Source: Escherichia phage vB_EcoP-R1 | Reading direction: 5' to 3' (one strand) | DNA length: 40,875 nt | Sequence record: OQ703102.1 | Shown here: in pieces, positions 1 through 40,875 of the stretch | Layout: every line of letters starts with the position of its first letter | Numbering within the stretch: the first letter of the stretch is position 1 | Program-made: the position numbers and the translations under genes | The notes under the pieces: generated by a model | The model's input: only the letters and a program-made list of their open reading frames with translations | Told to the model about the DNA's origin: nothing | The model's database searches: none

Positions 1-394
1 GACGGGTCAGAATGTCGCGATACAGCGCCTGACGGTGCGTTTCGTCATGGGTCGCCAGCACTTCGCCGATCTCTTTATCAATCAGCGGCTTGTCGGCTAA
101 ACCTTGCTGTGCCTGGAAGTCAGCGTGCGACGGTACGCGCATTGAACTCAGGAAGGCGTGTGGATCGTATGGCGCGCCCCAGGTGCGGTGGAAAATCATG
201 CCAAAACGACCGTCGCGCTGACGAGCATAGATACTGCTCTCTTCTTCGCCAATCAGCGAGACATCTGCGCCAATCTGGCGCATATCAGCCTGAATGATTT
301 CCGCCATCGATTTGCTTAACGCATCGGTGCCGATGAACGACAGTTCAATGCGCAGCGGCTGACCATTTTTCTCGCGGATGTCTTTGCCAGCAGG
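1..394 (-). CDS. nikA: Internal fragment of a periplasmic solute-binding protein (SBP family 5, nickel-binding NikA-like); truncated by the window edge and by the junction with phage DNA
   Basis: Minus-strand frame open across 1-394, translating ...PAGKDIREKNGQPLRIELSFIGTDALSK...RDGRFGMIFHRTWGAPYDPHAFLSSMRVPSHADFQAQQGLADKPLIDKEIGEVLATHDETHRQALYRDILTR, which matches my recollection of E. coli NikA; GC-rich enterobacterial codon usage; no start or stop inside the window. The six-frame track misses it because it runs off the window. Confidence 0.55.
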
Positions 395-461
395 ATCCAT
401 ACGGATTGGGCGTACAGCAAGTAATAAACTTTATCTTTCAATTGAATAGGAGAATTATCAT

Positions 462-1511
462 ATGGCAAACGTTCCGGGTCAGAAATTAGGTACAGACCAA
501 GGTAAAGGCAAATCTGGTTCCGACGCTCTGGCGTTGTTCCTGAAGGTCTTTGCTGGCGAAGTCCTGACCGCATTCACTCGCCGCTCTGTAACTGCTGACA
601 AGCATATTGTCCGTACAATTCAGAACGGTAAGTCTGCTCAGTTCCCGGTCATGGGTCGCACCTCTGGTGTGTATCTGGCTCCGGGTGAGCGACTGTCCGA
701 TAAGCGCAAAGGTATCAAACATACCGAGAAAGTAATTACCATTGATGGTCTGCTGACTGCCGATGTGATGATTTTCGACATTGAAGACGCGATGAACCAC
801 TATGACGTGGCTGGTGAGTATTCCAACCAGTTGGGTGAAGCTCTGGCTATCGCTGCTGATGGTGCGGTTCTGGCTGAAACGGCTCTCCTGTGTAACCTCC
901 CAGCTGCATCCAACGAGAACATCGCGGGTCTGGGCACTGCGTCCGTACTGGAAGTTGGTAAGAAAGCTGACCTCAACACCCCGGCTAAACTGGGCGAAGC
1001 AATCATCGGTCAACTGACCATCGCTCGTGCGAAGCTGACCTCCAACTACGTTCCTGCTGGCGACCGTTATTTCTATACAACGCCGGACAACTACTCTGCA
1101 ATCCTCGCGGCTCTGATGCCGAACGCTGCTAACTATGCTGCGCTGATTGATCCAGAGACTGGTAACATCCGTAACGTGATGGGCTTCGTTGTTGTTGAAG
1201 TTCCGCATCTGGTACAGGGTGGCGCTGGTGAGACCCGTGGTGCCGATGGTATCTCTATCGCTTCCGGCCAGAAACACGCATTCCCAGCAACTGCTACTGG
1301 CGACGTTAAAGTTGCTATGGATAACGTTGTGGGTCTGTTCTCTCACCGTTCTGCTGTGGGTACTGTGAAGCTGCGTGACTTGGCGCTGGAACGTGACCGT
1401 GACGTCGATGCTCAGGGCGACCTGATTGTCGGTAAATACGCTATGGGTCACGGTGGTCTGCGTCCTGAAGCGGCGGGTGCGCTGGTTTTCACAGCAGCGT
1501 CAGCGGTCTAA
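462..1511 (+). CDS. 10A: Major capsid protein (T7 gp10A homolog)
   Basis: 349 aa; MANVPGQKLGTDQGKGK...LALFLKVFAGEVLTAF...KHTEKVITIDGLLTADV...DIEDAMNHYDV...KYAMGHGGLRPEAAG closely parallels T7 gp10A; RBS AGGAG 8-10 nt upstream. Confidence 0.95.
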   Translation: MANVPGQKLGTDQGKGKSGSDALALFLKVFAGEVLTAFTRRSVTADKHIVRTIQNGKSAQFPVMGRTSGVYLAPGERLSDKRKGIKHTEKVITIDGLLTADVMIFDIEDAMNHYDVAGEYSNQLGEALAIAADGAVLAETALLCNLPAASNENIAGLGTASVLEVGKKADLNTPAKLGEAIIGQLTIARAKLTSNYVPAGDRYFYTTPDNYSAILAALMPNAANYAALIDPETGNIRNVMGFVVVEVPHLVQGGAGETRGADGISIASGQKHAFPATATGDVKVAMDNVVGLFSHRSAVGTVKLRDLALERDRDVDAQGDLIVGKYAMGHGGLRPEAAGALVFTAASAV

Positions 1512-1774
1512 CGACCTTTAAGGCCCTCTCTACAGAGGGTCCTACCTTAGAGACGTACAGTTCTACGGTGGGGACCAGCCTGAAGGTTGACTTACCTGAG
1601 CTTTCAGACGTGACCGATTGGTCGCTGCTTGAGGTGACTACGCCTGATGGTGTTAGCTACTCCCGTAGAACCAACAGTCTCTACTTCAAGGCCACCTCTG
1701 GCGCGGAAGGTCTGGTGATTGTTGGATATGACGGTTCGCCTGTGCGTTCCTTCAACGTATCTTTCACAAACTAA
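462..1774 (+). CDS. 10B: Minor capsid protein 10B, predicted product of a programmed -1 ribosomal frameshift near the end of 10A
   Basis: Slippery heptamer G GTT TTC at 1484-1490, 20 nt before the 10A stop; the -1 frame is open from 1490 to a TAA at 1772-1774 (the track ORF 1568..1774 is part of this frame). Same arrangement as T7 10A/10B. Confidence 0.45.
1484..1490 (+). promoter_or_regulatory. Putative -1 frameshift slippery site GGTTTTC
   Basis: Heptamer identical to the T7 gene 10 frameshift site as I recall it; sits at the end of the capsid gene with an open -1 frame downstream. Confidence 0.45.
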
Positions 1775-1780
1775 TTGAAA

Positions 1781-1817
1781 CCCCTTGGGTGCCTTCGGGT
1801 GCTTGAGGGGTTTTTTG
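1781..1817 (+). terminator. Phage RNAP terminator (T-phi-like) after the capsid gene
   Basis: CCCCTTGGGTGCCTTCGGGTGCTTGAGGGG hairpin followed by TTTTTTG; position and sequence resemble T7 T-phi. Confidence 0.6.
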
Positions 1818-1933
1818 CTTAAAGTGAGGATGATTATGTTTTACTTACTTACAGCCTTGGGACTATTTGTTAGTTTCTGGGCGATTATATTATTAACCGG
1901 ACCATGCAGTCCTTACGACAGATAGGAGGGAGT

Positions 1934-2500
1934 ATGGCTCAATACATTCCACTGAATGCTAACGATGACTTAGACGCTATCAACGATATGTTAGCTGCTA
2001 TCGGTGAACCAGCAGTCCTACAGCTTGACGAGGGTAACGCTGACGTCTCTAACGCTCAACGTATCCTACATCGTGTCAATCGTCAGGTCCAAGCTAAAGG
2101 CTGGAACTTTAACATCAACGAAGCTGCTGTCCTGACACCTGATGTCCAAGACAATAGGATTCGATTCTTGCCGTCATACCTTCGTGTAATGACCGCTGGG
2201 GCCACCAGCTACTACAGCAACATGGGTGGATACCTGTACGACCTGTCCACTCAGTCGACCACTTTCACCGACCCTATCACGGTAGAGCTTGTGGAGATGA
2301 AGCCATTCTCAGAGATGCCTGTGGTCTTCAGGGACTACATCGTCACTAAAGCTAGCCGTGAGTTCAACGCTAAGTTCTTCGGTAGCCCAGAGTCTGAATT
2401 GTACCTTCGTGAGCAGGAAGCAGAACTCTATCAGCAGGTCATGGAATACGAGATGGATACTGGTCGCTACAACATGATGTCCGACATTGGGAGAGACTAA
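1934..2500 (+). CDS. 11: Tail tubular protein A (gp11 homolog)
   Basis: Start chosen at ATG 1934 behind GGAGGGAG (track ORF starts earlier at 1904); MAQYIPLNAND...AAIGEP...NAQRILHRVNRQVQAKGWNFNINE...VTKASREFNAKFFGSPE...MEYEMD parallels T7 gp11; position after capsid. Confidence 0.85.
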   Translation: MAQYIPLNANDDLDAINDMLAAIGEPAVLQLDEGNADVSNAQRILHRVNRQVQAKGWNFNINEAAVLTPDVQDNRIRFLPSYLRVMTAGATSYYSNMGGYLYDLSTQSTTFTDPITVELVEMKPFSEMPVVFRDYIVTKASREFNAKFFGSPESELYLREQEAELYQQVMEYEMDTGRYNMMSDIGRD

Positions 2501-4857
2501 TGCCACTAATTACTCAATCAATCAAGAACCTTAAGGGTGGCATTAGCCAACAGCCTGACATACTGAGGTTCTCAGACCAAGGCGAGTCACAGGTTAACTG
2601 CTGGTCATCAGAGAGTGATGGCCTCCAGAAGCGTCCACCTACAGTCTTCAAGCGACGTCTTAACATCGACGTTGGGAGCCACCCTAAGTTCCACCTGATT
2701 AACCGTGATGAGCAGGAGCAGTATTACATCGTGTTCAACGGGTCCAACATTCAGGTAGTTGACTTGAGCGGTAATCAATACTCAGTTTCCGGTGCGGTAG
2801 ACTACGTTAAGTCGCCCAACCCGCGAGATTACATCCGTGTCGTTACCGTTGCAGACTATACGTTCATCGTGAACCGTAAGGTTGTCGTTAAAGGTGGAAG
2901 CGAGACATCACACTCTGGTTATAATCGTAAAGCTCGTGCTTTAATTAACCTGCGTGGTGGACAGTATGGTCGCACCCTTAAGGTAGGAATCAACGGAGGA
3001 GTTAAGGTTGAGCATAAGTTGCCAGCAGGTAATGATGCCGAGAATGACCCTCCTAAGGTGGATGCTCAGGCCATCGGTGCAGCTCTGAGAGACCTTCTTG
3101 TTGCTGCTTACCCTACCTTCACGTTCGACCTTGGGTCTGGATTCCTGTTAATCACTGCCCCTTCAGGGACTGACATTAACTCAGTGGAGACGGAGGATGG
3201 CTACGCTAACCAGCTAATCAGTCCAGTACTCGACACGGTGCAAACAATCTCTAAGTTGCCTCTTGCGGCTCCAAATGGGTACATCATTAAGATTCAAGGG
3301 GAGACCAACAGTAGCGCCGATGAATATTACGTGATGTATGACTCCAACACTAAGACGTGGAAGGAGACAGTAGAGCCGGGAGTGGTCACTGGGTTTGATA
3401 ACACCACAATGCCTCATGCTCTGGTTAGACAATCTGACGGCTCCTTTGAGTTCAAGACTCTGGACTGGTCTAAGCGTGGTGCTGGTAATGATGACACAAA
3501 CCCTATGCCTAGCTTCGTGGATGCCACGATTAACGATGTGTTCTTCTACAGGAATAGGCTGGGGTTCTTGTCAGGCGAGAACGTGATCATGAGCCGTTCA
3601 GCAAGCTACTTTGCGTTCTTCCCTAAGAGTGTGGCGACACTGAGTGATGATGATCCTATTGACGTAGCTGTAAGTCACCCTAGAATCTCAATCCTTAAGT
3701 ATGCCGTTCCGTTTAGCGAGCAGCTACTACTTTGGTCGGATGAGGTTCAGTTCGTGATGACAAGCTCTGGGGTCCTTACCTCGAAGTCTATCCAGCTTGA
3801 TGTAGGCTCAGAGTTTGCCCTAGGTGACAATGCCAGACCGTTCGCTGTAGGACGCTCAGTCTTCTTCTCAGCTCCTCGTGGGTCATTCACCAGTATTAAG
3901 CGATACTTCGCTGTAGCTGATGTATCTGATGTGAAGGATGCAGATGATACAACAGGTCACGTACTGTCCTACATCCCTAACGGGGTGTTTGATATTCAAG
4001 GTACAGGTACTGAGAACTACATCTGCGTCAACTCTACAGGTGCATACAACCGAATCTACATCTACAAGTTCTTGTTTAAGGACGGAGTACAGCTTCAAGC
4101 CTCTTGGTCACACTGGGAGTTCCCTAAAGATGATAAGATTCTGGCGTCTGCTTCTATTGGCTCTACCATGTTCATCGTTCGTCAGCACCAAGGAGGGGTA
4201 GACATTGAGCACCTTAAGTTCATCAAGGAGGCAACTGACTTCCCCTCAGAGCCATATAGACTACACATTGACTCCAAGGTGTCTATGGTAATTCCAATTG
4301 GCTCATATAATGCTGACACCTATAAGACTACGGTTGACATTGGTGCTGCTTATGGTGGCAACGCTCCGTCTCCCGGTCGGTACTATCTGATTGACAGTCA
4401 GGGTGCTTATGTGGACCTTGGGGACTTGTCCAGTATCTCTACTGTGATTACCCTCAACGGCGATTGGTCAGGACGTACAGTGTTCATCGGACGGCCCTAT
4501 CTGATGTCCTACAAGTTCTCACGGTTCCTGATTAAGATTGAAGATGATAGTGGCACTCAGTCTGAAGACACTGGTCGTCTACAGCTTCGTCGGGCTTGGG
4601 TCAACTACAAGGACACTGGCGCTCTGAGACTCATTGTCAGAAACGGTGAGCGGGAGTTCGTGAATACCTTCAACGGGTACACCCTTGGTCAGCAAACCAT
4701 CGGTACTACAAACATTGGTGACGGGCAGTATCGATTCGCTATGAATGGTAACGCATTAACCACGAGTCTAACCTTAGAGTCCGACTATCCTACCCCAGTG
4801 TCCATCGTTGGGTGTGGCTGGGAGGCATCATACGCTAAGAAAGCTCGTTCAGTCTAA
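2500..4857 (+). CDS. 12: Tail tubular protein B (gp12 homolog)
   Basis: 785 aa (T7 gp12 is 794 aa); conserved position; start overlaps gene 11 stop (TAATG). Confidence 0.88.
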   Translation: MPLITQSIKNLKGGISQQPDILRFSDQGESQVNCWSSESDGLQKRPPTVFKRRLNIDVGSHPKFHLINRDEQEQYYIVFNGSNIQVVDLSGNQYSVSGAVDYVKSPNPRDYIRVVTVADYTFIVNRKVVVKGGSETSHSGYNRKARALINLRGGQYGRTLKVGINGGVKVEHKLPAGNDAENDPPKVDAQAIGAALRDLLVAAYPTFTFDLGSGFLLITAPSGTDINSVETEDGYANQLISPVLDTVQTISKLPLAAPNGYIIKIQGETNSSADEYYVMYDSNTKTWKETVEPGVVTGFDNTTMPHALVRQSDGSFEFKTLDWSKRGAGNDDTNPMPSFVDATINDVFFYRNRLGFLSGENVIMSRSASYFAFFPKSVATLSDDDPIDVAVSHPRISILKYAVPFSEQLLLWSDEVQFVMTSSGVLTSKSIQLDVGSEFALGDNARPFAVGRSVFFSAPRGSFTSIKRYFAVADVSDVKDADDTTGHVLSYIPNGVFDIQGTGTENYICVNSTGAYNRIYIYKFLFKDGVQLQASWSHWEFPKDDKILASASIGSTMFIVRQHQGGVDIEHLKFIKEATDFPSEPYRLHIDSKVSMVIPIGSYNADTYKTTVDIGAAYGGNAPSPGRYYLIDSQGAYVDLGDLSSISTVITLNGDWSGRTVFIGRPYLMSYKFSRFLIKIEDDSGTQSEDTGRLQLRRAWVNYKDTGALRLIVRNGEREFVNTFNGYTLGQQTIGTTNIGDGQYRFAMNGNALTTSLTLESDYPTPVSIVGCGWEASYAKKARSV

Positions 4858-4882
4858 CTTATTGAAGGGCCTATAGATTTAC

Positions 4883-4905
4883 CTTAACTATCACTATAGG
4901 GACTA
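4883..4905 (+). promoter_or_regulatory. Phage RNAP promoter (phi13-like)
   Basis: CCTTAACTATCACTATAGGGACT; predicted +1 G at 4900; same 23-bp family recurs 10 times in the window. Confidence 0.8.
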
Positions 4906-4933
4906 TAGGCCATTAAGGTTATAAGGAGACTTT

Positions 4934-5404
4934 ATGTATATTCGCAAGGCTACGGAACCGGATGTCCACTACTTTCTGTGGCATCTTTCAGCAGATGATG
5001 TTAATGAGTGCAAAGCAAACTACGGGTCAACCGTTGGTCTCTCTGAAAGACTGCTTAAGCACCTATCTCCGTCATCTGTGGTTTTAACGAACGGTGTAGG
5101 CGAAGTGTTTGCCTATGGTGGAAACCAAGGGGATAACGTATGGTTCTTGACTTCAGGTCTGGTCAACAAGCTGAGACCTAAAGAGAAGCGAGAGTTCATA
5201 AAGCGTATCTCTGAGTACAGGGACTTAATGTTAGACCAATACGGGACCATCTGGAACTACGTGTGGTCAGGCAATAAGTCTCACATTAAATTCTTGAAGT
5301 TGATTGGGGCTAAGTTCCATGATGATTGGACTATCAGCCCGGTAACTGGTGAGCGTTTTCAATTATTCACTATCTCTAAGGAGGACGTATGTGTGAACCC
5401 GTAA
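4934..5404 (+). CDS. 13: Internal virion protein A (gp13 position)
   Basis: 156 aa ORF directly after the phi13-like promoter and before gp14; assigned by position and size. Confidence 0.6.
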   Translation: MYIRKATEPDVHYFLWHLSADDVNECKANYGSTVGLSERLLKHLSPSSVVLTNGVGEVFAYGGNQGDNVWFLTSGLVNKLRPKEKREFIKRISEYRDLMLDQYGTIWNYVWSGNKSHIKFLKLIGAKFHDDWTISPVTGERFQLFTISKEDVCVNP

Positions 5405-5976
5405 GTATCGGTCTAGGAATCATGGCTGTAGCCGGGGCCACTATGTCCGCATCCCAACAGGCCAAGGCAGAAGGTGCAGCAATTGACGCTCAGAACCGAC
5501 AGGCTCAGGAAATGGTTAAGCAGATGAACTACTCTGACGCCAACCTGAAGATGCAGGAGCGAGACCTGAAGGAGCAGCAGATGGCTGAACTGACAGAGAC
5601 CACTCTAAACGGTATCCGCAATCAGGGGATGGTCCGAGCTGCAGTGGCTGAGTCAGGTCTGGAAGGTAACTCTATGGACAGGATTGAACGTCAGGTCGAA
5701 GGAGATACAGTCAAGGAGCGAGCAGGGATTACCGAAAGTTACAACCGCGACTATGCGGCTATCTTCGGGAACCGTATCGCCAACATTGAGAACACCAAGT
5801 CTGCTATCCGTGGTCAAGGTAAAATCATCAAGACCAGTCCACTGGCCCATGCACTTAATGTTGCTAACGCCGGGATGCAAGGTTACGCTGCTGGTGAATC
5901 AATGTCTGGGTCATCCAGCTCTGGCGGTTCTGCACCAATTAGGGCTGCTAAAGGCACACCTACAGGTCATAGCTAA
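5389..5976 (+). CDS. 14: Internal virion protein B (gp14 homolog)
   Basis: 195 aa; MCEPVSIGLGIM...SMDRIERQVEGD...NRDYAAIFGN...GTPTGHS resembles T7 gp14 (196 aa); RBS AAGGAGGA. Confidence 0.8.
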   Translation: MCEPVSIGLGIMAVAGATMSASQQAKAEGAAIDAQNRQAQEMVKQMNYSDANLKMQERDLKEQQMAELTETTLNGIRNQGMVRAAVAESGLEGNSMDRIERQVEGDTVKERAGITESYNRDYAAIFGNRIANIENTKSAIRGQGKIIKTSPLAHALNVANAGMQGYAAGESMSGSSSSGGSAPIRAAKGTPTGHS

Positions 5977-5987
5977 GAGGAGGACTA

Positions 5988-8270
5988 ATGGCTAGTAATA
6001 TTGAATCAGCTCTGGCTAATCGGACTATGGGTCGCGGCAGAGCGCCGGGTAAAACTATCGCCGTAAACTATCAAGCAGCCAGCGTTCAGGCTCCGACTGG
6101 TGACTCCGGTCTGGCTCGTGCGTTAACCAACTTCGTTGAGTCTGGGACTGGATTGTACAAGCAGTTCAAGGACGATGAAAAGACACGGGCCGACGAGAGG
6201 TCTAACGAGATTATCCGTAAGCTGACACCTCAGCAAAGACGTGAGGCTATCCAGAACGGCACATTGCTGTATCAGGATGACCCTTACGCTATGGAAGCAC
6301 TTCGAGTCAAGACTGGTCGTAATGCTGCCTTTGCTGTAGACGACGAGATTAACGTTAAGATTCAGAACGGTGAGTTCCGTACACGTCAGGACATGGAAGA
6401 GTATCGCCACCAGCGACTTCAGGATGCCGCTAAGTCCTATGCTGAAGAGGCAGGTATTAACCCTACCGACGAGTTCTTCCAGCGTGGCTTCAACGATAAC
6501 ATCACGGACAGAAACATCGCTATCTATGGGTCTTTCAATAAGTATTTCAGCAAGCAGTCTGAAGAGACAGCAATGTTGAACACTCGTATTGAGATGAACT
6601 CATTCCTGAACGATGGCGACCTGATGCGTTCACCTGAGTCTGGCAAGACATTCATGGCCTACCTTCGGGATGGATTGACGACTGCTGCTATACCTTCGGA
6701 CCAGAGAGCACGGGAGGTCATTACCCAGACGGTCCGTGACGCAATCCAGAAGTCCGGCGGCTCAAACTTCCTACAGCAAGTACGAGGCGAGAGAATCACC
6801 CTTAACGGTGTAGATGCTACAGTCGAAGAGATTGTAGGACCGGATGTCTTCAACGCTGCTATTGTTGAGGCACAAGGTACTGAGTATAAACTGGTGGCTA
6901 AGTATCAGGAAGACTTGTCGTTAGGCGTTCAGTCTGCGATTCTTCAGGATGACCCAACCATCGGTCTGGCCCAGATTCAGAAACTCAAGGAGCAGAACAA
7001 CCTGCTTCAGCCGGGTGAAGAACTAACGCCTCAGCGTCAGATGCTTATTAACGCCGAAGCCAGCTTACTGGAAGCGGTCAAGCGTAAGTCTGCTGAACAG
7101 GCAAAGGAGAACACTAAGTTAATCCAGACCCAGAACAAGCAACTGGTCATCGACCAAGTTTATCAGCGACGTCTGGCTGGGGACAACGTGTCCACCAACT
7201 ATGAGGACCTTCCGGTCTCTGAAGCTACAGGAGAGTTCAAGCGTTCAGACATGAACAACTATGCGTCTGCTAAGCTACAGCAGATTGACCAGATGGACAT
7301 CCCTGAGGCTGCTAAGGACGCACAGAAGGTTGCATTATTAAGAGCTGACACTAACAACGGTCCGTTCCGTAATGCCTTCCAGACGCTGACTCAGGACGCT
7401 GCTGGTGAGTGGCAAGCTGCGGTCATCCGTGGGAAGTACGACCCAGACAAGATGCAACGCTTCGAATCTCTTCGTCGTGCCTACACTCAGGACCCTTCAA
7501 GTTTTTCTGCTCTGTATCCTGACCAAGCTCAGTTGTTCTCTACGTTCGACCAGATGGACAAGATGGGTCTGGACCCTCAGACGATGATTGAAGCTGATAA
7601 GCAAGCTGCAAGTCAAAGCCGTGAGATGCGCATGGAGTCAGACAAGGCGTGGCAGGAGTTGAAGAATGACTCTCGGAATAAGGACCTTTCGCGTCTTCCT
7701 ACGTCTCTGGACGCAAGTGCTCGTAAGGTCTGGGACTCATGGTACTATCGTACAGGTAACGCTGACGCTGCAACTCAGCAGACTCAACGCTGGCTGAATG
7801 AGAACACCGTAACGTTCCAGTCTGAAGGTTCTGACGGTAAGTCCATCGGCATGGTGTCCAAGCACCAGCTTATGGTCGGGGATAACCCAGAGTCGTGGCA
7901 GGTGGGTCGAGACATTATCGACACCGCTCGTAAGCAGCTCATTAAGGCCAACCCTTGGGTAGTGAACTCTCAGTTGTCCGTTGTTGAACAGAACGGCTCT
8001 ATCTTCCTCCAAGACGCTACAGGGACTATTCGTATTCGGTACGATAAAGAACTTGTAGGTAAACTCTACCGCGAACAACAGCAGAAGGCACAAGATGCCG
8101 CATACGCTCAGGCAGAACGTGACGCTAACAAGCGAGCGCGTATCGTCGGGACTAAAGCTGCTGGTGACAAACGTCGAGCTGACCGAGAGGCCAACATCGA
8201 GAAGCGCGGTGGGATGTACAATGACGTCTCACTGGAGGGTATCGCAAAAGTACTAATTGGTAAGGAGTAA
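5988..8270 (+). CDS. 15: Internal virion protein C (gp15 homolog)
   Basis: 760 aa (T7 gp15 747 aa); conserved position between gp14 and gp16; strong RBS. Confidence 0.8.
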   Translation: MASNIESALANRTMGRGRAPGKTIAVNYQAASVQAPTGDSGLARALTNFVESGTGLYKQFKDDEKTRADERSNEIIRKLTPQQRREAIQNGTLLYQDDPYAMEALRVKTGRNAAFAVDDEINVKIQNGEFRTRQDMEEYRHQRLQDAAKSYAEEAGINPTDEFFQRGFNDNITDRNIAIYGSFNKYFSKQSEETAMLNTRIEMNSFLNDGDLMRSPESGKTFMAYLRDGLTTAAIPSDQRAREVITQTVRDAIQKSGGSNFLQQVRGERITLNGVDATVEEIVGPDVFNAAIVEAQGTEYKLVAKYQEDLSLGVQSAILQDDPTIGLAQIQKLKEQNNLLQPGEELTPQRQMLINAEASLLEAVKRKSAEQAKENTKLIQTQNKQLVIDQVYQRRLAGDNVSTNYEDLPVSEATGEFKRSDMNNYASAKLQQIDQMDIPEAAKDAQKVALLRADTNNGPFRNAFQTLTQDAAGEWQAAVIRGKYDPDKMQRFESLRRAYTQDPSSFSALYPDQAQLFSTFDQMDKMGLDPQTMIEADKQAASQSREMRMESDKAWQELKNDSRNKDLSRLPTSLDASARKVWDSWYYRTGNADAATQQTQRWLNENTVTFQSEGSDGKSIGMVSKHQLMVGDNPESWQVGRDIIDTARKQLIKANPWVVNSQLSVVEQNGSIFLQDATGTIRIRYDKELVGKLYREQQQKAQDAAYAQAERDANKRARIVGTKAAGDKRRADREANIEKRGGMYNDVSLEGIAKVLIGKE

Positions 8271-8274
8271 CATA

Positions 8275-11200
8275 ATGGCGACTCGTGGTATTCGCAATAA
8301 CAATCCGGGTAACATCCGGGTAAGTAAGGACCAATGGGAAGGAATGACTGGAGATGATGGCGCATTCGTCACCTTCGATAGTCCAGAGTCTGGCGTCCGA
8401 GCTTTAGGTAAAAACCTGCTGTCCTACGGTCGCCGAGGTTATGACTCCATCGAGAAGATTATCAACCGATGGGCACCTCCTAACGAGAACGACACTAAGG
8501 CTTATATCGACTCAGTGGTGGCTGCAACTGGTATTCCAGCTACCCAGAGTCTCGACTTATCGAACCCGGACACCCTGTCTGCTCTGGCGCAAGCTATCAG
8601 CTTCCATGAGACAGGCTCCCGGTACGACCCTGAAGTCTATCAGAAGGGAGTCGCACGAGCACTCAATGGCATTAGCCCAAAGACTCCACCAGTAAGCGCT
8701 AACGTATTTGACGCACTCACGGAAGGACTCAAGGCTAAACCTAAAGTAGCTCTGGGTGAGAACCTTCCGACCGCTGCTGGTCTGAATATTGAGGGTCAAG
8801 CACCTGAAGCTCCCAACGAATCGTTCGGTGAGATGTTCTATAAGTCTACTGGCGAGACCATGCAGGAACGAGAGGATCGCTCTACGTGGTTCGGTTTCGG
8901 TGCGGCTACAGAAGCTGAAGTGAAGAACTCTATGGTCGGCGTGGCTATCCGCGCTGGTCAGACCGAGGACTCACTTGATGTCATTGGCGATGTGTTCAAC
9001 CCGACCCGATGGAACAACCATAAGTGGACTCGTGAAGAGCTTGACCAGATTCGTAACGCTGGGGTTCTGCCTCAGTATTACGGAGTCATTACTGGTGGCT
9101 CCCCTCAGAACCTGACCGAGCTTATTAACTTGGCGCTTGAGAACCAGAAGTTGGACCAAGAGAAGGCCAAGGCTGGGACTGGTGCTCAGTTAGCTGCTGG
9201 TGTGATTGGTGCTGGTGTAGACCCTCTGACATACGTTCCTATCGCTGGACAGGTTGGTAAAGGCGGTAAGCTGGTCAACAAGATGTTCACCGTGGCTGCT
9301 CAATCTGGAGCACTGGCTGGTGTGTCCGAGATGGCCCGTACCTCAGTGGCTGGTGGTGATGCTCATGTGGCTGAAGCTATCCTTGGTGGTGCTCTCTTCG
9401 GTGGTGGTATGACTGCTATCGCTGATGGGTTAGGCAGAGCCTTAGGTCGTAACACTAACGAGTTCGCTGGCCCAGCTACACGTCTGGAAGCTCGTGAGAC
9501 AGCCCGTAACGTTGATGGTCAGGACCTGTCTCGTCTCCCTATTCAGGAAGGTGAGCCGACCTTTAGTCATCAAGGCGTTAAGTTCGCTGACGTTCCGAAT
9601 GAGCCGGGTAGTGTACGACTTGAAGATGGTTCAATCCTGATTGGTGAGAACCCTCTTAACCCTAAGACACGTCAAGTCTTTGACGAAGTGATTGAGCCAG
9701 AACGTGCCGCTGCTGGTGTGAACCTTGGTGGACTTACCGAGATTGGCCTGAAGCTGCTTCGGTCTGAGAACCCTGAGATTCGTGGAGTCGCTGCTGACTT
9801 AGTGCGTTCACCAACTGGTATGCAGTCTGGGGCTTCAGGTAAAATCGGGACCACTGCGTCAGACGTATTCGAGAGACTTCGTGCTGTGGACCATCGGTTC
9901 TACAACGACATCGACGACGCGGTTACTGAGGCGCTCAAGGACCCATACTTCCAGACAGCATTCTGGCGAGACTCTGGCGCATTCCGTCAGGACATCTACC
10001 AGCGTGTGTCTATGGCTATTGAAGACGGAAGTGGGAACCTGAAGGCTGAACTGACTCCGGGAGAACTGAAAGTCTATGACCTGCTGAAGAACCAGTTTGA
10101 CGCCAAGCGTGAGATGATGGAGAACCCGGCGATGTTTGGTCGTCCAGACGCTCAGTCTATCTTTCCGGGCAGCCGCTTCAAGGGAACCTACGTCCCGCAT
10201 GTGTATAGCAACCAGATGAAGGAGCTGTACATCAAGGAGCTTGGGAGCCCAGAGGCACTACAGGAGGCCATCAAGAAGTCATGGTTGACCAGCTATGCGT
10301 CTCGACCTGAGGTCAAGAAACGTGTGGACGAGGCACTCTTAGAGGCTGACCCTACGTTGACTCCAGAAGGACTTGCGGCTGCGGTCGATAAGTACGCCAA
10401 CGATAAGGCTTATGGTATCTCTCACACCGAGCAGTTCGAGCGTTCATCCGTAATGGAAGAGAACATCAATGGTCTGGTGGGTCTGGAGAACAACAGCTTC
10501 CTTGAGGCTCGTAACCTGTTCGATAGCGATATGTCAATCGTCCTACCTAACGGTCAGACCTTCAGTGTCAACAACCTGCGTGAGTGGGACATGGACAAGA
10601 TTGTCCCGGCCTACAACCGTCGAGTTAATGGTGACATTGCTATCATGGCTGGTACAGGCAAGACCACGAAGGACATGAAGGACTTGGTTGAGACCATGAT
10701 GAACAAGGCTGGTGATGACGGCAAGTTGAAAGGTGAAGTATCTACCTTACGTGACACCTTGAAGATTCTAACTGGTCGTGCTCGACGTGATGGTGCTGAT
10801 GATGCAGCCTTCGCTACCGTGATGCGCACAATGACAGACCTATCGTTCTTCGCTAAGAATGCCTACATGGGTGTTCAGAACTTAACGGAGATTGGTGGTA
10901 TGCTGGCTCGTGGCAACGTTCGTGCAATGCTGCATGGAGTCCCGATTTTCCGTGACCTAGCCTTCCGTAACAAGAAGGTTGGGGCCTCAGAGATTAAGGA
11001 CCTGCACAATGTTATCTTCGGTAAGGAACTGGATGACTCAATCCGTCCGTCTAAACAGGACGTCATTGACCGTCTGCGATCTTACAGTGACCTCGGTCGT
11101 GGTGCAGCTACAGCTCTGGGGACTGCCAAGTATTACACTGGCGAACTTGCAGTACGCTCTCCGTTCACTAAAGTCCTCAACGGTACTACCAACTACCTGT

Positions 11201-12162
11201 TAGATGCTGGACGTCAAGGCTTCCTGTCTGACATCGTGGAGCATAGCCTGACTGGTAGTAAGCGTAAGTTCAATGACCGCTGGCTTAAGACCGCTGGTAT
11301 CTCTGACGAGCAGTGGAAGGGCATTAAGTCCCTCATCCGTGAGTCAGTGACTCGTGGTCCAGACGGGAAGTACACCATCAAGGATAAGAAGGCGTTCAGT
11401 CAGGACCCAAGGGCTATGGACCTATGGCGTATGGGTGACACCATCGCTGACGAGACGTTACTCCGGCCTCATAAGCTGTCAAACATGGACGCCAAGGCTT
11501 ACGGTCCTCTCGCTAAGACTGTCCTTCAGTTTAAGAACTTCGTCATCAAGTCCATCAATGGACGTACCATGCGAACCTTCTATAACGCCACGAAGAACAA
11601 CCGAGCGATGGACGCTGCACTGTCTACTGTGATGTCTATGGGTCTGGCTGGTATCTACTACATTGCTCAGGCGCACGTCAAGGCTTACGCTATGCAGGAC
11701 GGTCGAGACCGAGATTATCTCAAGCAAGCTCTGGACCCAACGATGATTGGCTATGCGGCCCTGTCCCGTAGTTCACATCTGGGTGGCCCATTTGGTGTCG
11801 CTAACATTCTAGGTGGCATCGCTGGGTATGAGGACACTAAGATGCTCCGTTCGTCTATCCTCCCGCGTTCACCTACAGAGAAACCCGAACGTGCCATCTC
11901 ATATGGTGCGGCTACAAGTGACCCTGTGATGAATGTCGTTGGCAACTTCTTGGAGCAGGTCCCGGCTTTCGGCTATGCTGCTAACGTTGGCGCTTCGGCA
12001 TACAACTTGGCTGGCTACCTCAAGGCTGATACTCGTGTCAACGAGCGTGACTACATGACCGGGATGTATAATACGTTCCGTGAACTGGTTCCGAACGACC
12101 CGATTACTCAGAAGTTGCTACTGGGAACGTTTGAGGAGCAAGGTATCCACATCAAGGACTAA
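8275..12162 (+). CDS. 16: Internal virion protein D (gp16 homolog) with a divergent N-terminal domain
   Basis: About 1295 aa from ATG 8275 (RBS AAGGAG at 8262; track start 8257 is a TTG). Central and C-terminal regions parallel T7 gp16 (e.g. GPATRLEARETARN, SPTGMQSGASGK, GTYVPHVY, KAYGISH, NSFLEARNLFDSD, RVNGDIAIM, RSPFTKVLNGTTNYLLDA, VPNDPITQKLL). Confidence 0.85.
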   Translation: MATRGIRNNNPGNIRVSKDQWEGMTGDDGAFVTFDSPESGVRALGKNLLSYGRRGYDSIEKIINRWAPPNENDTKAYIDSVVAATGIPATQSLDLSNPDTLSALAQAISFHETGSRYDPEVYQKGVARALNGISPKTPPVSANVFDALTEGLKAKPKVALGENLPTAAGLNIEGQAPEAPNESFGEMFYKSTGETMQEREDRSTWFGFGAATEAEVKNSMVGVAIRAGQTEDSLDVIGDVFNPTRWNNHKWTREELDQIRNAGVLPQYYGVITGGSPQNLTELINLALENQKLDQEKAKAGTGAQLAAGVIGAGVDPLTYVPIAGQVGKGGKLVNKMFTVAAQSGALAGVSEMARTSVAGGDAHVAEAILGGALFGGGMTAIADGLGRALGRNTNEFAGPATRLEARETARNVDGQDLSRLPIQEGEPTFSHQGVKFADVPNEPGSVRLEDGSILIGENPLNPKTRQVFDEVIEPERAAAGVNLGGLTEIGLKLLRSENPEIRGVAADLVRSPTGMQSGASGKIGTTASDVFERLRAVDHRFYNDIDDAVTEALKDPYFQTAFWRDSGAFRQDIYQRVSMAIEDGSGNLKAELTPGELKVYDLLKNQFDAKREMMENPAMFGRPDAQSIFPGSRFKGTYVPHVYSNQMKELYIKELGSPEALQEAIKKSWLTSYASRPEVKKRVDEALLEADPTLTPEGLAAAVDKYANDKAYGISHTEQFERSSVMEENINGLVGLENNSFLEARNLFDSDMSIVLPNGQTFSVNNLREWDMDKIVPAYNRRVNGDIAIMAGTGKTTKDMKDLVETMMNKAGDDGKLKGEVSTLRDTLKILTGRARRDGADDAAFATVMRTMTDLSFFAKNAYMGVQNLTEIGGMLARGNVRAMLHGVPIFRDLAFRNKKVGASEIKDLHNVIFGKELDDSIRPSKQDVIDRLRSYSDLGRGAATALGTAKYYTGELAVRSPFTKVLNGTTNYLLDAGRQGFLSDIVEHSLTGSKRKFNDRWLKTAGISDEQWKGIKSLIRESVTRGPDGKYTIKDKKAFSQDPRAMDLWRMGDTIADETLLRPHKLSNMDAKAYGPLAKTVLQFKNFVIKSINGRTMRTFYNATKNNRAMDAALSTVMSMGLAGIYYIAQAHVKAYAMQDGRDRDYLKQALDPTMIGYAALSRSSHLGGPFGVANILGGIAGYEDTKMLRSSILPRSPTEKPERAISYGAATSDPVMNVVGNFLEQVPAFGYAANVGASAYNLAGYLKADTRVNERDYMTGMYNTFRELVPNDPITQKLLLGTFEEQGIHIKD

Positions 12163-12180
12163 ACTATCACTATAGGAAAC
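12158..12180 (+). promoter_or_regulatory. Phage RNAP promoter (phi17-like)
   Basis: ACTAAACTATCACTATAGGAAAC overlapping the gene 16 stop; +1 G at 12175. Confidence 0.8.
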
Positions 12181-12226
12181 GGGAGGCGCTACCATAGGTC
12201 TCCGTTTAAATAACAAAGGAGGCATA

Positions 12227-14758
12227 ATGTCCACGATTACACAATTCCCTTCAGGAAACACTCAGTACAGGATTGAGTTCGACTACCTAGCCAGAACGTT
12301 TGTTGTTGTTACGCTGGTGAATAGCTCTAACCCTACCCTGAACCGTGTACTGGAAGTTGGTCGAGATTACCGATTCCTTAACCCAACGATGATTGAGATG
12401 TTGGTTGACCAATCAGGTTTCGACATCGTTCGTATTCACCGTCAGACTGGAACTGACTTAGTGGTAGACTTCAGGAATGGCTCAGTGTTGACAGCTAGTG
12501 ACCTGACCAATTCAGAGCTTCAGGCTATCCATATTGCAGAAGAAGGTCGAGACCAAACGGTTGACTTAGCGAAGGAATATGCCGATGCTGCTGGTAGCTC
12601 TGCTGGCAACGCTAAGGATAGCGAGGACGAAGCACGCCGAATCGCTGCGAGTATCAGGGAAGCTGGTCTAATTGGCTATATTACCCGTCGCTCCTTCGAG
12701 AAAGGCTACAACGTTACAACATGGAGCGAGGTCCTGCTATGGGAAGAGGATGGTGATTATTACCGCTGGGATGGTACGCTTCCAAAGAACGTTCCTGCTG
12801 GTTCAACTCCTGAAACTTCCGGTGGGATTGGATTAGGTTCGTGGGTTAGTGTTGGTGATGCTGCTTTAAGAAGTCAGATTTCAAACCCGGAAGGGGCAAT
12901 ACTCTACCCGGAATTGCAGATGGCAAGATGGCGTGATGATGGTGATGTTCGAGGCTGGGGTGCTAAAGGGGATGGTGTAACAGATAGTACGGAGAATATA
13001 GCTGCTTCACTAAATTCTCAAAAAGCTGTCGTAGCATCAGAAGGTGTATTCTCTAGTTCTGGTATTAATAGTAATTACTGTAACTTAGACGGCAGAGGCA
13101 GTGGTGTACTAAGTCACCGTTCCAGTACAGGTAACTACTTAGTATTTAACAATCCACGTACAGGTCGCTTAAGTAATATTACGGTAGAAAGTAATAAGGC
13201 GACGGATACCACTCAGGGACAGCAGGTATCTCTTGCTGGTGGCAGTGATGTTACGGTAAGTGACGTTAACTTCTCAAACGTTAAAGGTACTGGTTTCAGT
13301 TTAATCGCATACCCTAATGATGCGCCACCTGATGGGCTTATGATTAAAGGCATTCGAGGTAGCTATTCCGGCTATGCCACTAATAAGGCGGCTGGATGCG
13401 TACTTGCTGACTCCTCAGTTAACTCCCTCATAGATAACGTCATTGCTAAGAACTACCCTCAGTTCGGAGCTGTAGAGCTGAAAGGTACAGCCAGTTACAA
13501 CATAGTTAGTAATGTTATAGGGACAGATTGCCAGCATGTAACCTACAACGGTACTGAAGGGTCAATAGCTCCTTCTAATAACCTTATCAAGGGGGTAGTT
13601 GCTAATAATCCTAAGTATGCAGCGGTTGTTGCAGGCAAAGGTAGTACGAACTTAATATCAGACGTGCTCGTAGATTACTCAACCTCTGATGCTAGGCAGG
13701 CTCATGGTGCTACAGTAGAAGGTTCTGATAACGTCATAAATAATGTGCTTATGACAGGGTGTGATGGTACTAACTCTTTAGGGCAAGCTCAAACTGCTAC
13801 AATTGCTCGCTTTATAGATACAGCTAATAACAACTATGCGTCTGTATTTCCTAGCTACAGTGCTACAGGTGTTATTACTTTCGAATCAGGTTCTACCCGT
13901 AACTTCGTAGAGGTAAAGCATCCGGGAAGGAGAAACGACCTTCTCAGTGCTACTGGTACTATTAGCGGTGCAGATACTATTGACGGCACTAATAATAGCA
14001 ACGTAGTGCACGCCCCTGCATTAGGGCAGTACATAGGCAGTATGTCCGGTAGGTTCGAATGGCGGATTAAGTCCATGTCACTTCCATCAGGGGTTCTTAC
14101 CTCTGCGGATAAGTACAGGATGCTTGCCGATGAGGCTGTGTCATTAGCTGTAGGCGGAGGTACTTCTTCTCAAGTACGCCTGTTCACTTCTGACGGCACT
14201 TATCGGAATATATCACTTACTAGGGGTAACGTGCGTCTTCCTACCAGTAGCACAGGTTATTTGCAGTTAGGTTCTAATGCAATGACACCAGATAGTACTA
14301 ATACATACGCATTAGGTTCCGCAAGTCGAGCATGGTCTGGCGGTTTTACTCAATCAGCATTCACTGTTGTCTCAGATGCTAGGGATAAAACAGAGCCTCT
14401 TAATATCTCAGATGCTTTACTGGATGCTTGGTCTGAAGTTGACTTTGTGCAGTTTCAGTACTTGGACCGAATTGAGGAGAAGGGTGCAGACTCAGCTAGA
14501 TGGCACTTCGGCATCATCGCTCAGCGAGCTAAGGAGGCCTTCGAACGTCACGGTATAGATGCACATCGCTATGGCTTCCTGTGCTTCGACAGTTGGGATG
14601 ATGTATACGAGGAAGATGCCAATGGCTCTCGTAAACTGATTACACCAGCAGGTTCCCGCTACGGTATTCGTTACGAGGAAGTACTGATATTAGAGGCTGC
14701 GTTGATGCGGCGTACTATTAAGCGTATGCAGGAAGCATTAGCTGTTATGTCTAAGTGA
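12227..14758 (+). CDS. 17: Tailspike/tail fiber: T7 gp17-like N-terminal adaptor, pectate-lyase-type beta-helix (putative polysaccharide depolymerase), C-terminal intramolecular chaperone (peptidase S74-like)
   Basis: 843 aa. N-terminal about 150 aa resembles the gp17 tail-attachment domain; GAKGDGVTD motif at aa 245-253 (nt 12959-12985) is the hallmark of pectate-lyase-3 type tailspikes; C-terminal about 128 aa (from SDARDK at nt 14372; ...WHFGIIAQRAKEAF...) resembles the auto-cleaved chaperone domain of endosialidase-type tailspikes. Confidence 0.85.
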   Translation: MSTITQFPSGNTQYRIEFDYLARTFVVVTLVNSSNPTLNRVLEVGRDYRFLNPTMIEMLVDQSGFDIVRIHRQTGTDLVVDFRNGSVLTASDLTNSELQAIHIAEEGRDQTVDLAKEYADAAGSSAGNAKDSEDEARRIAASIREAGLIGYITRRSFEKGYNVTTWSEVLLWEEDGDYYRWDGTLPKNVPAGSTPETSGGIGLGSWVSVGDAALRSQISNPEGAILYPELQMARWRDDGDVRGWGAKGDGVTDSTENIAASLNSQKAVVASEGVFSSSGINSNYCNLDGRGSGVLSHRSSTGNYLVFNNPRTGRLSNITVESNKATDTTQGQQVSLAGGSDVTVSDVNFSNVKGTGFSLIAYPNDAPPDGLMIKGIRGSYSGYATNKAAGCVLADSSVNSLIDNVIAKNYPQFGAVELKGTASYNIVSNVIGTDCQHVTYNGTEGSIAPSNNLIKGVVANNPKYAAVVAGKGSTNLISDVLVDYSTSDARQAHGATVEGSDNVINNVLMTGCDGTNSLGQAQTATIARFIDTANNNYASVFPSYSATGVITFESGSTRNFVEVKHPGRRNDLLSATGTISGADTIDGTNNSNVVHAPALGQYIGSMSGRFEWRIKSMSLPSGVLTSADKYRMLADEAVSLAVGGGTSSQVRLFTSDGTYRNISLTRGNVRLPTSSTGYLQLGSNAMTPDSTNTYALGSASRAWSGGFTQSAFTVVSDARDKTEPLNISDALLDAWSEVDFVQFQYLDRIEEKGADSARWHFGIIAQRAKEAFERHGIDAHRYGFLCFDSWDDVYEEDANGSRKLITPAGSRYGIRYEEVLILEAALMRRTIKRMQEALAVMSK

Positions 14759-14862
14759 GTAATACTGGTACGATATTTTCGCACAATGAAATCGTTGAAC
14801 ACGCTAACCAACGTATGTAACAACTTTGGGTCACGGACGACCCGCTTTAAACTGGAGGTTTT

Positions 14863-15057
14863 ATGATTGAGTTAGACTTCAAGAATGAGGTCCTTAAAGC
14901 CTCTCCTATCGTCGGGACCGCTGCGGCTGATGGTGCCAGTCGGTTCTTCTTCGGACTTACACTGAACGAATGGTTCTACGTTGCAGCTATCGCGTATACC
15001 GTTGTCCAGATTGGTGTGCTAGTCTACAAAACGATTAAAGGAGGTGGTAAAACATGA
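14863..15057 (+). CDS. 17.5: Holin, class II (gp17.5 homolog)
   Basis: 64 aa; ...LKASPIVGTAAADGASRFFFGLTLNEWFYVAAIAYTVVQIG... parallels T7 gp17.5; hydrophobic helices. Confidence 0.85.
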   Translation: MIELDFKNEVLKASPIVGTAAADGASRFFFGLTLNEWFYVAAIAYTVVQIGVLVYKTIKGGGKT

Positions 15058-15317
15058 CGCAGATGGACTTAGAGAAGTTCCTCTTAATGCTAGATACTGA
15101 ACGTGCTAGACTCATGCTGCAAGACCTGCGGGATGACTCTAAGCGTTCACCTCAGCTTTACAACGCCATTGAGAAGCTACTGGCTCGTCACAACTTTGTG
15201 TTAAGCAAGGTGTCTGTGGACGAGAAGACGCTGGCTGATATGGAGGCCCTGAACGCAGAGTACGATAAGGTGCTTTCAGCGACTGAGGATAATGACACCG
15301 GGTATGGTGTTCAATAA
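15054..15317 (+). CDS. 18: Terminase small subunit (gp18 position)
   Basis: 87 aa (T7 gp18 89 aa) between holin and Rz; overlapping start/stop (ATGA). Confidence 0.7.
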   Translation: MTQMDLEKFLLMLDTERARLMLQDLRDDSKRSPQLYNAIEKLLARHNFVLSKVSVDEKTLADMEALNAEYDKVLSATEDNDTGYGVQ

Positions 15318-15321
15318 GTGT

Positions 15322-15366
15322 TAGACTCAAGGTCATTACTATGTGTAGTGGCCTTTATGGTTAACA
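15322..15366 (+). promoter_or_regulatory. RNase III-type processing hairpin (R18.5-like)
   Basis: TTAGACTCAAGGTCAT...GTGGCCTTTATGGTTAA; one of three near-identical copies (also 24159 and 31550); resembles the conserved GTGGCCTTTATGATT element of T7 RNase III sites. Confidence 0.5.
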
Positions 15367-15418
15367 CTAACTAGTGGAGGAGACTCTACGTGAAATCTGA
15401 TAAACCGGGAGGGCAACT

Positions 15419-15859
15419 ATGCTCGAATTTTTAAAGAGAGCGGCTCCGTGGCTACTTGCAGCAGTGATGTTTGCTGGTGGCTACCACACCGCTAACAATA
15501 AGTGGGAGGCTAAGGTCAATGCAGAATACACCTCGAATCTTAAAGCATCGGAAGATACAAGGCTTGCTGTCCAAGCTGAAGTCAACAAAGTGTCAAAACG
15601 GTTTCAGGACGAAATGTCCTCGCTGGAAGGCAGCACTGATAGGATTATTGCTGACCTTAACCGCGATAACAAGCGGCTGCGCGTCAAAGTCAACACCTCA
15701 GGTCTCACCGAGTCAGATGTCAGTCGATGCTTCCCTAATGGTAGAGTCGAACTACACCCAGAAACTTCTAAAAGTCTTATCCGAATAACTCAGGAGGCAG
15801 ACCTTAAGGAGAAGGCGCTTCAGGACACAATAAGGAGTCTCCAAGGTGTTAATAAGTGA
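15419..15859 (+). CDS. 18.5: Rz-like i-spanin (gp18.5 homolog)
   Basis: 146 aa; N-terminal transmembrane segment (WLLAAVMFAGGY) then a charged coiled-coil region; position before terL. Confidence 0.7.
   Translation: MLEFLKRAAPWLLAAVMFAGGYHTANNKWEAKVNAEYTSNLKASEDTRLAVQAEVNKVSKRFQDEMSSLEGSTDRIIADLNRDNKRLRVKVNTSGLTESDVSRCFPNGRVELHPETSKSLIRITQEADLKEKALQDTIRSLQGVNK
15519..15788 (+). CDS. 18.7: Putative Rz1-like o-spanin lipoprotein embedded in +1 frame within Rz (start uncertain)
   Basis: Embedded ORF (track 15471..15788) contains a signal-peptide-like stretch and lipobox-like Cys (KAALIGLLLTLTAITSGC) followed by a Pro/Ser-rich tail; embedded Rz1 is typical of T7-like phages. No ATG close upstream of the signal peptide, so the real start may be non-canonical. 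Confidence 0.4.
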   Translation: MQNTPRILKHRKIQGLLSKLKSTKCQNGFRTKCPRWKAALIGLLLTLTAITSGCASKSTPQVSPSQMSVDASLMVESNYTQKLLKVLSE

Positions 15860-15894
15860 TTACTGCAAAGTGGACCTAATGCTGGAGGGACTCT

Positions 15895-17661
15895 ATGTCT
15901 AAGAAAACACCTGTCGAAAGACAGGCAGAAATGACCCAAAGGATGAGGGACGACTTCGTGTTCTTCATCTTCGTTCTCTGGAAAGCTCTTAGCCTTCCGG
16001 CTCCAACCCGCTGCCAGATAGATATGTGTAAGAAGCTGGCTGCTGGGGATAATCGCCGCTTCATCCTTCAGGCGTTCCGTGGTATTGGCAAGTCGTTTCT
16101 GACCTGTGGTTTCGTGGTCTGGAAACTATGGAACAACCCAGACTTAAAGTTCATGATTGTGTCGGCCTCAAAGGAACGAGCCGATGCTAACTCCATCTTC
16201 ATCAAGCGAATAATCGACCTCATGCCTCAGCTTAAGGAACTCAAACCTAAGCAGGGGCAGCGAGATGCGGTTATCAGCTTCGACGTTGGACCAGCCAAGC
16301 CAGACCACTCACCTTCGGTTAAGTCCGTTGGTATCACTGGTCAGTTGACTGGTAGTCGTGCTGACATCCTGATTGCCGATGACGTGGAGGTTCCGAACAA
16401 CTCAGCGACTCAGTCTGCACGAGACCGTCTGTCAGAGCTTGTGAAAGAGTTCGACGCTATCCTGAAGCCGGGAGGTACAATCATCTATCTGGGTACTCCT
16501 CAGAACGAGATGACCTTGTATCGTGAGCTGGAAGGCCGTGGGTACACCACTACCATCTGGCCTGCTCGTTATCCACGCGACAGGAAGGACTGGCAGTCTT
16601 ACGGCGACCGTCTGGCACCGATGCTTCAGGCAGAGCTGGAAGAGGACCCTGAGTCCTTCTACTGGCGTCCGACCGATGAAGTACGATTCGATGATACGGA
16701 CCTGAAGGAACGTGAGCTGTCCTATGGTAAAGCTGGCTTCGCTCTACAGTTCATGCTTAACCCTAACCTGAGTGATGCTGAGAAGTACCCTCTGAAGCTC
16801 CGTGACCTTATCGTAGCCGACTTGGACCCAGCGTCTAGCCCAATGGTATACCAATGGCTTCCTAACCCTCAGAACAAGCGTGAGGACGTTCCTAACGTTG
16901 GACTCATGGGTGACTCATACCACACGTATCAGACTGTAGGTTCTGCCTTCAGTTCGTACACCCAGAAGATTCTAGTCATTGACCCTAGTGGTCGTGGTAA
17001 GGATGAAACTGGTTATGCGGTACTGTACCAGCTAAACGGCTACATCTTCGCTATGGAAGTTGGCGGTATGCGAGGTGGCTATGAAGACTCTACGCTGGAA
17101 GCCTTGGCTAAGATTGGTCGTAAGTGGAAGGTCAACGAATACGTCATTGAGGGTAACTTCGGTGATGGTATGTACCTTGAGCTATTCAAGCCTGTAGCTT
17201 CCCGTATCCATCCTGCGGCTGTAACTGAAGTGAAGAGTAAGGGTCAGAAGGAACTCCGCATCTGTGACGTTCTGGAGCCTATCATGGGGTCTCACCGACT
17301 TATCGTTAACGCTGCTGCTATCGTCCAAGACTACCAGTCTGCCTCTGATAAGGATGGTGTTCGTAATCCTATCTACTCTCTCTTCTACCAGATGACACGT
17401 ATCTCTCGTGAACGTGGAGCATTGGCACACGATGACCGACTTGATGCGCTGGCTATCGGTGTACAGTTCTTCGTTGAGTCTATGGCTAAGGATGCCAACA
17501 AAGGCGAACGTGAAGTCACTGAGGAGTGGCTGGAGGAACAGATGGAGAACCCACGGAAAGGCTTCGAGTCCATCCACACTGAGTTCTGGGACAATGGGGT
17601 CCGGGTAACTCACGATACGGACGACGAGCTTGGACTAGGGTCCTACGTTACGTTCCACTAG
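15895..17661 (+). CDS. 19: Terminase large subunit (gp19 homolog)
   Basis: 588 aa (T7 gp19 586 aa); conserved position; RBS GGAGGGA. Confidence 0.93.
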
Positions 17662-17755
17662 CTGAATGAATAACTATGGGTGAAAACTGAATTAATAAGC
17701 AGTTAGTAACCTATAGTTACTACCAGTCTAACCTACTGTTTTATAAGGAGTTTGG

Positions 17756-17778
17756 ACTTAACTATCACTATAGGGAAG
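17756..17778 (+). promoter_or_regulatory. Phage RNAP promoter (phiOR-like, near the right genome end)
   Basis: GACTTAACTATCACTATAGGGAA; +1 G at 17773. Confidence 0.8.
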
Positions 17779-17958
17779 ACCCCCGGTTACTTATAGTATT
17801 ACTGTAGTGAATATACATATGCAGACTTTATGCAAGACCTTAGGAGGCAGACTCCGAGTTCTTACCTAAGGCTTGCACCGATGGAAGGAGGGTGATATTA
17901 ATCATAATCCCTCCAATACAGATAGTCACCGACCATAGATACAGGAGGTATGTAGCAT

Positions 17959-18117
17959 ATGGCAAAGACCAAAGCTGTACTTAAAGCTCTGGCGACCAAT
18001 CGAGCTACATACAGGTTTCTTGCTGCTGTTCTACTTGCTGCTGGCGTTACTGCTGGAAGTAAGTGGGTCGGGTGGGTCGAGACTCTCGTATGTTCTCTGG
18101 TGTCTCAGTGTAATTAA
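17959..18117 (+). CDS. Small hydrophobic protein (gp19.5 position)
   Basis: 52 aa MAKTKAVLKALATNRATYRFLAAVLLAAGVTAGSKWVGWVETLVCSLVSQCN with RBS AGGAGGT 8 nt upstream; below the track size cutoff. Confidence 0.4.
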   Translation: MAKTKAVLKALATNRATYRFLAAVLLAAGVTAGSKWVGWVETLVCSLVSQCN

Positions 18118-18150
18118 CGCAATCATGGTAACGATTCATGAGCGGAAGAC

Positions 18151-18193
18151 CTAAGGTCAGTACGTGGATAAAGACTCACTCTACTGACCTTAG
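18151..18193 (+). repeat. Perfect 12-bp inverted repeat (CTAAGGTCAGTA / TACTGACCTTAG) forming a hairpin in the right-end unique region
   Basis: Read directly from the sequence; arms separated by 19 nt. Confidence 0.6.
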
Positions 18194-18355
18194 CTACTGT
18201 AGTCAAGGACTTTAGGTAACACCTTAATAGAAGCTCACCTAGGGTCATCCTACTTATTGGTCTATCCTAGTGTCGCCTGACCTACGGTCCTTGACCTACA
18301 GTAGCTGCCACCTACGGTCACTCGATGAGTTTTGGACCAAAAGTTTGAGACCACA

Positions 18356-18550
18356 TCTCACAGTTCAAGAACCTCAAGTCTCCCCATAGGCCCTCTTTCA
18401 GTCCAGACCAAAGGCCCTACCCCAGTCTATCATAAGGTTAGACCGATGGTCAAGACGTTAGGTCAACGATAGGTCTAGGCTATGGCTTAGGGAAGGACGA
18501 TAGGTAGGGACTATGGGTCTGTCTCTGAGTCTCTATCTGTATAGTGATAT
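18356..18550 (+). repeat. Genome terminal repeat region (single copy at the joined right-end/left-end junction)
   Basis: TCTCACAGTTCAAGAACCTCAAGTCTCCCCATAGG... closely resembles the first bases of the T7 left end (TCTCACAGTGTACGGACCTAAAGT...); the stretch ...GTCTCTGAGTCTCTATCTGT near 18520-18540 resembles the end of the T7 terminal repeat. Boundaries approximate. Confidence 0.5.
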
Positions 18551-18571
18551 AGTATAACATTACGTCCTACA

Positions 18572-18660
18572 CCTACAGTCTGACTAACCTACAGTCTGAC
18601 TAACCTACAGTATCAACCATAAGACACCAACACCTACAGTCAAAGACCTACAGCTAATAG
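18572..18660 (+). repeat. Short direct repeats built on CCTACAG (including a 16-bp tandem CCTACAGTCTGACTAA x2)
   Basis: Read directly; analogous in position to the CCTAAAG-type repeats next to the T7 terminal repeat. Confidence 0.6.
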
Positions 18661-18767
18661 ACACAAAGCTATAGACTTAAGGTCAGAGACATGTTAGTCA
18701 AAGACTATATCCTATTACTCACCATGGGGCCGACGATAGCTCAATCAATATTATTTAAGATTACCTA

Positions 18768-18796
18768 TTGACTACAGGTCCAGACTATGGCTTAAT
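18768..18796 (+). promoter_or_regulatory. Host sigma70-type early promoter (A1-like)
   Basis: TTGACT - 17 bp - CTTAAT with AT-rich upstream element; resembles T7 A1 (TTGACT...GATACT). Confidence 0.45.
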
Positions 18797-18908
18797 AGCT
18801 TCCGTCAACACGACACGGCAACAACCGGATAGTGAAGACGCCGGGTCATCCCGGTTAAGTAGACAGCCTGATAAGTCATACGAACAACAGGCAGATGACA
18901 GAAAGTAG

Positions 18909-18938
18909 TTGACAAGATGTACCGACTTAAAGTAGTAT
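18909..18938 (+). promoter_or_regulatory. Host sigma70-type early promoter (A3-like)
   Basis: GTTGACAAGATGTACCGACTTAAAGTAGTATGTACCACATCAAC resembles T7 A3; -35 TTGACA, -10 TAGTAT with 18-bp spacer. Confidence 0.5.
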
Positions 18939-19060
18939 GTACCACATCAACACGAAACAACGGTGACGACCAACACTGAAATGGTCTACCTGAAGTCCTC
19001 TGACTGAAGGGAATGCTCTTTAACAATCTGGATAAACTCTTAATGTGCGCCGATAGCGAC

Positions 19061-19115
19061 TAACTACAGGGTCTTTGAGTCTACATTTGAAGGCCCTGAC
19101 TGATAGTCACTAACT
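19061..19115 (+). repeat. Early-leader element copy 1 (R0.3-like), direct repeat of 19382-19430
   Basis: ...CTAACTACAGGGTC...CCTGACTGATAGTCACTAAC; the 20-nt core CCTGACTGATAGTCACTAAC is identical in both copies and resembles the T7 gene 0.3 leader. Confidence 0.5.
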
Positions 19116-19121
19116 TAACGG

Positions 19122-19376
19122 ATGGACACTATGAAACACTTAAGCACAATCACTAATCACAATGAAGTATTCGTGAACACTAAAGGTTATGCGTGGATTC
19201 AGCTTAAAGAGATGACAGGAGCGCGTCACCGTGTGGTAGTGCGCAGGGTATCAAGCAAGCCGTTCAGCAACTACAGTATAGACACTGTGCGTATAGACAA
19301 CGATACCTACCTGATAGACTCACAGATAACCGTGAGTCCTACAGCGAGCGCCTCAGCTCCTTATTTCGCTAACTGA
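19122..19376 (+). CDS. Hypothetical early protein upstream of ocr
   Basis: 84 aa ORF (alternative start ATG 19131); bracketed by two copies of the leader repeat; no recognisable motif. Confidence 0.5.
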   Translation: MDTMKHLSTITNHNEVFVNTKGYAWIQLKEMTGARHRVVVRRVSSKPFSNYSIDTVRIDNDTYLIDSQITVSPTASASAPYFAN

Positions 19377-19381
19377 GAGTG

Positions 19382-19430
19382 ATTAACTACAGGTCGTTAG
19401 ACTCATAGCGGCCTGACTGATAGTCACTAA
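19382..19430 (+). repeat. Early-leader element copy 2, immediately upstream of ocr
   Basis: Direct repeat of 19061-19115. Confidence 0.5.
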
Positions 19431-19463
19431 CATACATATAAACAACTTTGAGAGGATATAACT

Positions 19464-19967
19464 ATGGAACGCAACGCTAACGCATACTATGAGCTGCTGG
19501 CTGCAACCGTTGAGGCATTTATCGAGCGTATTCAGTACGACCACCTGACTAAAGATGACGACTACAGCGATGCGCTGCATGAGGTCGTAGACGGTCAGGT
19601 CCCGCTCTATTACCACGAGATTTTCACGGTGATGGCTGCTGATGGTATAGACCACGAGTTCGAAGACTCTGGGCTGATGCCTGAAACCAAGGACGTAACG
19701 CGTATCCTACAAGCTCGCATCTATGAGGCACTTTATAACGACGTGTCTAATAGCTTGGATGTAGTCTGGTTTGAGGATGAAGAGGCAGACGAAGAGGATG
19801 AATATTGGGTAGTTGACGCTAAAACAGGCGCAATAATTGTGCAATCTGTAGCTCTTGAGGTCGCTACTGCATGTGCCGAGGTCAACTATGCGGCAGGTCG
19901 CCACCTGAAGGTGGAAGACATCAATGATAACGTAGTGTTCGACCCTGCGGCTGAGGACTGCGAGTGA
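19464..19967 (+). CDS. 0.3: Ocr-like anti-restriction DNA mimic (gp0.3 homolog) with a C-terminal extension of about 50 aa
   Basis: 167 aa; ...[54 protein letters not shown]... parallels T7 Ocr (...[46 protein letters not shown]...); acidic run [12 protein letters not shown], then extra non-acidic sequence absent from T7 Ocr (117 aa). Confidence 0.85.
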
Positions 19968-20121
19968 TGATAACTTACGGTTTATGCCAGCACCACGTCA
20001 CCAACGCCAGGATTTTGGTCAAAACCGGGCGGTTAAACCACGAGGAGGCCATGCGTCTCTTGAAAGTGGTCTACAGGAGACGCAAGCGCATACACGATAG
20101 TTTACACACTGAGTGATAGAC

Positions 20122-20158
20122 GAGAGGTCATCGACTGATAGGTGGCCTCAAAGATTAT
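20122..20158 (+). promoter_or_regulatory. RNase III-type hairpin (R0.5-like)
   Basis: GAGGTCATCGACTGATAGGTGGCCTCAAAGATTA matches the AAGGTCAT...GTGGCCT...ATTA pattern of the other hairpins. Confidence 0.35.
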
Positions 20159-20182
20159 CACTTACATTGATAGGGGTTAACT

Positions 20183-20287
20183 ATGAGCACTGCAGTCATC
20201 TGGACTATCTCAGGCTTCGTAGCGTGGGGAATGTTTACTCTAGTCTGCAAACTACCGGTCCTTACTCAACTGTTATGGGGCTTATGA
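20183..20287 (+). CDS. Small hydrophobic early protein (gp0.4-like position)
   Basis: 34 aa MSTAVIWTISGFVAWGMFTLVCKLPVLTQLLWGL; ATG 20183; single predicted transmembrane helix. Confidence 0.35.
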   Translation: MSTAVIWTISGFVAWGMFTLVCKLPVLTQLLWGL

Positions 20288-20487
20288 CTATGAGTAGCAC
20301 ACTATTGATAGCCATAGGCTATGGACTTATCGCCTACGTGCTGGTGAGAGACATCAACAAAGCGCGTAAAGTCTATAAATTCAACTATGTACGTATGGTC
20401 CGCTGGACTGTACGTCAACCTAACGGACGATTCCTGCGCAATTTAGCGAACGTCTGGGATATAGCAACTCTTGGGAGCAAACTGTAA
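20284..20487 (+). CDS. Small early protein (gp0.5/0.6 position)
   Basis: 67 aa from ATG 20284 (overlaps the preceding stop as ATGA); same frame as track ORF 20113..20487, whose upstream part lacks a credible start. Confidence 0.35.
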   Translation: MTMSSTLLIAIGYGLIAYVLVRDINKARKVYKFNYVRMVRWTVRQPNGRFLRNLANVWDIATLGSKL

Positions 20488-20813
20488 TGAACAAGTCATA
20501 CGGGATTAATCTGGTACACTCTATGGACGCAGAAATGAACATGTTAAGCCTACTGGCTACCGGGTATCGTCACGGAACATCAAGTCACACCGCACGTCAA
20601 CAGCAGGAGCGGGACCGTGTACTACAGGCGCGACTCCGGGCAGAGGGCCATAAGTCCGAACTGATGTGTCTGGCGTATGGTGGACGACCAATCACCGACG
20701 ATGGTAAACTTTTAGTCTCAGGCTGGAAGGCGATAGACCAACGGTCAACCATCAAGCACACGACTCACGGTGACTTCAGTCATCTTCACGCTAACCCACT
20801 GATATGCAAGTAA
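20487..20813 (+). CDS. Hypothetical early protein occupying the position of T7 gene 0.7 (no kinase)
   Basis: 108 aa, no kinase motifs; T7 gp0.7 is 359 aa. Confidence 0.45.
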   Translation: MNKSYGINLVHSMDAEMNMLSLLATGYRHGTSSHTARQQQERDRVLQARLRAEGHKSELMCLAYGGRPITDDGKLLVSGWKAIDQRSTIKHTTHGDFSHLHANPLICK

Positions 20814-20818
20814 TTATG

Positions 20819-20841
20819 ACTTAACTATCACTATAGGACTC
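20819..20841 (+). promoter_or_regulatory. Phage RNAP promoter immediately upstream of the RNAP gene
   Basis: GACTTAACTATCACTATAGGACT; +1 G at 20836; followed by tandem repeats CAAGTGAAAGAC (20857 and 20881). Confidence 0.75.
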
Positions 20842-20910
20842 AAGGTCTAAGACTCCAAGTGAAAGACCAAAGAGACTCTAAGTGAAAGACTAATAACAAG
20901 GACTTTAAGT

Positions 20911-23592
20911 ATGAGCGTCATCTCTATTGACAAACATGACTTCTCTGATGTGTCAAACGCCATTGAGCCGTTTAACCTGCTGGCCGACCACTACGGGCAA
21001 GACCTTGCAGTCAAACAGCTTCAGCTTGAGCATGAGGCATATACAGAAGGCGAGCGACGTTTCATCAAGAACCTTGAGCGCCAGACCGAGCGCGGGGAAC
21101 TGGCAGACAATCAGGTCGCCAAGCCTTTGATGCAGACTCTGGTCCCTAAGATTGCGCAAGCCGTCAGGGAGTGGCACGAAGGCCTAGACGGGAAGCTGTC
21201 AACCTCGCGTCCTAGCGTAGCGTTCACCATGTTGAGCACTGAAGAGAAGGCCGTAAAGGACCGCTCTATGCGCATCTCCTGTGAGTCCGCTGCGGTTATC
21301 ATACTGAAGGTCATACTCTCCAAGCTGGTCAAGCCTGAAGGGATACCGATTACACCGATGGCCTCCGCGATAGGTCGCACACTTGAGGACGAAATCCGCT
21401 TCGGTCGCATCCGTGACAAAGAGAAGGAGCACTTCAAGAAGGCGATAGCTGAGAACCTGAACAAGCGAGCTGGGGCATCCTACAAGAAAGCCTACATGCA
21501 AGCGGTCGAGGCGTCCATGCTGGAGCAAGGCCAACTGGAAGATGCATGGGGGACTTGGAGTCCTACAGAGGCTGTCCACGTTGGCATCAAGATGCTCGAG
21601 ATTGTCATCCAGTCAACACAACTGGTCGAGCTTAAGCGGTACGGTGCTGGTAATGCAGCGGCTGACGTAGAGATGGTCCACCTGTCAGACTTCTGGGTCA
21701 AGAAGATGGCACAACGAGGATTCAGCCTTGCGGGTATCGCTCCAGTCTACCAGCCTTGCGTCGTTCCACCTAAGCCGTGGACTGGTGTCGTAGGTGGTGG
21801 GTACTGGGCCAAAGGTCGCAGACCGTTACCATTGATTCGCTTAGGGTCTAAGTCTGCGGTAGCACGTTATGAAGACGTATACATGCCTGAAGTCTATGAC
21901 GCTGTGAACATCATTCAGAATACACCTTGGAAAGTTAACAAGAAGGTATTGGACGTGGTGAACATGGTCGAGAAGCTGAACAACACGCCTATTGATGACA
22001 TCCCTCAGATGGAACCGCTGAAGCCTGAGGACTATGCTGGTGAAACCGAGGAGGAACTCAAGGCATGGAAGAAGGCTGCTGCTGGTATCTATCGCCGCGA
22101 GAAGGCCAGACAGTCACGCAGATTGTCCATGAGTTTCATCGTATCACAGGCCAACAAGTTCTCACAGTTTAAGGCCATCTGGTTCCCGTACAACATGGAT
22201 TGGCGAGGTCGTGTCTACGCTGTCCCGATGTTCAACCCTCAGGGTAACGACATGCAGAAGGGTCTACTGACTCTGGCGGTCGGAAAGCCTATCGGGGCGG
22301 ATGGTTTCAAATGGCTTAAAGTCCACACCGCCAACTGCGCGGGTGTCGATAAGGTAACCTTTGAGGAGCGTATCAAATGGGTGGAAGACAATCACGAGAA
22401 CATTCTGGCAGCAGCCAAATCACCGATGGACAGCATCGAGTGGTGGGGGAGTATGGACAGCCCCTTCTGCTTCCTAGCGGCTTGCTTCGAGTATTCTGGG
22501 GTGATGAACCATGGCTTGACCTACAATTGCTCACTTCCGATTGCCTTCGACGGCTCGTGTTCGGGGATTCAGCACTTCAGCGCGATGCTGAGGGACCACG
22601 TAGGCGGACATGCAGTGAACTTAACGCCGTCTGGTCAGGTGCAGGACATCTACCGTATAGTCTCAGACCGTGTGTCAGACCAGTTGAAAGAGCTATTACT
22701 GATCGGTACGGACGACGAGCTGGTGACCGTAGAGGACAAGAAGACTGGGGAAATCAGCGAACGCCTGAAGCTTGGGACCAAGAGTCTTGCGCGTCAGTGG
22801 CTGCAATTCGGTATGTCTCGCTCGGTCACTAAGCGCTCGGTCATGACTCTGGCCTACGGGTCGAAAGAGTATGGGTTCGCCGACCAAGTGTTCGAAGACA
22901 CCGTGATGCCAGCGATTGACTCCGGTAAGGGAGCAATGTTCACCGAGCCAAGCCAAGCGTCTCGCTTCATGGCTAAGATGATTTGGGAAGCTGTGAGTGT
23001 GACAGTAGTTGCTGCGGTTGACGCGATGAAGTGGCTTCAAGGTGCCGCCAAGCTGCTGGCTGCTGAAGTGAAGGACAAGAAGACTGGTGAAATCCTGAAG
23101 CCATGCCTTCCGGTACACTGGGTCACACCTGATGGGTTCCCGGTCTGGCAGGAATACCGCAAGAAGGATACCACTCGTCTGAACCTGATGTTCTTAGGGT
23201 CCTTCAACCTTCAACCTACGGTCAACAAAGGTACGAAGAAAGAGCTGGACAAGCACAAGCAGGAGTCAGGCATTAGCCCGAACTTCGTCCACTCACAAGA
23301 TGGTAGCCACCTCCGCAAGACTGTAGTCCACACGCACCGCAAGTATGGCGTGATGTCATTCGCAGTGATTCACGATAGCTTCGGGACCATCCCGGCTGAC
23401 GCTGAGTATCTGTTCCGTGGCGTCCGTGAGACGATGGTAGAGACATACCGCGATAACGATGTGCTGCTTGACTTCTACGAGCAGTTTGAATACCAGCTTC
23501 ATGAAAGCCAGCGCGACAAGTTGCCTGAGCTTCCGAAGAAAGGTAAACTGAATATCGAAGACATCTTGTCTTCAGACTTTGCATTCGCTTAA
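20911..23592 (+). CDS. 1: Single-subunit DNA-dependent RNA polymerase (gp1 homolog)
   Basis: 893 aa; NDFSD...PFN.LADHYG, GRIRD.E..HFKK, PCVVPPKPWTG..GGGYWA.GRRPL, AIWFPYNMDWRGRVYA, FDGSCSGIQHFSAMLRD, RSVTKRSVMTLAYGSKE, HDSFGT and C-terminal FAFA all parallel T7 RNAP. Confidence 0.97.
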   Translation: MSVISIDKHDFSDVSNAIEPFNLLADHYGQDLAVKQLQLEHEAYTEGERRFIKNLERQTERGELADNQVAKPLMQTLVPKIAQAVREWHEGLDGKLSTSRPSVAFTMLSTEEKAVKDRSMRISCESAAVIILKVILSKLVKPEGIPITPMASAIGRTLEDEIRFGRIRDKEKEHFKKAIAENLNKRAGASYKKAYMQAVEASMLEQGQLEDAWGTWSPTEAVHVGIKMLEIVIQSTQLVELKRYGAGNAAADVEMVHLSDFWVKKMAQRGFSLAGIAPVYQPCVVPPKPWTGVVGGGYWAKGRRPLPLIRLGSKSAVARYEDVYMPEVYDAVNIIQNTPWKVNKKVLDVVNMVEKLNNTPIDDIPQMEPLKPEDYAGETEEELKAWKKAAAGIYRREKARQSRRLSMSFIVSQANKFSQFKAIWFPYNMDWRGRVYAVPMFNPQGNDMQKGLLTLAVGKPIGADGFKWLKVHTANCAGVDKVTFEERIKWVEDNHENILAAAKSPMDSIEWWGSMDSPFCFLAACFEYSGVMNHGLTYNCSLPIAFDGSCSGIQHFSAMLRDHVGGHAVNLTPSGQVQDIYRIVSDRVSDQLKELLLIGTDDELVTVEDKKTGEISERLKLGTKSLARQWLQFGMSRSVTKRSVMTLAYGSKEYGFADQVFEDTVMPAIDSGKGAMFTEPSQASRFMAKMIWEAVSVTVVAAVDAMKWLQGAAKLLAAEVKDKKTGEILKPCLPVHWVTPDGFPVWQEYRKKDTTRLNLMFLGSFNLQPTVNKGTKKELDKHKQESGISPNFVHSQDGSHLRKTVVHTHRKYGVMSFAVIHDSFGTIPADAEYLFRGVRETMVETYRDNDVLLDFYEQFEYQLHESQRDKLPELPKKGKLNIEDILSSDFAFA

Positions 23593-23607
23593 CAGGAGGA
23601 GAAGTAT

Positions 23608-23838
23608 ATGTCAATTAAACTTGTAGCACACAACAGGACATACAACGATGGGTCGGGACGTTGCCATGTAGAGCTGACTTATAGGGATTTAGTCATTCTC
23701 CGAGACAGATTACAAGCGGGTGTGACTGGGTGGATTAAACCTAACGAGTACAACCTTATAGCTTCGATTGATGAAGTGCTTAACGCGTGGATGGAAGACG
23801 AGCGCACTCAGTATCCATCATTCCCTATAATTAGATAA
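23608..23838 (+). CDS. Hypothetical protein (between gene 1 and gene 1.1)
   Basis: 76 aa; strong RBS AGGAGGAGAAG; no recognisable motif. Confidence 0.5.
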   Translation: MSIKLVAHNRTYNDGSGRCHVELTYRDLVILRDRLQAGVTGWIKPNEYNLIASIDEVLNAWMEDERTQYPSFPIIR

Positions 23839-23848
23839 GGAGAGAGTT

Positions 23849-24064
23849 ATGAAATTTGCACACAAGCATGCTGGAGTTAATGGCGGGACTCAAATCGTGA
23901 CCGTAACAGAACACAACGGCAATGGTCTGGTGAAGACCACGGTCATTCCTACCGAAATGTCAAAGCAGCTTAACGTCCCATTCAAGACCCTCGTCTATCT
24001 TGTGGAATCCAGCCACGAGAAATACCTGAAAGACGCAGTGACCAAGCTGGAGCAGACCAAATGA
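23849..24064 (+). CDS. Hypothetical protein (between gene 1 and gene 1.1)
   Basis: 71 aa; RBS AAGGAGAGAG; no recognisable motif. Confidence 0.5.
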   Translation: MKFAHKHAGVNGGTQIVTVTEHNGNGLVKTTVIPTEMSKQLNVPFKTLVYLVESSHEKYLKDAVTKLEQTK

Positions 24065-24138
24065 CAGACCTACAGGTACTGGCCTTGTGGCTGGGAGCAC
24101 TCGCAGTATTCACTTTAATCCCACGCAGAAGAGGTTAA
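24061..24138 (+). CDS. Putative 25-aa membrane peptide
   Basis: MTDLQVLALWLGALAVFTLIPRRRG; start overlaps the upstream stop (ATGA); below the track cutoff. Confidence 0.3.
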   Translation: MTDLQVLALWLGALAVFTLIPRRRG

Positions 24139-24161
24139 CCTAAACTATCACTATAGGATTA
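24139..24161 (+). promoter_or_regulatory. Phage RNAP promoter (phi1.1-like)
   Basis: ACCTAAACTATCACTATAGGATT; +1 G at 24156. Confidence 0.8.
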
Positions 24162-24206
24162 GACTCAAGGTCATGACTCAAAGTCGTGGCCTTCATGATT
24201 AACCCT
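24159..24206 (+). promoter_or_regulatory. RNase III-type processing hairpin (R1.1-like)
   Basis: TTAGACTCAAGGTCATGACTCAAAGTCGTGGCCTTCATGATTAACC; near-identical to the copies at 15322 and 31550. Confidence 0.5.
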
Positions 24207-24231
24207 AACTCATTCAATCAGGAGCTACACC

Positions 24232-24411
24232 ATGTATCAGAACACTATCAACTTCGAGCGCATCCGTGAACGTCAGCAGACTGAAGATTATATTCCGAAG
24301 GGCCGAAAGCTGAACAAGACCAAGCGGGGCGGCGGTGTCAAGGGTGCTTTCCGTAACGCTGAAGGCAAAGACTCTATGGTCAACCAAGAGAAGTATTTCG
24401 TAGGAGCATAA
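24232..24411 (+). CDS. 1.1: gp1.1-like small basic protein
   Basis: 59 aa MYQNTINFERIRERQQTEDYIPKGRKLNKTKRGGGVKGAF...; the KGRKLNKTKR stretch matches T7 gp1.1 as I recall it; below the track cutoff. Confidence 0.6.
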   Translation: MYQNTINFERIRERQQTEDYIPKGRKLNKTKRGGGVKGAFRNAEGKDSMVNQEKYFVGA

Positions 24412-24414
24412 GAC

Positions 24415-24663
24415 ATGAGCAGACGTTGGGTATTTGATGCGTCCACCAGCCAGTGGTCATCGTTAGGCCGGACACACCGCGAGCTGAGTGAGGCAGGACT
24501 TGAGGTCAGAATGGATGTCCTGCCGTGCTCCGGAAAGACTCTGGTCCTAATCATTGAAGCAGACGGGAAGCCTCTGGTATCCCGCGAGTTCACCGAACAC
24601 GAAATCTTTAGCTGTGAGCAATGGTGCTTGCAACAACTGAATGCTTATAGGAGCTGGAAATAA
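24415..24663 (+). CDS. gp1.2-position protein (possible dGTPase inhibitor homolog)
   Basis: 82 aa (T7 gp1.2 85 aa) directly upstream of ligase; assigned by position and size. Confidence 0.45.
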   Translation: MSRRWVFDASTSQWSSLGRTHRELSEAGLEVRMDVLPCSGKTLVLIIEADGKPLVSREFTEHEIFSCEQWCLQQLNAYRSWK

Positions 24664-25727
24664 TGACTACGACTATTAAAACTAACCCGCACCGCGCTGT
24701 AGATTACTCTGAGTCTGGCGTTAAGAAAGCGCTGGAAGCTGCCGGGTCGCTGGAAGCTGAAGTGAAATATGATGGTGTGCGGTTGAATATTCCGGTATTC
24801 CCTGATGGGCGAACTGAATGGTTAAGCCGTGAGTCAAAGACGCTTCCGGCCTTAGACCATTTGTCAACAGTTGGTCAGGACATCGGAGCGTGCCGTGCGT
24901 CCGACTGGCGATGGTTCCTGAAGCAAGCAGGACATGAAGTATCTGGCCTGATGATTGATGGCGAGGTGATGGTCAAGGGTGTAGACTTCAACACGTCCTC
25001 AGGTCTTATCCGAACCATGTGGTCTGACCGCAAGAACTACAAGTGGAACATGAACCCTAAGGCCGATATGGAGACCAAGAAGTCTAACAAGGTTCCATTC
25101 CAGATTAGCCATGAGTTCCTACAAGTGGTCGTCTACGGGGTCATCGACCTTAACGTCATCAACGACCCGAAAGCAGAAGGTCCTATCCATAGCGTCACAC
25201 GCCTGAAGGCCGAAGCTATCGTCCCTCTCCTCCAGAAATACTTCCCGGAAATCGACTGGGTTCTGTCTGAGTCACACACGGTCTATGACCTTGAGTCGCT
25301 CAACTCCCTGTACGAACAGAAGCGTCTGGAAGGACACGAGGGTCTGGTAGTCAAGGACCCGCTGGGTAAATATAAGCGTGGCAAGAAGTCAGGCATGTGG
25401 AAGATGAAGCCTGAGGAGACCATCGACGGGACCGTGTGTGGCCTAGTGTGGGGGACTCCTGGTAAGGCTAACGAAGGTAAGGTCATCGGCTTCGAGGTTC
25501 TGCTTGAGGATGGCATGGTGGTTAATGCTTGTGGTCTGACTGAAGAACAGAAGGACGAGTTTACGGAAGCCTGTAACACTGATACATATATTCTCGGTGG
25601 AATCAATCCATACGAAGGCTGGCAGTGTGAAGTACTCTTCATGGAGCGGTTCCCTGATGGCTCCCTTCGTCACCCCAGCTTCAAGTGCTGGCGTGGAACG
25701 GAAGATAACCCGACCGTTAAGAGCTAA
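24663..25727 (+). CDS. 1.3: ATP-dependent DNA ligase (gp1.3 homolog)
   Basis: 354 aa; adenylation motif KYDGVR (AEVKYDGVRLNI); conserved position. Confidence 0.93.
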   Translation: MTTTIKTNPHRAVDYSESGVKKALEAAGSLEAEVKYDGVRLNIPVFPDGRTEWLSRESKTLPALDHLSTVGQDIGACRASDWRWFLKQAGHEVSGLMIDGEVMVKGVDFNTSSGLIRTMWSDRKNYKWNMNPKADMETKKSNKVPFQISHEFLQVVVYGVIDLNVINDPKAEGPIHSVTRLKAEAIVPLLQKYFPEIDWVLSESHTVYDLESLNSLYEQKRLEGHEGLVVKDPLGKYKRGKKSGMWKMKPEETIDGTVCGLVWGTPGKANEGKVIGFEVLLEDGMVVNACGLTEEQKDEFTEACNTDTYILGGINPYEGWQCEVLFMERFPDGSLRHPSFKCWRGTEDNPTVKS

Positions 25728-25738
25728 CTAAACGTCAA

Positions 25739-25769
25739 CCCAGTGGTCTTCGGACTGCTGGGTTTCTTT
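25739..25769 (+). terminator. Intrinsic terminator after ligase (TE-like early terminator)
   Basis: 10-bp stem CCCAGTGGTC / GACTGCTGGG (two G-U pairs), loop TTCG, then TTTCTTT; same position as T7 TE. Confidence 0.6.
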
Positions 25770-25809
25770 GCTTATGCTAGCAAGCTATCGTTTGGGGAAC
25801 CAGCCTGAC

Positions 25810-25832
25810 CCTAAGCTATCACTATAGGACAA
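25810..25832 (+). promoter_or_regulatory. Phage RNAP promoter (phi1.5/1.6-like)
   Basis: CCTAAGCTATCACTATAGGACAA; +1 G at 25827. Confidence 0.75.
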
Positions 25833-25860
25833 CCATAACTTCGACCTAAGGAGGCCGACC

Positions 25861-26115
25861 ATGTTTAAGAACTTAATGTTCAACCGTTATTCCAATACCT
25901 TCCACCTGTCTCACAACCCGTTAGCTTGCATTAAGTGTAATGAGAAGCTGGGCTACTTCGGGAAGGCCGTTAAGCTGTCACCTACAGTCTTCGCTCTCAT
26001 TACTCCGGGCAAAGCTGAAGAGGCTCGCCAGAAGCGTGAGACAAATGTGCCAGTGGTCTACACTAAGTGGCCTCGAGTTCGTCTGTTCGTTGAGGTCGTG
26101 AAGGAGGTGTTCTGA
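25861..26115 (+). CDS. Hypothetical protein (gene 1.6 position)
   Basis: 84 aa (T7 gp1.6 88 aa); assigned by position. Confidence 0.45.
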   Translation: MFKNLMFNRYSNTFHLSHNPLACIKCNEKLGYFGKAVKLSPTVFALITPGKAEEARQKRETNVPVVYTKWPRVRLFVEVVKEVF

Positions 26116-26185
26116 TGGGATGTATAGCTTGCTTAGAGAAGGATGACCATTATCCACACACACCTGTAATAAAGGAGCTAACAAT

Positions 26186-26656
26186 ATGAACGCACTTGAA
26201 CAAGAGATTATCATTAAGTTGGTAGATAATAACGAAGGTCGCCCAGATGATTTGAATGGCTGCGGTATTTTCTGCCATAATGTCCCTTGCTACCTCTGTC
26301 CTGTAAATATCAATAAAAAGATAACCTTAGGTGAAATCCGAGCGATGGACATACGTAAGCCTAAACTGGAGAAACCAGAGGTAACTACTACAGACGACCA
26401 GCCTTACGCTAAGGCTATCGACGACGTACGCAAGCCGTCCCACTATCAGGTCTTTGACGGTGTGGAGTCCATTGAGATTATCGCTCGGTCCCTGACTGTC
26501 AGCGAGTTCCGTGGTTTCTGCATGGGTAACGTCCTGAAGTATCGACTCCGAGCTGGTAAGAAGTCCGAGCTGGCTACTATGGAGAAGGACCTAAACAAAG
26601 CAGCCTTCTATCAGGAGCTGTTCGACCTGCATAAAGGTAAGTGTTATGACGCGTGA
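26186..26656 (+). CDS. Hypothetical protein (gene 1.7 position)
   Basis: 156 aa; RBS AAGGAG; assigned by position. Confidence 0.45.
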   Translation: MNALEQEIIIKLVDNNEGRPDDLNGCGIFCHNVPCYLCPVNINKKITLGEIRAMDIRKPKLEKPEVTTTDDQPYAKAIDDVRKPSHYQVFDGVESIEIIARSLTVSEFRGFCMGNVLKYRLRAGKKSELATMEKDLNKAAFYQELFDLHKGKCYDA

Positions 26657-26873
26657 AGAACTTAAAGCTGTAGGGGTGAAGCGTAGAGCGCTCAGTTTTT
26701 ACCGAGCATACAAGGCGCTACGTAAGGGTATGTTAGCGTTCTCATTAGGACACAGTGAGTATTATGACTCTGACCTCCTACCGTTTGCTTATATGAAGAC
26801 TCCTAGTATGATTATTAGGGTAGAGGAGTATGACCATTCTGACGACTGTGTAATGGTGAACCGATATGCTTAA
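26646..26873 (+). CDS. Hypothetical protein (gene 1.8 position)
   Basis: 75 aa ORF overlapping neighbours. Confidence 0.4.
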   Translation: MTREELKAVGVKRRALSFYRAYKALRKGMLAFSLGHSEYYDSDLLPFAYMKTPSMIIRVEEYDHSDDCVMVNRYA

Positions 26874-26882
26874 ACCGAGTGA

Positions 26883-27080
26883 GTGGTGCCGGGAGATGTA
26901 CGAGAAGACTCTCAACCCGGACTACATTACGTTATACAACCAATGGAAGGAGCGTGGTTTATGAACCAAGACCAGATTAACTTTGTGTGTCAGCTTATTA
27001 AGGAGTTCGTGGACTTCACTGATTTATCCGAAGAGGAACTTGTTAAGCTGGAAGAGATTCTCGACAAGGAGGTTTTATGA
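26883..27080 (+). CDS. Small acidic hypothetical protein (start uncertain; likely ATG 26961)
   Basis: Track ORF begins at a GTG; an internal ATG at 26961 with RBS AAGGAG gives a 39-aa product [39 protein letters not shown]. Confidence 0.3.
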
Positions 27081-27235
27081 CTGAGGTTGAGAAGAAGTAC
27101 ATCGTGGAGCTTGAGGGACGCGTTCAGTCCTTCGAGGTTCCGTTGTACGCAAAGTCTCTTGAAGAGGCTACCCTGAAGTCCCAAGAGTATGAGGACGCTG
27201 GTTTTGTGGTCGGTCGGATTCGTCCTGAGGCCTAA
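27077..27235 (+). CDS. 2: Host RNA polymerase inhibitor (gp2 homolog)
   Basis: 52 aa [52 protein letters not shown]; resembles T7 gp2 (...[34 protein letters not shown]); below the track cutoff. Confidence 0.7.
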
Positions 27236-27253
27236 ACTATCACTGTAGGACAG
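27231..27253 (+). promoter_or_regulatory. Phage RNAP promoter variant (phi2.5-like), G at -3
   Basis: CCTAAACTATCACTGTAGGACAG; one mismatch to the family core (TATA to TGTA). Confidence 0.6.
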
Positions 27254-27292
27254 ACGTCCAGTTCGTAACTTTAAAATAGGAGATTCACACCA

Positions 27293-27991
27293 ATGGCTAA
27301 AGAGCAACTGAAGACTTTCACCACTCCGGTAGCTGGTATCGTTGAGCCTTACGCATGGCTGAACAAAGCAGACACTAAGTTTAACGAGCGTGGTGAGCAT
27401 AAGGTTAACCTGACATTCGACCTGAGCAGCCCGAAGGTCCGTAAGATGATTGATGTCTTACAGAAGATTCACGACGATGCGTATGCGAAAGCACTTGCAG
27501 ACCACGAGAAGAACCCACCTCAGGTTCAGCGTGGCAAGAAGCCTATTGAACCACGAGAAGGCGACATGCCGTGGATTGAGAATGGTGACGGTACTGTTAC
27601 CATGAAGTTTAAATGCTTCGCGTCTTACCTGAAGGATGGTAAGTCAGAGCCTATCGTATTACGGTTCTACGACACCGATGCTAAGTTAATCCGTGACGTC
27701 CCGAATATTGGCGCTGGCTCCAAACTGAAGGTCAAGTTTAAAGTCCTTCCGTTCAAGTGGAACGCTGCGACTGGTGCAAGCGTTAAGCTCCAGCTTGAGT
27801 CCTGCCTTCTGGTAGAACTGAAGGAGTGGAAAGGCGATGGTGCTGGTAGCGATGGTGGCTGGGGTGATGATGAAGACCTCGGTACTGGCTACAAAGCGTC
27901 AACCGATGGTGACTTCGGGTCTGACGACTTCAGTGACGATGGTTGTGATGGCGATGACGACTCCAACTCTGGTGGCGATTACGACTTCTAA
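27293..27991 (+). CDS. 2.5: Single-stranded DNA-binding protein (gp2.5 homolog)
   Basis: 232 aa, same length as T7 gp2.5; acidic C-terminal tail ending ...DDDSNSGGDYDF. Confidence 0.9.
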   Translation: MAKEQLKTFTTPVAGIVEPYAWLNKADTKFNERGEHKVNLTFDLSSPKVRKMIDVLQKIHDDAYAKALADHEKNPPQVQRGKKPIEPREGDMPWIENGDGTVTMKFKCFASYLKDGKSEPIVLRFYDTDAKLIRDVPNIGAGSKLKVKFKVLPFKWNAATGASVKLQLESCLLVELKEWKGDGAGSDGGWGDDEDLGTGYKASTDGDFGSDDFSDDGCDGDDDSNSGGDYDF

Positions 27992-28443
27992 TGGCCCAAT
28001 GGTCTGCAAAACGGGGGCACTCTGTGGGTGCCTACCGCTCTGGACTTGAAGCCAAGAACCAGCAGTGGCTGGAACAGAACGGCGTCAAAGCGGAGTACGA
28101 AAGCCATTATATCAACTATGTGATTCCGGCTTCCGACCACAAGTACACACCAGACTTTATCCTTCCTAACGGTATCATCGTGGAGACCAAAGGTATCTTC
28201 GATAGTGATGACCGTAAGAAGCACCTTCTGGTACGAGAACAGCACCCAGAGTTAGACATTCGGTTCGTGTTCTCAAGTTCCCGCTCCAAGTTATACAAAG
28301 GGTCTCCGACCACGTATGGCGCATGGTGCGAAAAGAACGGCTATAAGTATGCCGATAAGTTCATCCCGGTTGAGTGGCTTCGAGAGGCGACTGTACGTCT
28401 GCCTTCAGGTATCCTCATCCCCAAGAAGAAAGGAGTTAAGTGA
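27991..28443 (+). CDS. 3: Endonuclease I, Holliday junction resolvase (gp3 homolog)
   Basis: 150 aa; ...YVIPASDHKYTPDFILPNGIIVETKGIFDSDDRKKHLLVREQHPELDIRFVFSSSRSKLYKGSPTTYG... parallels T7 gp3. Confidence 0.92.
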   Translation: MAQWSAKRGHSVGAYRSGLEAKNQQWLEQNGVKAEYESHYINYVIPASDHKYTPDFILPNGIIVETKGIFDSDDRKKHLLVREQHPELDIRFVFSSSRSKLYKGSPTTYGAWCEKNGYKYADKFIPVEWLREATVRLPSGILIPKKKGVK

Positions 28444-28913
28444 TGACTCAGAAATATAGACTTAAAGTTAGCATCTACGGGTGGCCTAGAGGTACTATCG
28501 TCACAAAATGTGCGAAAGACCCTGTACCAGTGCCTGGACTTGTTCTGGTGGAATCCACTGAGCGTGGCCTCTACAAGCACGGAGCAGCGGGGCATAACAG
28601 TCAGCCTGACGGAATGTGGGGGGCATGGGTTTCAAATGAATATCTTGAGGAAATTGGAGAGGATAAACCTCAAGTCCTGCCAGCCTCAAGCGTCCCTCCT
28701 GTCACCGTTAAACGTGAAGTCCTGACCATCGACAAGATTGGTGTAGGCCAGACGTTCATCGTCCACGGGAAGCCTGAAGAAGTTTACGTGAAGATTAGCA
28801 ACTCACACGTCTTCAACCATAAGCGTCTCCAGATGCACACCACGGACGCACAGCGCTTCACCCAGCACCTGAATCTAGTGGTCGTAGAATTGGTGGTGTA
28901 CAATGGTAAGTAA
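28443..28913 (+). CDS. Hypothetical protein inserted between endonuclease I and amidase
   Basis: 156 aa from ATG 28443 (track start 28440 is a GTG); RBS AAAGGAG; no counterpart in T7, where gene 3.5 follows gene 3. Confidence 0.55.
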   Translation: MTQKYRLKVSIYGWPRGTIVTKCAKDPVPVPGLVLVESTERGLYKHGAAGHNSQPDGMWGAWVSNEYLEEIGEDKPQVLPASSVPPVTVKREVLTIDKIGVGQTFIVHGKPEEVYVKISNSHVFNHKRLQMHTTDAQRFTQHLNLVVVELVVYNGK

Positions 28914-29361
28914 GGTACAGTTCAACCCACGGTCCCGGACTGACGCTATCTTCGTTCACTGTTCGGCTACCAAGCCAGAGATGGACATCGGGGTAGAGAC
29001 CATCCGTATGTGGCACAAGCAGCAAGGATGGCTGGACGTAGGCTACCACTTTATCATCAAACGTGATGGCACTGTGGAAGAGGGTCGCCCGGTCAATGTC
29101 GTAGGGTCACACGTTAAGGACTGGAACTCCAAGTCCGTAGGCGTCTGCCTTGTAGGTGGAATTGACGCTAAGGGCAAGTTTGAAGCTAACTTCACTCCGG
29201 CCCAGATGAACTCACTGCGCACCAAGCTGGCTGACCTGAAGGCCCTGTATCCTCAGGCAGAAATAAAAGCACACCATGATGTAGCACCTAAGGCGTGTCC
29301 AAGTTTCGACTTGCAGCGCTGGCTATCTACCAATGAACTGGTAACTTCCGACCGTGGTTAA
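28903..29361 (+). CDS. 3.5: N-acetylmuramoyl-L-alanine amidase / T7 lysozyme (gp3.5 homolog)
   Basis: 152 aa; ...TDAIFVHCSATKP...WLDVGYHFIIKRDGTVEEGR...VGVCLVGGIDAKGKF.ANFTPAQM...AHHDVAPKACPSFDL.RW...NELVTSDRG nearly collinear with T7 gp3.5. Confidence 0.95.
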   Translation: MVSKVQFNPRSRTDAIFVHCSATKPEMDIGVETIRMWHKQQGWLDVGYHFIIKRDGTVEEGRPVNVVGSHVKDWNSKSVGVCLVGGIDAKGKFEANFTPAQMNSLRTKLADLKALYPQAEIKAHHDVAPKACPSFDLQRWLSTNELVTSDRG

Positions 29362-29385
29362 TAAACTCTAAAGGAGAACAACTCA

Positions 29386-29601
29386 ATGATTAAACTTATC
29401 GAATTTCTCGGTCGTCTGGTGGTGCGTGGTTATCGTCGTGCTGCGGTTATGGAACGAAAGGTAGAAAAGAAGACTGCTGACAGTGCGGCTGATGCAGCTG
29501 CTCTGGCTGACAAGCTGACCATCGCGTCACTGGAAGCTGGCATGAAGGCACGTCAAGCTGACACCAAAGCTGACCAGTTGGCTAAGTTCTTCAAAGCCTA
29601 A
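29386..29601 (+). CDS. Hypothetical small protein (gene 3.8 position, not HNH-like)
   Basis: 71 aa Ala/Lys-rich, predicted helical; assigned by position. Confidence 0.45.
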   Translation: MIKLIEFLGRLVVRGYRRAAVMERKVEKKTADSAADAAALADKLTIASLEAGMKARQADTKADQLAKFFKA

Positions 29602-29619
29602 ACTATCACCTTAGGGATG
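29597..29619 (+). promoter_or_regulatory. Phage RNAP promoter variant (phi4-like), two substitutions at -4/-3
   Basis: GCCTAAACTATCACCTTAGGGAT; upstream half conserved, TATA box changed to CTTA. Confidence 0.5.
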
Positions 29620-29666
29620 GGACAATAAGTCCTGTCCCTTTGTTCGCATTCGTGATTAAGGAGTGA

Positions 29667-31370
<1,704 letters not shown>

Positions 31371-31381
31371 GGAGGAGTACA

Positions 31382-31546
31382 TTGCTAAGAAAACTTAAAG
31401 CTCGCTACCATCGGTTCATGTACAAATGGTGGAGTGATGAAGCAACCTGCCTGTCCAACATTCTGGGAGACCAGAGGTTCGACTCTAAGGCTTGGAAGAA
31501 GGCTAACCGGAAGTTTATGTATCACTTCTTGCGTACAGACTTCTAG
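31382..31546 (+). CDS. Hypothetical small protein (gp4.3 position; start uncertain)
   Basis: Track ORF 31349..31546 overlaps the gene 4 end; a TTG at 31382 follows RBS AAGGAGG; an ATG at 31419 is the alternative. Confidence 0.35.
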
Positions 31547-31549
31547 GTC

Positions 31550-31592
31550 TAGACTCAAGGTCATTCACATCGAGTGGCCTTTATGATTAGAC
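31550..31592 (+). promoter_or_regulatory. RNase III-type processing hairpin (R4.7-like)
   Basis: TAGACTCAAGGTCATTCACATCGAGTGGCCTTTATGATTAG; third near-identical copy. Confidence 0.5.
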
Positions 31593-31614
31593 TTATAACT
31601 AAAGGAGAAGCAAT

Positions 31615-32046
31615 ATGAGGACTTGTAGTAGATGTGGCTCTACAAAGGAGTCCACTGAGTTCAGGAAGACAAATGGGTGGTGCATATCCTGTGTTCGTGA
31701 GGATAATAGGTCGCGATATCATCGAAACAAAGGTACAGAGGCCGGTGAGGCGCATCGCCTATCTGCCCGTAAGTCTTGGCTTAAGAAAGCCTATGGTCTC
31801 ACACTTGAGGAATATGACACTATGTTCGATAGTCAAAAGGGCAGATGCGCTATATGCTCAGACATTATCTTCAAGCATGGGTCTATTGAGAGTAAGAATA
31901 ATGTAGCCCACGTTGACCATTGCCATGACTCAGGTATTGTTAGGGGATTGCTATGTGGTACATGTAATAGCGCACTTGGTAAGTTCGGTGACAAGGTAGC
32001 CGTGCTTAGGGCTGCTATAACGTACTTGGAGAAATATAATGTTTAA
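31615..32046 (+). CDS. HNH endonuclease, endonuclease VII-type (putative homing endonuclease)
   Basis: 143 aa; Cys-rich N-terminus (CSRCGS...CISC) plus CAICSD...HVDHCHDSGIVRGLLCGTCNSALG, the typical endonuclease-VII/HNH zinc-binding core. Confidence 0.8.
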   Translation: MRTCSRCGSTKESTEFRKTNGWCISCVREDNRSRYHRNKGTEAGEAHRLSARKSWLKKAYGLTLEEYDTMFDSQKGRCAICSDIIFKHGSIESKNNVAHVDHCHDSGIVRGLLCGTCNSALGKFGDKVAVLRAAITYLEKYNV

Positions 32047-34210
32047 TCTCAACTCATTCTATGGCACAGATATAGAGACTGACGGTCTACTAGACACTGT
32101 GTCACAGTTCCATTGTGGTGTTATCATTAACGCTGGAACTCAGGCTACTGAGAAATATGGTGTTGCCCCTATGACTGGGCTGACAGGTGGATTCAAAGAG
32201 TACATAGACCGCATAGAATCTATTATGGCATCCACTGACGGTATGCTGGTTCTGCACAATGGTGTGAACTATGATATACCAGCCTTGAAAATACTGAAGA
32301 AGAAATACTTTGGTAAGAACCTAAATGTGAATAAGGGTCGAATTATTGATACCTTGGTACTTGGTCGCTTGATGTATCCAAACATTAAGTTCTCAGACAT
32401 GGGCGCGGTGAAAGCTGGTCGTCTGCCACCTAAGATGATGGGACGCCAGTCTCTTGAGGCTTGGGGCTATCGTCTCGGTGAGATGAAAGGTGAGTACAAA
32501 CACGATTACGTTGCCAAGTGCAAGGCTGAAGGTATCGAATATAAGGCTGGGGACGAATGGTTGTTCCCGTCTCAGGAGATGCTGGACTATAACGTTCAAG
32601 ACGTTGTGGTCACACTGGCGTTGTTCAAGAAGTTCCTGACTGACAAGTATTACTTCCAGTCTGAACAGTTTGCTTTCGACCAGATTTATGCGTTGCGTCT
32701 GGAACATGATGCTGCGTGGACCTGTGCGAAGATGGAGCGTAACGGCTATCCGATGAACACCGAGATGGTCGAAGGCTTATATCGTGAACTCACCGTCAAA
32801 CGTGCAGAGTTGTTGGACAAGCTGCGTTCGACTTTCGGTAGCTGGTATGCACCAAAGGGAGGCAAGGAGTTCTTCAAGCACCCACGGACAGGCAAGGACC
32901 TTCCGAAGTATCCGCGAGTCGTGTATCCTAGGGTCGGGTCAGTATTCAAGAAGCCGAAGAACAAAGCTCAACGCTTAGGTCTGGAGCCTTGCGAGTTCGA
33001 CTCACGAGACACGATGGAAGGAGCACCGTTCACGCCAATCACTTACGTTGAGTTTAATCCGGGAAGCGGAGACCACTTAGCGAAAGTCTTGATGGAGCGT
33101 GGTTGGGAGCCTGTGGACTTCACTGACACTGGGAAACCTGTAGTAGATGACGAGACGTTAGAACACGTTAAGCTACCAGACGCAGAGGCTCAGGCTTGCG
33201 TAGAGCTGGTCCGTGAGTATCTGGTAGTCCAGAAGCGCATCGGTCAGGCGGCTGAAGGTAAGAACGCATGGTTGAAACTTGTAGGTCCAGACGGACGTAT
33301 GCACGGTTCAATCAACCCATGCGGTGCAGTAACAGGACGTGCGACTCATAGTTCACCAAACATGGCTCAGGTCCCTGCTAACGGTGCTCCGTATGGTGAG
33401 ATTTGCCGTGGTGCTTTCGGTGCAGCTTGGAACAAGACGGATGGTAAGCCAGACCCTTGGATTCAAGTGGGTGTGGATGCTTCAGGTCTTGAGCTTCGTT
33501 GTCTGGGGAACCGAGCAGCTCCGTTTGATGGTGGTGCCTATGCGAAGACTGTGGTCGAAGGTGACATCCACTGGGCCAACGCAGTAAACGCTGGTTTAGC
33601 ACCTAACGTCCCACGCGATAAATCGAGCCACGACCATGATGCTTTCCGTAACAACGCTAAGACGTTCATCTATGCGTTCCTGTATGGTGCAGGGGCCGCT
33701 AAGATTGGACTGATAGTCGGCGGTGGTAAGAAGGAAGGTTCAGCTCTCATGAAGAAATTCATTGAGGGTACACCAGCCATCAAAGACCTCAGGGAAGCTG
33801 TGAGTAATACGTTAATCTCAGACTCTAAGTGGGTAGATGGTGAGAACATCGTTAAGTGGAAACGCCGTTGGCTGCGTGGACTTGACGGTCGCCGTATCCA
33901 CATCCGGTCGCCACACTCAGCACTGAACGCCTTACTTCAAGGTGACGGTGCGGTAGTCTGTAAGCACTGGATGGTACTGACGGAGAAGAAACTTGAGGAA
34001 GCTGGCTACGGTAATGGCTGGGATGGTGACTTTGCGCTAATGGCTTGGATTCACGACGAATTGCAGATTGCGTGTCGTACTCAGGAGATTGCCGAAGAAG
34101 TCGTCCGTATTGCACAAGAAGCAATGCGTGAGGTAGGACGTTTTTATAACTTCAAGTGTGATCTTGATACGGAGGGTAAGATTGGACCAACGTGGAAAGA
34201 GTGTCACTGA
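32039..34210 (+). CDS. 5: DNA polymerase, family A (gp5 homolog)
   Basis: 723 aa; ...SQFHCGVII, LEAWGYRLGEMKGEYK, DYNVQDVVVT, HPRTGK.LPKYPR, FKKPKNKAQR, GAVTGRATHS.PN.AQ.P, DASGLELRCLG, KTFIYAFLYGAG, KRRWL.GLDGR..H.RSPH.ALN.LLQ, GWDGDFA.MAW.HDE.Q parallel T7 gp5. Confidence 0.97.
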   Translation: MFNLNSFYGTDIETDGLLDTVSQFHCGVIINAGTQATEKYGVAPMTGLTGGFKEYIDRIESIMASTDGMLVLHNGVNYDIPALKILKKKYFGKNLNVNKGRIIDTLVLGRLMYPNIKFSDMGAVKAGRLPPKMMGRQSLEAWGYRLGEMKGEYKHDYVAKCKAEGIEYKAGDEWLFPSQEMLDYNVQDVVVTLALFKKFLTDKYYFQSEQFAFDQIYALRLEHDAAWTCAKMERNGYPMNTEMVEGLYRELTVKRAELLDKLRSTFGSWYAPKGGKEFFKHPRTGKDLPKYPRVVYPRVGSVFKKPKNKAQRLGLEPCEFDSRDTMEGAPFTPITYVEFNPGSGDHLAKVLMERGWEPVDFTDTGKPVVDDETLEHVKLPDAEAQACVELVREYLVVQKRIGQAAEGKNAWLKLVGPDGRMHGSINPCGAVTGRATHSSPNMAQVPANGAPYGEICRGAFGAAWNKTDGKPDPWIQVGVDASGLELRCLGNRAAPFDGGAYAKTVVEGDIHWANAVNAGLAPNVPRDKSSHDHDAFRNNAKTFIYAFLYGAGAAKIGLIVGGGKKEGSALMKKFIEGTPAIKDLREAVSNTLISDSKWVDGENIVKWKRRWLRGLDGRRIHIRSPHSALNALLQGDGAVVCKHWMVLTEKKLEEAGYGNGWDGDFALMAWIHDELQIACRTQEIAEEVVRIAQEAMREVGRFYNFKCDLDTEGKIGPTWKECH

Positions 34211-34241
34211 CCCTCGAACCAAGACCTTGCGCTTCCACACA

Positions 34242-34535
34242 ATGCCTACTGGATGTATCGTCTGCGTGTCCCACAAGAGGAACCAAGATGGATACTTCCG
34301 GTATTCTATGGGAAGCTACAGGAAGGGCAACAAGTTCGCCTTCATGTTTCACAGATGGGTGTGGGAACAGAAGCGCGGACCTATACCGGATGGCTATGAG
34401 ATAGACCATTTGTGTTTGAATCGTGGGTGCTGTAACGTAGAACATCTACAATGTATTCCAAAGCGTGATCACGTCATCAAGACGAACCGTGAGCGCAAAC
34501 TTATTAAGAAGGAGAAGACTAATGGCTATTACTAA
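34242..34535 (+). CDS. HNH endonuclease (gene 5.3 position)
   Basis: 97 aa from ATG 34242 (track ORF 34158..34535 starts inside DNAP); ...GYFRYSMGSYRKGNKFAFMFHRWVWEQKRGPIPDGYEIDHLCLNRGCCNVEHLQCIPKRDH...N is a classic HNH core. Confidence 0.75.
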   Translation: MPTGCIVCVSHKRNQDGYFRYSMGSYRKGNKFAFMFHRWVWEQKRGPIPDGYEIDHLCLNRGCCNVEHLQCIPKRDHVIKTNRERKLIKKEKTNGYY

Positions 34536-34806
34536 ACGTATTCGTGTAAGTTTCGACCTGAAGATGGTTGTCAGCTCAAAGGAAGAAGATACCATGTGTC
34601 GCCAACTGGCTGAGATGACTAAAGCCTACGCTGAGGGTGAGAAGCTGGATGGACTTCAGGTGGCTATGGTCAAAGCAGCAATCGAGTCAGGCCCTGAGTC
34701 TGCCCTTGAAATTGCCCTCAAGAAGACCATCAAGGAGGAGCTGGTAGACGCCTTTGGTGATGACCAGTTCGGAGTATCTAACCTGCGATTCGAGGTCAAG
34801 CAATGA
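34522..34806 (+). CDS. 5.5: gp5.5-position protein
   Basis: 94 aa from ATG 34522 (MAITKRIRVSFDLK...); N-terminus resembles T7 gp5.5 as I recall it; start overlaps the HNH gene end. Confidence 0.55.
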   Translation: MAITKRIRVSFDLKMVVSSKEEDTMCRQLAEMTKAYAEGEKLDGLQVAMVKAAIESGPESALEIALKKTIKEELVDAFGDDQFGVSNLRFEVKQ

Positions 34807-35012
34807 GTGAATACTTACGGGTCCTAGCGGCCCTTAAGTCCTGCCCGAAGACCTTCCAGTCTAACTATGTGCGCAACAACGCTGCACTTGTGGCTGAGGC
34901 TGCGAGTCGTGGACATCTAAGCTGCCTGTCTATGGATGGGCGTAACAACGGTGCGTGGGAAATTACCGCTGCTGGCACCAAGTTCCTGAACCAACACGGA
35001 GGCTGTCTATGA
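34803..35012 (+). CDS. 5.7: gp5.7-position protein
   Basis: 69 aa, same length as T7 gp5.7; ...KSCPKTFQSNYVRNNAALVAEAASRGH...; assigned by position and size. Confidence 0.6.
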   Translation: MSEYLRVLAALKSCPKTFQSNYVRNNAALVAEAASRGHLSCLSMDGRNNGAWEITAAGTKFLNQHGGCL

Positions 35013-35458
35013 AGATACCTGAAAGTCTGAAAGAGCTGGTCCTTGACATGGGTGAGTGCGAGAAGGAGCACCGCAAGTACGCTGAGTTCTACGCATCTTG
35101 GTCATACACCTTGACAGAGAAGGACGTTGAGTCATACACCGAGTCTCCCGCTGAGGCTTATGAGTGGCGTCCATTCATCGGACTGACCATCGTAGCTAGC
35201 GGTATGTGGGATGACAGATACGGTTCAGAGGTAAACGACTGGGACGTGTGCCGCCAAGTTGAGAAGGAGACTGAGATGTCTTCAAACTTCTGGAACCTGA
35301 TGTCACACCTAAACTCAGAGGACAACGACAAGGCCCATGAGTTCGCCAACAAATGGCTGAAGCCTGAGGTGACTCTCGAACGTATAGAGGAGCCGAAAGT
35401 GCCCTTGATGCCATATGTAGTCGCTATGGCTACAGGAGGTCTGGACGATGGGTGCTGA
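35009..35458 (+). CDS. Acidic hypothetical protein at the gene 5.9 position (much longer than T7 gp5.9)
   Basis: 149 aa from ATG 35009 (overlaps the 5.7 stop as ATGA); Glu/Asp-rich; T7 gp5.9 is 52 aa. Confidence 0.5.
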   Translation: MKIPESLKELVLDMGECEKEHRKYAEFYASWSYTLTEKDVESYTESPAEAYEWRPFIGLTIVASGMWDDRYGSEVNDWDVCRQVEKETEMSSNFWNLMSHLNSEDNDKAHEFANKWLKPEVTLERIEEPKVPLMPYVVAMATGGLDDGC

Positions 35459-36317
35459 GAAGAAGATAGCTCTTGTTCTTGATGGCGATTACCTAGTATT
35501 CTCTTCTATGGCTGCTGCCGAGGACGAGACAGACTGGGGTGATGACATCTGGACCCTTATCTGCGACCATGAGAAGGCTCGCCGTATCCTTGAGAACACC
35601 ATCGCTGAAATCGTTAAGAAGCGCAAGGCGTGGAAAGACGCTAAGATTGTGATGTGCTTCACCGACGATTACAACTGGCGTAAGGACGTACTTCCTACCT
35701 ATAAGGCTAACCGTAAGGGTTCTCGCAAGCCTGTAGGTTACAAGAAGTTCGTAGCCGAAGTGATGGCTGACCCACGGTTCAACAGCTTCCTGCGTCCCAC
35801 GCTTGAGGGTGATGACTGTATGGGTATCATCGGGACCAGACCTCAGATTGTCGGATGTGACCATGCGGTTCTGGTGTCCTGTGATAAGGACTTCAAGACC
35901 ATACCGAACTGTGAGTTCTTCTGGTTGACCACTGGTGAAATCCTGAGTCATACGACTGCTGAGGCAGACTACTGGCACATGGAGCAGACCATCAAGGGCG
36001 ATACTACAGATGGCTACGGCGGGATTCCGGGGATGGGTGAGGACACCACTCGTGCGTTCCTTGACGAGCCGTACTACTTCGTTCAGGAGAGCCGTGAGCT
36101 TAAGACTGGTAAGAACAAAGGCCAGATTAAGACTGAGTGGAAGAAGTATCCGAAGCGTGAAGACATGACGCTGTGGGACTGCATGGTTACACTGGCTGCT
36201 AAGGCTGGCATGACCGAGGAGGAACTTCTGGTCCAAGCTCAGGTCGCTCGTATTTGTCGAGCCTCCGACTACGACCCTAAGTCCAAGGAGGTCATCCTAT
36301 GGACACCATCCATGTAA
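35448..36317 (+). CDS. 6: 5-prime to 3-prime exonuclease (gp6 homolog)
   Basis: 289 aa; ...WRKDVLPTYKANRK...KPVGY..F......LEGDD.MG.I......VSCDKDFKTIPNCEFFW.TTG.IL...DYWH...QTIKGD.TDGY.GI.G...KTGKNKGQ...TLWDC....AKAGMTEE parallel T7 gp6. Confidence 0.92.
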   Translation: MGAEKKIALVLDGDYLVFSSMAAAEDETDWGDDIWTLICDHEKARRILENTIAEIVKKRKAWKDAKIVMCFTDDYNWRKDVLPTYKANRKGSRKPVGYKKFVAEVMADPRFNSFLRPTLEGDDCMGIIGTRPQIVGCDHAVLVSCDKDFKTIPNCEFFWLTTGEILSHTTAEADYWHMEQTIKGDTTDGYGGIPGMGEDTTRAFLDEPYYFVQESRELKTGKNKGQIKTEWKKYPKREDMTLWDCMVTLAAKAGMTEEELLVQAQVARICRASDYDPKSKEVILWTPSM

Positions 36318-36391
36318 TTTACTGGGTCGGACTTCTGGCCCTTTACTGCATGTACAAGTGGTTCGGGTCGAACAACCGCCCTAAACACTGA
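36299..36391 (+). CDS. Putative small hydrophobic peptide (gene 6.3 position)
   Basis: 30 aa MDTIHVIYWVGLLALYCMYKWFGSNNRPKH; RBS AAGGAGG 7 nt upstream; overlaps the 3-prime end of gene 6. Confidence 0.3.
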   Translation: MDTIHVIYWVGLLALYCMYKWFGSNNRPKH

Positions 36392-36443
36392 GTCTAGCCG
36401 ATAGTCATATCCTATCAATCCAACAGTCATCCATAGGTGAAAC

Positions 36444-36466
36444 ACTAAACTATCACTATAGGGACT
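36444..36466 (+). promoter_or_regulatory. Phage RNAP promoter (phi6.5-like)
   Basis: CACTAAACTATCACTATAGGGAC; +1 G at 36461; followed by an inverted-repeat leader (GACTTTAGGACC...GACTTTAGTC). Confidence 0.8.
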
Positions 36467-36527
36467 TTAGGACCTAAGATATGACTATAAGATAGACTTT
36501 AGTCTTAACTTAAAGAGGAGATTCAAG

Positions 36528-36800
36528 ATGGCTATTACTGCTATTGAAAACGTTGTTAAGCAGTTACAGGAAGAAAGACTTGATGTCCCGAACATCTCAC
36601 AGTCTGCTATCCAGTTCCTGCACGTATTGTTCAACGCAAGCTACGCTGAGAAGATGGGAGCTATCAGTCTCCTCAAGCAGCAAGGCTACAGCGATGCGTT
36701 CATTGCCGGGTTCATCAAGGGTCTCCAGTATTGTTCTGACACTCTCGACTCTGCGATTGCTATGCGTCGTGAGCTGAAAGATACCGTTCAGTTTGATTAA
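36528..36800 (+). CDS. gp6.5-position protein
   Basis: 90 aa; RBS AAAGAGGAG; assigned by position. Confidence 0.5.
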   Translation: MAITAIENVVKQLQEERLDVPNISQSAIQFLHVLFNASYAEKMGAISLLKQQGYSDAFIAGFIKGLQYCSDTLDSAIAMRRELKDTVQFD

Positions 36801-36814
36801 CTGTAGGAGGGACT

Positions 36815-37039
36815 ATGTGTTTCAGTCCGAAGATTAGCACTCCGAAGCCTTCGGTCCAAGCACCTGAACCAGCACCTCTGAGTGAGGAAGTTGCGTCAGT
36901 TGACATCGGGGCTGAATCAGATGTGGACACCAACGAGACCCAAGGTATCAAAGACCTGAAGGTCAAGAAGGAGTCTGCACCTAAAGATAAATCGTCAGTT
37001 AGCCGCGCCATGCGAGCCTCTGGCGTCAACATGGGGTAA
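36815..37039 (+). CDS. 6.7: gp6.7-like virion protein
   Basis: 74 aa; N-terminal MCFSPKI.TPK and EPAPL motif resemble T7 gp6.7. Confidence 0.7.
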   Translation: MCFSPKISTPKPSVQAPEPAPLSEEVASVDIGAESDVDTNETQGIKDLKVKKESAPKDKSSVSRAMRASGVNMG

Positions 37040-37043
37040 GACA

Positions 37044-37448
37044 ATGCTACCATATCTCAACTCACGCGAAGGTCGCCATATGTGCGCTTGTCGCCTCTGG
37101 GAAGACGGGCAGTCTAACTTCAAGTCATTCGAGGACTTCAAGGCTCATACTTACCGTATGGCTGACGAGTTCGACGGTGAAGAATACACAATCTACGATG
37201 CCTCAGGTCAACCAGTAGCGTATCTCTACATGCTGGCTACCGCATCTTGGCACCGACCGACTCCCGGTCTTGACCTTTCAATAGTCGCTATTCGTCGTGA
37301 CTCGCAGTCCTCCCGCAAGGTTCTTGAGACTGTCAGACACATCATAGACGAAGAGTGCAAGCGTTGGGGTCTTGGCTGGTATTCTCGTGTCAAGCATGTT
37401 TCCGGGTCGGTAGACATCGTAACAACTAAGGAGATTAATCGTGGGTAA
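37044..37448 (+). CDS. gp7-position protein
   Basis: 134 aa (T7 gp7 133 aa); assigned by position and size. Confidence 0.5.
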   Translation: MLPYLNSREGRHMCACRLWEDGQSNFKSFEDFKAHTYRMADEFDGEEYTIYDASGQPVAYLYMLATASWHRPTPGLDLSIVAIRRDSQSSRKVLETVRHIIDEECKRWGLGWYSRVKHVSGSVDIVTTKEINRG

Positions 37449-37689
37449 ATCAATCAGTAAGGCCTTCAAGAAAGTGGTGAAAAGTACGTTAGGGACCGTT
37501 GGTCTTGGCTCTGATGACGCGCCTAAGGTTGTTGAGGCTAAGACCCCAGCAGCACCAGTGGAAGTACCGAACGACAAAGTGGAGGATGTGGATACTGAAG
37601 CAACCGCATCTGATGAGAAGAAAGTGAAGCGTTCCGGTAAGCGTAGCCTTCAGGTCTCTCGCACCTCTGGTGGCGGTATTTCTATATGA
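37441..37689 (+). CDS. 7.3: gp7.3-like tail/virion protein
   Basis: 82 aa, Lys/Ala/Val-rich, ends ...RSLQVSRTSGGGISI (T7 gp7.3 ends similarly as I recall); GTG start. Confidence 0.65.
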   Translation: MGKSISKAFKKVVKSTLGTVGLGSDDAPKVVEAKTPAAPVEVPNDKVEDVDTEATASDEKKVKRSGKRSLQVSRTSGGGISI

Positions 37690-38102
37690 CAGGGTGCATC
37701 GAGTGGAAGTGGGCCAAATCCTCAGCAGGATACGGGCAGAAGCGTATAGACGGTAAGTTAGTGTATATGCACCGACTCGCTTACGCCGATGCACATGGGC
37801 CAATACCAGACGGAATGCTCGTCCGTCATAAGTGTGATAATCCAGCATGTTTTAACGTAAACCACTTAGAGTTAGGAACTCAGCGTGATAACATGCAGGA
37901 CGCCTCAAAGCGTGGTCGAGTCAATAAAACCAAAATGGCTAGAGGTGAGGACCAAGGGTTATCGGTTTTAACAGAAGACCTTGTTCGAGAAATCCGCAAG
38001 TCAACAGTAGGTTGTACAACACTGGCTCGTGAGCTGGGCGTTAGCAAGTCTACAGTTTTGCGGGTTCGCCAAGGTAAAACATGGAGGCACGTAGATGGCT
38101 GA
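37686..38102 (+). CDS. HNH endonuclease with C-terminal helix-turn-helix (gene 7.7 position)
   Basis: 138 aa; ...GYGQKRIDGKLVYMHRLAYADAHGPIPDGMLVRHKCDNPACFNVNHLELGTQRDN... HNH core; C-terminal ...TLARELGVSKSTVLRVRQGKTW is HTH-like. Confidence 0.75.
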   Translation: MTGCIEWKWAKSSAGYGQKRIDGKLVYMHRLAYADAHGPIPDGMLVRHKCDNPACFNVNHLELGTQRDNMQDASKRGRVNKTKMARGEDQGLSVLTEDLVREIRKSTVGCTTLARELGVSKSTVLRVRQGKTWRHVDG

Positions 38103-39663
38103 ACGTGAAGGATTTGCCGCTGAAGGCGCGAAGTCAGTTTATGATAGGCTGAAGAACGGACGACAACCTTACGAGACCAGAGCACAGAACTGCGCTGCCG
38201 TGACCATACCGTCGCTATTTCCGAAGGAATCTGATAACTCCTCGACGGAATATTCAACTCCGTGGCAAGCTGTAGGTGCTCGCTGTTTGAACAACTTGGC
38301 TGCAAAGCTGATGTTGGCATTATTCCCTCAGTCACCGTGGATGCGACTGACAGTCTCCGAATATGAGGCCAAGACCTTGAGTCAGGACTCAGAGGCTGCT
38401 GCTCGTGTTGACGAAGGGCTGGCTATGGTCGAGCGTGTGTTGATGGCCTACATGGAGACCAACAGTTTCCGTGTGCCATTGTTCGAAGCTCTGAAGCAGC
38501 TTATCGTCTCCGGTAACTGTCTGCTTTACATTCCAGAGCCTGAACAGGGTACTTACAGTCCTATGCGAATGTACCGCTTAGTGTCATACGTTGTTCAACG
38601 TGATGCTTTCGGTAATATCTTGCAGATTGTGACTCTCGACAAGGTAGCGTTTAGTGCTCTACCGGAAGACGTGAAGTCACAACTCAACGCAGACGACTAT
38701 GAGCCTGACACAGAGCTGGAAGTTTATACGCACATCTACCGTCAAGACGACGAGTATCTACGTTATGAGGAAGTGGAAGGCATTGAGGTAGCAGGGACCG
38801 ATGGTTCCTACCCACTGACTGCATGTCCATACATCCCGGTACGAATGGTTCGACTGGATGGTGAAGACTATGGTCGTTCTTACTGCGAGGAGTATCTGGG
38901 TGACCTGAACTCGCTGGAGACGATTACAGAAGCTATCACCAAAATGGCTAAGGTAGCCTCCAAGGTGGTGGGCCTCGTTAACCCGAACGGTATCACGCAA
39001 CCTCGTCGGCTGAACAAGGCGGCTACAGGTGAGTTCGTTGCCGGTCGCGTTGAGGACATCAACTTCCTGCAACTGACTAAGGGTCAGGACTTTACGATTG
39101 CCAAGTCGGTGGCTGACGCTATCGAGCAACGTTTAGGCTGGGCCTTCCTTCTTAATAGTGCTGTTCAGCGCAACGCCGAGCGAGTCACTGCTGAAGAGAT
39201 TCGTTATGTTGCTGGCGAACTGGAGGCGACCTTAGGTGGCGTGTACTCAGTACAATCCCAAGAGCTTCAGTTACCTATCGTCCGTGTGCTGATGAACCAA
39301 CTTCAGTCTGCTGGCATGATTCCTGACCTTCCGAAAGAAGCGGTAGAGCCTACTGTCTCCACTGGTCTGGAAGCGTTAGGTCGTGGTCAGGACTTGGAGA
39401 AGCTAACTCAGGCGGTTAACATGATGACTGGTCTTCAGCCGCTATCTCAGGACCCGGACATCAACTTGCCGACCCTTAAGCTACGACTCCTGAACGCTCT
39501 GGGTATCGACACCGCCGGCCTTCTGCTGACTCAGGACGAGAAGATGCAACGTATTGCTGAACAATCCGCTCAAGGAGCTGTGGTCAACGGTGCGTCTGCT
39601 GCTGGTGCTAACATGGGTGCTGCTGTAGGTCAGGGAGCTGGTGAGGACATGGCTCAAGCCTAA
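38095..39663 (+). CDS. 8: Portal / head-to-tail connector protein (gp8 homolog)
   Basis: 522 aa (T7 gp8 536 aa); conserved position between 7.7 and scaffold. Confidence 0.93.
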   Translation: MAEREGFAAEGAKSVYDRLKNGRQPYETRAQNCAAVTIPSLFPKESDNSSTEYSTPWQAVGARCLNNLAAKLMLALFPQSPWMRLTVSEYEAKTLSQDSEAAARVDEGLAMVERVLMAYMETNSFRVPLFEALKQLIVSGNCLLYIPEPEQGTYSPMRMYRLVSYVVQRDAFGNILQIVTLDKVAFSALPEDVKSQLNADDYEPDTELEVYTHIYRQDDEYLRYEEVEGIEVAGTDGSYPLTACPYIPVRMVRLDGEDYGRSYCEEYLGDLNSLETITEAITKMAKVASKVVGLVNPNGITQPRRLNKAATGEFVAGRVEDINFLQLTKGQDFTIAKSVADAIEQRLGWAFLLNSAVQRNAERVTAEEIRYVAGELEATLGGVYSVQSQELQLPIVRVLMNQLQSAGMIPDLPKEAVEPTVSTGLEALGRGQDLEKLTQAVNMMTGLQPLSQDPDINLPTLKLRLLNALGIDTAGLLLTQDEKMQRIAEQSAQGAVVNGASAAGANMGAAVGQGAGEDMAQA

Positions 39664-39681
39664 ACTATCACTATAGGAACT
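39659..39681 (+). promoter_or_regulatory. Phage RNAP promoter (phi9-like)
   Basis: CCTAAACTATCACTATAGGAACT overlapping the portal stop; +1 G at 39676. Confidence 0.8.
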
Positions 39682-39760
39682 TAGACAAGATTCACAAAGC
39701 ATTAGGCCGGGTGAGACTCCCGGTCGGTTCCTATCATCAACTTAAAAGGAGAATGACTCA

Positions 39761-40605
39761 ATGTCTCAATCAGTTTATGCCGAGTTCGGCGTTAGCTCTA
39801 ATGCAATCACTGGTTCCGTTGAGGACCTGAACGAACACCAGAAGTCTATGCTTGAACAGGACGTAGCTGTTCGTGATGGCGACGACGCTATTACTTTCAA
39901 GCAACTGGAAGCCGAAAACGAAGAGGCGACCGAAGAAGACGAGAACGTCGAAGAGACTGAAGGTGAAGAAGACCACGAGTCCGATGACGAAGAGTCTGAG
40001 ACCGATGGTGAGCAGCCTGAGTTCATCGAACTGGGTGATGCACCAAAAGAGCTGACCGAAAGTGTCACCGCTCTGGATGAAAACGAAGCTGCATTCGACG
40101 ACATGGTGTCTTCTGCTGTAGAAGCTGGCAAGGTCACTGCTGATGAAATTACCGCTATCAAGGCTGAATACGCCAAGGACGGTAAGCTGTCTGACGCATC
40201 CTACGCTAAGTTGCAGGAAGCAGGTTACACCAAGCGTTTCGTAGATTCGTTTGTCCGTGGTCAGGAAGCTCTTGCTGAACAGTATGCTGCTGGTGTGGTT
40301 CGCTACGCTGGTGGTGCTGAACAGTTTAATCGCATCCTGTCACACCTTGAGTCCAACGACCCGTCAACTCGTGAAGCACTGGAAGCTGCTATCGTTCGTA
40401 AGGACATTGCGACTACCAAAGCTCTGCTGAATCTGGCTGGCAAGACTCTGGGTAAAGCTGTAGGTGTTAAACCTCAGCGAACCATCACCACTCAGGCTAA
40501 ACCTGTGGTCGCACCTAAGGCTCCTCAGACCGAAGCATTCAGCTCCAAGGCTGACATGATTAAGGCTATGAGTGACCCGCGATACCTGCGTGACGCTAAG
40601 TACAC
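39761..40605 (+). CDS. 9: Scaffolding protein (gp9 homolog), 3-prime truncated and fused in-frame to non-phage sequence
   Basis: MSQSVYAEFGVSSNAITGSVEDL...VRDGDDAI..., acidic EEDE-rich region, ...FVRGQEALAEQY...AMSDPRY parallel T7 gp9; no stop codon, and after about 40605 the translation no longer looks like gp9. Confidence 0.85.
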
Positions 40606-40843
40606 GGTGTTTAGTTTTCAGGCTGGCGCACTGGCAGGTGTGCAAATTGTTTCACAAGCTGCAAAACGCAGTGCCGATGGCGAGCTGCTGTTAGCGACCC
40701 GTAACCGCTTGAGTAGTGTTGTTCCACTGTCGCCAGACGCCTGGCAAATGTTGAGCGCGCCGTTGCGCCAGCCGGGCATTGTGGCTTTGCGGGAATATTT
40801 ACGCCAGCGTCCCCCCGCCTGCATACGACCACTCAACCAGGTC
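40606..40843 (+). other. Unidentified non-phage, GC-rich coding-like fragment (probable bacterial chromosomal DNA) joined in-frame to gene 9
   Basis: Open + frame ...LAGVQIVSQAAKRSADGELLLATRNRLSSVVPLSPDAWQMLSAPLRQPGIVALREYLRQRP... with GC content clearly higher than the phage; I cannot assign it from sequence alone. Confidence 0.3.
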
Positions 40844-40875
40844 AGATCGGAAGAGCGTCGTGTAGGGAAAGAGTG
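40844..40875 (+). other. Illumina TruSeq adapter sequence (AGATCGGAAGAGCGTCGTGTAGGGAAAGAGTG)
   Basis: Exact 32-nt match to the standard Illumina adapter read-through sequence at the extreme 3-prime end of the window. Confidence 0.95.

Follow-up and report, generated by a model that had tools for sequence, protein, structure and literature searches.

The type member of the genus Kayfunavirus, phage K1F (NC_007456), is collinear along its whole genome with the window, the entire 40,875-nt stretch of DNA analysed here. Like the window, K1F encodes Ocr and lacks gene 0.7, and its promoter layout (11 promoters, one of them upstream of gene 1) is the same as in the window apart from phi10. K1F carries an HNH insert in gene 5, which the window lacks. 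The Kayfunavirus IME177 (MZ398247) matches the phage block with 96.3% identity over 97% of the block, and its gene order, 843-aa tailspike locus and promoter sequences are those of the window. Missing from IME177 are the Endonuclease VII-type ORF at 31615-32046, the HNH ORF at 37686-38102 and a small ORF at 19122-19376. A K5 lyase gene in Kayfunaviruses has already been reported (PMC8614997), and the terminal repeat of ZG49 has been published as 401 bp (PMC5786669).

We conclude that the window (1-40875) is an artefactual chimera around a K1F-type, T7-like E. coli phage, neither integrated nor engineered. Its segments follow in the order nikA piece (1-394), phage (396-40606), yehQ piece (40608-40843) and adapter (40844-40875), and the borders read as follows.

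1-394, - strand: piece of E. coli nikA, for the nickel ABC transporter substrate-binding protein, opposite in orientation to the phage genes, 99.7% identity
395, no strand: untemplated base A at the left join (E. coli has C, the phage relatives G)
40607, no strand: untemplated base G at the right join (the phage relatives have A, E. coli SK1144 C)
40608-40843, + strand: piece of E. coli yehQ, for a SWIM zinc-finger protein, in sense orientation, 236 nt, one mismatch to SK1144
40844-40875, + strand: Illumina TruSeq universal-adapter read-through AGATCGGAAGAGCGTCGTGTAGGGAAAGAGTG, read directly, the only copy in the window

Gene map and relatives of the phage block

Comparison with Autographiviridae, which the first-pass annotation had proposed, gave Kayfunavirus matches, and 396-40606 is collinear with K1F, ZG49 and IME177 at 92-96% identity. 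It opens in the gene 10 leader, continues with genes 10-19 and the genome ends, then takes in genes 0.3 and 1-8, and closes in gene 9. The core genes match T7-family Pfam models, and all ORFs of the window correspond to Kayfunavirus genes or to two homing-endonuclease genes. Collinearity and Pfam matches agree with the earlier description of T7-type core genes in canonical order, rotated so that the map leads from the gene 10 leader to gene 9.

396-461, + strand: gene 10 leader, 3' part with ribosome-binding site, aligned to relatives
462-1511, + strand: gene 10, major capsid protein (Pfam Gp10A-like, 5e-105)
1904-2500, + strand: gene 11, tail tubular protein A (Pfam Tube, 4e-46)
2500-4857, + strand: gene 12, tail tubular protein B/nozzle (Pfam Phage_nozzle, E=0)
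4934-5404, + strand: gene 13, internal virion protein (Pfam Phage_T7_Gp13)
5389-5976, + strand: gene 14, internal virion protein (Pfam T7_gp14)
5988-8270, + strand: gene 15, internal virion protein (95% nucleotide collinearity with the annotated K1F gene)
8275-12162, + strand: gene 16, internal virion protein (95% nucleotide collinearity with the annotated K1F gene)
12227-14758, + strand: gene 17, tailspike (PDB and Pfam matches)
14863-15057, + strand: holin (Pfam Phage_holin_2_2)
15054-15317, + strand: small terminase gp18 (Pfam DNA_Packaging_2)
15419-15859, + strand: Rz-like 18.5 (collinear with the K1F annotation)
15895-17661, + strand: large terminase gp19 (Pfam Terminase-T7_RNaseH-like)
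18356-18533, + strand: direct terminal repeat, one copy, probably collapsed (18356 corresponds to K1F base 1, 18533 to base 39704)
19464-19967, + strand: gene 0.3, Ocr DNA-mimic anti-restriction protein (Pfam ocr, 9e-29; PHROG 2568 ocr-like, 3e-53)
20911-23592, + strand: gene 1, single-subunit RNA polymerase (Pfam RNA_pol, 5e-105; RPOL_N)
24663-36317, + strand: DNA-metabolism block, with a Pfam match for each gene listed next
24663-25727, + strand: ligase
27293-27991, + strand: gp2.5 SSB
27991-28443, + strand: endonuclease I
28903-29361, + strand: amidase
29670-31370, + strand: primase-helicase
32039-34210, + strand: DNA polymerase
35448-36317, + strand: exonuclease
31615-32046, + strand: homing-endonuclease-like ORF of the Endonuclease VII family, located between genes 4 and 5 (Pfam Endonuclease_7, 1.4e-24)
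37686-38102, + strand: HNH homing-endonuclease-like ORF at the gene 7.7 position, just 5' of the portal gene (Pfam HNH_3, 1.3e-15)
38095-39663, + strand: gene 8, portal protein (Pfam Head-tail_con, 3e-97)
39761-40606, + strand: gene 9, scaffolding protein, truncated to 282 of 294 codons (Pfam Phage_T7_Capsid; comparison with ZG49 gp9)

The leader alignment starts at base 21820 of ZG49, 28625 of IME177 and 21070 of K1F, and the Pfam match of gene 9 covers profile positions 2-178 of 188. Both homing-endonuclease-like ORFs are rare inserts. The Endonuclease VII-type ORF is present as a full insert in 4 of 125 matching phage records and missing from ZG49, IME177 and K1F; the HNH ORF occurs as a full insert in 5 of 177 matching records, among them CR44b, where it is gene 7.7. 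The absence of gene 0.7, stated in the first-pass annotation, is confirmed. No T7-type gene 0.7 kinase (~350 aa) was found between genes 0.3 and 1, where 19967-20911 holds only ORFs of 50, 124 and 108 aa, none of kinase size. The 124- and 108-aa ORFs have no Pfam match and fall only into PHROGs of unknown function. The ORF that carries the label 'protein kinase' in IME177 is Ocr and not a kinase.

The tailspike combines a T7 tail-fibre N-terminal adaptor, a K5 (heparosan) lyase body and a C-terminal S74 chaperone, with Pfam matches to Phage_T7_tail, Tail_spike_N and Peptidase_S74. Residues 242-716 match chain positions 68-542 of the K5 lyase KflA (PDB 2x3h, 1.8e-281), and the full length of 843 aa matches the tail spike protein PDB 9vvr with 1854 bits. 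The depolymerase tailspike of the earlier description is thereby specified as a predicted depolymerase of the known K5 lyase type. Compared with the KflA and 9vvr tailspikes we see no notable difference, the N-terminal adaptor and the S74 chaperone being the usual modular additions. In K1F the tailspike is instead an endosialidase of ~1064 aa (K1F 32666-35860), and window positions 12986-14798 have no K1F match.

Genome-wide identity multiplied by coverage, a crude BLAST-based measure taken for these three genomes, is 0.805 for K1F, 0.857 for ZG49 and 0.936 for IME177. Further close records include pO2 and the OX46xxxx Kayfunavirus genomes. Exact matches to the tailspike, RNA polymerase and capsid proteins were looked for, and none is on record. 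By this crude measure the window lies above the Kayfunavirus genus level of ~70% similarity to the type member K1F, and the best of the three, IME177, lies just under the 95% species line. A single-subunit RNA polymerase, genes on one strand and T7 gene order, the gene characters of Kayfunavirus (Autographiviridae, Studiervirinae), are all present. The label 'distinct T7 relative' was too strong, given the value for IME177 and the absence of gene 0.7 from K1F as well. The promoter specificity of its own that had been ascribed to the phage is likewise overstated, the promoter set being that of K1F, ZG49 and IME177. Judged from its genome, the phage is an ordinary K1F-like Kayfunavirus of the Studiervirinae, predicted to be specific for the K5 capsule, and offers no new biology.

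Terminal repeat and rotated map

The direct terminal repeat of K1F is 178 bp long (K1F bases 1-178 are identical to 39527-39704) and begins with the T7-type end TCTCACAG. It maps to the window once, at 18356-18533, and the unique right-end and left-end sequences continue straight through this single copy. The physical left end of the phage genome would be at 18356 (TCTCACAG...) and the right end at 18533. The rotation of the genome map probably reflects collapse of the terminal repeat into one copy, in line with the single copy placed at 18.1-18.6 kb by the first-pass annotation. The 401-bp repeat of ZG49 was considered for the genome ends as well. It maps to 17865-18265 and does not coincide with the K1F repeat, and the K1F ends were used. 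The region matching the ZG49 repeat holds a gene 19.5-like ORF.

Joins, missing segment and host flanks

Between 40606 and 396 the window has lost 95, 96 and 110 bp relative to the three relatives. Gene 9 has lost its final 12 codons, and both the phi10 promoter and the beginning of the gene 10 leader (~33 nt after phi10) are gone; the missing ~95-110 bp are expected to read ...ATGGAAGTTCGCGC...TAAACTATCACTATAGG...CTTCAG. K1F-type promoters (..TAAACTATCACTATAGG..) number 10 in the window and 11 in each of K1F, ZG49 and IME177. The 10 occupy the same relative places as in these genomes, and the absent one is phi10. With this segment and promoter lost, the genome is not complete, contrary to the earlier claim.

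Phage and host share zero bases at either join, and each join has one extra base. None of the 215 matching phage records spans the left join, and none of 199 the right. The left join string was not found in viral, genome and metagenome contig collections, nor the right join string in the viral collection, the sole one scanned for it. The junction sequences point to joins that single reads or fragments must have carried from the outset, probably as chimeric library fragments. It had been proposed that the assembler broke at the gene 9/10 promoter and that its 23-bp repeat, together with chimeric host reads, created the joins. The longest promoter repeat is indeed 23 nt, and the identical phi17 copy at 12155-12177 was assembled without a break. 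Relative to the expected phi10 site, one join is 39 nt upstream and the other 33 nt downstream. Joining through the promoter repeat was rejected, because phi10 is absent there, the breaks are 39 and 33 nt away and no sequence is shared; a graph join through the repeat would look different. A functional in-frame fusion of gene 9 to yehQ was also dismissed, since the frame matches by chance 1 in 6 times and nothing else supports it.

The higher-GC borders reported earlier as non-phage are E. coli nikA and yehQ, with a GC content of 0.56 and 0.58, compared with 0.50 in the phage block. The nikA flank is 99.7% identical to all top E. coli chromosomes and present in 5426 of 5426 genomes. In SK1144 it lies at ~272 kb on the + strand with one mismatch, nikA itself being on the minus strand of that locus, and the yehQ flank lies at ~1761 kb on the - strand. 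The two loci are ~1.49 Mb apart in the same best-matching chromosome. A single Illumina read is too short for the 394-nt nikA flank, whose assembly takes an overlapping pair of reads or a small number of host reads. The adapter named in the first-pass annotation is there: the last 32 nt are AGATCGGAAGAGCGTCGTGTAGGGAAAGAGTG, which we take to be the standard TruSeq trimming sequence. It replaces E. coli sequence, as the chromosome continues with different bases after 40843. The yehQ piece ends after 236 nt in the adapter, so the right end rests on a short-insert read-through fragment.

Origin of the chimeric contig

Taken as a whole, a rotated, collapsed-repeat assembly of a lytic K1F-type phage with chimeric host-fragment and adapter ends is very probably the explanation of the window. 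The source would be an Illumina data set from a lytic phage of the K1F type with a K5 lyase tailspike, with reads left untrimmed for adapters and a small amount of host E. coli DNA in the sample. Two terminal-repeat copies, from the linear genome or concatemers, would have collapsed to one and given a circular assembly. The assembler would then have opened the circle between genes 9 and 10, dropping about 95-110 bp, and each free end would have been extended into a rare chimeric library fragment. The left fragment would consist of the nikA piece and the gene 10 leader, the right one of the end of gene 9 and the 236-bp yehQ piece followed directly by adapter. The joins would have formed in vitro at library preparation, through ligation of blunt or A-tailed ends or through template switching. 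The artefact and the rotation by repeat collapse, both part of the earlier reading, therefore stand; the role given there to the promoter repeat does not.

Alternatively, the joins could be real molecules from infected cells, in which the phage DNA broke between genes 9 and 10, was resected by ~95 bp and was end-joined to degraded host chromosome. T7-type phages fragment host DNA, and the absent homology and the one extra base per join also fit end-joining. The break might be due, for example, to nuclease activity of the host or to a mishap in replication or packaging, with few such molecules sequenced. In a genome of 40 kb, the two breaks are no more than about 95-110 bp apart. This proximity is expected in any case, however, because chimeric reads become visible only where they sit at the two ends of a broken assembly. 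Support for the right flank is minimal, with adapter after 236 nt, the host pieces are unrelated loci, and sequence alone does not separate joining in the cell from ligation in vitro; we consider joining in infected cells very unlikely. Less likely again is a double-strand break during infection that prefers the gene 9-gene 10 spacer, its resected ends being joined to host fragments. A host defence nuclease could produce such a break, as could a collision at the strongest late promoter. If true, the joins would offer a view of illegitimate recombination between phage and host in a T7-like phage that is strictly lytic.

An engineered or cloned construct, with host DNA placed between genes 9 and 10 via a BamHI site, is at most hinted at by GGATCC exactly on the left join (393-398), which the extra base creates and which is found in neither parent. 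Yet only one base is new, GG coming from nikA and TCC from the phage, unlike primer-added sites, and the right join has no restriction site. A palindromic 6-mer arises at a junction by chance in ~1-2% of cases, and we judged the site coincidental. Both inserts are arbitrary pieces from inside genes, nikA lying antisense, the adapter directly follows the yehQ piece, and the scaffold C-terminus and phi10 would be lost. Deliberate construction is thus highly improbable. The least credible origin, to which we attach almost no weight, is a true integrated, prophage-like T7-like copy in the E. coli chromosome. Host DNA does lie on both sides, and yehQ adjoins yehV and appears as host flank in the record of the Stx1 prophage VT1-Sakai. 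The flanks are on opposite reference strands and ~1.49 Mb apart, so no single insertion site could yield both; they measure just 394 and 236 nt, and the window ends in adapter. Insertion here would disrupt gene 9 and delete phi10. As the first-pass annotation had it, integrase and att-like repeats are lacking: none of the 30 ORFs tested is an integrase or recombinase, all belonging to structural, replication, homing-endonuclease or unknown phage families, and no att-like or direct repeat common to both block borders was found. Every large ORF and the regions of poor conservation are included in these 30, and what remains aligns to genomes of lytic Kayfunaviruses.

The assembly chimera matters mostly for quality control. 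Similar contigs risk being called a 'T7-like prophage' or host-gene capture by a lytic phage, and the flank positions, the adapter and the lost 95-110 bp show that neither label fits. Use of the contig calls for trimming the host ends and the adapter and closing the gap between gene 9, phi10 and gene 10. The genome is then best re-opened at the terminal repeat, with its left end at window position 18356. The phage may be of value to strain collections. Among known systems, the window is also close to collapsed-repeat 'circular' assemblies. Such assemblies usually carry a k-mer overlap at their ends, and the window is instead short of about 95-110 bp. It resembles them in the one repeat copy between both genome ends, and in an adapter-tipped end and unrelated host pieces joined without homology.

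Collinearity with Kayfunavirus genomes and the terminal repeat

The phage block (window 396-40606) is collinear in alignment with Kayfunavirus genomes (Autographiviridae, Studiervirinae). This bears out the rotated map of the first-pass annotation, which starts in the gene 10 leader and ends in gene 9.

Alignment of the phage block with three relatives (block covered; identity; identity × coverage)
IME177: 97%; 96.3%; 0.936
ZG49: 91%; 94.7%; 0.857
K1F: 87%; 92.2%; 0.805

Pfam matches cover the virion (capsid, tail tube A, nozzle, gp13, gp14, portal, scaffold), lysis and packaging (holin, small and large terminase) and nucleic-acid and other functions (RNA polymerase, ligase, gp2.5, endonuclease I, amidase, primase-helicase, DNA polymerase, exonuclease). 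Genes 15 and 16 gave no Pfam match; their positions come from nucleotide collinearity with K1F (95%).

Between window 40606 and 396, 95 bp are missing relative to ZG49, 96 relative to IME177 and 110 relative to K1F. The missing segment comprises the 12 3'-terminal codons of gene 9, the phi10 promoter and ~33 nt at the start of the gene 10 leader, so that the description of the genome as complete is slightly wrong. Gene 9 is left with 282 of 294 codons, and its Pfam profile ends at position 178 of 188.

The K1F record carries bases 1-178 again as bases 39527-39704. K1F base 1 falls on window 18356 and its last base on window 18533, and the unique right-end and left-end sequences are continuous through this stretch. 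Since the K1F repeat maps once with both unique ends adjoining, the window appears from alignment to contain a single collapsed terminal-repeat copy in a concatemer-junction arrangement. A collapsed single repeat is the usual short-read assembler output for such phages. The 5' sequence of the repeat is TCTCACAG, and the T7 left end begins as TCTCACAG. For ZG49, a terminal repeat of 401 bp has been published (PMC5786669). This repeat (ZG49 1-401 and 39891-40291) maps to window 17865-18265, upstream of the K1F-type repeat, and a gene 19.5-like ORF (window 17959-18117) lies within it. It was rejected as marking the physical ends because it maps elsewhere than the K1F-type repeat and contains this ORF; it is probably an assembly overlap in the ZG49 record.

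Host flanks and the two joins

Three segments outside the phage block are distinguished:

1-394, antisense relative to the remainder of the window: E. coli nikA fragment, 99.7% identity
40608-40843, sense: yehQ fragment, E. coli match with one mismatch
40844-40875: final 32 nt, AGATCGGAAGAGCGTCGTGTAGGGAAAGAGTG, sole copy within the window

The nikA fragment has a single mismatch to the best-matching chromosome, SK1144, and nikA was found in all 5426 of 5426 complete E. coli genomes searched. The GC content of the flanks (0.56 and 0.58, against 0.50 for the stretch between) agrees with the higher-GC non-phage borders noted before. E. coli differs from the final 32 nt on, and this sequence, which we take to be the standard TruSeq universal-adapter read-through, confirms the reported Illumina adapter. 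With 236 nt of host DNA and the adapter immediately after, the right flank derives from a short-insert fragment, and very few reads could suffice to support it. Both host fragments share their best-matching genomes (SK1144, SA186 and 4/4) and thus probably come from one E. coli strain. Some of these three presumably represent K5-capsule ST73 lineages; if true, such a host would suit the K5 lyase tailspike. The host flank carried in the record of the Stx1 prophage VT1-Sakai (AP000400, yehQ/yehV) likewise gives a match to the yehQ fragment. This is a coincidence of locus and no evidence for integration in the window.

At the left join, nikA extends to 394 (...CAGCAGG) and phage sequence begins at 396 (TCCATACGG...); base 395 reads A, against C in E. 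coli and G in the phage. At the right join, phage sequence extends to 40606 (...GTACACG) and yehQ begins at 40608; base 40607 reads G, against A in the phage and C in SK1144. Host and phage have no sequence in common at either join. A BamHI site, GGATCC at 393-398, spans the left join; it is present in neither parent, with the middle A (395) alone being new. We judge it coincidental, and it is the sole feature that could hint at cloning. From 39761 the gene 9 frame runs without a stop codon across the yehQ fragment and adapter up to the window end at 40875. The yehQ piece lies sense and in its own frame, for which the chance is 1 in 6, and automatic annotation would predict a gp9-YehQ fusion protein.

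Origin of the joins

Measured on ZG49, phi10 is 39 nt away from the upstream break point and 33 nt from the downstream one. The earlier proposal that the assembler joined sequences via the 23-nt promoter repeat could not be upheld, as such a join would retain the repeat and the contig does not. At the phi17 promoter (12155-12177), which has the identical 23-mer, the contig is continuous and undisturbed. Both observations argue that the joins pre-existed in individual fragments or reads; they would most likely have arisen in library preparation by ligation or template switching.

A genuine insertion is rejected on several grounds. The flank loci are distant on the best-matching chromosome (nikA at ~272 kb on the plus strand, yehQ at ~1761 kb on the minus strand). 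As the first-pass annotation had stated for integrase and att-like repeats, no integrase was found among the 30 proteins tested, and no repeat is common to the two block borders. Neither join is bridged by any phage genome on deposit; a scan of three contig collections gave no copy of the left join string, and a scan of the viral collection, the only one covered for the right string, gave none of that either. Furthermore, insertion at gene 9/10 would truncate the scaffold protein and delete phi10. The remainder of the block, small inserts aside, aligns to lytic Kayfunavirus genomes. The main conclusion reached before, an assembly artefact, is upheld by the distant flank loci, the adapter and the joins found in no deposited phage genome: the window is a chimera from library preparation and assembly, built around a nearly complete genome of an ordinary Kayfunavirus. 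That the two joins lie close together calls for no biological explanation: chimeric reads arise all over, yet a contig takes them up only where a broken assembly leaves free ends. It is very improbable that the phage DNA has a true breakage hotspot whose ends were joined to host fragments inside the cell. The opening at gene 9/10, and the loss of about 95-110 bp in place of a duplicated k-mer overlap, may be due to population variants of the phage in this region or to the heuristics of the assembler.

Gene content compared with relatives

12227-14758: tailspike with T7 tail-fibre adaptor, Tail_spike_N domain and S74 chaperone
19122-19376: small ORF, PHROG 10124, function unknown
19464-19967: Ocr ORF (Pfam and PHROGs: DNA mimic Ocr)
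31615-32046: EndoVII family homing-endonuclease-like ORF between genes 4 and 5; same site in 4 of 125 matching phage records
37686-38102: HNH_3 homing-endonuclease-like ORF at the gene 7.7 position, ahead of the portal gene; same site in 5 of 177 matching phage records

The tailspike body is a K5 (heparosan) lyase by homology (PDB 2x3h, 1.8e-281), and full-length PDB 9vvr is near-identical, in line with the predicted depolymerase tailspike. A 711-bp stretch of the tailspike gene (window 13566-14276) aligns twice, adjacently, in ZG49 at ~34916-36335, where two 'tail spike protein' CDSs are annotated; the alignment would imply a tandem duplication or misassembly in that record. Both homing-endonuclease-like ORFs are absent from ZG49, IME177 and K1F and recur at the same sites in a few other genus members. 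Around the small ORF 19122-19376 lies a 23-nt direct repeat (19095-19117 and 19412-19434, 22/23 identical). IME177 lacks the ORF and has one repeat copy in place of two; the arrangement suggests that a short segment was inserted or duplicated in the region of the early promoters. The IME177 record (8174-8677) names its Ocr homologue 'protein kinase'.

K1F-type promoters number 11 in each of ZG49, IME177 and K1F, and the window shares all of this set but phi10. One of them, at 20821-20838, precedes the gene of the phage RNA polymerase by ~73-90 nt. A promoter upstream of gene 1 is kept in all four genomes (window, K1F 2476, ZG49 3077, IME177 9532). To our knowledge, gene 1 of T7 is not preceded by a phage promoter; if that is right, the polymerase could here raise the level of its own transcription. 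The reported absence of gene 0.7 holds, as no gene of such size was found between Ocr and gene 1 in the window, and K1F likewise lacks one.

Nothing in the phage content is unusual for the genus Kayfunavirus. The phage had been regarded as a distinct T7 relative with its own promoter specificity. Neither view is sustained: the specificity is that of K1F, the promoters and gene 0.7 absence are as in K1F, and Kayfunaviruses carrying a K5 lyase gene have been described before (PMC8614997).

Follow-up and report, generated by a model that had tools for sequence, protein, structure and literature searches.

Fragments of two Escherichia coli genes and an Illumina adapter at the ends of the Escherichia phage vB_EcoP-R1 contig point to a technical chimera beside the capsid gene

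The window analyzed here is the whole 40,875-nt stretch of sequence record OQ703102.1, assigned to Escherichia phage vB_EcoP-R1, and it represents a complete genome of a K1F-like phage (Kayfunavirus, Autographiviridae). The window was collinear with the genomes of Escherichia phage ZG49 and Kayfunavirus PDP21P1, with identities of 90–97%, and was circularly permuted, opening just before gene 10 and closing within the gene 9 region. From the left, gene 10 was followed by the tail, internal-core, and terminase genes, the physical genome ends, the early and replication genes, gene 8, and gene 9. Gene 10 (462–1511, plus strand) was intact in the list of open reading frames and was predicted to encode a major capsid protein of 349 amino acid residues (PHROG 267, major head protein, E = 4.5e-101), and its DNA was 96% identical to Kayfunavirus capsid genes. 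The exact capsid protein had no entry in the assembly index. Gene 8, the portal gene, was located at 38095–39663. The two ends of the linear ZG49 record (1 to approximately 401 and approximately 39891 to 40291) both mapped to 17865–18265 on the plus strand of the window, indicating that the terminal repeat was collapsed into a single copy and that the assembly was circularized through it. Because of this circularization, the ends of the contig are ends of the assembly and not of the genome. No direct repeat (terminal overlap) was found between the two contig ends.

Several stretches of the window differed from the related genomes. A small ORF encoding an endonuclease VII-like protein (31615–32046) was located between the primase/helicase and DNA polymerase genes, and another small ORF, encoding an HNH endonuclease (37686–38102), was located just 5′ of the portal gene. 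Both stretches were absent from ZG49 and PDP21P1, and these ORFs are probably mobile homing-endonuclease insertions. In the early region, the stretch of 19137–19966 did not align to ZG49 or PDP21P1; it contained an ORF for an Ocr-like anti-restriction protein (19464–19967; PHROG 2568, E = 3e-53). About 710 nt of the tail-spike gene of the window (13566–14276) matched positions 34916–36335 of the ZG49 record (NC_047777.1) twice, in tandem, and two adjacent CDSs are annotated there as "tail spike". The tandem match reflects a duplication or an assembly error in the ZG49 record rather than in the window.

The left end of the window (1–394, minus strand) was occupied by DNA foreign to the phage, namely, an internal fragment of E. 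coli nikA, encoding the nickel ABC transporter substrate-binding protein. The reverse strand of this region contained a single open frame of 131 codons without a start or stop codon, and the remaining two frames were full of stops. The region was identical to nikA of E. coli SK1144 at 393 of 394 positions (99.7%), and the deduced peptide aligned to positions 330–460 of the 501-position NikA profile TIGR02294 with an E-value of 5.9e-56. These results bear out the preliminary description of this DNA, which reported a minus-strand NikA-like frame without a start or stop running to about position 394. The nikA piece was matched by all of the 5,426 complete E. coli genomes searched, and no nikA-like DNA was found among 50,697 phage records. 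One odd base was present in the piece, at position 35, and no E. coli genome matched it perfectly.

At the left join, nikA and the phage sequence did not overlap and were separated by one orphan base, A at position 395. At this position, nikA has C and the phage relatives have G, as judged by comparison with nikA and ZG49 and by an alignment of five relatives. Phage homology began at position 396 among the matches listed. The CAGG at the end of the host side, previously taken as a mimic of the 3′ end of the promoter, is ordinary nikA sequence. Searches of IMG/VR, JGI metagenomes, and GTDB genomes yielded no copy of the left junction. Restriction cloning through GGATCC, a BamHI site at 393–398, was considered and rejected. 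Native nikA reads CAGGCAGC and the native phage sequence reads CAGTCCAT, both without GATC at this position. Since neither parent has GATC at the junction, the join and the orphan A together created the GGATCC by chance.

Downstream of the join, 66 nt of phage leader (396–461, plus strand) preceded the capsid ATG at 462. In the five-relative alignment, this stretch corresponded to positions +43 to +108 of the gene 10 leader, and it contained an AGGAG ribosome-binding site. The A+T content of 395–461 was 67%, in agreement with the AT-rich phage leader of about 67 nt noted earlier. The promoter consensus of the window is CTAAACTATCACTATAGG. A pattern search identified eight exact copies of its core, CACTATAGG, at positions 4892, 12168, 17766, 20829, 24149, 25820, 36454, and 39669, and a variant with one mismatch was present at 27241. 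The consensus was not found in 1–461, upstream of gene 10. An intact phage promoter, CTAAACTATCACTATAGGAAC, was located 5′ of gene 9 (39660–39682, plus strand) and provides a model for the missing gene 10 promoter. Separately, a 52-nt direct repeat with 83% identity was observed at 15321–15372 and 24159–24210 (TTAGACTCAAGGTCAT…GGCCTT.ATG.TTAAC.CTAACT), and its copy at 24159–24210 starts directly 3′ of the promoter at 24149. The repeat is possibly a conserved leader or an RNase III-type processing hairpin.

The window was compared with five relatives, ZG49, PDP21P1, ST0223, SR04, and IME177. All five carried the same 98–99 bp, located between the points matching 40606 and 396 of the window. This segment consisted of the last 12 codons and the stop codon of gene 9, the promoter GACTAAACTATCACTATAGGGAGACC, and positions +1 to +42 of the leader, and the sequence of the relatives spanning the gap reads …ACACGATGGAAGTTCGCGC…CTATCACTATAGGGAGACC…CTTCAGTCCATACGG. 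The promoter was located 108 nt upstream of the capsid ATG in each of the five, and 57 nt upstream and 42 nt downstream of its +1 are missing from the window. The +1 to +42 part of the leader folds as a 5′ stem-loop, GGGAGACC…GGTTTCCC, which resembles that of the T7 gene 10 leader. The absence of the gene 10 promoter, as reported in the preliminary description, was confirmed, and this promoter is present in all five relatives. The break had been placed at the 3′ end of this promoter; the junction in fact lies 42 nt downstream of the promoter +1, and the phage sequence resumes at +43 of 108. Overall, the open frame, its nikA identity, and the missing promoter stood, and the position of the break and the promoter mimicry did not.

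Two further accounts of the missing segment were examined and rejected. The 98–99 bp were not misplaced, as they occurred nowhere else in the window, where only the promoter core recurs, over at most 23 nt. A strong hairpin as the origin of a coverage gap was unconvincing, since the predicted DNA fold of the missing region and its flanks had an energy of −22.9 kcal/mol over 171 nt.

At the right end of the window, gene 9, encoding the scaffolding/head assembly protein, was truncated. It occupied 39761–40606 on the plus strand and contained 282 of 294 codons without a stop codon (PHROG 1052, head assembly, positions 2–281 of the 293-position profile). The last 12 codons, which encode MEVRAKVAASSL in the 294-codon gene 9 of ZG49, were missing together with the stop codon, and phage homology stopped at 40606–40609. 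The adjoining 40607–40843 (plus strand) was an internal fragment of about 236 nt from E. coli yehQ, encoding a SWIM zinc-finger protein. The match was clean from 40608, and 40607 was ambiguous. Its identity was 98.8% in the best-matching strains, and no E. coli genome matched perfectly, with an odd base near 40642. The phage sequence thus extended to 40606 and yehQ started from about 40608, with an orphan G at 40607 and at most 2–3 nt of shared sequence. By chance, the yehQ piece is in frame with gene 9, and a spurious open frame runs to the contig end. The right junction was not found in IMG/VR. A-tailing as a source of the orphan bases suits the A at 395 and not the G at 40607, and we make no claim for it.

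The contig terminated in 32 nt of adapter read-through (40844–40875, plus strand) that exactly matched the Illumina TruSeq read-2 adapter, AGATCGGAAGAGCGTCGTGTAGGGAAAGAGTG, which occurred only once in the window. The yehQ identity broke exactly where the adapter starts, at 40844. The same sequence is given as the library "adapter 2" in PMC7303419. It was also found with 100% identity in six unrelated phage records, derived from Bifidobacterium, Chryseobacterium, Klebsiella, Enterococcus, and Escherichia phages and an uncultured phage (PQ571273.1, KT254133.1, OU509537.1, MW202825.1, OR360270.1, and PQ462667.1; 32–33 nt). In at least two of the six, it was located within a few dozen nucleotides of the record end. 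Since only a technical sequence would recur in this manner across unrelated phages, the string is regarded as technical, and its occurrence in these six records suggests untrimmed contamination in GenBank. Neither the yehQ fragment nor the adapter at the right end had been mentioned in the preliminary description.

The chromosomal origins of the two host pieces were compared. The chromosome of E. coli SK1144 carries the nikA piece at 0.272 Mb on one strand and the yehQ piece at 1.761 Mb on the other. Because the loci are 1.5 Mb apart and oppositely oriented, the window carries two host pieces and not one chromosomal segment. Several strains (SK1144, SA186, 4/4, AR_0089, and AR_0086) were at the top of both the nikA and the yehQ match lists, which fits weakly with propagation on one host.

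The presence of nikA DNA next to the capsid gene can almost certainly be attributed to an artifact of sequencing or assembly. That its join to gene 10 is technical and not a feature of the phage, as suspected earlier, is strongly supported by the second host fragment, the adapter, and the missing 98–99 bp. The host joins very probably represent chimeric library molecules that extended two dead ends of a short-read phage assembly, and the ligation chimera offered as one option in the preliminary description fits best. At each join, the source genome changed abruptly; the two sides shared 0–3 nt and met at one orphan base. Such joins are typical of ligation or template-switch chimeras. The foreign pieces came from unlinked host loci, and the contig included a technical sequence at 40844–40875. 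The single odd bases in both host pieces may hint at single-read, low-quality support.

According to this explanation, the assembler would have circularized the genome through the terminal repeat, leaving a single dead end in the region of the gene 10 promoter. Both sides would then have been lengthened by molecules joining a phage fragment to trace host E. coli DNA, on the left to nikA and on the right to yehQ. Blunt ends ligated to each other before the adapters were added, or template switching during PCR, may have produced such molecules, and we infer that the joins were made in library preparation rather than in the assembly graph. The position of the adapter directly after yehQ indicates that the yehQ-bearing fragment was shorter than the read, which would have run on into the Illumina adapter. 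The real phage would hold about 98–99 bp at this site, comprising the end and stop codon of gene 9, a phi10-type promoter, and leader positions +1 to +42, and it probably carries the sequence found in the relatives.

Some observations count against an artifact. Assemblers normally favor a well-covered true path over rare chimeric reads, so the true 98-bp path must somehow have been lost or disrupted. Possible causes are a heterogeneous population at phi10, a local drop in coverage, and simplification by the assembler. In the missing segment itself, no repeat exceeds 23 nt and the hairpin is only moderate. In addition, the 394-nt nikA extension is longer than one Illumina read and would thus require two or more overlapping reads, for instance the two mates from one fragment. 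That both dead ends took up host DNA and not phage–phage chimeras is a mild coincidence.

The joins could alternatively have been created in the assembly graph, by a walk from phage to host through non-chimeric reads that share a k-mer, such as that of the repeated promoter. The genome contains about ten copies of the promoter core, which share up to 22–23 nt, and the gap is roughly centered on the promoter (57 nt upstream and 42 nt downstream of +1). However, host and phage have at most 2–3 nt in common at either junction, far below a usable k, and the junctions lie 40–57 nt away from the promoter and not inside it. All other promoters were assembled through unbroken, and the terminal adapter shows that a single physical fragment ended there. 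The false join at a repeated k-mer put forward in the preliminary description is accordingly not borne out, since no sequence is shared at the nikA junction and the repeated promoter core falls inside the missing segment rather than at the joins. We regard an origin in the assembly graph as very unlikely.

Still less likely is that the joins were formed in vivo, during infection, by illegitimate recombination linking pieces of degraded host DNA to phage DNA broken close to the very strong gene 10 promoter, and that these phage–host hybrids were then sequenced. In favor of this, host DNA is fragmented by T7-group phages, both junctions flank one promoter within about 100 bp, and joins with little or no homology are equally expected from end-joining. 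The same low likelihood is given to phi10 as a hot spot for such hybrids, arising from breakage of replicating phage DNA, for example by transcription–replication conflict, and subsequent end-joining. A hybrid genome of this kind would lack the C-terminus of gene 9 and the gene 10 promoter, and its two host pieces would have come from unlinked loci. The yehQ piece is only about 236 bp long and is directly followed by the adapter. As mentioned above, neither junction turned up in the collections scanned for it (IMG/VR for both; JGI metagenomes and GTDB for the left one only), and a dead-ended assembly with random chimeric reads explains the co-location of the junctions without a hot spot.

Integration of the phage into, or its physical linkage to, the E. 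coli chromosome, with both host flanks included in the contig, would account for a complete phage genome with host DNA at both ends, but it has a very low probability, given that the flanks are 1.5 Mb apart and oppositely oriented in the reference, that the host DNA breaks off after only 394 nt on one side and about 236 nt on the other, that the adapter follows yehQ, and that Kayfunavirus members belong to the lytic phages of the T7 group, no integrase ORF having been noted in the window. Nor do the host pieces resemble a phage-borne host gene (a moron or a transduced segment), as each of them is terminal in the contig. No support for a phage-borne nikA was obtained from relatives or independent assemblies, in the 50,697 phage records and the junction scans.

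A chimeric library origin thus remains the preferred explanation, and the value of the result lies in quality control. As it stands, the sequence misleads annotation in four ways: it presents a false "nikA-like" phage gene, a false gene 9–YehQ fusion protein, a seemingly promoter-less capsid gene, and an apparent linear genome with termini at genes 9 and 10. Positions 1–395 and 40607–40875 should be trimmed, the 98–99 bp gap should be closed, and the genome should be re-oriented to the true terminal repeat near 17.9–18.3 kb before the sequence is put to biological use. The absence of a conserved promoter beside foreign DNA at the edge of a contig usefully signals such assembly junk.

The locus can be compared with three known systems. 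Compared with E. coli nikA, the window keeps only an internal quarter of the gene, without the start, signal peptide, and stop, and the piece is cut off from nikB, flanked instead by phage DNA and the contig end. A functional nikA gene, with a complete frame including start, signal peptide, and stop beside nikBCDE, is not present. With the gene 9–phi10–gene 10 arrangement of the T7 group, the window shares the gene order and the ribosome-binding site of gene 10, and its 66-nt leader remnant is 96–100% conserved with K1F-like relatives. In contrast to the five K1F-like relatives, it lacks the promoter, leader positions +1 to +42 with the 5′ stem-loop, and the 12 codons at the 3′ end of gene 9. 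The underlying biology is the standard T7-group arrangement, as in all relatives. Similar to known contig-end artifacts in Illumina phage assemblies, the window shows an abrupt switch from target to host DNA without homology and a terminal adapter; it departs from them in nothing substantive, its one peculiarity being host fragments at both ends of one contig with the loss of 98–99 bp of true sequence between them. The join is a textbook contig-end artifact, combining host contamination, a chimeric fragment, and an untrimmed adapter, and not a new feature.

Follow-up and report, generated by a model that had tools for sequence, protein, structure and literature searches.

The window analysed here is the whole 40,875-nt sequence of Escherichia phage vB_EcoP-R1 (OQ703102.1), a K1F-like podophage (Autographiviridae, Studiervirinae, Kayfunavirus); K1F is the type species of the genus Kayfunavirus. 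Between positions 420 and 1830, the window shows 93-96.5% nucleotide identity with many Kayfunavirus genomes (e.g. IME177, pO2 and Peacock). Gene 10A, encoding the major capsid protein in the zero frame, occupies positions 462-1511 of the plus strand and specifies 349 amino acids (36.3 kDa) that match the Pfam family Gp10A-like (PF21703) with an E-value of 1e-104; its nucleotide identity with the capsid genes of other Kayfunavirus members is 93-96%. The gene ends with a TAA at 1509-1511, and the predicted C-terminal peptide of 10A is YAMGHGGLRPEAAGALVFTAASAV. Solved relatives of gene 10A, T7 gp10A among them, are present in the PDB. A very close relative is chain I of entry 9vvq ('Minor capsid protein', 347 aa; E-value = 9e-217), the match of which covers residues 1-344 only.

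Both ends of the window (1-397 and 40605-40875) are non-phage. E. coli nikA accounts for positions 1-394 (99.7%, minus strand) and E. coli yehQ for positions 40605-40847 (98.8%), and the final 33 bases come from an Illumina adapter (AGATCGGAAGAGCGTCGTGTAGGGAAAGAGTG). The phage sequence starts again at about 398. By comparison with IME177, this is roughly 40 nt past the position of the phi10 promoter, and the window therefore lacks the 3' end of gene 9, this promoter and part of the leader of gene 10. Such ends look like an artefact of assembly (a chimera made from a circularly permuted genome) rather than a biological feature.

Near the 3' end of gene 10A, at 1484-1490 of the plus strand, lies the slippery heptamer G GTT TTC, which includes the codons of Val342 and Phe343; the shift site of T7 gene 10 has the same sequence in the same phase. 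The initial annotation had placed this heptamer 20 nt before the 10A stop; the heptamer is indeed present, the distance was approximate, and 18 nt (six codons) separate it from the TAA. GGTTTTC is found once in the whole window, both strands included, against 3.9 occurrences expected by chance, so that the count by itself is not significant. The -1 frame is closed on its 5' side by a TGA at 1466-1468, opens at 1469, 15 nt upstream of the heptamer, and continues to a TAA at 1772-1774. Because the -1 frame is open only in 1469-1774, a shift is confined to the 43 nt of 1469-1511 on the plus strand, the sole stretch in which this frame has opened before the 10A frame has ended, and GGTTTTC is the only slippery motif within it. 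The -1 frame, previously described as open for 95 codons up to 1774, contains 96 sense codons counted from the GGT at 1484, 94 of which specify new residues after Phe343, and the description was thus essentially right. When the segment 1512-1774 was subjected to mononucleotide shuffling, 2.5% of the shuffled sequences kept the -1 frame open, and stops in the -1 frame inside the genes of this phage occur about once per 11 codons. The open -1 frame alone is moderately unusual, and the decisive support comes from comparison with related phages.

The stop codon of the -1 frame lies 2 nt upstream of a hairpin at 1777-1816 (plus strand), in agreement with the earlier statement that the extension ends right before a Tphi-like terminator. 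This intrinsic terminator consists of a 17-bp stem, a UUCG loop and a run of six T residues, with CCCC at 1781-1784 and a folding energy of -27.4 kcal/mol (z = -4.3), and it aligns with T7 Tphi (AACCCCTTGGG...CTTGAGGGGTTTTTTG) and with the terminators of CR8 and Peacock. Between the terminator and gene 11, a small ORF on the plus strand (1836-1925), preceded by GTGAGGA at 1823-1829, would encode a 29-aa hydrophobic peptide, MFYLLTALGLFVSFWAIILLTGPCSPYDR. The corresponding segment is absent from Peacock, in which gene 11 directly follows the terminator, and a deletion in one related locus (L009) has joined this ORF to the 10B extension.

The product predicted from a -1 shift at the heptamer, 10B, has 437 amino acids (about 45.8 kDa) and is composed of residues 1-343 of 10A and the 94 new residues (HSSVSG...SFTN). 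The extension is encoded at 1490-1774 of the plus strand by 94 codons plus the TAA, with C1490 being read twice, and the predicted peptide at the junction of 10A and the extension is YAMGHGGLRPEAAGALVFHSSVSGLTTFK. Structure prediction divides the extension into a flexible linker of about 18 residues (1490-1543, plus strand) and an Ig-like beta-sandwich of about 75 residues with seven strands (1544-1771, plus strand), referred to here as the type B module of 10B. Disorder is predicted over residues 1-16 of the extension, and the AlphaFold2 pLDDT is below 50 for residues 1-4 and 6-16. The model of the domain itself is a confident one; the predicted fold is a sandwich of two sheets that structurally resembles Ig-like domains, and its fold matches include the C-terminal domain of lambda gpV.

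A Pfam search (E-values up to 1) with the extension and with the full 10B gave only the Gp10A-like family at residues 60-342, with no match in the extension, and a PDB sequence-profile search with the extension found nothing; no solved structure in the PDB, including 9vvq chain I, covers a type B extension. The sole family match of the extension is phrog_7473, of 'unknown function'. When 1.8 billion representatives were searched exhaustively with a profile, only 13 matches (representative clusters) were obtained, some of them short stand-alone ORF calls and the others weak similarities to parts of unrelated repeat proteins (BACON, He_PIG and Big_1/invasin); no in-frame fusion to a capsid domain was found among the 1.8 billion representatives, and no wider family was established. 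As a lead, the C-terminal motif LYFKA..G..V.V.YDGSPV may be likened to the Big_1/invasin repeat of one of the profile matches. Membership of the extension in Big_2 (PF02368) was rejected, because there was no Pfam match and the hhalign probability against T3-type extensions was 0.3%. Identity with the T7/K1F tail was likewise rejected, since the motif LTP(A/Q)QKAARTRAANKA of that tail is absent and the extension aligns with type B sequences alone. Thus, the larger capsid product proposed in the initial annotation is retained as a predicted 437-aa fusion, but its extension is not homologous to the 10B tail of T7.

The locus was compared with 80 loci from IMG/VR that have a capsid protein (numbered with the prefix L) and with those of Peacock, U8, IME177, T3, CR8 and T7. 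Three unrelated types of gene 10 -1 extension, A, B and C, were recognized. Type A, the T7/K1F tail, comprises 47-59 aa in the -1 frame from the heptamer, contains ...LTPQQKAARTRAANKA... without any Pfam domain, and is found in T7 and K1F-like loci. Type B, the type of vB_EcoP-R1, comprises 93-98 aa from the heptamer (...DVTDWS...RRTNSLYFK...YDGS...) and exists in 28 loci, including CR8; a tblastn search recovered it from 454 phage records, chiefly those of Klebsiella, Escherichia, Salmonella, Enterobacter and Pectobacterium phages. Type C, the T3 type, is a Pfam Big_2 domain, and its slip site is C CCA AAG in T3, A AAG near the stop in most other loci, GGTTTTT in two and GGTTTTC in one.

The codons of the Val-Phe pair were compared over 83 related loci. 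All 48 loci with a type A or type B extension have GTT-TTC, and the preceding G is kept in 46 of them. The remaining two (L024 and L025) have C GTT TTC, with the Leu codon CTC instead of CTG, and retain an intact type B extension, so that the G with which the T7 heptamer starts is not strictly required. Among the 20 Val-Phe loci without a recognizable extension, 17 have GTC, GTA or GTG followed by TTC, and the three with GTT-TTC are those carrying truncated or deleted versions of an extension. The association between GTT-TTC and the presence of an extension gives a Fisher p of 2.5e-13, a value that is inflated by shared ancestry. This codon pattern is what selection on the synonymous sites of the heptamer would produce if it acted solely where a -1 product exists.

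To estimate the selective constraint downstream of the 10A stop, the 28 type B sequences were aligned by codon. Read in the -1 frame, this part gave pairwise dN/dS values of 0.15-0.40, as against 1.2-3.7 for the same nucleotides in either of the remaining frames, and all indels between type B subgroups are multiples of three; as judged from these alignments, purifying selection acts on the extension solely in the -1 frame. Such frame-specific selection, extending over more than three divergent subgroups, is hard to reconcile with a chance or relic origin of the open frame and the heptamer, in which no product would be expressed in vB_EcoP-R1. GGTTTTC is not over-represented in the window, a small proportion of shuffled sequences do stay open, and truncated variants of the extension exist in L009, L010 and L045, all of which would fit such an origin; however, the occurrence of the domain in several hundred phage records and its confident structural model make it scarcely credible. 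Transcriptional slippage was also rejected, as the T run of the heptamer is only four long and such a run is too short for it.

The downstream ORF (1568-1774, 68 aa with a GTG start) might instead be an independent small gene, with gene 10 remaining unshifted. Gene callers have listed it as a 'hypothetical protein' in many genomes, most GenBank records and PHROGs treat it in this way, and phrog_7473 is a family of its own. However, GTG 1568, the earliest possible start codon (ATG, GTG or TTG) in the open -1 frame, has no Shine-Dalgarno match upstream; the candidate starts lie at differing codons across the subgroups, almost none of them with a Shine-Dalgarno sequence, and the gene calls for this ORF in databases vary from 54 to 87 aa. 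The 19 codons from the 10A stop to GTG 1568 (TTFKALSTEGPTLETYSST) are under purifying selection no less than the domain is, with a pooled pN/pS of 0.24 versus 0.34, and beta-strand 1 of the predicted sandwich would be encoded upstream of the GTG. Moreover, in every case the ORF occupies the -1 frame of gene 10 and extends back to the heptamer without a stop, and the synonymous sites of the heptamer co-vary with the presence of an extension. An independent gene therefore seems very unlikely. Because 1512-1567 contains no start codon in vB_EcoP-R1, this part would be translated only by ribosomes arriving from gene 10. These could do so without any frameshift if the extension were a separate protein made by termination-reinitiation at the 10A stop (translational coupling), and an ATG does occur at or near this stop in some relatives (TAATG in L006, 2 nt after the stop in CR8 and 11 nt after it in L019-L021). 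In vB_EcoP-R1, however, ACG is found there, with no ATG, GTG or TTG in frame before 1568, and reinitiation leaves the conservation of GTT-TTC unexplained; the CR8 record, in addition, gives mass spectrometry matches to a 10B coding sequence predicted as a -1 frameshift product. Reinitiation as the source of the extension is thus highly improbable for vB_EcoP-R1. In those genomes with an ATG at the 10A stop (L006, proteins P0001-P0003 and CR8), the start codon suggests that translational coupling might yield the module as a free protein as well.

In vB_EcoP-R1, we infer with high confidence that 10B arises when ribosomes shift by -1 at 1484-1490, which would add the linker and the Ig-like domain to a minority of capsid subunits. 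The conserved programmed -1 frameshift suggested in the initial annotation is well supported by sequence comparison, in that the heptamer and its phase are those of T7, GTT-TTC is invariant wherever a type A or B extension exists, selection is specific to the -1 frame, the Tphi homologue is present, and joined coding sequences are annotated in Peacock and CR8. Most ribosomes would translate 10A to the TAA at 1509-1511, and on G GUU UUC a minority would slip back by one nucleotide, so that tRNA-Val would pair with GGU instead of GUU and tRNA-Phe with UUU instead of UUC. The shifted ribosomes would next read the CAC at 1490 and would then continue in the -1 frame to the TAA at 1772-1774. By analogy with T7, the efficiency may be about 10%. 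T7-type capsid proteins expose their C-terminus at the surface, and so co-assembled 10B would show the Ig-like domain on the head. Once displayed on the surface, the domain could plausibly bind surface or mucus glycans weakly, as has been proposed for other phage Ig-like domains.

According to PMC5009743, frameshifting in T7 also depends on distant 3' sequences of an unusual kind, among them a CCCC that lies in the terminator, more than 200 nt downstream. In vB_EcoP-R1, the Tphi homologue has its CCCC 291 nt downstream of the heptamer. A closer candidate for a stimulatory element is a branched stem-loop at 1497-1556 (plus strand), with a 6-nt spacer from the heptamer and a folding energy of -23.7 kcal/mol (z = -2.84). 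In a structure scan of 130 windows over gene 10, the windows around the slip site were among the most structured, and the 70 nt downstream of the heptamer folded better than shuffled sequences in six of eight lineages, including T7 (z = -2.15) and CR8 (z = -3.39); in the K1F-like locus L004, these 70 nt were not more stable than shuffles. The outer stem of 1497-1556 is broken in the closest relatives, and the consensus RNA structure across subgroups was negligible (-4 kcal/mol, RNAalifold, 18 type B sequences). The local stem-loop is thus a candidate stimulator only. A long-range helix in the minimum-free-energy fold (1487-1508 with 1612-1634) is kept only in the subgroup to which vB_EcoP-R1 itself belongs, and with one compensatory pair in 21, covariation gave this helix no support.

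The heptamer GGTTTTC of T7 gene 10 is an experimentally established -1 site (X_XX = G_GU), at which a shift of about 10% leads to 10B, as related in PMC5009743 and PMC1635266 after Condron, Atkins and Gesteland (1991). In T7, the identical heptamer in the identical phase encodes a Val-Phe pair near the C-terminus of the homologous capsid protein, and the -1 ORF likewise ends just before the homologous Tphi terminator with its CCCC. The two phages differ in the distance from the heptamer to the stop, 9 nt in T7 and 18 nt in vB_EcoP-R1, and in the extension, which in T7 is the shorter, non-Ig type A tail (...LTPAQEAARTRAANKARKEAELAA), whereas that of vB_EcoP-R1 has 94 aa, is predicted to be Ig-like and shows no sequence similarity to it.

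Closer parallels are found in the relatives with type B extensions. Peacock, which is 93.5% identical to vB_EcoP-R1 in this region, annotates exactly the joined 437-aa product as a 'minor capsid protein' arising from a -1 frameshift. The 'minor capsid proteins' of CR8, Peacock and Klebsiella and Pectobacterium phages share the heptamer, the type B extension (46-96% identity) and the position of the stop before the terminator, and show no essential difference from the arrangement described here. The GenBank record of CR8 lists 10B with 'matches in mass spectrometry analysis', a statement found in the GenBank note alone; the CR8 genome announcement does not mention the frameshift (PMC4038870). 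For Kvp1, mass spectrometry demonstrated a 10B that results from -1 shifting at TTTTCA (PMC2579914). In the Escherichia phage pO2, an extension 100% identical to that of vB_EcoP-R1 is annotated as a separate hypothetical protein.

Gene 10b of K1F, a phage of the same genus, also has the same heptamer and gives a minor capsid protein by a -1 shift, which adds 44 triplets (PMC6277420), and it has been used for the display of GFP and EGF (PMC6277420, PMC10367136). The K1F tail is of the T7-like type A (cf. L004, L007 and L023), whereas that of vB_EcoP-R1 is of the unrelated type B, and therefore two alternative modules circulate within one genus. The capsid proteins of L004, L005, L007, L022, L023 and L028 are 97-98% identical to that of vB_EcoP-R1 and carry either the 50-aa T7/K1F tail or the 96-aa Ig-like module (both counted from the heptamer). 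The presence of either module on capsids so similar within a single genus points to a recent exchange of cassettes exactly at the end of gene 10.

The gene 10 product of T3 also receives an Ig-like domain of similar size, through a -1 frameshift at the end of the gene (PMC5009743; also discussed in PMC13320782). The shift of T3 takes place on C CCA AAG (lysyl site) and its domain is a Big_2 domain (E-value = 5e-10), whereas the domain of vB_EcoP-R1 has no Pfam match. The T3-type loci (T3 itself, L084, at 1863-2192, and L039, L050, L052, L056, L058, L062, L064 and L067) have a Big_2 extension in the -1 frame but no GGTTTTC, and share A AAG (C CCA AAG in T3) one or two codons upstream of the 10A stop; therefore, a different slip chemistry serves the same architecture. 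The addition of Ig-like domains to phage structural proteins by frameshifting has been described by Fraser et al. (2006), as cited in PMC5009743 and PMC13320782. In such cases, including lambda gpV, a small C-terminal beta-sandwich is likewise placed on a virion protein, and recoding delivers it to a subset of the subunits.

The T7-type capsid frameshift with a type B extension is already known and annotated in close relatives, as the joined coding sequence of Peacock, the mass spectrometry note for CR8, the mass spectrometry of Kvp1, the use of K1F g10b and the extension of T3 indicate. The modest addition made here is that vB_EcoP-R1 and much of its genus carry a third module, a distinct domain that is predicted to be Ig-like, beside the non-Ig tail of T7 and the Big_2 domain of T3; the understanding of frameshifting itself is unchanged. 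More tentatively, the extension may represent a distinct Ig-like capsid-display family without a Pfam model, with phrog_7473 as its sole PHROG, and may be one of at least three unrelated C-terminal modules (the T7/K1F tail, the Big_2 domain of T3 and type B) that are swapped as cassettes at the gene 10 recoding site of T7-family phages, a proposal to which we give somewhat less than even weight. If the domain mediates adherence to glycans, mucus or host surfaces, the swapping of modules would provide a second locus of host or niche adaptation besides the tail fibres.

In most of the approximately 450 phage records with a type B extension, it is annotated as a stand-alone hypothetical gene. The 68-aa 'hypothetical protein' downstream of the capsid gene in many Kayfunavirus, Przondovirus and related phages would accordingly be better annotated as the C-terminal part of 10B. 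For engineering, the flexible linker followed by a dispensable-looking Ig-like domain would offer a natural, tolerated site for display or labelling, comparable with that of K1F g10b. A further variant occurs in L059 and L077 (IMG/VR 3300034349_000001 and 3300034127_000003), in which GGTTTTT at the same position is followed by a -1 extension of 477 codons. This extension begins with Big_2-like repeats, and would be a very large capsid decoration to be delivered by frameshifting.

Follow-up and report, generated by a model that had tools for sequence, protein, structure and literature searches.

The genome of Escherichia phage vB_EcoP-R1 (OQ703102.1) carries a set of similar short sequences ahead of its genes. 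They raise the question of whether they are promoters of a phage-encoded RNA polymerase (RNAP) and whether, as the original prediction proposed, enzyme and promoters have a new specificity and so form a new orthogonal pair. We analysed the whole stretch of 40,875 nucleotides, referred to here as the window. The sites show every sequence feature of promoters for a phage-encoded single-subunit RNAP. Judged by sequence, they almost certainly serve a Kayfunavirus as class II and class III promoters, read by its own gene 1 RNAP. The RNAP/promoter pair, however, falls into a known class: this was annotated in phage EcoDS1 in 2008, engineered in 2012, used for orthogonal expression and mutagenesis, and biochemically characterised in 2025.

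The predicted family of ten was borne out. The sequence TAAACTATCACTATAGGRA, allowed up to three mismatches, has exactly ten matches in the whole window, all on the + strand and starting at 4884, 12160, 17758, 20821, 24141, 25812, 27233, 29599, 36446 and 39661, and no match in 100 shuffles. A position weight matrix made from these sites contains 36.5 bits of information, and rescanning both strands with it, a check suggested with the prediction, returned the same ten 23-bp sites at 31.1–37.3 bits and no additional members on either strand of the window. The runner-up, at 36473 with 15.9 bits, lies in the phi6.5 leader, without the conserved -11 to -7 block and without a GG start, and was dismissed; its surroundings have no significant fold. 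CTATCAC is carried by all ten sites and the full core from -8 to +2, TCACTATAGG, by eight, the other two being conserved variants described below. The -12 to -7 block reads ACTATC. Every site lies 34–186 nt upstream of a gene, and the locations match T7-type gene positions. The coordinates first reported mark position -17 of the 23-bp frame, two nucleotides before the consensus quoted with them; nine are exact, and 4883 should be 4882. Neither T7- nor T3-type promoters occur in the window at up to three mismatches, and nothing in the window matched an Rfam family at gathering thresholds.

The promoter before gene 1, which encodes the RNAP, occupies 20819..20841 (+ strand, like all that follow; ACTTAACTATCACTATAGGACTC), with a +1 G at 20836 and a leader of 75 nt. 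It is letter-identical to the annotated EcoDS1 promoter at 2244-2266 and identical to the K1F site at 2476. The next promoter, at 24139..24161 (CCTAAACTATCACTATAGGATTA; +1 at 24156), precedes gene 1.1 and the ligase cluster, has its EcoDS1 counterpart at 6034-6056, and is followed by an RNase III-like hairpin (24156-24205). The phi1.6 promoter (25810..25832; CCTAAGCTATCACTATAGGACAA; +1 at 25827) is identical to EcoDS1 phi1.6 and to the K1F site at 7185. Substitutions in the TATA segment had been noticed in two members and were confirmed: phi2.5 (27231..27253; CCTAAACTATCACTGTAGGACAG; +1 at 27248) reads CTGTA, with -3 A>G, and phi4 (29597..29619; CCTAAACTATCACCTTAGGGATG; +1 at 29614) reads CCTTA, with -4 T>C and -3 A>T. 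Both variants are unchanged in EcoDS1 and K1F, and Ro45lw has the same phi2.5 variant and a similar phi4, CCTAA. Among the later genes, phi6.5 (36444..36466; ACTAAACTATCACTATAGGGACT; +1 at 36461) and phi9 (39659..39681; CCTAAACTATCACTATAGGAACT; +1 at 39676), which overlaps the gene 8 stop codon, have counterparts of the same name in EcoDS1. The promoters phi13 (4882..4904; CCTTAACTATCACTATAGGGACT; +1 at 4899), phi17 (12158..12180; ACTAAACTATCACTATAGGAAAC; +1 at 12175), which overlaps the end of gene 16, and phiOR (17756..17778; ACTTAACTATCACTATAGGGAAG; +1 at 17773), near the right genome end, are each identical to the EcoDS1 promoter of that name.

Reference Kayfunavirus genomes have promoters before genes 1, 1.1, 1.6, 2.5, 4, 6.5, 9, 10, 13 and 17, plus phiOR, and the window shares ten of these eleven positions in the same order. 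The eleventh, phi10 upstream of gene 10, was not found in the contig, where its position falls in a gap of ~96 bp at the contig break. The contig is chimeric: its ends carry pieces of the E. coli genes nikA and yehQ, together with an Illumina adapter. Positions 1..395 are non-phage, with nikA at 1-394, and phage DNA returns at 396, within the gene 10 leader. At the other end the last phage base is 40609, 11-12 codons short of the end of gene 9, and phi10 would come next; the non-phage sequence at 40610..40875 consists of the yehQ fragment (~40605-40847) followed by the adapter AGATCGGAAGAGCGTCGTGTAGGGAAAGAGTG. We therefore attribute the absence of phi10 from the window to the contig break and not to loss by the phage. 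The count of ten stands for the window, and on sequence grounds the true family very probably has eleven members.

Two further hairpins lie where terminators are expected. A structure resembling the early terminator TE follows the ligase gene (25737..25764, + strand), with a 12-bp stem and a T-rich tail (-19.2 kcal/mol, z = -4.5), and TE is annotated at the equivalent place in EcoDS1. A Tphi-like late terminator follows capsid gene 10 (1777..1814, + strand), with a 17-bp stem and then GGGGTTTTTTG (-25.2 kcal/mol, z = -4.9); EcoDS1 and Ro45lw both have a terminator annotated at this position.

Genome comparison places the phage in the genus Kayfunavirus, among the K1F-like phages of the T7 group (Studiervirinae). 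About 35 kb of the genome aligns at 91-92% DNA identity (EcoDS1 ~91%, K1F ~92%), and tblastn finds matches in the window for 49 of 53 EcoDS1 proteins, with gene order nearly all kept. Over the 6 kb compared around the RNAP gene the window is 96% identical to phage IME177; many Kayfunavirus genomes match here, and the best matches belong to this genus.

The reading frame proposed for the RNAP, 20911..23592 on the + strand, is correct. It encodes a K1F-type single-subunit polymerase of 893 aa with the Pfam domains RNA_pol (E = 5e-105) and RPOL_N (E = 2e-15). In protein alignments it is 99.9% identical to the IME177 RNAP, 95.4% to that of K1F, 95.3% to EcoDS1, 92.9% to Ro45lw and 64% to T7, and all five catalytic and active-site residues aligned (T7 D537, K631, Y639, H784 and D812) are kept. 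The specificity loop, equivalent to T7 residues 739-770, is encoded at 23155..23250 (+ strand; YRKKDTTRLNLMFLGSFNLQPTVNKGTKKELD) and is identical in K1F and EcoDS1, as is the whole equivalent of T7 732-780 (100% identity). In T7 numbering it carries T744, R746, N748, S754, N756 and Q758, as does the K1F loop. Within Q744-I761, the stretch grafted by Temme et al., the differences from T7 are Q744T, Q754S, R756N and I761V. Inspection of this loop had been proposed as a check on novelty; since it is 100% identical to that of K1F, it is not new.

The K1F specificity has been studied in several settings. Temme et al. (2012; PMC3458549) report that T7 RNAP carrying a grafted K1F loop transcribes from a promoter with the K1F -12 to -7 block and that this pair is orthogonal to T7, T3 and N4-type pairs. 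Another study lists a 'K1F cluster' of specificity and describes the orthogonality of the K1F graft to T7 and T3 RNAPs as limited (PMC11880802). Native K1F RNAP with PK1F has been used as an orthogonal system, with orthogonality towards the MmP1 and VP4 systems (PMC12218169). The RNAP of Kayfunavirus Ro45lw ('Ro45Iw') was purified and transcribes ACTTAACTATCACTATAGGGA, with the +1 G mapped by sequencing; its temperature preference and end homogeneity are not those of the T7 enzyme (PMC12272871, JBC 2025). The sequence CTWAACTATCACTATAGG has been described as a Kayfunavirus promoter repeat (PMC13298934).

We infer transcription of this phage from the literature. By homology to T7, host RNA polymerase would first transcribe the early region, including gene 1, from the left genome end (~18356 in the window). 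The phage RNAP would then bind each 23-bp promoter, its specificity loop reading ACTATC at -12 to -7 and its N-terminal loop the upstream (A/C)CT(A/T)A, melt the TATA segment and initiate at the +1 G. Such initiation has been shown for the Ro45lw RNAP, 92.9% identical, on an identical promoter (PMC12272871) and is expected here by analogy. Promoters before genes 1, 1.1, 1.6, 2.5 and 4 would direct rightward transcription of DNA-metabolism genes, and phi6.5, phi9, the missing phi10, phi13, phi17 and phiOR would next serve the virion and packaging genes, with partial termination at the Tphi-like hairpin after gene 10. In recognition of the block, the change from C to A at -9 would remove a guanine that R756 contacts in T7, and R756N would fit this change; R746 and Q758 are retained along with -7 C and -8 T. 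N748 is kept although -11 and -10 are CT here and GA in T7, and a simple T7 contact code leaves its retention unaccounted for.

Several other readings of the locus deserve consideration. The proposal of a new, uncharacterised specificity class, and hence a new orthogonal tool, drew on a -12 to -9 block unlike those of T7, T3, K11 and SP6, and the RNAP is indeed just 59-64% identical to those of T7, T3 and K11 and 32% identical to that of SP6. K1F, EcoDS1 and Ro45lw nevertheless have identical promoters, at least 205 phage records hold an RNAP at least 90% identical to this one, and the specificity is characterised in PMC12218169, PMC12272871 and PMC3458549. The original prediction had itself stated that finding the same consensus in a previously characterised phage RNAP promoter would count against it. 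This is what was found: promoters and loop match those of K1F, the consensus is also that of the EcoDS1 promoters annotated since 2008, the pair is published, and the Ro45lw RNAP is characterised on ACTTAACTATCACTATAGGGA. We consider a new class very improbable. It is more improbable still that the repeats arose by chance or are signals for recombination, packaging or replication. Some T7 promoters double as replication origins or take part in packaging, and the 24139 site and phiOR could hold such additional roles, but the core of the sites is the T7-group promoter core, they lie strictly on the coding strand ahead of genes, shuffled sequence yields none, and the same sequence is active as a promoter in vitro for the Ro45lw RNAP (PMC12272871).

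Two further ideas accept that the sites are Kayfunavirus promoters of K1F specificity. The RNAP differs from that of K1F at 41 amino acids. T7 positions 464 to 663 account for 31 of these and the specificity loop for none; the substitutions might give the RNAP usefully different enzymology, for example in temperature optimum, 3'-end homogeneity or the ranking of promoter strengths. All 41 lie outside the loop, and small kinetic differences from K1F RNAP are possible; the Ro45lw enzyme does depart from T7 RNAP both in temperature preference and in end homogeneity (PMC12272871). However, nothing indicates that differences within the genus alter behaviour, the promoter-contacting elements are unchanged, and a nearly identical enzyme is already deposited for IME177; we regard altered enzymology as improbable. 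Somewhat less doubtful, though still unlikely, is that phi2.5 (-3 G) and phi4 (-4 C/-3 T) are deliberately attenuated and that the promoter before the RNAP gene creates a positive-feedback loop that T7 lacks. If so, the attenuated promoters and the loop would amount to a tuned, genus-specific transcription programme, and still not to a new specificity class.

With the sites taken as Kayfunavirus promoters read by the gene 1 RNAP, the significance of the locus extends little beyond correct annotation, and the phage is one more member of its genus. Its RNAP, if cloned as a "new" orthogonal part, would repeat what K1F already offers. The contig needs repair before deposition or use because it is chimeric and lacks phi10, the strongest late promoter.

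The closest known systems are those of the same genus. K1F has eleven promoter sites in the same positions, including phi2.5 with CTGTA and phi4 with CCTTA, and its ACTATC block and core are as in the window. Gene order is alike, whereas the C-terminal part of the tail spike and the homing-endonuclease content differ, and the amino-acid differences between the two RNAPs all lie outside the recognition elements. The synthetic PK1F promoter of Temme et al. reportedly reads TAATAACTATCACTATAGGGAGA, and the apparent match of the window promoters to it rests on the K1F genomic sites together with this sequence. In EcoDS1 (EU734172; GenBank, 2008), eleven phage promoters are annotated, ten of which correspond one-to-one and in the same order to those of the window, the eleventh being phi10. 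Over 23 bp, eight sites are letter-identical and phi1.1 and phi9 are one base off each; for phi6.5 the annotated position is offset by 2 nt. Ro45lw has twelve promoter sites; one promoter-like site, ahead of gene 5, is additional, and the variants at phi1 and phi4 deviate slightly. Over -17 to +4, its minimal promoter ACTTAACTATCACTATAGGGA matches the window site at 17756 letter for letter; compared with the site at 4882 it shows one difference, at -17. The specificity loop of Ro45lw differs from the window's by M750L and T765S.

Compared with T7, T3, K11 and SP6 (Molineuxvirinae), the window shares the 23-bp promoter architecture. The sequence from -7 to +1, CACTATAG, is common to the window, T7, K11 and SP6, whereas T3 departs from it in the TATA segment, and a T at -8 is common to the window, T7 and T3. 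The RNAP catalytic residues and R746 are found in all five systems, Q758 being shared with T7 and T3 only; this phage and T7-type systems also have in common a Tphi-type terminator and the way class II and class III promoters are laid out. The -12 to -7 block ACTATC differs, as predicted, from all four: it is CGACTC in T7, ACCCTC in T3, GGGCAC in K11 and GGTGAC in SP6. Its first four bases are ACTA against CGAC in T7, as claimed; for T3, AACC had been given in error for ACCC, as its phi1.05 promoter CATTAACCCTCACTAACGGGAGA shows. The window is further set apart from these four systems by an upstream segment (-17 to -13) that is less AT-rich, by S754 and N756 in the specificity loop, by 11 inserted residues that follow the AT-rich recognition loop of the RNAP, and by a phage promoter upstream of gene 1.

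A search of both strands with up to three mismatches returned exactly ten matches to TAAACTATCACTATAGGRA, all on the + strand (starting at 4884, 12160, 17758, 20821, 24141, 25812, 27233, 29599, 36446 and 39661), and none were found in 100 dinucleotide-preserving shuffles. The T7 register places the initiating G (+1) at 4899, 12175, 17773, 20836, 24156, 25827, 27248, 29614, 36461 and 39676. A position weight matrix built from these sites contains 36.5 bits of information. When both strands were rescanned with it, the ten sites scored 31.1–37.3 bits, the next best match (36473, +) scored 15.9 bits, and all others fell below 9 bits. Because of this gap between 31.1 and 15.9 bits, we consider the family to be sharply bounded, with no missed member on either strand. 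The ten promoter sites of the original prediction are therefore real, and nine of its coordinates coincide exactly with position -17 of the respective 23-bp frame; the remaining one, 4883, should read 4882. A start codon follows each site at a distance of 34–186 nucleotides, and sites and genes all share one strand.

Promoter names were assigned by synteny with phage EcoDS1. The sites, all on the + strand, comprise a promoter before gene 1 (20819–20841), one before gene 1.1 and ligase (24139) that is followed by an RNase III-like hairpin, phi1.6 (25810), phi2.5 (27231), phi4 (29597), phi6.5 (36444), phi9 (39659, overlapping the gene 8 stop codon), phi13 (4882), phi17 (12158, overlapping the end of gene 16), and phiOR (17756, close to the right end of the genome). 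A TE-like hairpin is present 3' of the ligase gene (25737–25764, z = -4.5), and a 17-bp Tphi-like hairpin with a T run lies 3' of gene 10 (1777–1814, z = -4.9). Together with the promoters, these hairpins make up the standard transcription layout of the T7 group. A repeat search also revealed two copies of an approximately 52-nucleotide element (15317–15368 and 24156–24205) that are 83% identical to each other and fold as long, imperfectly paired hairpins (z = -3.9 for the first and -3.3 for the second). Both occupy positions corresponding to the T7 RNase III sites R18.5 and R1.1, and are therefore probably processed by RNase III. The promoter before gene 1, 75 nucleotides upstream of the RNA polymerase (RNAP) gene itself, would imply positive autoregulation of this gene. 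It is also found in K1F and Ro45lw, and is annotated in EcoDS1. T7 is not known to have a phage RNAP promoter directly 5' of its RNAP gene.

A 6-kb region surrounding the RNAP gene is 96% identical to Enterobacteria phage IME177, and many Kayfunavirus genomes match this region at 90% or more. EcoDS1 and K1F align to approximately 35 kb of the window with 91–92% identity, and 49 of the 53 EcoDS1 proteins are matched in it (tblastn), nearly all in T7-type gene order. The contig is circularly permuted, with structural genes wrapping around its ends. One collapsed copy of a direct terminal repeat of approximately 178 bp is present at 18356–18534, equivalent to EcoDS1 1–178 and 39075–39252; the window is therefore permuted across a concatemer junction, with the physical ends of the genome located at this repeat. 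Just inside the left end, past the terminal repeat, are short near-tandem repeats (18560–18650; CCTACAGTCTGACTAA, CCTACAGT and similar sequences) that resemble the short repeat arrays beside the terminal repeats of T7-group phages.

Both contig ends are non-phage, and the contig is chimeric. Positions 1–394 correspond to E. coli nikA (99.7% identity) and approximately 40605–40847 to E. coli yehQ (98.8% identity), fragments from unlinked, distant chromosomal positions, and the Illumina adapter AGATCGGAAGAGCGTCGTGTAGGGAAAGAGTG makes up the final 32 bases. Phage DNA spans 396–40609. The break corresponds to 96 bp of EcoDS1 (20782–20877), in which the final gene 9 codons are followed by phi10 (ACTAAACTATCACTATAGGGAGA) and the beginning of the gene 10 leader. 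Because phi10 falls in this gap of approximately 96 bp, the true promoter count of the phage is very probably eleven, and phi10, the strongest late promoter, is missing from the window through an assembly artefact.

Several other genes were observed. Three small free-standing nuclease ORFs sit between core genes, one of the Endonuclease_7 family (31615–32046, E = 1e-24) and two of HNH_3 (34158–34535, E = 2e-18; 37686–38102, E = 1e-15), and are likely homing endonucleases. EcoDS1 gp13.5 is 43% identical to the first of these, but occupies another genomic position. The 843-amino-acid product of gene 17 (12227–14758) has only its N-terminal ~317 amino acids in common with EcoDS1 gp17 (71% identity). 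Its domains are Tail_spike_N and, at the C-terminus, the intramolecular chaperone Peptidase_S74, as in the K1F endosialidase; the protein is a swapped receptor-binding module that probably sets host range. Gene 0.3 (19464–19967) encodes 167 amino acids with a DNA-mimic Ocr domain (E = 9e-29), in comparison to 110 for the shorter EcoDS1 gp0.3, and is directly preceded by an 84-amino-acid ORF (19122–19376).

Two promoters carry variant TATA segments, as originally described: CTGTA in phi2.5 and CCTTA in phi4. In T7, changes to the TATA segment (-4 to -1) act on initiation, not binding, and both variants are probably weaker. K1F and EcoDS1 carry the two variants without change; in Ro45lw, phi2.5 has the same variant and phi4 a similar one, CCTAA. 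This retention suggests that these class II promoters are tuned and not decaying, a pattern that is already known and not new.

The -12 to -9 block reads ACTA in this family and CGAC in T7, as claimed, and GGGC in K11. For T3 the original prediction gave AACC, which is off by one register; T3 reads ACCC. The SP6 consensus has GGTGAC at -12 to -7, and the single site in the SP6 stretch examined reads CGTGAC. The functional reading holds: the sites are phage RNAP promoters distinct from those of T7, T3, SP6 and K11 in the -12 to -7 block.

The cognate RNAP, encoded by gene 1 (20911–23592, +), is 893 amino acids long, contains Pfam RNA_pol and RPOL_N domains, and in alignment conserves the residues at T7 D537, K631, Y639, H784 and D812. 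It is 99.9% identical to the RNAP of IME177, 95.4% to K1F, 95.3% to EcoDS1, 92.9% to Ro45lw, 64.0% to T7, 63.6% to T3, 58.9% to K11 and 32.2% to SP6, and at least 205 phage records contain an RNAP at least 90% identical to it. Throughout the equivalent of T7 residues 732–780, which includes the specificity loop (encoded at 23155–23250), every residue is the same in the window, K1F and EcoDS1, and the 41 substitutions relative to K1F RNAP all lie outside both the specificity loop and the intercalating hairpin. In comparison to T7, the loop carries Q744T, Q754S, R756N and I761V within Q744–I761. T7 RNAP contacts -7 through R746, -8 through Q758, the -9 guanine through R756, and -10 and -11 through N748. 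By this analogy, retention of R746 and Q758 would fit the unchanged -7 C and -8 T, and R756N would fit the lost -9 G:C pair. However, N748 is kept although -11 and -10 have changed, which the simple T7 contact code does not explain.

A new specificity, and with it a new orthogonal pair, was also proposed. This claim is refuted because the consensus is identical to the already characterized K1F-type promoter; the promoter/RNAP class is known. Of the eleven phage promoters annotated in EcoDS1 (GenBank EU734172, deposited 2008), ten match those of the window in both sequence and order, and the eleventh is phi10. The window's promoter sequences, both variants included, recur at eleven sites in K1F, and Ro45lw has twelve sites. 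At a minimum, more than 120 IMG/VR stretches contain the 15-mer AACTATCACTATAGG, many of them from ~40-kb contigs, and a 2026 Kayfunavirus genome note gives the promoter as the repeat CTWAACTATCACTATAGG (PMC13298934). Temme et al. 2012 placed the K1F specificity loop (Q744–I761) into T7 RNAP and exchanged -12 to -7 of the T7 promoter for the K1F consensus, yielding a 17-fold inducible pair orthogonal to T7, T3 and N4-type pairs (PMC3458549). Segall-Shapiro et al. 2014 used the K1F loop again, and a "K1F cluster" is one of the natural specificity classes listed in a covariation study from 2025 (PMC11880802). Native K1F RNAP with PK1F, the corresponding promoter part, has been applied in Halomonas and E. 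coli to both expression and targeted mutagenesis, with low crosstalk with MmP1 and VP4 systems (PMC12218169). Takatsuki et al. 2025 purified the Kayfunavirus Ro45lw RNAP, mapped its +1 to G, and measured its temperature and salt properties and its end homogeneity (PMC12272871). The minimal promoter that they defined, ACTTAACTATCACTATAGGGA, equals the site at 17756 over -17 to +4.

Follow-up and report, generated by a model that had tools for sequence, protein, structure and literature searches.

The genome of Escherichia phage vB_EcoP-R1 (sequence record OQ703102.1; 40,875 nucleotides, the whole of which was analysed and is called the window below) carries a long open reading frame at the position occupied in T7 by gene 17. 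The locus raises the question of what kind of receptor-binding protein is encoded there, and which structure on the host surface it recognizes. The frame (12227..14758, plus strand) is intact, begins with ATG and specifies 843 amino acids followed by a stop codon, with a predicted precursor mass of 90.5 kDa. A preliminary description, made from the sequence alone, had proposed a tailspike with a pectate-lyase-type depolymerase domain and a self-cleaving C-terminal chaperone. The frame, the two motifs quoted in that description and Ser716 (codon at nt 14372) were all located where it had placed them.

We consider it very probable that the gene encodes the sole receptor-binding tailspike of a K1F-like podovirus of the T7 family (Kayfunavirus) and that its specificity module is a KflA-type K5 lyase; no observation made in the analysis spoke against this. 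The protein is already known, in that the enzyme family has been described, a structure has been solved and the self-cleaving chaperone has been characterised. The preliminary description did not recognise it as a known and structurally solved protein.

The tailspike gene and its surroundings

The gene order in this part of the window is T7-like, with the tube (gp11) and nozzle (gp12) genes and gp13-16 followed by the spike, holin, gp18, Rz and terminase genes. A ribosome-binding site, AAGGAGG, can be read from the sequence at 12216..12222 (+), four bases upstream of the ATG. Further upstream, the segment 12159..12180 (+), which reads CTAAACTATCACTATAGG, matches the 18-nucleotide consensus CTWAACTATCACTATAGG, and this consensus is also found at eight other intergenic sites of the window. 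By analogy with the phi17 promoter of T7, we infer that 12159..12180 acts as a phage-RNA-polymerase promoter for the spike gene. The segment overlaps the stop codon of gene 16, and the predicted +1 nucleotide is the G at 12175. Sigma-70 promoter-like and terminator-like sites near the spike gene occur at or below chance level. A candidate hairpin in the 5' UTR (12177-12207) was dropped because its stability is not above that of shuffled sequence (z = -1.2).

A chance reading frame can be ruled out, since the protein contains three Pfam domains that score past their curated thresholds, matches PDB entry 9vvr over its full length and has counterparts in 15 phage records. In these records the full-length gene is present at 95.8-98.9% nucleotide identity, and at least 15 deposited Kayfunavirus genomes carry near-identical genes. 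The window contains no other spike-like frame, and a second, docked tailspike of the kind present in K1-5 or KP32 was therefore rejected. The G+C content is 43-45% in the lyase module, compared with 51-54% in the flanking genes 16 and 19.

The N-terminal region and the mosaic joints

The first 150 amino acids (12227..12676, +) comprise a T7 gp17-type adaptor followed by a helical linker, as the preliminary description had recognized. Pfam family PF03906 (Phage_T7_tail) matches aa 10-115 (57.2 bits, cut-off 25.2, E = 2e-15), and the N-terminal gp17 chains of PDB tail complexes of T7 (7boz, 8dsp, 8e4g) match aa 6-116. Both the N-terminal position of the PF03906 match and the gene 17 position within the T7-like structural module identify the adaptor. 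Similarity to T7 gp17 is confined to aa 6-116, and the protein lacks a T7-type receptor-binding tip, the remainder consisting of lyase and chaperone.

The region between aa 150 and the C-terminal domain had been assigned to a beta-helix enzyme module. The match to KflA begins only at aa 242, and aa 156-211 (12692..12859, +) form a separate, intermediate domain that had been missed. This segment belongs to PF18668 (Tail_spike_N; the type found in CBA120 TSP1 and G7C gp66; 66.1 bits, cut-off 25, E = 2.9e-18). Chains of CBA120 TSP1, TSP3 and TSP4 (4oj5, 5w6f, 5w6h) match aa 151-224, and the domain is also found in the spikes of K1F, LM33_P1 and UE-S5b.

The linker that follows (aa 212-253; 12860..12985, +) lies between two recombination joints and ends in the motif GAKGDGVTD (aa 245-253, nt 12959-12985). 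One joint is placed within the codons of this motif. The sia (endosialidase) gene of K1F is 96.4% identical in DNA sequence over gene nt 1-759, at which point the similarity ends, while the kflA gene of K5A is 93.0% identical over gene nt 754-2518, with similarity beginning at nt 754. The other joint is marked by LM33_P1, for which similarity ends at gene nt 635, and by UE-S5b, for which it begins at nt 615. Judged from these alignments, the tailspike gene is a two-parent chimera of a K1F-type N-terminus and a K5A-type cassette of lyase, stalk and chaperone.

GAKGDGVTD had previously been taken as the signature of pectate-lyase-3 tailspikes, a reading that does not hold. The K1F endosialidase, which is a beta-propeller by Pfam, carries the identical motif, so the motif is not diagnostic of pectate-lyase-3 proteins. 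The corresponding family, PF12708 (Pectate_lyase_3), matches aa 241-366 of the spike with 15.6 bits against a gathering threshold of 27, no single stretch passes, and the protein falls outside the family. The score of the K1F endosialidase is also sub-threshold (18.2 bits) and comes from the motif region alone (aa 244-263). It is conceivable, though unlikely, that the GAKGDGVTD codons act as a reusable crossover site at which unrelated catalytic folds, beta-propeller sialidase and beta-helix lyase, are swapped on the same K1F-type adaptor.

The probable K5 lyase module and the C-terminal chaperone

Homology to KflA identifies aa 254-715 (12986..14371, +) as a K5 (heparosan) lyase module consisting of a beta-helix catalytic domain and a trimeric stalk. 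The KflA crystal structure (2x3h; K5 heparosan lyase from coliphage K5A) matches aa 242-716 with E = 1.8e-281, which agrees with the earlier proposal that a beta-helix polysaccharide-degrading enzyme replaces the T7 fibre tip. Over aa 254-715 the amino acid identity to KflA is 93.5%, and phrog_14895 gives an end-to-end match covering aa 209-843 (1294 bits). The homology runs across both the catalytic beta-helix and the stalk, as is required of a member of the KflA family. The fold of 2x3h is a right-handed single-stranded parallel beta-helix that is followed by an intertwined trimeric stalk (PMC8822698). The right-handed parallel beta-helix is a fold class common to the spike and pectate lyases (PMC8822698), despite the failed PF12708 threshold.

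Modelling of the complete protein with single-sequence AlphaFold2 gave no usable fold (mean pLDDT 32, pTM 0.24), and statements about the fold therefore rest on homologous solved structures. At 94-99% identity, these structures settle the fold by homology. No match to the spike protein was obtained in a search of NCBIfam. Likewise, the lyase cassette has no match in 5,426 complete E. coli genomes by megablast and hence no close prophage copy among them, at a sensitivity that a distant chromosomal lyase such as ElmA would fall below.

The catalytic residues of KflA, reportedly assigned by Thompson et al. in 2010, are Glu206, Lys208 and Tyr229, which we take to correspond, with an offset of +211, to Glu417 (13475-13477), Lys419 (13481-13483) and Tyr440 (13544-13546) of the spike. 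These candidate catalytic residues (13475..13546, +), located through the KflA alignment, are invariant across all five aligned K5 lyases. The spike would be expected to cleave K5 heparosan by beta-elimination, and the E. coli K5 capsule is the predicted host receptor. The capsule-specific host range proposed in the preliminary description can in this way be narrowed to a predicted specificity for the K5 heparosan capsule. This capsule occurs on uropathogenic E. coli and on the probiotic strain Nissle 1917.

The module might instead be a beta-helix depolymerase of other specificity or chemistry, such as a hydrolase or a pectate-lyase-3 enzyme directed against another capsule or an O-antigen, if the 30 substitutions that separate it from KflA within aa 254-715 had retargeted it. 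The weak PF12708 match at aa 241-366 could be read in this sense, and the host records of related phages give only 'Escherichia coli'. However, the substitutions lie mostly at the N-terminal edge of the module and within the stalk region (aa 575-715), the candidate catalytic residues are invariant, and the PF12708 score is below the cut-off and similar to that of the K1F sialidase. Moreover, new chemistry is hardly to be expected at 93.5% identity to a K5 lyase that has been characterised by experiment, and we regard such retargeting as very unlikely. A module that has lost catalysis and now mainly binds heparosan-like glycans is suggested by the example of phage ES17, which binds heparan sulfate proteoglycans and whose tail fibre has been modelled as similar to the binding domain of K5 lyase (PMC7885116). 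The ES17 protein is just distantly similar to KflA (E = 4e-12 in structural-analysis similarity; PMC7885116), whereas the spike of the window is 93.5% identical and retains the candidate catalytic residues. Capsule degradation is also needed by a capsule-specific podovirus for access to the cell surface, and a purely binding role is extremely improbable.

An active K5 lyase might in addition have a second ligand. According to work as cited in PMC7885116, KflA-type lyases recognise bacterial heparosan and also the unsulfated GlcA-GlcNAc domains present in heparan sulfate from mammals. On this basis the spike might also anchor the phage on proteoglycans of the gut mucosa and so keep it in the vicinity of K5-encapsulated E. 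coli, in the way suggested for ES17, although we consider this unlikely.

The last 128 residues (aa 716-843; 14372..14755, +; 14.8 kDa) form an intramolecular chaperone of the Peptidase_S74 autocleavage type, and the proposal of a self-cleaving-type chaperone beginning at Ser716 is borne out by several matches. Pfam PF13884 (Peptidase_S74) matches aa 716-776 (52.7 bits, cut-off 22, E = 5e-14), and PDB entry 3gud matches aa 716-834 (E = 1.6e-23), with further matches to 3gw6, 6eu4, 7y5s and 4uw8. Residue 716 is the serine of SDARDK, and WHFGIIAQRAKEAF begins at aa 759. The putative nucleophile Ser716 (14372-14374, +) and general base Lys721 (14387-14389, +) align without gaps to Ser911 and Lys916 of endoNF and form a Ser-x4-Lys dyad of the same spacing. 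In endoNF this dyad is indispensable (PMC8326128). The T5 protein pb1 uses the same autocleavage mechanism with Ser1264/Lys1269, and phages K5 and K1-5 have been named as presumed users (PMC4690869). The cleavage residues are invariant in the five aligned K5 lyases, and the domain is 95.3% identical to that of KflA over aa 716-843 and 95-100% identical to those of other K5 lyases.

Autocleavage of this type also involves an arginine of the neighbouring chain that senses correct folding of the triple-beta-helix (Arg897 in endoNF, Arg1250 in T5 pb1). The candidate sensor in the spike, Arg701, is invariant in K5 lyases. It lies 15 residues ahead of Ser716, not 14, so that the gapless alignment with endoNF shows it shifted by one position relative to Arg897.

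We infer that aa 716-843 are released autoproteolytically after trimerisation. That the domain instead stays uncleaved and serves the mature virion as a distal receptor-binding tip could be read from 9vvr, whose entry gives all 843 residues in its listed sequence, modelled or not. Against retention, Ser716 and Lys721 are both preserved and coincide with the endoNF dyad in the alignment, and the KflA crystal chain (2x3h) terminates exactly at the equivalent of Ser716. The near-identity of the domain to those of other K5 lyases points the same way. In addition, a published table gives 67 kDa for the K5 lyase of K1-5 and 52 kDa for its mature form (PMC5380687), a difference consistent with removal of a domain of some 15 kDa. 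We judge a retained tip to be highly improbable.

Taken with homologous systems, release of the chaperone suggests how the spike would be assembled and used. The C-terminal 128 residues would drive assembly of the trimer and the folding of its intertwined stalk, and the Ser716/Lys721 dyad would cut the Val715-Ser716 bond as soon as a correct trimer has formed. Cleavage would free the 14.8-kDa fragment and leave a kinetically stable mature spike of aa 1-715 (75.7 kDa). As expected from homology, six such trimers would be attached to the tail by their gp17-type N-terminus (aa 1-150), with Tail_spike_N (aa 156-211) and a short linker connecting this adaptor to the lyase module. The phage would then tunnel through the capsule and reach the outer membrane.

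Relation to known tailspikes

The closest solved structure is PDB 9vvr ('Tail spike protein', 843 aa, 18 chains), which has the same architecture and is identical at 832 of 843 residues (~98.7%, E = 0). The two amount to one protein found in sister phages. The 11 differences, given as the residue in the window, its position and the residue in 9vvr, are A141E, S205A, D238E, A366V, E444K, A495V, A527T, N589D, E636G, R666S and D747G. Glu417, Lys419, Tyr440, Arg701, Ser716 and Lys721 are all spared. A literature search found no publication on 9vvr. At the DNA level, the tailspike gene of Kayfunavirus IME177 is 98.9% identical. Phage SHAK7854 is a closely related phage.

The practical value of the analysis is limited. 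A predicted K5 receptor is useful for host-range prediction and when phages or enzymes are to be selected for therapy or for the processing of heparosan. The sole modest addition is the precise mosaic map, in which a K1F-type adaptor meets a K5A-type lyase cassette inside a conserved motif of nine codons. This map illustrates how capsule specificity moves among T7-like, SP6-like and N4-like podoviruses.

KflA of coliphage K5A (GenBank Y10025) and gp46 of K1-5 (632 aa) have the cassette of lyase beta-helix, stalk and chaperone in common with the spike, and their substrate and autocleavage site are probably the same. Both belong to SP6-like phages (Zindervirus/Vectrevirus), and their N-terminus is only about 40 amino acids long, without a gp17-type adaptor. 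In K1-5 and K1E the spikes are attached to the virion via a separate adaptor protein (PMC5380687). In the window, by contrast, a gp17 adaptor and a Tail_spike_N domain (253 aa) are built into the spike, and the phage has no other spike.

The reverse relationship is seen with endoNF (gp17) of coliphage K1F, the type species of Kayfunavirus. Its N-terminal 253 amino acids, including Phage_T7_tail, Tail_spike_N and GAKGDGVTD, are essentially the same as those of the window spike, and its C-terminal Peptidase_S74 chaperone is homologous (31% identity). However, the catalytic part of endoNF is a beta-propeller sialidase, into which a beta-barrel is inserted, together with a separate stalk (PF12217, PF12195, PF12219). 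This part is specific for the K1 polysialic acid capsule, and the window spike has the beta-helix lyase for K5 in its place. The K5 lyase of UE-S5b, an N4-like phage (Gamaleyavirus, Schitoviridae), is 93.4% identical in DNA sequence from gene nt 615 to the end. It has the linker and GAKGDGVTD segment in common with the window spike, and its chaperone domain is 100% identical. Its N-terminal 150 amino acids show no relationship to those of the window spike and fit an N4-like virion, and an endosialidase gene lies adjacent.

The tailspike gene and the domains of its product

An intact open reading frame with an ATG start at 12227-14758 on the plus strand encodes a tailspike of 843 amino acids, and a strong ribosome-binding site (AAGGAGG) is located four bases 5' of the start codon. 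On the same strand, the translation contains the motif GAKGDGVTD at residues 245-253 (12959-12985), the motif WHFGIIAQRAKEAF starting at residue 759, and a serine at residue 716 in the context VVSDARDK, whose codon starts at nucleotide 14372. The preliminary description had placed the reading frame, both motifs and Ser716 exactly there. A hairpin in the 5' UTR of the gene was not significant.

A search of solved structures aligned the spike from end to end with 9vvr_A, a "Tail spike protein" of 843 amino acids, with only 11 substitutions. Residues 242-716 match 2x3h, the K5 (heparosan) lyase KflA of coliphage K5A (E = 1.8e-281), which agrees with the beta-helix enzyme module proposed earlier. 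KflA is a trimeric beta-helical protein in which a triple-stranded beta-helix follows a central helix (PMC8822698). Pfam domains were found at residues 10-115 (Phage_T7_tail, E = 2e-15), 156-211 (Tail_spike_N, PF18668, E = 2.9e-18) and 716-776 (Peptidase_S74, "chaperone of endosialidase", E = 5e-14). The first of these, together with matches to the N-terminal chains of T7 gp17 in the tail complexes 7boz, 8dsp and 8e4g, bears out the suggested gp17-type adaptor, which, by analogy with those chains, would anchor trimers on the tail. In PHROGs, residues 209-843 match from end to end a tail-spike family of 632 residues, the length of KflA. NCBIfam returned no match to the spike, and an AlphaFold2 model built from the sequence on its own could not be used (pLDDT 32).

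This protein is already known, as are its fold, enzymology and maturation, and a near-identical full-length structure has been deposited. Our finding is a correct annotation rather than a discovery, and its sole small addition is an exact recombination map.

Mosaic origin of the gene

The preliminary description had taken GAKGDGVTD as a signature of pectate-lyase-3 tailspikes. The motif is not diagnostic of a beta-helix lyase, because the K1F endosialidase (sia) carries it unchanged at the same position (residues 245-253), with a similarly weak match to the pectate-lyase-like family PF12708 (18.2 bits, residues 244-263), and the catalytic part of that enzyme is a beta-propeller sialidase (End_N_terminal, End_beta_propel, End_beta_barrel and End_tail_spike in Pfam). 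The PF12708 match of the spike itself is below threshold (15.6 bits, cut-off 27). The conclusion holds on the strength of the near-identity to KflA and could not have been reached from the motif by itself. GAKGDGVTD is a shared joint or cap sequence that behaves as a module-swap joint and not as a fold marker.

Pairwise blastn of the spike gene against the genes of five relatives (nucleotides counted from the ATG) showed that nucleotides 1-759 are 96.4% identical to the K1F endosialidase gene and 1-635 are 96.9% identical to the LM33_P1 fibre gene. The remaining matches are to K5A kflA (754-2518, 93.0%), K1-5 gene 46 (754-2530, 92.5%) and the "K5 lyase" of the N4-like Gamaleyavirus UE-S5b (615-2532, 93.4%). 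These boundaries, with K1F extending to nucleotide 759 and K5A starting at 754, indicate that the gene is a clean two-parent recombinant of K1F-like and K5A-like halves. The crossover is confined to a six-base stretch (754-759) of the GAKGDGVTD codons, and a second commonly used joint is located at 615-635, in the WVSVGDA segment. The G+C content is 43-45% across the lyase module (12800-14300 of the window) compared with 51-54% in the flanking genes 16 and 19, which fits an imported cassette from another phage lineage.

At the protein level, the spike and KflA share 93.5% identity over residues 254-715 and 95.3% over 716-843, and the chaperone domain is 100% identical to that of UE-S5b. One and the same cassette of lyase, stalk and chaperone is thus carried by virions of three kinds, namely T7/K1F-like, SP6-like and N4-like.

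Predicted catalysis and maturation

Residues of KflA correspond to those of the spike with an offset of +211. The catalytic residues of KflA are reportedly Glu206, Lys208 and Tyr229, an assignment attributed to Thompson et al. in 2010, and we take their counterparts Glu417, Lys419 and Tyr440 to be the candidate catalytic residues of the spike. All three are invariant in an alignment of five K5 lyases. Degradation of the K5 capsule by beta-elimination would serve as an adsorption and penetration step. A changed specificity or chemistry of the lyase module is unlikely given the 93.5% identity to KflA and the conservation of these candidates. A role in binding only, like that proposed for the heparan-sulfate-binding tail fibre of phage ES17 (PMC7885116), is also unlikely because the ES17 protein bears no more than a distant similarity to KflA.

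A self-cleaving type of C-terminal domain starting at Ser716 had also been proposed, and is supported by the Peptidase_S74 match and by a gapless BLASTP alignment that places Ser716 on Ser911 and Lys721 on Lys916 of endoNF, the K1F endosialidase. Neither endoNF nor MyRF can undergo autocleavage without this Ser-Lys dyad (PMC8326128). The dyad is equally indispensable in T5 pb1, where it is Ser1264/Lys1269 and the bond between Thr1263 and Ser1264 is cut; the study of T5 names phages K5 and K1-5 as presumed users of the mechanism (PMC4690869). Arg701, a candidate folding-sensor arginine, is conserved, yet in the alignment it is shifted by one position relative to endoNF Arg897. The 2x3h chain ends exactly at the equivalent of Ser716, and the 67-kDa K1-5 lyase is listed with a mature form of 52 kDa (PMC5380687); on this basis, a 90.5-kDa precursor is predicted to mature into a spike of 75.7 kDa, with release of the chaperone as a 14.8-kDa fragment. 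Virions are unlikely to retain the C-terminal domain, since the dyad is intact and homologues are processed.

Genome context and related phages

The spike gene is carried by at least 15 phage genomes. It shares 98.9% DNA identity with that of Enterobacteria phage IME177, a Kayfunavirus, and 95.8-98.3% with 12 further full-length matches, of which the classified ones are Kayfunavirus. The rest of the window (17700-40875) is 96% identical to IME177 over 93% of its length. Together these relationships place the phage in the T7 family, among its K1F-like members. Several deposited Kayfunavirus genomes (MZ398247.1, MZ234011.1 and others) have a near-identical gene annotated only as "hypothetical protein", though it encodes a K5 lyase tailspike. 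A megablast search of complete E. coli genomes detected no copy of the lyase cassette at its level of sensitivity.

The window as a whole has the appearance of a complete Kayfunavirus genome in circularly permuted form. Its large reading frames are all on the plus strand in T7 order, from structural genes (the first, putative, at 462) to the end of the terminase at 17661, with early genes later. The neighbours of the spike gene also keep the T7 order, with tube gp11, nozzle gp12 and gp13-16 before it and a class II holin, gp18, Rz and the large terminase after it, and the window contains no other spike-like gene. The approximately 1.8 kb at 17662-19463, which lacks any reading frame of at least 100 amino acids, presumably holds the ends of the genome together with the early region. 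The window yielded no tRNA genes.

Nine copies of a consensus resembling a phage RNA polymerase promoter, CTWAACTATCACTATAGG, are present, all on the plus strand (4885-4909, 12159-12176, 17757-17774, 20820-20837, 24140-24157, 25811-25828, 36445-36462 and 39660-39677). The core ACTATAGG occurs twice in tandem at 4893-4909 (ACTATAGGGACTATAGG), and the copy at 12159-12176 is directly upstream of the spike gene, overlapping the gene 16 stop codon. A 52-nucleotide direct repeat (83% identical) is intergenic at both 15321-15372, between gene 18 and Rz, and 24159-24210, just past the promoter at about 24150. Each copy folds into a long stem-loop interrupted by an internal loop (-23.4 and -20.2 kcal/mol, z = -2.8 and -3.2, respectively), in which the upper stem varies in sequence while pairing is kept. 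These predicted hairpins appear similar to the sites of RNase III processing in T7, of which R18.5 is one.

In the 1-4918 locus of UE-S5b (PP301341.1), the K5 lyase gene directly follows an endosialidase gene, and the C-terminal 640 residues of its lyase are 93-100% identical to the spike described here. This dual arrangement of K1 and K5 spikes parallels the one in K1-5, which is SP6-like, and here occurs on a third type of virion.

Follow-up and report, generated by a model that had tools for sequence, protein, structure and literature searches.

Introduction

In the T7 family, virion DNA has unique, non-permuted ends that each carry a short direct repeat of about 150-250 bp. The layout of these genome ends, organised around the terminal repeat, has been described for T7 and for K1F, whose genome and 179-bp repeat were reportedly published in 2005. 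To our knowledge, the extents of pacB and pacC have been defined experimentally for T3 and T7 only. The hairpin intermediate of T7 described by Chung, Nardone and Hinkle in 1990, in a series whose paper III reportedly names the hairpin in its title, presumably maps ~190 bp left of the repeat, at T7's inverted repeat.

PacB and PacC have been given roles in terminase recognition and cutting (PMC9860248). During T7 infection, hairpin-ended DNA containing the repeat has been reported and was read as support for duplication of the repeat by primed synthesis (PMC4281155), while recent reviews still call the repeat-duplication step poorly understood. A class II pause or termination signal is located at the T7 concatemer junction (bioRxiv 10.1101/2021.01.11.426313; 10.64898/2026.02.12.705533; PMC11617373). 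Signals of this class consist of ATCTGTT in the non-template strand after A, C or T, with the polymerase pausing or terminating 6-8 nt further downstream and processing depending on this. An insertion screen in T7 found the ends to be largely non-essential save for positions 142 and 162 (PMC11482910), the second of which falls inside the ATCTGTT motif of that phage. Among the relatives studied by run-off sequencing, SH3, SH4 and SH5 have repeats of 183-190 bp (183 bp in SH3), and K1F is given as 179 bp (PMC4925675).

Here, we compare with these systems positions 18118-18660 of the window, by which we mean the whole stretch of DNA that was analysed, 40,875 nucleotides in length. An earlier note, made from the letters of the DNA, had taken this stretch to be a T7-type genome-end region, and the comparison bears this out, since the first base of end-mapped relatives aligns with 18356 and the elements around it are conserved. 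The best explanation as a whole, to which we assign a probability of roughly 90%, is that 18118-18660 represents the junction of the right genome end with the left genome end, and that the assembler fused the two by collapsing the terminal repeat into one copy, so that the stretch resembles the join of neighbouring genomes in a replicating concatemer.

Results

A K1F-like genome probably assembled through its ends

Across 17650-19150, the window has 92-96% DNA identity to Kayfunavirus genomes (387 records matching), with LI10P1 and PSK1 as the closest. The phage part of the window, 396-40606, is collinear with PSK1 in a circularly permuted order. Relative to PSK1, ~99 bp between the scaffold and capsid genes are absent, where the two phage ends of the contig would join. 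Both ends of the contig are non-phage, consisting of E. coli DNA and Illumina adapter. Judged by homology, the window covers nearly the whole genome of a phage that resembles K1F and belongs to the genus Kayfunavirus (T7 family; Autographiviridae, Studiervirinae). As the contig is broken elsewhere, with host DNA and adapter at its ends, its topology is uninformative on the form of the genome in the virion.

Matches to PHROG families were obtained for the terminase large subunit, gp19.5 and an Ocr-like protein, and the genes and promoters on the two sides of the junction are the following.

15895..17661, + strand: terminase large subunit (T7 gene 19 homologue), 588-aa ORF; phrog_38, E = 2e-130; same annotation in PSK1 and others
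17759..17779, + strand: predicted phage-RNA-polymerase promoter, positional counterpart of phiOR; TAACTATCACTATAGGGAAGA
17959..18117, + strand: gene 19.5 homologue, final gene of the genome, 52-aa ORF; phrog_2193, E = 1.7e-24
18768..18796, + strand: candidate host-RNA-polymerase early promoter; TTGACT, 17 nt, CTTAAT
18909..18938, + strand: candidate host-RNA-polymerase early promoter, sigma-70-like; TTGACA, 18 nt, TAGTAT
19122-19376: small conserved ORF on the far side of the junction
19464-19967: Ocr-like gene (PHROG match)

The stretch is thereby flanked by the late genes 19 and 19.5 on one side and by the early promoters and the gene 0.3 region on the other. This is where T7-type genomes have both of their ends, suggesting that the contig reads through the right-to-left-end junction. 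The large-subunit match identifies a terminase of the T7 type, and PSK1, which is collinear, has an annotated small terminase subunit. In CR44b, the counterpart of the last gene is likewise labelled gene 19.5, and its product has one predicted transmembrane helix.

The phage promoter at 17759-17779 is placed like T7 phiOR, between genes 19 and 19.5, and like a 'predicted promoter' of CR44b. Its matrix score of 32.5 is partly circular, the matrix having been built from this site together with 7 other promoters of the window; with the same matrix, ten good promoter sites in the window score 24.5-35.1. We infer from its position that this promoter would drive transcription over gene 19.5, the right end and, in concatemers, the repeat. 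On the left-end side, the candidate at 18768-18796 has a by-eye likeness to T7 A1 (TTGACTTAAAGTCTAACCTATAGGATACT), has a non-canonical -10 hexamer and was not reported by the consensus promoter scan. The candidate at 18909-18938 has 10 of 12 consensus matches and may resemble T7 A3; the T7 annotation places A2 at 626 and A3 at 750. Between the repeat and these early promoters, the eight-promoter matrix detected no phage promoter of the phiOL type, the best score being 10.7 versus at least 24.5 at real sites.

The terminal repeat is placed by end-mapped relatives

The central element of the junction is the terminal repeat, followed directly by a short motif.

18356..18534, + strand: direct terminal repeat, single collapsed copy, 179 bp; edges taken from end-mapped relatives
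18535..18541, + strand: ATCTGTA, directly after the repeat, in the place where T7 has its class II pause/termination signal ATCTGTT; candidate counterpart of that signal

It had been pointed out before that the sequence from 18356 mirrors the start of the T7 genome. Indeed, its first 8 bases are those of T7 positions 1-8, and the agreement with K1F is far longer, with the first 43 bases from 18356 identical to K1F positions 1-43. The sequence TCTCACAGTTCAAGAACC begins at 18356, and the longer TCTCACAGTTCAAGAACCTCAAGTC was found once in the window, at 18356-18380. Position 18356 aligns with base 1 of Penshu1, K1F, YZ1 and two wastewater Kayfunavirus genomes. A search with 18340-18570 further showed that the records of KM02, CR44b and TM1 start at most 2 bases from the equivalent of 18356, and that those of Midid and Emlis terminate at this equivalent on the opposite strand.

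The right edge can be placed in the same manner. Penshu1 carries the annotation 'direct terminal repeat predicted by PhageTerm' at 1-179, and its base 179 aligns with 18534. The K1F record begins with TCTCACAGTTCAAG, and its first 178 bases recur at its right end; over its full length, 18356-18534 of the window aligns with Penshu1 1-179 and with K1F 1-178. The repeats of relatives stop between GAGTCTCT and ATCTGTAT, which corresponds to 18534/18535 in the window. Seven IMG/VR contigs that include both ends have repeats of 179-191 bp, four of which stop exactly between GAGTC(T/C)CT and ATCTGTAT, and the boundary in T7 is homologous, with CCCT followed by ATCTGTT at 160/161.

From these alignments we infer that 18356, where the repeat begins, corresponds to the mature left end and 18534, where it stops, to the mature right end, the latter being uncertain within a few bp. 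The boundaries that the earlier note had left open would therefore lie at 18356 and at about 18534. Only one copy of the repeat is present in the window, as expected if an assembler collapses two copies or if the reads derive from concatemers. Within the repeat, the first 60 and the last 40 bp are conserved and the middle is variable in an alignment of 13 Kayfunavirus junctions.

A possible pause-signal counterpart follows the repeat

The motif immediately after the repeat is strongly retained. ATCTGT is unchanged in all 13 aligned Kayfunavirus junctions and in every relative whose ends were compared; ATCTGTT stands after the repeat in T3-like contigs and at 161-167 in T7. The window's ATCTGTA matches the class II motif ATCTGTT in 6 of 7 positions, with a T before it, and differs at base 7. 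For T7 polymerase, any base change in the class II motif has been reported to abolish termination (10.1101/2021.01.11.426313), while the cognate enzyme here is a polymerase of the K1F type. This motif had been overlooked in the earlier note, as had the right-side array, the hairpin distance shared with T7 and T3-like phages and the non-phage ends of the contig.

A hairpin in conserved DNA at the right end

The unique DNA between gene 19.5 and the repeat contains three further elements.

18151..18193, no strand assigned: right-end hairpin with perfect 12-bp arms (18151-18162 and 18182-18193) and an inner 3-bp stem, GTG/CAC
18148..18320, + strand: right-side short-repeat array of ACCTAnGGTC units at 18148, 18236, 18279 and 18309, with CCTACAG at 18295
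18330..18342, no strand assigned: 13-bp palindrome TTTTGG-A-CCAAAA, 14-26 bp left of the predicted left-end cut site; all bases identical in 13 junctions

The perfect 12-bp inverted repeat noticed previously at 18151-18193 was confirmed, with arms CTAAGGTCAGTA (18151-18162) and TACTGACCTTAG (18182-18193) that are complementary at 12 of 12 positions and enclose a loop of 19 nt. It is the sole inverted repeat in the 40.9-kb window with arms of at least 11 bp and a loop of at most 40 nt, where 0.11 are expected from dinucleotide-preserving shuffles. Folded as single-stranded DNA, it gives -11.3 kcal/mol (z = -2.4), and its centre lies 184 bp left of the repeat start and 55 bp past gene 19.5. A separate 10-bp inverted repeat at 2497-2546 was dismissed, as it falls within the first part of a 785-aa ORF.

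Comparison across relatives suggests that structure is retained here while sequence is exchanged. Within Kayfunavirus, 11 of the 12 arm base pairs (CTAAGGTCAGT/ACTGACCTTAG) are invariant in 21 of 21 IMG/VR junctions as well as in K1F and the window, so that the outer stem offers no covariation. The loop comes in three unrelated versions of 19 to 21 nt, each containing an inner stem, namely GTG/CAC in the window, GTGG/CCAC in the second version and TAGC/GCTA in the K1F type, and these three cassettes count as few independent changes. The hairpin of T7, GGGATTCAGCGGTATGATTGCATCACACCACTTCATCCC, is imperfect; its centre lies ~190 bp to the left of the T7 repeat and ~50 bp past gene 19.5. In T3-like contigs, the distance from hairpin to repeat is ~207 bp, and the T7 and T3-like hairpins share the same bracket pattern, with four base pairs altered on both sides. 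On these comparisons, the subfamily has conserved a hairpin at this position, with the pairing kept and not the sequence.

Conservation in the surrounding DNA is high. In the 13 Kayfunavirus junctions, bins covering 18176-18315 have a mean conservation of 0.85-1.0, compared with 0.75-0.82 at the end of gene 19.5, and the value drops to about 0.66 in the hairpin-loop bin (18166-18175) and in the bin 18316-18325. Such highly conserved unique DNA at the right end fits a recognition site of the pacB kind, as far as conservation can indicate. The right-side array has its T7 counterpart in the CCTAAGG/CCTAAAG units at 39620-39710, left of the right repeat. For the palindrome together with the GAGA/TCTC pairing beside the left cut site, the predicted fold was no better than that of shuffles (z = -1.1).

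CCTACAG arrays vary between close relatives

On the other side of the repeat, the junction contains a second array.

18565..18653, + strand: left-side short-repeat array, five CCTACAG copies and a 16-bp unit

CCTACAG had been said to recur at least five times here, and its copies are found at 18572, 18588, 18604, 18633 and 18647. The 16-bp tandem duplication described for 18572-18603 is correct and slightly understated, since Tandem Repeats Finder reports the unit ACCTACAGTCTGACTA in 2.6 copies with 100% matching at 18571-18611. Over the whole window, CCTACAG occurs 25 times versus 6.2 +/- 2.2 expected, and no common context or strand bias was found for the 19 copies that the window contains outside the array. 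In T7, the CCTAAAG array at about 170-345 corresponds to this array. Together with the right-side units, the window thus has short-repeat arrays in unique DNA to the left and to the right of the repeat.

Relatives have between 2 and 7 copies of CCTACAG, arranged in differing tandem units, and the array is the region that aligns worst across the 13 junctions (0.3-0.8). The earlier suggestion that these elements serve concatemer processing and packaging is supported, the region being a concatemer junction, with the one caveat that 'packaging signal' exceeds what is established for a heptamer array whose copy number varies freely. Judged by this variation, we rate the heptamer arrays as probably dispensable, slippage-prone and at most accessory to packaging, with a retained core.

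Discussion

Proposed processing of the junction

Our account demonstrates homology, boundaries, a pattern of conservation and the retention of the hairpin structure, and the processing steps are carried over from T7 and T3. By analogy with these phages, replicated genomes would anneal through the repeat to give concatemers in which each junction holds a single repeat. Starting at the phiOR-type promoter, late transcription would cross this junction, and the phage RNA polymerase would pause at ATCTGT after the repeat. The small terminase subunit may recognise a pacB site in the conserved right-end unique DNA, and the large subunit, bound to the prohead, would cut at the repeat edges, pacC. Duplication of the repeat before or during cutting would provide a copy for both neighbouring genomes, with the hairpin ~185 bp left of the repeat as the presumed site of the snapped-back, hairpin-ended intermediate that primes this synthesis.

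Alternative explanations

A contig that passes the junction unbroken could also represent a true molecule, if the genome were circular or circularly permuted with headful packaging, and some records of relatives have indeed been deposited as circular or permuted. This contig, however, is interrupted elsewhere, where host DNA and adapter form its ends, its terminase is of the T7 gene 19 type, and relatives that are 92-96% identical have had their ends mapped at this very place by run-off sequencing or PhageTerm. Furthermore, packaging in T3/T7-like phages yields genomes of exact length that carry direct repeats (PMC13595956). On these comparisons, a circular or headful genome is effectively excluded, and we prefer the fused-ends reading of the junction. 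Headful (pac) packaging, which gives permuted ends with a terminal redundancy of several percent, and cohesive-end (cos) packaging, which gives single-stranded ends lacking a direct repeat, were likewise rejected as mechanisms, as the relatives have exact 179-191-bp direct repeats at both ends and PhageTerm assigns Penshu1 to the direct-terminal-repeat class. A closer call concerns the CCTACAG array and its right-side counterpart, which might have no packaging role and instead form a slippage-prone spacer, kept mainly by slippage or recombination, that sets the distance from the genome end to the early promoters. The variable copy number and tandem units among close relatives and the poor alignment of the array agree with such a spacer, as do the tolerance of most T7 end loci to insertions (PMC11482910) and the 11 to 34 repeats that related Yersinia phages carry at this place (PMC5923468). 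Against it, the heptamer core is kept in all Kayfunavirus relatives, and T7 and T3-like phages have the one-base variant CCTAAAG, a retention that suggests some sequence-specific constraint; the right-side units, moreover, are much more conserved than the CCTACAG array. We consider a pure spacer to have a little less than an even chance of being correct.

For the hairpin, we tentatively propose a selected DNA secondary structure that is common to the whole T7 subfamily, lies 185-207 bp left of the repeat and has had its sequence replaced between genera, a proposal resting on comparison of sequences and one for which we would claim only about one chance in three. The same inverted repeat could be a two-fold symmetric binding site for a protein such as the small terminase subunit, forming part of pacB without being extruded as a DNA hairpin. 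Invariant arms around a replaced spacer are what two half-sites would show, the arm holds a ACCTAAGGTC unit, a small dyad in its own right (GACC-TAn-GGTC) with four occurrences in the conserved DNA of the right end, the entire 18176-18315 is strongly conserved, and gp18 recognises PacB (PMC9860248). Yet all three spacers are self-complementary inside, which a pure spacer would not need to be, their length varies from 19 to 21 nt between variants, and the compensatory changes between T7 and T3-like phages keep pairing and not sequence; we regard protein binding to a dyad as plausible, though less likely than not. Located 34 nt past the gene 19.5 stop and downstream of the promoter at 17759-17779, the hairpin might otherwise act in RNA, as a 3' stabiliser, a processing site or a pause element of the late transcript through gene 19.5, and covariation does not separate RNA from single-stranded DNA. 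A stem of 12 + 3 bp is short for a T7-type RNase III site, though, the T run after the stem is absent, and neither a terminator-like site in 17650-19470 nor an Rfam match at E <= 1 in 17600-19500 was found, on which grounds the reading as an intrinsic terminator or known RNA was dropped. The intermediate reported for T7 is, in addition, a DNA hairpin end (PMC4281155). Action in RNA is hence less likely than protein binding and, in our estimate, improbable.

If the hairpin is indeed a selected DNA structure, its comparison across genera would provide independent support for the 1990 model of hairpin-primed repeat duplication, and the natural hairpin variants would form a clean set for testing that model.

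Comparison with known genome ends

The closest described ends are those of the K1F-type phages, and the junction is almost identical to the ends of K1F itself. K1F, Penshu1, CR44b and SH3 share the start of the repeat with the window, K1F being identical over the 43 bases noted above, and all fall into one class of repeat length (179 bp in the window, 178-179 bp in K1F, 179 bp in Penshu1, and 183 bp in CR44b and SH3). The same hairpin arms, ATCTGTAT after the repeat and a CCTACAG array are also common to these phages and the window. The window differs in the hairpin loop, which carries a 'CGTGGATAAAGACTCACTC' cassette where K1F has 'TCATAGCTGACGCTACTCT', in the diverged middle of the repeat (about 0.6-0.75 conserved) and in its own array unit of 16 bp x 2.6, and in K1F gene 19.5 is separated from the hairpin by ~80 additional bp that look like a small ORF. 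As read from the alignments, these differences are merely allelic.

T7 has the same order of elements from gene 19.5 to the early promoters, and TCTCACAG stands at the left end of T7, of K1F and of the repeat in the window. The right edge of the repeat reads ...TCTCTG(A/T)GTC(T/C)CT followed by ATCTGT in T7 and the window alike, heptamer arrays flank the repeat on both sides, and the hairpin lies about 185-190 bp to its left. In contrast, the T7 repeat measures 160 bp rather than 179 bp and the interiors of the two are not alignable; T7 has CCTAAAG and ATCTGTT where the window has CCTACAG and ATCTGTA; the T7 hairpin stem is imperfect, while that of the window is a perfect 12-bp stem of unrelated sequence; and phiOL is an element of T7 without a detected counterpart between the repeat and the early promoters of the window. 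T3-like contigs share with the window the first 18 bases of the repeat, TCTCACAGTTCAAGAACC, and combine a hairpin ~207 bp left of the repeat with ATCTGTT after it. Phages of the T3 / phiYeO3-12 type have longer repeats (about 230 bp; 229-242 bp, PMC4925675), CCTAAAG arrays and a hairpin of the T7 sequence type.

The value of these results lies mainly in annotation, since ends at 18356 and about 18534 allow the genome to be re-linearised and its repeat to be duplicated for deposition, and since the host DNA and adapter at the contig ends have been exposed. What we add is the exact position of the boundaries, further elements of the junction and comparative evidence in favour of the hairpin, with no new kind of element. 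On the evidence of its homologies, the region is a member of the known terminal-repeat architecture of T7-family genome ends.

Sequence elements flanking the terminal repeat

To the left of the 179-bp terminal repeat (18356-18534) lies a short symmetrical element:

18330-18342, 13-bp palindrome TTTTGG-A-CCAAAA, lying 14-26 bp to the left of the cut site for the left end

All bases of this palindrome are the same across 13 Kayfunavirus junctions, its predicted fold is no better than chance, and no T7 counterpart was evident on inspection. The palindrome is possibly part of cleavage-site recognition.

On the other side of the repeat, the sequence TATAGTGATA (18540-18549), immediately after ATCTGTA, matches the phage promoter core TATCACTATA (17763-17772) exactly in reverse complement, so that a partial promoter-like element, facing leftward, adjoins the repeat. 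This element has a score of 5.9 on the minus strand with the phage-promoter matrix, which was built from eight promoters of the window. Since, among the compared relatives, it is exact only in L031, a related phage, and carries one mismatch in the Kayfunavirus phage CR44b, the comparison argues that it is probably non-functional.

Candidate promoters and possible leader elements of the early region

A matrix scan found no phage-polymerase promoter equivalent to phiOL of T7 in the interval from the repeat to the early region (18535-19120); the top score was 10.7, at 18372 within the repeat, compared with 24.5-35 for the ten real promoters. Two candidate host-type promoters are present in this interval:

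18768-18796, candidate host-type promoter TTGACT/CTTAAT, read by eye
18909-18938, candidate host-type promoter TTGACA-18-TAGTAT

Further on, a composite motif made up of the repeat families D6 and D9, in which TAACTACAGG is followed by CCTGACTGATAGTCACTAAC, occurs twice (19052-19117 and 19368-19434), with one copy ahead of each of the first two early ORFs, at 19122-19376 and 19464-19967. Its 23-nt core is 96% identical between the copies. The position of these copies would allow a role as RNase III processing sites or as leader elements in the early transcript.

Assembly artefacts in the contig and a probable one in a related record

The phage portion of the contig comprises 396-40606, and the following stretches are chimeric assembly ends that should be trimmed:

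1-394, E. coli nikA, non-phage, 99.7% identity
40605-40847, E. coli yehQ, non-phage, 98.8% identity
40848-40875, Illumina adapter, final 28 bases, AGATCGGAAGAGCGTCGTGTAGGGAAAGAGTG

With the close relative PSK1 as reference, ~99 bp of the scaffold/capsid intergenic region are absent between the two ends of the phage portion.

In the record of Providencia phage EPr2 (OM256482.1), a 179-bp 'direct terminal repeat' is annotated twice within bases 1-679 (1-179 and 501-679), and four places match the terminal-repeat-region query, which together suggests a mis-assembled or mis-linearised deposit rather than real biology.

Over-representation of CCTACAG

CCTACAG is over-represented genome-wide, with 25 copies observed versus 6.2 expected. 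The 19 copies outside the array (18572-18653) are dispersed in coding sequence on both strands, and no common context for them was found across the window. At 7 of 9 positions, the array unit CCTACAGTC, and likewise the T7 unit CCTAAAGTC, agrees with the promoter core in reverse complement (CCTATAGTG), a likeness barely beyond chance (p about 0.06, a rough estimate).

Follow-up and report, generated by a model that had tools for sequence, protein, structure and literature searches.

Why should a T7-family phage carry, ahead of its anti-restriction gene, two copies of an element that resembles the leader of that gene, and what is the small open reading frame (ORF) lodged between them? The locus lies in a stretch of 40,875 nt from Escherichia phage vB_EcoP-R1 (OQ703102.1), referred to here as the window. 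Its large terminase gene runs to 17661 and its RNA polymerase gene begins at 20911, which identifies it as a T7-family genome in circularly permuted form and places the locus at the start of the early region. The 1.5 kb around it show 95-96% identity to the LI10P1/LM33_P1 group and 90% identity to phage K1F, all Kayfunavirus genomes, and the phage is a K1F-like member of that genus. The answer that we favor, with a probability of about 0.75 for the account as a whole, is that the two copies are hairpins of the RNase III type, that the gene between them, gene 0.2, is an accessory gene in a hairpin-linked cassette slot, and that its product would interfere with a host factor or defense early in infection.

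The preliminary description of this DNA claimed two direct repeats with an identical 20-nt core, and this holds to the letter: the two copies of the core, CCTGACTGATAGTCACTAAC, match at 20 of 20 positions, 317 nt apart, and are the only matches in the entire window even with three mismatches allowed (chance expectation 0.03; none of 100 shuffles reached two matches). Both of the intervals originally proposed correspond to real copies, although the second, 19382-19430, ends 1 nt before the end of the core. The repeat units are wider than the core, as a repeat search adds to it the segments 19052-19081 and 19375-19404, at 73% identity, and a covariance model sets the bounds of the units that are given in Table 1. 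Over their full extent, the copies are 71% identical: the 5' arms resemble each other, the upper stems differ and the 3' cores are the same letter for letter. Folding of both repeats, which had been suggested as a check, yields long irregular hairpins in each case, and none of 200 shuffles folds as well. The hairpins are intercistronic, lie on the sense strand and follow the two host promoters that begin at 18768 and 18909; the stop codon of gene 0.2 sits in the 5' flank of the second hairpin.

Table 1. Positions of the features around the duplicated leader element, with the basis of each assignment
Feature	Position in the window	Strand	Basis
Host (sigma-70) early promoter	18768..18804	+	34/37 nt identical to the annotated host RNAP promoter of EcoDS1 (feature 112-148), local alignment
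Host early promoter, T7 A3-like (TTGACA, 18-nt spacer, TAGTAT)	18909..18939	+	consensus scan 10/12; maps to the annotated host promoter 252-290 of EcoDS1
Conserved leader segment GCTCTTTAACAATCTGG	19015..19031	+	common to T7 upstream of R0.3; alignment of window, K1F and T7
Hairpin copy 1 ("R0.2"), 71 nt, T7-type, putative RNase III type, upstream of gene 0.2	19050..19120	+	covariance model 73.8 bits; MFE -25.2 kcal/mol, z -5.35
20-nt core, copy 1: 3' strand of hairpin	19095..19114	+	exact match; spans predicted cleavage region ~19101/19102
Gene 0.2 (K1F gp0.2 family, PHROG 10124), 81 aa from the probable start	19131..19376	+	K1F annotation; PHROG E 1.5e-39, residues 1-81
Hairpin copy 2 (functional R0.3 by position), 65 nt, between gene 0.2 and ocr	19373..19437	+	covariance model 79.8 bits; MFE -23.3 kcal/mol, z -4.83
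20-nt core, copy 2	19412..19431	+	exact match; predicted cleavage ~19418/19419
ocr-like anti-restriction gene, 167 aa, with C-terminal extension	19464..19967	+	Pfam PF08684 (ocr) E 9.3e-29, residues 8-95; PHROG 2568
Next putative RNase III-type hairpin (R0.5-like), closing the ocr/0.35 unit	20107..20171	+	covariance model 40 bits, E 1.5e-8; MFE -24.5 kcal/mol, z -5.0

The resemblance to the leader of T7 gene 0.3 that was initially noted is borne out in detail. Both copies align to the R0.3 region of T7 (T7 nt 848-910, within an alignment window of T7 nt 800-927), with the elements TAGCG..TAAC and GATA..CACTAA retained, and copy 1 also has the upstream T7 flank GCTCTTTAACAATCTGG, which makes it the positional equivalent of T7 R0.3. 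In the minimum free energy structures, the succession of a lower stem, an asymmetric internal loop and an upper stem is common to both copies, T7 R0.3 and four other sites of the window. When seven hairpins were aligned, namely, two each from the window, K1F and a Klebsiella Przondovirus together with T7 R0.3, the consensus structure comprised 19 pairs, with compensatory changes in 8 of the 19, in what is a small sample from Kayfunavirus, Przondovirus and T7. A covariance model, R1, that was trained solely on this alignment of R0.3-type hairpins and scanned over the whole T7 genome produced six high-confidence matches (1424-1488, 3097-3157, 5844-5905, 13850-13911, 18498-18582 and 36813-36875), all of them intergenic and none present in the training set, which precede genes 0.5, 1, 1.1, 4.7, 6.5 and 18.5, respectively, as well as a weak match, at 6421-6446, before gene 1.3. 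These positions are, we assume, those of the mapped RNase III sites R0.5, R1, R1.1, R4.7, R6.5, R18.5 and R1.3; the names and coordinates of the T7 sites reportedly come from the mapping by Dunn and Studier in 1983. A scan of positions 17600-21000 against Rfam at E <= 1 returned no family for these hairpins. Given the homology to R0.3, the shared architecture, the compensatory changes and the R1 matches to the other T7 sites, both repeats are, as judged from sequence, T7-type RNase III processing hairpins with predicted cleavage. The putative cleavage positions in Table 1 were transferred by alignment from T7 R0.3, in which we take the cut to fall at about nt 890.

The model R1 also locates four further T7-type RNase III-like intergenic hairpins with the same architecture in the window, at 20107-20171, 15312-15377, 24150-24215 and 31540-31602 (E-values from 1.5e-8 to 3.6e-5, z from -3.4 to -5.0), and the one at 24150-24215 begins inside the phage-promoter-like sequence CACTATAGG at 24149. 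Stop codons of the genes carried at this locus, here denoted cargo genes, adjoin or fall inside the 5' arm of the next hairpin (19373-19383 in the window), and the 5'-arm motif (T)AGTGATTAAC includes TAG, TGA and TAA. The T7 genes 0.4, 0.7, 4.5, 6.3 and 18 likewise terminate within the 5' arm of the next hairpin, with overlaps at 1424-1433, 3097-3100, 13850-13853, 18498-18507 and 36813-36822.

The assertion that the ORF occupies the first-expressed position of the genome agrees with the arrangement of the early region, in which gene 0.2 is the first gene after the two host promoters and lies directly upstream of ocr, the latter identified by its Pfam match. In T3, the order is A1-A3, R0.3, gene 0.3 (PMC3276506). 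A 46-aa ORF at 18768-18908 (PHROG 30192) occupies the aligned position of the annotated gene 0.1 of K1F; because it starts at the TTGACT -35 hexamer of the host promoter and covers the promoter region, we regard it as a doubtful gene. Between the terminase gene and the early promoters, the segment 18280-18653 contains a family of short direct repeats with the sequence ACCTACAG, including an exact tandem 16-mer at 18571-18602; this is presumably a genome-end or terminal-repeat region. The Ocr-like protein of the window has a C-terminal extension of approximately 55 aa that follows an acidic run and lies outside the Pfam ocr domain (residues 8-95). This long form is common to the window, K1F, KE14 and CLB_P1, and Ocr has 110-114 aa in EcoDS1, phiYIO1-1, TM1, EcpYZU01 and the IMG/VR contig L025.

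Comparison with related phages for the presence or absence of the ORF, another check that had been suggested, reveals polymorphism in Kayfunavirus at the site that separates ocr from the host promoters. When the 60 phage records that best matched an empty-site query were scored as contiguous or inserted, at least 24 of the 60 were empty (contiguous) and 36 contained an insertion of approximately 240-350 nt. The genomes examined individually display several states of the site. The slot is empty, with one hairpin, in phiYIO1-1, KE14 and EcoDS1; it is filled by gp0.2 (81 aa), with two hairpins, in the window, K1F, 101118UKE1 and Pipis; it contains an unrelated 92-aa gene in TM1 and AN24P4 and an unrelated 58-aa gene in EcpYZU01, again with two hairpins; and in the contig L025 it holds the 92-aa gene plus gp0.2, with three hairpins and the exact core in each. 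In CLB_P1, the slot contains gp0.15, and the replaced stretch takes in copy 1 as well as the 5' half of copy 2. The number of cargo genes tracks the number of hairpins, n cargo genes being accompanied by n+1 hairpins. In the genomes compared, whether Ocr is long or short bears no relation to the state of the slot. The same three states recur in Przondovirus, with hairpin variants of its own: the slot holds a homologue of gp0.2 in K10PH82C1, nothing in cp32 and, in vB_Kp1, a homologue of the 58-aa cargo.

The boundaries of these insertions, deletions and replacements coincide with hairpins in 9 of the 9 comparison genomes examined. To the left, the genomes remain homologous up to the 3' end of the core, right after CACTAAC, and to the right, the limit is the stop codon of the cargo gene, adjoining the 5' arm of the next hairpin. 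The single hairpin of the empty genomes phiYIO1-1, KE14 and EcoDS1 combines the copy-1 flank, the copy-1 upper stem and the core with the copy-2 (ocr) leader, and this chimeric structure places the breakpoint inside the shared core or at its end; the stretch missing from the empty genomes examined is gene 0.2 plus one hairpin-equivalent. In TM1, AN24P4, EcpYZU01 and L025, the copy-2-type hairpin is alike whichever cargo precedes it, be it gp0.2, the 92-aa gene or the 58-aa gene. Moreover, in T7-like contigs from IMG/VR, the identical 20-nt core precedes a 150-aa ORF (L019, 887-1339) and at least three other unrelated first genes. The 150-aa ORF behind the core in L019 is one that we take to resemble the SAM hydrolase of T3.

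The core positions in the contigs with other first genes are approximately 950 in L032, 134 in L031 and 934 in L022. A close relative of the phage studied here, 101118UKE1, carries further downstream an extra gene for a 75-aa cysteine-rich protein that is absent from the window; this gene (2275-2502) lies between two hairpins (2201-2264 and 2559-2623), and the upstream one is chimeric, with a 5' half of the R0.5 type joined to the R0.3-type core CCTGACTGATAGTCATTAAC.

The occurrence of the same copy-2-type hairpin after unrelated cargos, together with the combination of three hairpins and two cargos, indicates that the architecture is that of a cassette slot delimited by predicted RNase III-type hairpins rather than a one-off duplication tied to gene 0.2, and that the second hairpin is a component of the slot and not of gene 0.2. 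The preliminary description had read the arrangement as a gene acquired together with a copy of the leader, and this stands insofar as the unit of insertion or deletion is indeed the gene plus one hairpin-equivalent; what does not stand is the bond between this gene and this hairpin, as the same type of hairpin also follows unrelated cargo. The corresponding alternative, under which a single event brought in gene 0.2 with its own copy of the R0.3 leader, so that copy 2 (or copy 1) would be part of the mobile gene, appears unlikely. It would account for the composition of the indel unit and its spacing of 317-323 nt, and the Przondovirus homologue of gp0.2 is likewise bracketed by two hairpins; however, these hairpins differ in their upper stems from those of Kayfunavirus, the copy-2-type hairpin is the same with each of the three cargos, and the available data already point to a clustering of the copy-2 hairpins by host genome and not by cargo gene. 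Furthermore, the homologues of gp0.2 outside Studiervirinae (in phiKT, phiWec190 and EC1-UPM, that is, including N4-like and phAPEC8-like phages) showed no such flanking hairpins, which implies that gene 0.2 can move without them.

Under a different explanation, the two copies would be independent RNase III sites, the similarity of which reflects the constraint of RNA function alone, with no part in DNA rearrangement. Sites of the T7 family do share a consensus, ACTCAAGG...CCTTTATGAT.ATCACT, with pairwise identity of up to 75% across genomes, and the site at 15312 in the window shares 75% identity with T7 R0.5, so a part of the similarity between copy 1 and copy 2 can be attributed to functional constraint. 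As the complete explanation, constraint is nevertheless improbable: the two cores agree at all 20 positions, compared to roughly 12-14 of 20, counted by eye, at the four other sites of the same genome; L025 contains three exact cores; and the coincidence of rearrangement boundaries with hairpins in all nine comparison genomes is hard to reconcile with a purely RNA-level role. The behavior of direct repeats in T7, among which deletion reportedly climbs steeply with repeat length (Pierce et al., 1991), also speaks against a lack of involvement in rearrangement. A role of the core as a signal in the DNA (a promoter of phage or host type, for example, or a site of protein binding) instead of an RNA element is highly improbable. 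An exact repeat within a regulatory region might be expected of such a signal, but the only sigma-70-like match nearby is weak and falls inside the ORF, and the compensatory base changes favor an RNA structure. As for a phage promoter specifically, this candidate is ruled out, the T7-type promoter motif of the window, CACTATAGG, having no match in 19050-19440.

The cassette reading thus retained, the identity of the cargo in the window can be considered. The preliminary description gave it as an 84-aa ORF (19122-19376) that lacks a counterpart in T7. The gene is real and the lack of a counterpart is confirmed, the best E-value in a tblastn search of the whole T7 genome being 1.3, but the start is probably the second ATG, at 19131, which yields 81 aa, as this is where the homologues in other lineages and the K1F annotation begin. 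Gene 0.2 is not a new ORF, as it is already annotated as gp0.2 (hypothetical) in the 2005-era GenBank record of K1F, AM084414. The product is a basic protein of 9.2 kDa with a pI of 9.5, for which an AlphaFold (AF2) model built from 19 sequences, with a pLDDT of 79, shows an all-beta fold of six strands. Homologues were detected by tblastn in 118 phage records, in the genera Kayfunavirus, Przondovirus, Ermolevavirus, Gamaleyavirus (N4-like) and Phapecoctavirus. The amino acid identity is 86-96% in Kayfunavirus, 72-75% in Klebsiella Przondovirus, 75% in the 150-kb Phapecoctavirus, about 60% in the Ermolevavirus phages phiKT and PGT2, and 33-50% in the N4-like Gamaleyavirus, where the gene lies in the early region. 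The dN/dS ratio is 0.16-0.65 within Kayfunavirus, and in the comparison with the phiWec190 copy, synonymous sites are saturated at a dN of 0.25; from these values, gene 0.2 is a real protein-coding gene. The least credible of the alternatives, that the ORF is open by chance or has a housekeeping function, draws on its short length, the lack of a Pfam family and a weak Shine-Dalgarno sequence, but it is contradicted by the preservation of the protein in four further genera of phages (33-76% identity, synonymous change being saturated), by the confident structural model and by the natural absence of the gene from many otherwise similar phages. By the same token, the housekeeping function that had been named at the outset as speaking against an acquired early gene is not what we find. 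Gene 0.2 is accessory and dispensable, and it has passed between unrelated groups of phages.

In phiWec190, a Phapecoctavirus of 150 kb, the homologue of gp0.2 is found within an array of five repeats of about 90 nt (1406-1495, 1745-1828, 2472-2559, 2804-2888 and 3119-3202). The repeat unit consists of a sigma-70-like promoter, a GC stem-loop and a Shine-Dalgarno sequence and occurs once before each small gene; this array resembles the promoter-early stem-loop (PeSL) cassettes of T4.

Searches for the function of gp0.2 gave the following results. PHROG 10124, the gp0.2 family, has no assigned function in the sources examined; gp0.2 has no Pfam match at E <= 1 and no match in NCBIfam or in PADLOC, which covers defense, not anti-defense, proteins; and the all-beta model has no fold match in the PDB. 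Matches in BFVD are uncharacterized small podophage proteins only. A phmmer search of 1.84 billion representatives returned 17 matches, which were small phage proteins and long repetitive proteins, the latter judged to be spurious multi-repeat matches. An association of gp0.2 with a fixed neighbor gene was considered and rejected, as the next genes, with products starting MAMAITAKYL and MAIIAKTE, are unrelated. The possibility that gp0.2 is itself an Ocr or another DNA mimic was rejected as well, given the lack of an Ocr profile match, the basic pI and the all-beta model with no sequence or fold similarity to Ocr. Literature searches on K1F gp0.2, on RNase III and K1F, and on early or anti-defense genes of Kayfunavirus yielded nothing pertinent and no paper on the function of gp0.2, and neither a gp0.2 sequence nor any reference to K1F or LM33 occurs in the accessory-gene preprint of Silas et al. 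with its 39 supplementary files.

A scheme for the operation of the slot can be proposed in which the roles of the hairpins in forming mRNA ends are modeled on mRNA processing in T7. The early operon is transcribed by the host RNA polymerase from the promoters near 18.77 and 18.91 kb, and host RNase III would cut in the internal loop of each hairpin, near 19101/19102 and 19418/19419. Such cleavage would yield an mRNA for gene 0.2 alone, protected at its 3' end by a stem-loop, and would give the ocr mRNA the same 5' end whatever sits upstream, the hairpins functioning as insulators and copy 2 providing ocr once more with the same processed leader. In the DNA, the hairpins would serve as linkers of the cassette slot, such that recombination between near-identical hairpins would delete, replace or stack cargo genes; on this sequence evidence, loss of gene 0.2 by recombination between the repeats would be as plausible as its gain. 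From the reported effect of repeat length on deletion in T7, a 20-nt repeat at a distance of 317 nt should be deletion-prone, which leads to the prediction that the persistence of gene 0.2 between such repeats would imply selection in natural hosts. The weakest step of the scheme is the last one, namely, that gp0.2 would interfere with a host factor or defense very early in infection; this most likely role is suggested by the position of the gene, its dispensability and its horizontal spread.

The first genes expressed by a T7-like phage decide whether it survives host restriction and other defenses. The position ahead of ocr turns out to be variable, with 0, 1 or 2 small unrelated genes that are always parted by the same processing-type hairpin, which points to a way for a phage to gain genes ahead of ocr while leaving the expression of ocr intact. 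The hairpin model also provides a sequence handle for listing candidate host-interference genes in hundreds of coliphages of the therapeutic type and Klebsiella phages. A conservative view could be taken as well, with the locus amounting to known T7 RNase III sites and an already catalogued hypothetical gene. A broader reading, which we put forward tentatively, is that the R0.3-type hairpin of Studiervirinae is a dual-purpose module, an RNA insulator and at the same time the DNA linker of a landing pad before ocr, through which phages trade counter-defense genes, gp0.2 being a new anti-defense protein. The gene pool so envisaged would comprise gp0.2, the 92-aa, 58-aa and 75-aa cargos, gp0.15 and the SAM-hydrolase-like gene. 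If this reading is true, gp0.2 is an anti-defense protein common to T7-like, N4-like and phAPEC8-like phages, and scanning for ORFs bracketed by hairpins would be a direct route to anti-defense genes.

With respect to known systems, the K1F gene 0.2 product (CAJ29341; PHROG 10124) is the same in 91% amino acid identity, in position and in its flanking hairpins, with no substantial difference. Ocr (T7 gp0.3) and the SAM hydrolase of T3 occupy the same first-gene niche behind an R0.3-type leader; gp0.2 differs from Ocr in being basic, with an all-beta model and no sequence or fold similarity, and shows no homology to a characterized anti-defense family in Pfam, NCBIfam, PHROGs (unknown function) or the PDB. 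The hairpins share with the RNase III sites of T7 and T3 (the R0.3, R0.5, R1, R1.1 family) the stem-internal loop-stem design, the location on the transcribed strand and the position after host promoters. However, a single site precedes the first gene in T7 and T3, whereas here two predicted sites, and elsewhere up to three, all near-identical and of the R0.3 type, follow one another, and the 20-nt 3' core is the same in each. In terms of genome evolution, the PeSL cassettes come closest among the systems described; these are mobile regulatory cassettes of T4-type phages in which the motif consists of a sigma-70 promoter and a terminator stem-loop (Arbiol et al. 2010, PMC2839356; Comeau et al. 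2014, PMC4122927). The difference lies in the motif, which in the window is an RNase III-type hairpin inside one polycistronic transcript; a consensus scan found no promoter or terminator consensus (T-run) in either hairpin of the window. What the two systems have in common is that small repeated regulatory motifs flank non-essential ORFs and that the boundaries of insertion, deletion and replacement lie at the motif, as is seen here in the empty, replaced and doubly occupied slots, all of which have their junctions at hairpins.

Follow-up and report, generated by a model that had tools for sequence, protein, structure and literature searches.

The three small open reading frames (ORFs) at positions 20183-20813 of Escherichia phage vB_EcoP-R1 (sequence record OQ703102.1) are best explained as a whole, with a probability of about 0.85, as belonging to the ordinary early region of a kinase-less Kayfunavirus of the K1F/LM33_P1 type. 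As judged from the whole stretch of 40,875 nucleotides that was analysed, hereafter termed the window, the phage encodes no gp0.7-type protein kinase anywhere and in any frame. The absence of the kinase is already known, being visible in the deposited annotations of the phages K1F, LM33_P1 and CR44b. The three ORFs, too, are already known as hypothetical genes, and in sister species two of them are found together with the kinase. The lack of gene 0.7, noted in a preceding sequence-only reading, is not special to this genome, as most members of the genus, K1F, LM33_P1 and CR44b among them, are likewise without it; the claim as stated has little weight, the lack of gene 0.7 being normal for K1F-type phages. 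An explicit statement on the missing gene 0.7 in K1F-like phages was not found in full-text literature searches, which did not include the K1F genome paper. The features of the window on which the following analysis is based are:

19464..19967, + strand: Ocr (gp0.3) homologue of 167 aa with an extended C-terminus (Pfam ocr, 9.3e-29; phrog_2568, 3e-53)
19964..20116, + strand: p50, a gp0.4-like protein of 50 aa (PHROG cross-matches, position)
20110..20164, + strand: putative R0.5-like hairpin (RNA fold, arms in common with T7)
20183..20287, + strand: p34, a hydrophobic peptide of 34 aa (one predicted membrane helix)
20284..20487, + strand: p67, 65-70 aa depending on the start (phrog_2385, 2.9e-32)
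20487..20813, + strand: p108, a conserved orphan of the EcoDS1 Gp0.38 family (helical core, variable N-terminus)
20815..20837, + strand: copy of the phage RNA polymerase promoter, ACTTAACTATCACTATAGG
20911..23592, + strand: gene 1, single-subunit RNA polymerase of 893 aa (Pfam RNA_pol, 5e-105; RPOL_N)
27077..27235, + strand: gp2 homologue, inhibitor of the host RNA polymerase, 52 aa (PF16857 RNA_pol_inhib, 70.1 bits)

The coordinates of the three small ORFs were verified, as was their location on the plus strand, where they are tiled just upstream of gene 1. The second ORF terminates with a stop codon at 20487 and has candidate starts at 20275, 20284 and 20290, which specify proteins of 70, 67 and 65 aa, respectively. 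The reading frames of p34 and p67 overlap by ATGA, those of p67 and p108 by TAATG and those of ocr and p50 by GTGA, and p34, p67 and p108 are probably translationally coupled. The proposed order of the region is Ocr, the gp0.4-like p50, an R0.5-like RNase III hairpin, p34, p67, p108, a phage promoter and gene 1. The segment 20183-20813 would accordingly constitute the last stretch of an ordinary host-transcribed early (class I) region, and its similarity to T7 suggests that the three ORFs are expressed from one RNase III-processed segment of the early mRNA. The early region of T7 reportedly contains small coupled ORFs that are transcribed by the host RNA polymerase. A scan of the window for sigma-70 promoters yielded its best upstream match at 18909, a match to the consensus only, and such matches were not enriched in comparison with shuffled sequences.

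At the place equivalent to 20183-20813 phage T7 carries the 359-aa gp0.7, as correctly stated in the sequence-only reading, and a search of the whole window with this protein by tblastn gave a best E value of 1.0. Additionally, a custom HMM was built from ten diverse gp0.7-type kinases, with sources in T7, Berlinvirus, Przondovirus, Teetrevirus, Aarhusvirus, the Kayfunavirus IMM-002 and phages of Caulobacter, Xylella and Pseudomonas, and was searched against six full-length frame translations in which the stops were masked. Only negative scores with E values of at least 0.66 were obtained in all six frames of the window, and ten single-sequence phmmer searches of the same frames produced scores near or below zero. 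As a positive control, a leave-one-out HMM recovered the kinase of IMM-002, which is about 31% identical to that of T7, at 1.4e-65. The negative result of the gp0.7 HMM together with the working control therefore indicates that a gp0.7-type kinase is absent both from the region and from the remainder of the genome. When all sizeable ORFs of the window, long antisense ones included, were scanned with Pfam, no kinase family was obtained; since the positive control failed, T7 gp0.7 being without a match in Pfam, these scans are not valid on their own as a test for the kinase. The kinase families phrog_2828 and phrog_15752 were not matched by any of the six early ORFs (p84, ocr, p50, p34, p70 and p108). 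The earlier view that the three ORFs are devoid of kinase motifs is thus supported, kinase similarity being present in none of them, and the six-frame profile search found nothing either in a frameshifted reading of the region or elsewhere in the genome.

That a gp0.7-type kinase is nevertheless hidden in the window, being frameshifted within 20183-20813, relocated or diverged past recognition, was considered extremely improbable. Such a gene would escape domain scans with Pfam, which are blind to the gp0.7 family, and the label 'protein kinase' does occur in this region of some GenBank relatives. These labels, however, are located on the Ocr homologue, which matches Pfam ocr at 9e-29, and represent misannotations, and the HMM and phmmer searches over six frames were empty although the same approach detects a kinase of only 31% identity. 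Moreover, the region of 631 bp offers room for no more than 210 aa and is filled by three ORFs under purifying selection. A kinase with an entirely different fold is formally conceivable, but all ORFs of at least 150 aa in the window belong to T7-type families or are antisense shadows. The mislabelled Ocr homologues, annotated as 'protein kinase' or 'Phage protein kinase', were observed in IME177 (QYC97317.1, positions 448-951 of the retrieved locus) and in LT594300 (LM33_P1); they could mislead automated surveys of kinase genes.

With respect to the taxonomic position of the phage, the 2-kb stretch around the three ORFs is about 95% identical at the nucleotide level to many Kayfunavirus records, the best matches being coliphages of the LM33_P1 type. 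Collinearity with LM33_P1, in circularly permuted form, extends over the whole window. The early region displays the synteny of Kayfunavirus, consisting of ocr, the gp0.4-like gene, phrog_2385, phrog_7066 and gene 1. Pfam analysis identified a T7-type gene set on the plus strand that comprises RNA polymerase, ligase, gp2, SSB, endonuclease I, amidase, primase-helicase, DNA polymerase and exonuclease as well as portal, scaffold, capsid, tail and internal virion proteins and the terminase. The record of vB_EcoP-R1 would thus represent the circularly permuted genome of a Kayfunavirus of the K1F/LM33_P1 type (Studiervirinae, Autographiviridae). The early regions of K1F and LM33_P1 show the same gene order, with p84, ocr, a 50-aa gp0.4-like ORF, the hairpin, a small hydrophobic ORF, a 65-67-aa 'gp0.6', a member of the p108 family, the promoter and gene 1; they likewise lack gene 0.7, and their proteins are 80-100% identical to those of the window.

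The distribution of the kinase within the genus was deduced from 22 IMG/VR loci that encode a p108 homologue and from three GenBank relatives. In K1F, which is the type species, as well as in LM33_P1 and CR44b, small early ORFs are directly followed by gene 1, without gene 0.7. The Kayfunavirus IMM-002, on the other hand, carries a gene annotated as 'SAM-dependent methyltransferase' (gp0.3) and a gene for a 244-aa gp0.7-like kinase, followed by the p67 homologue. A kinase gene upstream of p67 was present in 6 of the 22 IMG/VR loci, all six of which also contain p67 and p108, and exactly these six loci are devoid of ocr and p50. Across the surveyed loci p67, p108 and gene 1 form a near-invariant core. 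The gene table of Enterobacter phage B1 lists a SAM lyase, a 243-aa kinase and hypothetical proteins of 53, 64 and 108 aa, followed by the RNA polymerase (PMC12785254). The kinase-bearing Kayfunaviruses IMM-002, Dev2, GW1, SFP21A and B1 therefore share the genus and the p67-p108-gene 1 core with the phage studied here and differ from it at the left end, where a SAM lyase, a small ORF and the 244-aa gp0.7-like kinase replace ocr and the gp0.4-like ORF.

Among the GenBank phages, about 42 records contain a kinase that shares 80% identity or more with that of IMM-002, compared with 212 records containing a gene of the p108 family; the resulting kinase frequency of about 20% was estimated from two tblastn counts made separately and not from a per-genome tally. 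These record counts, along with K1F, LM33_P1, CR44b and the surveyed loci, consequently identify the kinase-less condition as the majority state of the genus. The data suggest that Kayfunavirus possesses two alternative left-end modules, one with ocr and the gp0.4-like gene and the other with a gp0.3 of the SAM lyase/methyltransferase type and the kinase. The kinase would then be an accessory gene that belongs, along with the SAM lyase, to the alternative module of approximately one fifth of the members. Being polymorphic within one genus and tied to the choice between Ocr and SAM lyase, the kinase offers a natural comparison for studying its purpose.

The position of p34 was reassessed with reference to the genes that precede it. 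The p50 protein matches phrog_5058 at 2e-24 and, weakly, phrog_7202, the family of T7 gp0.4, at 0.022; T7 gp0.4 in turn matches phrog_5058 at 9e-5, and a tblastn search with T7 gp0.4 gave an E value of 0.19 at p50. The homologue of p50 is annotated as 0.4 in CR44b, and the dN/dS values of p50 range from 0.15 to 0.5. According to both sequence matches and position, p50 is a relative of gp0.4 that directly abuts ocr. Gene 0.4 of T7 encodes an inhibitor of FtsZ. The sequence-only reading had assigned the gp0.4-like position to p34, which has to be corrected in favour of p50 on account of the reciprocal PHROG matches, the abutment to ocr and the label in CR44b.

Between p50 and p34 an RNA hairpin was detected at 20110-20164, with a folding energy of -24.5 kcal/mol (z = -5.3), a longer stretch yielding -26.9 kcal/mol (z = -3.9). 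It resembles the hairpin at nucleotides 1430-1478 of T7, in the 0.4/0.5 intergenic region, in having the same two-stem shape and the common arms GUGAUAGAC...AGGUC and GGCCU...GAUUAUCAC. The RNase III site R0.5 of T7 is reported to lie there (Dunn and Studier 1983). Two stems, an internal loop, an intergenic location after gene 0.4 and sequence similarity to the T7 hairpin were all found in the window, and the structure is regarded as a putative R0.5-like RNase III site, cleavage being presumed by analogy with T7. Since p34 is located downstream of a hairpin that resembles the 0.4/0.5 hairpin of T7, it occupies the position of gp0.5 and not that of gp0.4. The corresponding segment of T7, with genes 0.5, 0.6A/B and 0.7, is likewise bounded by such a hairpin (R0.5) and by gene 1, and also begins with a small gene for a hydrophobic protein; in contrast to T7, the window encodes no kinase in this segment, and p34, p67 and p108 show no detectable similarity to gp0.5, gp0.6 and gp0.7.

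The description of p34 as a 34-aa single-helix membrane peptide is in agreement with the presence of one hydrophobic segment and one predicted membrane helix, the Kyte-Doolittle maximum over 19 residues being 1.80 at residues 4-22. No match to p34 was obtained in PHROG and Pfam scans; T7 gp0.5 belongs to phrog_16572, and a blastp comparison of the two proteins detected nothing. Hence p34 is like T7 gp0.5 in position and hydrophobic character only. One might assume that one or more of the ORFs, chiefly p34, are chance reading frames in a leader or intergenic region: p34 has no family in PHROG or Pfam, lacks an annotation in several records, occurs in few of the surveyed loci and is missing from most relatives, and its close copies differ by too few substitutions for a test of selection. 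Copies with all 34 codons intact are, however, present in 33 phage records, the amino acid identity being as low as 68%, and comparison with a copy of 82% identity revealed 11 synonymous and 7 non-synonymous changes, corresponding to a dN/dS value of 0.15. Moreover, a purine-rich AGGGG motif precedes the ATG of p34 by about 10 nucleotides, and its stop codon is part of the ATGA overlap with the next gene. A chance reading frame was accordingly rated as quite improbable, and p34 is treated here as a gene of the kinase-less early region.

Comparison with related phages revealed that the slot downstream of the hairpin is variable. The LM33_P1-like phages contain 353 bp of additional DNA between p50 and p34, which consists of one 75-aa ORF (phrog_32657) missing from the window and a hairpin copy of its own. 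Two hairpin copies hence flank the 75-aa gene in these phages (positions 1405-1460 and 1765-1820 in the relative L001), whereas the window contains a single hybrid hairpin that combines the left flank of the first copy with the body of the second one. The hairpin and the Shine-Dalgarno region are also present in K1F as far as the start codon, beyond which a different gene follows, coding for a 55-aa hydrophobic protein that is unrelated to p34. The slot is thus occupied elsewhere by the K1F protein, by the 75-aa ORF or by other sequence, and p34 may be one of several interchangeable small cassettes located after the hairpin. From these junctions we infer that the small early genes might be swapped by recombination at the hairpins.

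The p67 protein has a predicted N-terminal membrane helix, with a Kyte-Doolittle value of 1.94 at residues 3-21, and a strongly basic tail with 11 lysine and arginine residues compared with 2 aspartate and glutamate residues. The family comprises 114 clusters, whose members are all located on phage contigs about 40 kb in length, and most of the homologues have 64-67 aa. The gene was present in 24 of the 25 surveyed relatives, kinase carriers included, and dN/dS values of 0.15-0.5 at larger divergence, or of about 0.02-0.35 in the range obtained jointly for p67 and the p108 core, indicate purifying selection. Homologues of p67 are labelled 'gp0.6' in the K1F record and also in a note of the IMM-002 record. 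The gp0.6 protein of T7 is an inhibitor of MreB. A cross-match between the families phrog_2385 of p67 and phrog_8393 of T7 gp0.6A was not detected, and tblastn searches with gp0.6A found nothing in the window; as the two proteins belong to different PHROG families without a cross-match, the label '0.6' on the p67 homologues denotes position only.

The p108 protein belongs to a narrow family with 144 clusters at 90% identity and only 14 representatives at 50% identity in an exhaustive HMMER profile search of 1.84 billion proteins, which revealed no annotated relatives. Its N-terminus is variable and is followed by a highly conserved core of 80 residues, with T92, G95, F97, H99 and L100 among the invariant positions and the motif T-x-x-G-D-F-x-H-L; the homologue of K1F is unannotated, and its similarity spans only residues 41-108 of the query. 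The dN/dS values of p67 and the p108 core are about 0.02-0.35 at larger divergence and 0.15-0.35 relative to the more divergent family members, and those of p108 are 0-0.1 relative to closer ones. Structure prediction by AF2 with a broader alignment resulted in a confident three-helix core. A search of the PDB with the p108 model yielded no significant neighbour in structure, and in BFVD the model retrieved only its own family, EcoDS1 Gp0.38 being among the matches. Pfam and PHROG scans of p34, p67 and p108 returned families of unknown function or no match.

The small ORFs could be taken as replacements of gp0.7, with p108 in particular acting as a stand-alone analogue of its C-terminal host-shutoff domain. 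This would explain why the Kayfunavirus kinases are short, with 244 aa and the kinase domain only, align only to residues 20-218 or thereabouts of T7 gp0.7 and do not match phrog_2828 beyond profile position 225 of 366. Furthermore, p108 adjoins gene 1 on the upstream side, as does the 3' end of gene 0.7 in T7, and contains a helix rich in arginine, glutamine and glutamate at residues 36-52. A relationship to the C-terminal shutoff domain was rejected, as comparison of the p108 family with full-length gp0.7 by hhalign gave a probability of 0.13%; tblastn produced chance matches only, and a structural match was not obtained. In addition, homologues of p67 and p108 are located in the same place beside the kinase in 6 of the 22 loci and in phage B1 (PMC12785254), so that the small ORFs do not qualify as stand-ins for the kinase. 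Because p67 and p108 also occur in the kinase-bearing Kayfunaviruses, they belong to the genus core and are not kinase substitutes, and their equal conservation in phages with and without the kinase argues against compensation for its loss. Replacement of gp0.7 by the small ORFs is consequently regarded as unlikely. In the preferred reading of an ordinary kinase-less early region, p67 and p108 would be genus-wide core early genes irrespective of the kinase.

Judged from position and class, p34 and p67 would both be small proteins of the inner membrane, and p108 would be soluble and helical. By analogy with gp0.4-0.7 of T7, the three probably act as non-essential accessories in host takeover or anti-defence; as they show no homology to characterised proteins, this role is assigned from position and expression class only. 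A more far-reaching reading combines two proposals. The p67/p108 pair, a membrane-anchored basic protein and a helical protein that are fixed upstream of gene 1 whatever the left module, could serve in host takeover or anti-defence with a new target, and the R0.5-type hairpins would be the recombination joints of cassettes such as p34, the K1F p55 and the 75-aa ORF. Taken jointly, these proposals are tentative and appear rather doubtful. The two genus-wide orphan early proteins lend themselves as candidates in screens for toxicity or anti-defence activity.

The suggestion that the phage shuts off its host by other means is in agreement with the presence of a gp2 homologue, which matches PF16857 at 27077-27232 with 70.1 bits, compared with a gathering cutoff of 27. 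In T7, gp0.7 is dispensable in the laboratory and gp2 is the essential inhibitor of the host RNA polymerase. Shutoff of host transcription in vB_EcoP-R1 would thus be left to the gp2 homologue.

The boundary between p108 and gene 1 differs from that of T7 in that the window contains no clear R1-type hairpin before gene 1, where the fold was no better than that of shuffled sequences (z = -0.63), and has a phage promoter there instead. The promoter at 20815-20837 agrees in sequence with the other intergenic copies of the window that have the exact core, and is kept in 17 of 25 relatives, including K1F; it is also annotated as 'predicted promoter' in CR44b. The annotated promoters of T7 between genes 0.7 and 1 comprise the E. 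coli C promoter only and no phage promoter. A promoter at this site would allow the phage polymerase to transcribe its own gene.

Further observations concern other parts of the window. Positions 1-394 correspond to the E. coli gene nikA with 99.7% identity and positions 40605-40847 to yehQ with 98.8% identity; phage homology ends at 40609 and resumes at 396, and chromosomal DNA of two unlinked E. coli loci is thus joined to the phage sequence at the gp9/gp10 junction. These ends most likely result from chimeric assembly rather than from a real insertion. Since E. coli DNA is present at both ends, the ORF of the scaffold protein (gp9) runs past the end of the window. The tail fibre/spike gene at 12227-14758 (Pfam Tail_spike_N, Peptidase_S74) contains a C-terminal part, covered by 12861-14799, that is unaligned with LM33_P1, which suggests that the receptor-binding or depolymerase domain differs. 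Segments between 24427 and 35457 are likewise unaligned or poorly aligned with LM33_P1, and the Pfam domains Endonuclease_7, HNH_3 and zf-His_Me_endon were detected among the ORFs of 29670-40694; vB_EcoP-R1 is therefore likely to carry insertions of the homing-endonuclease type.
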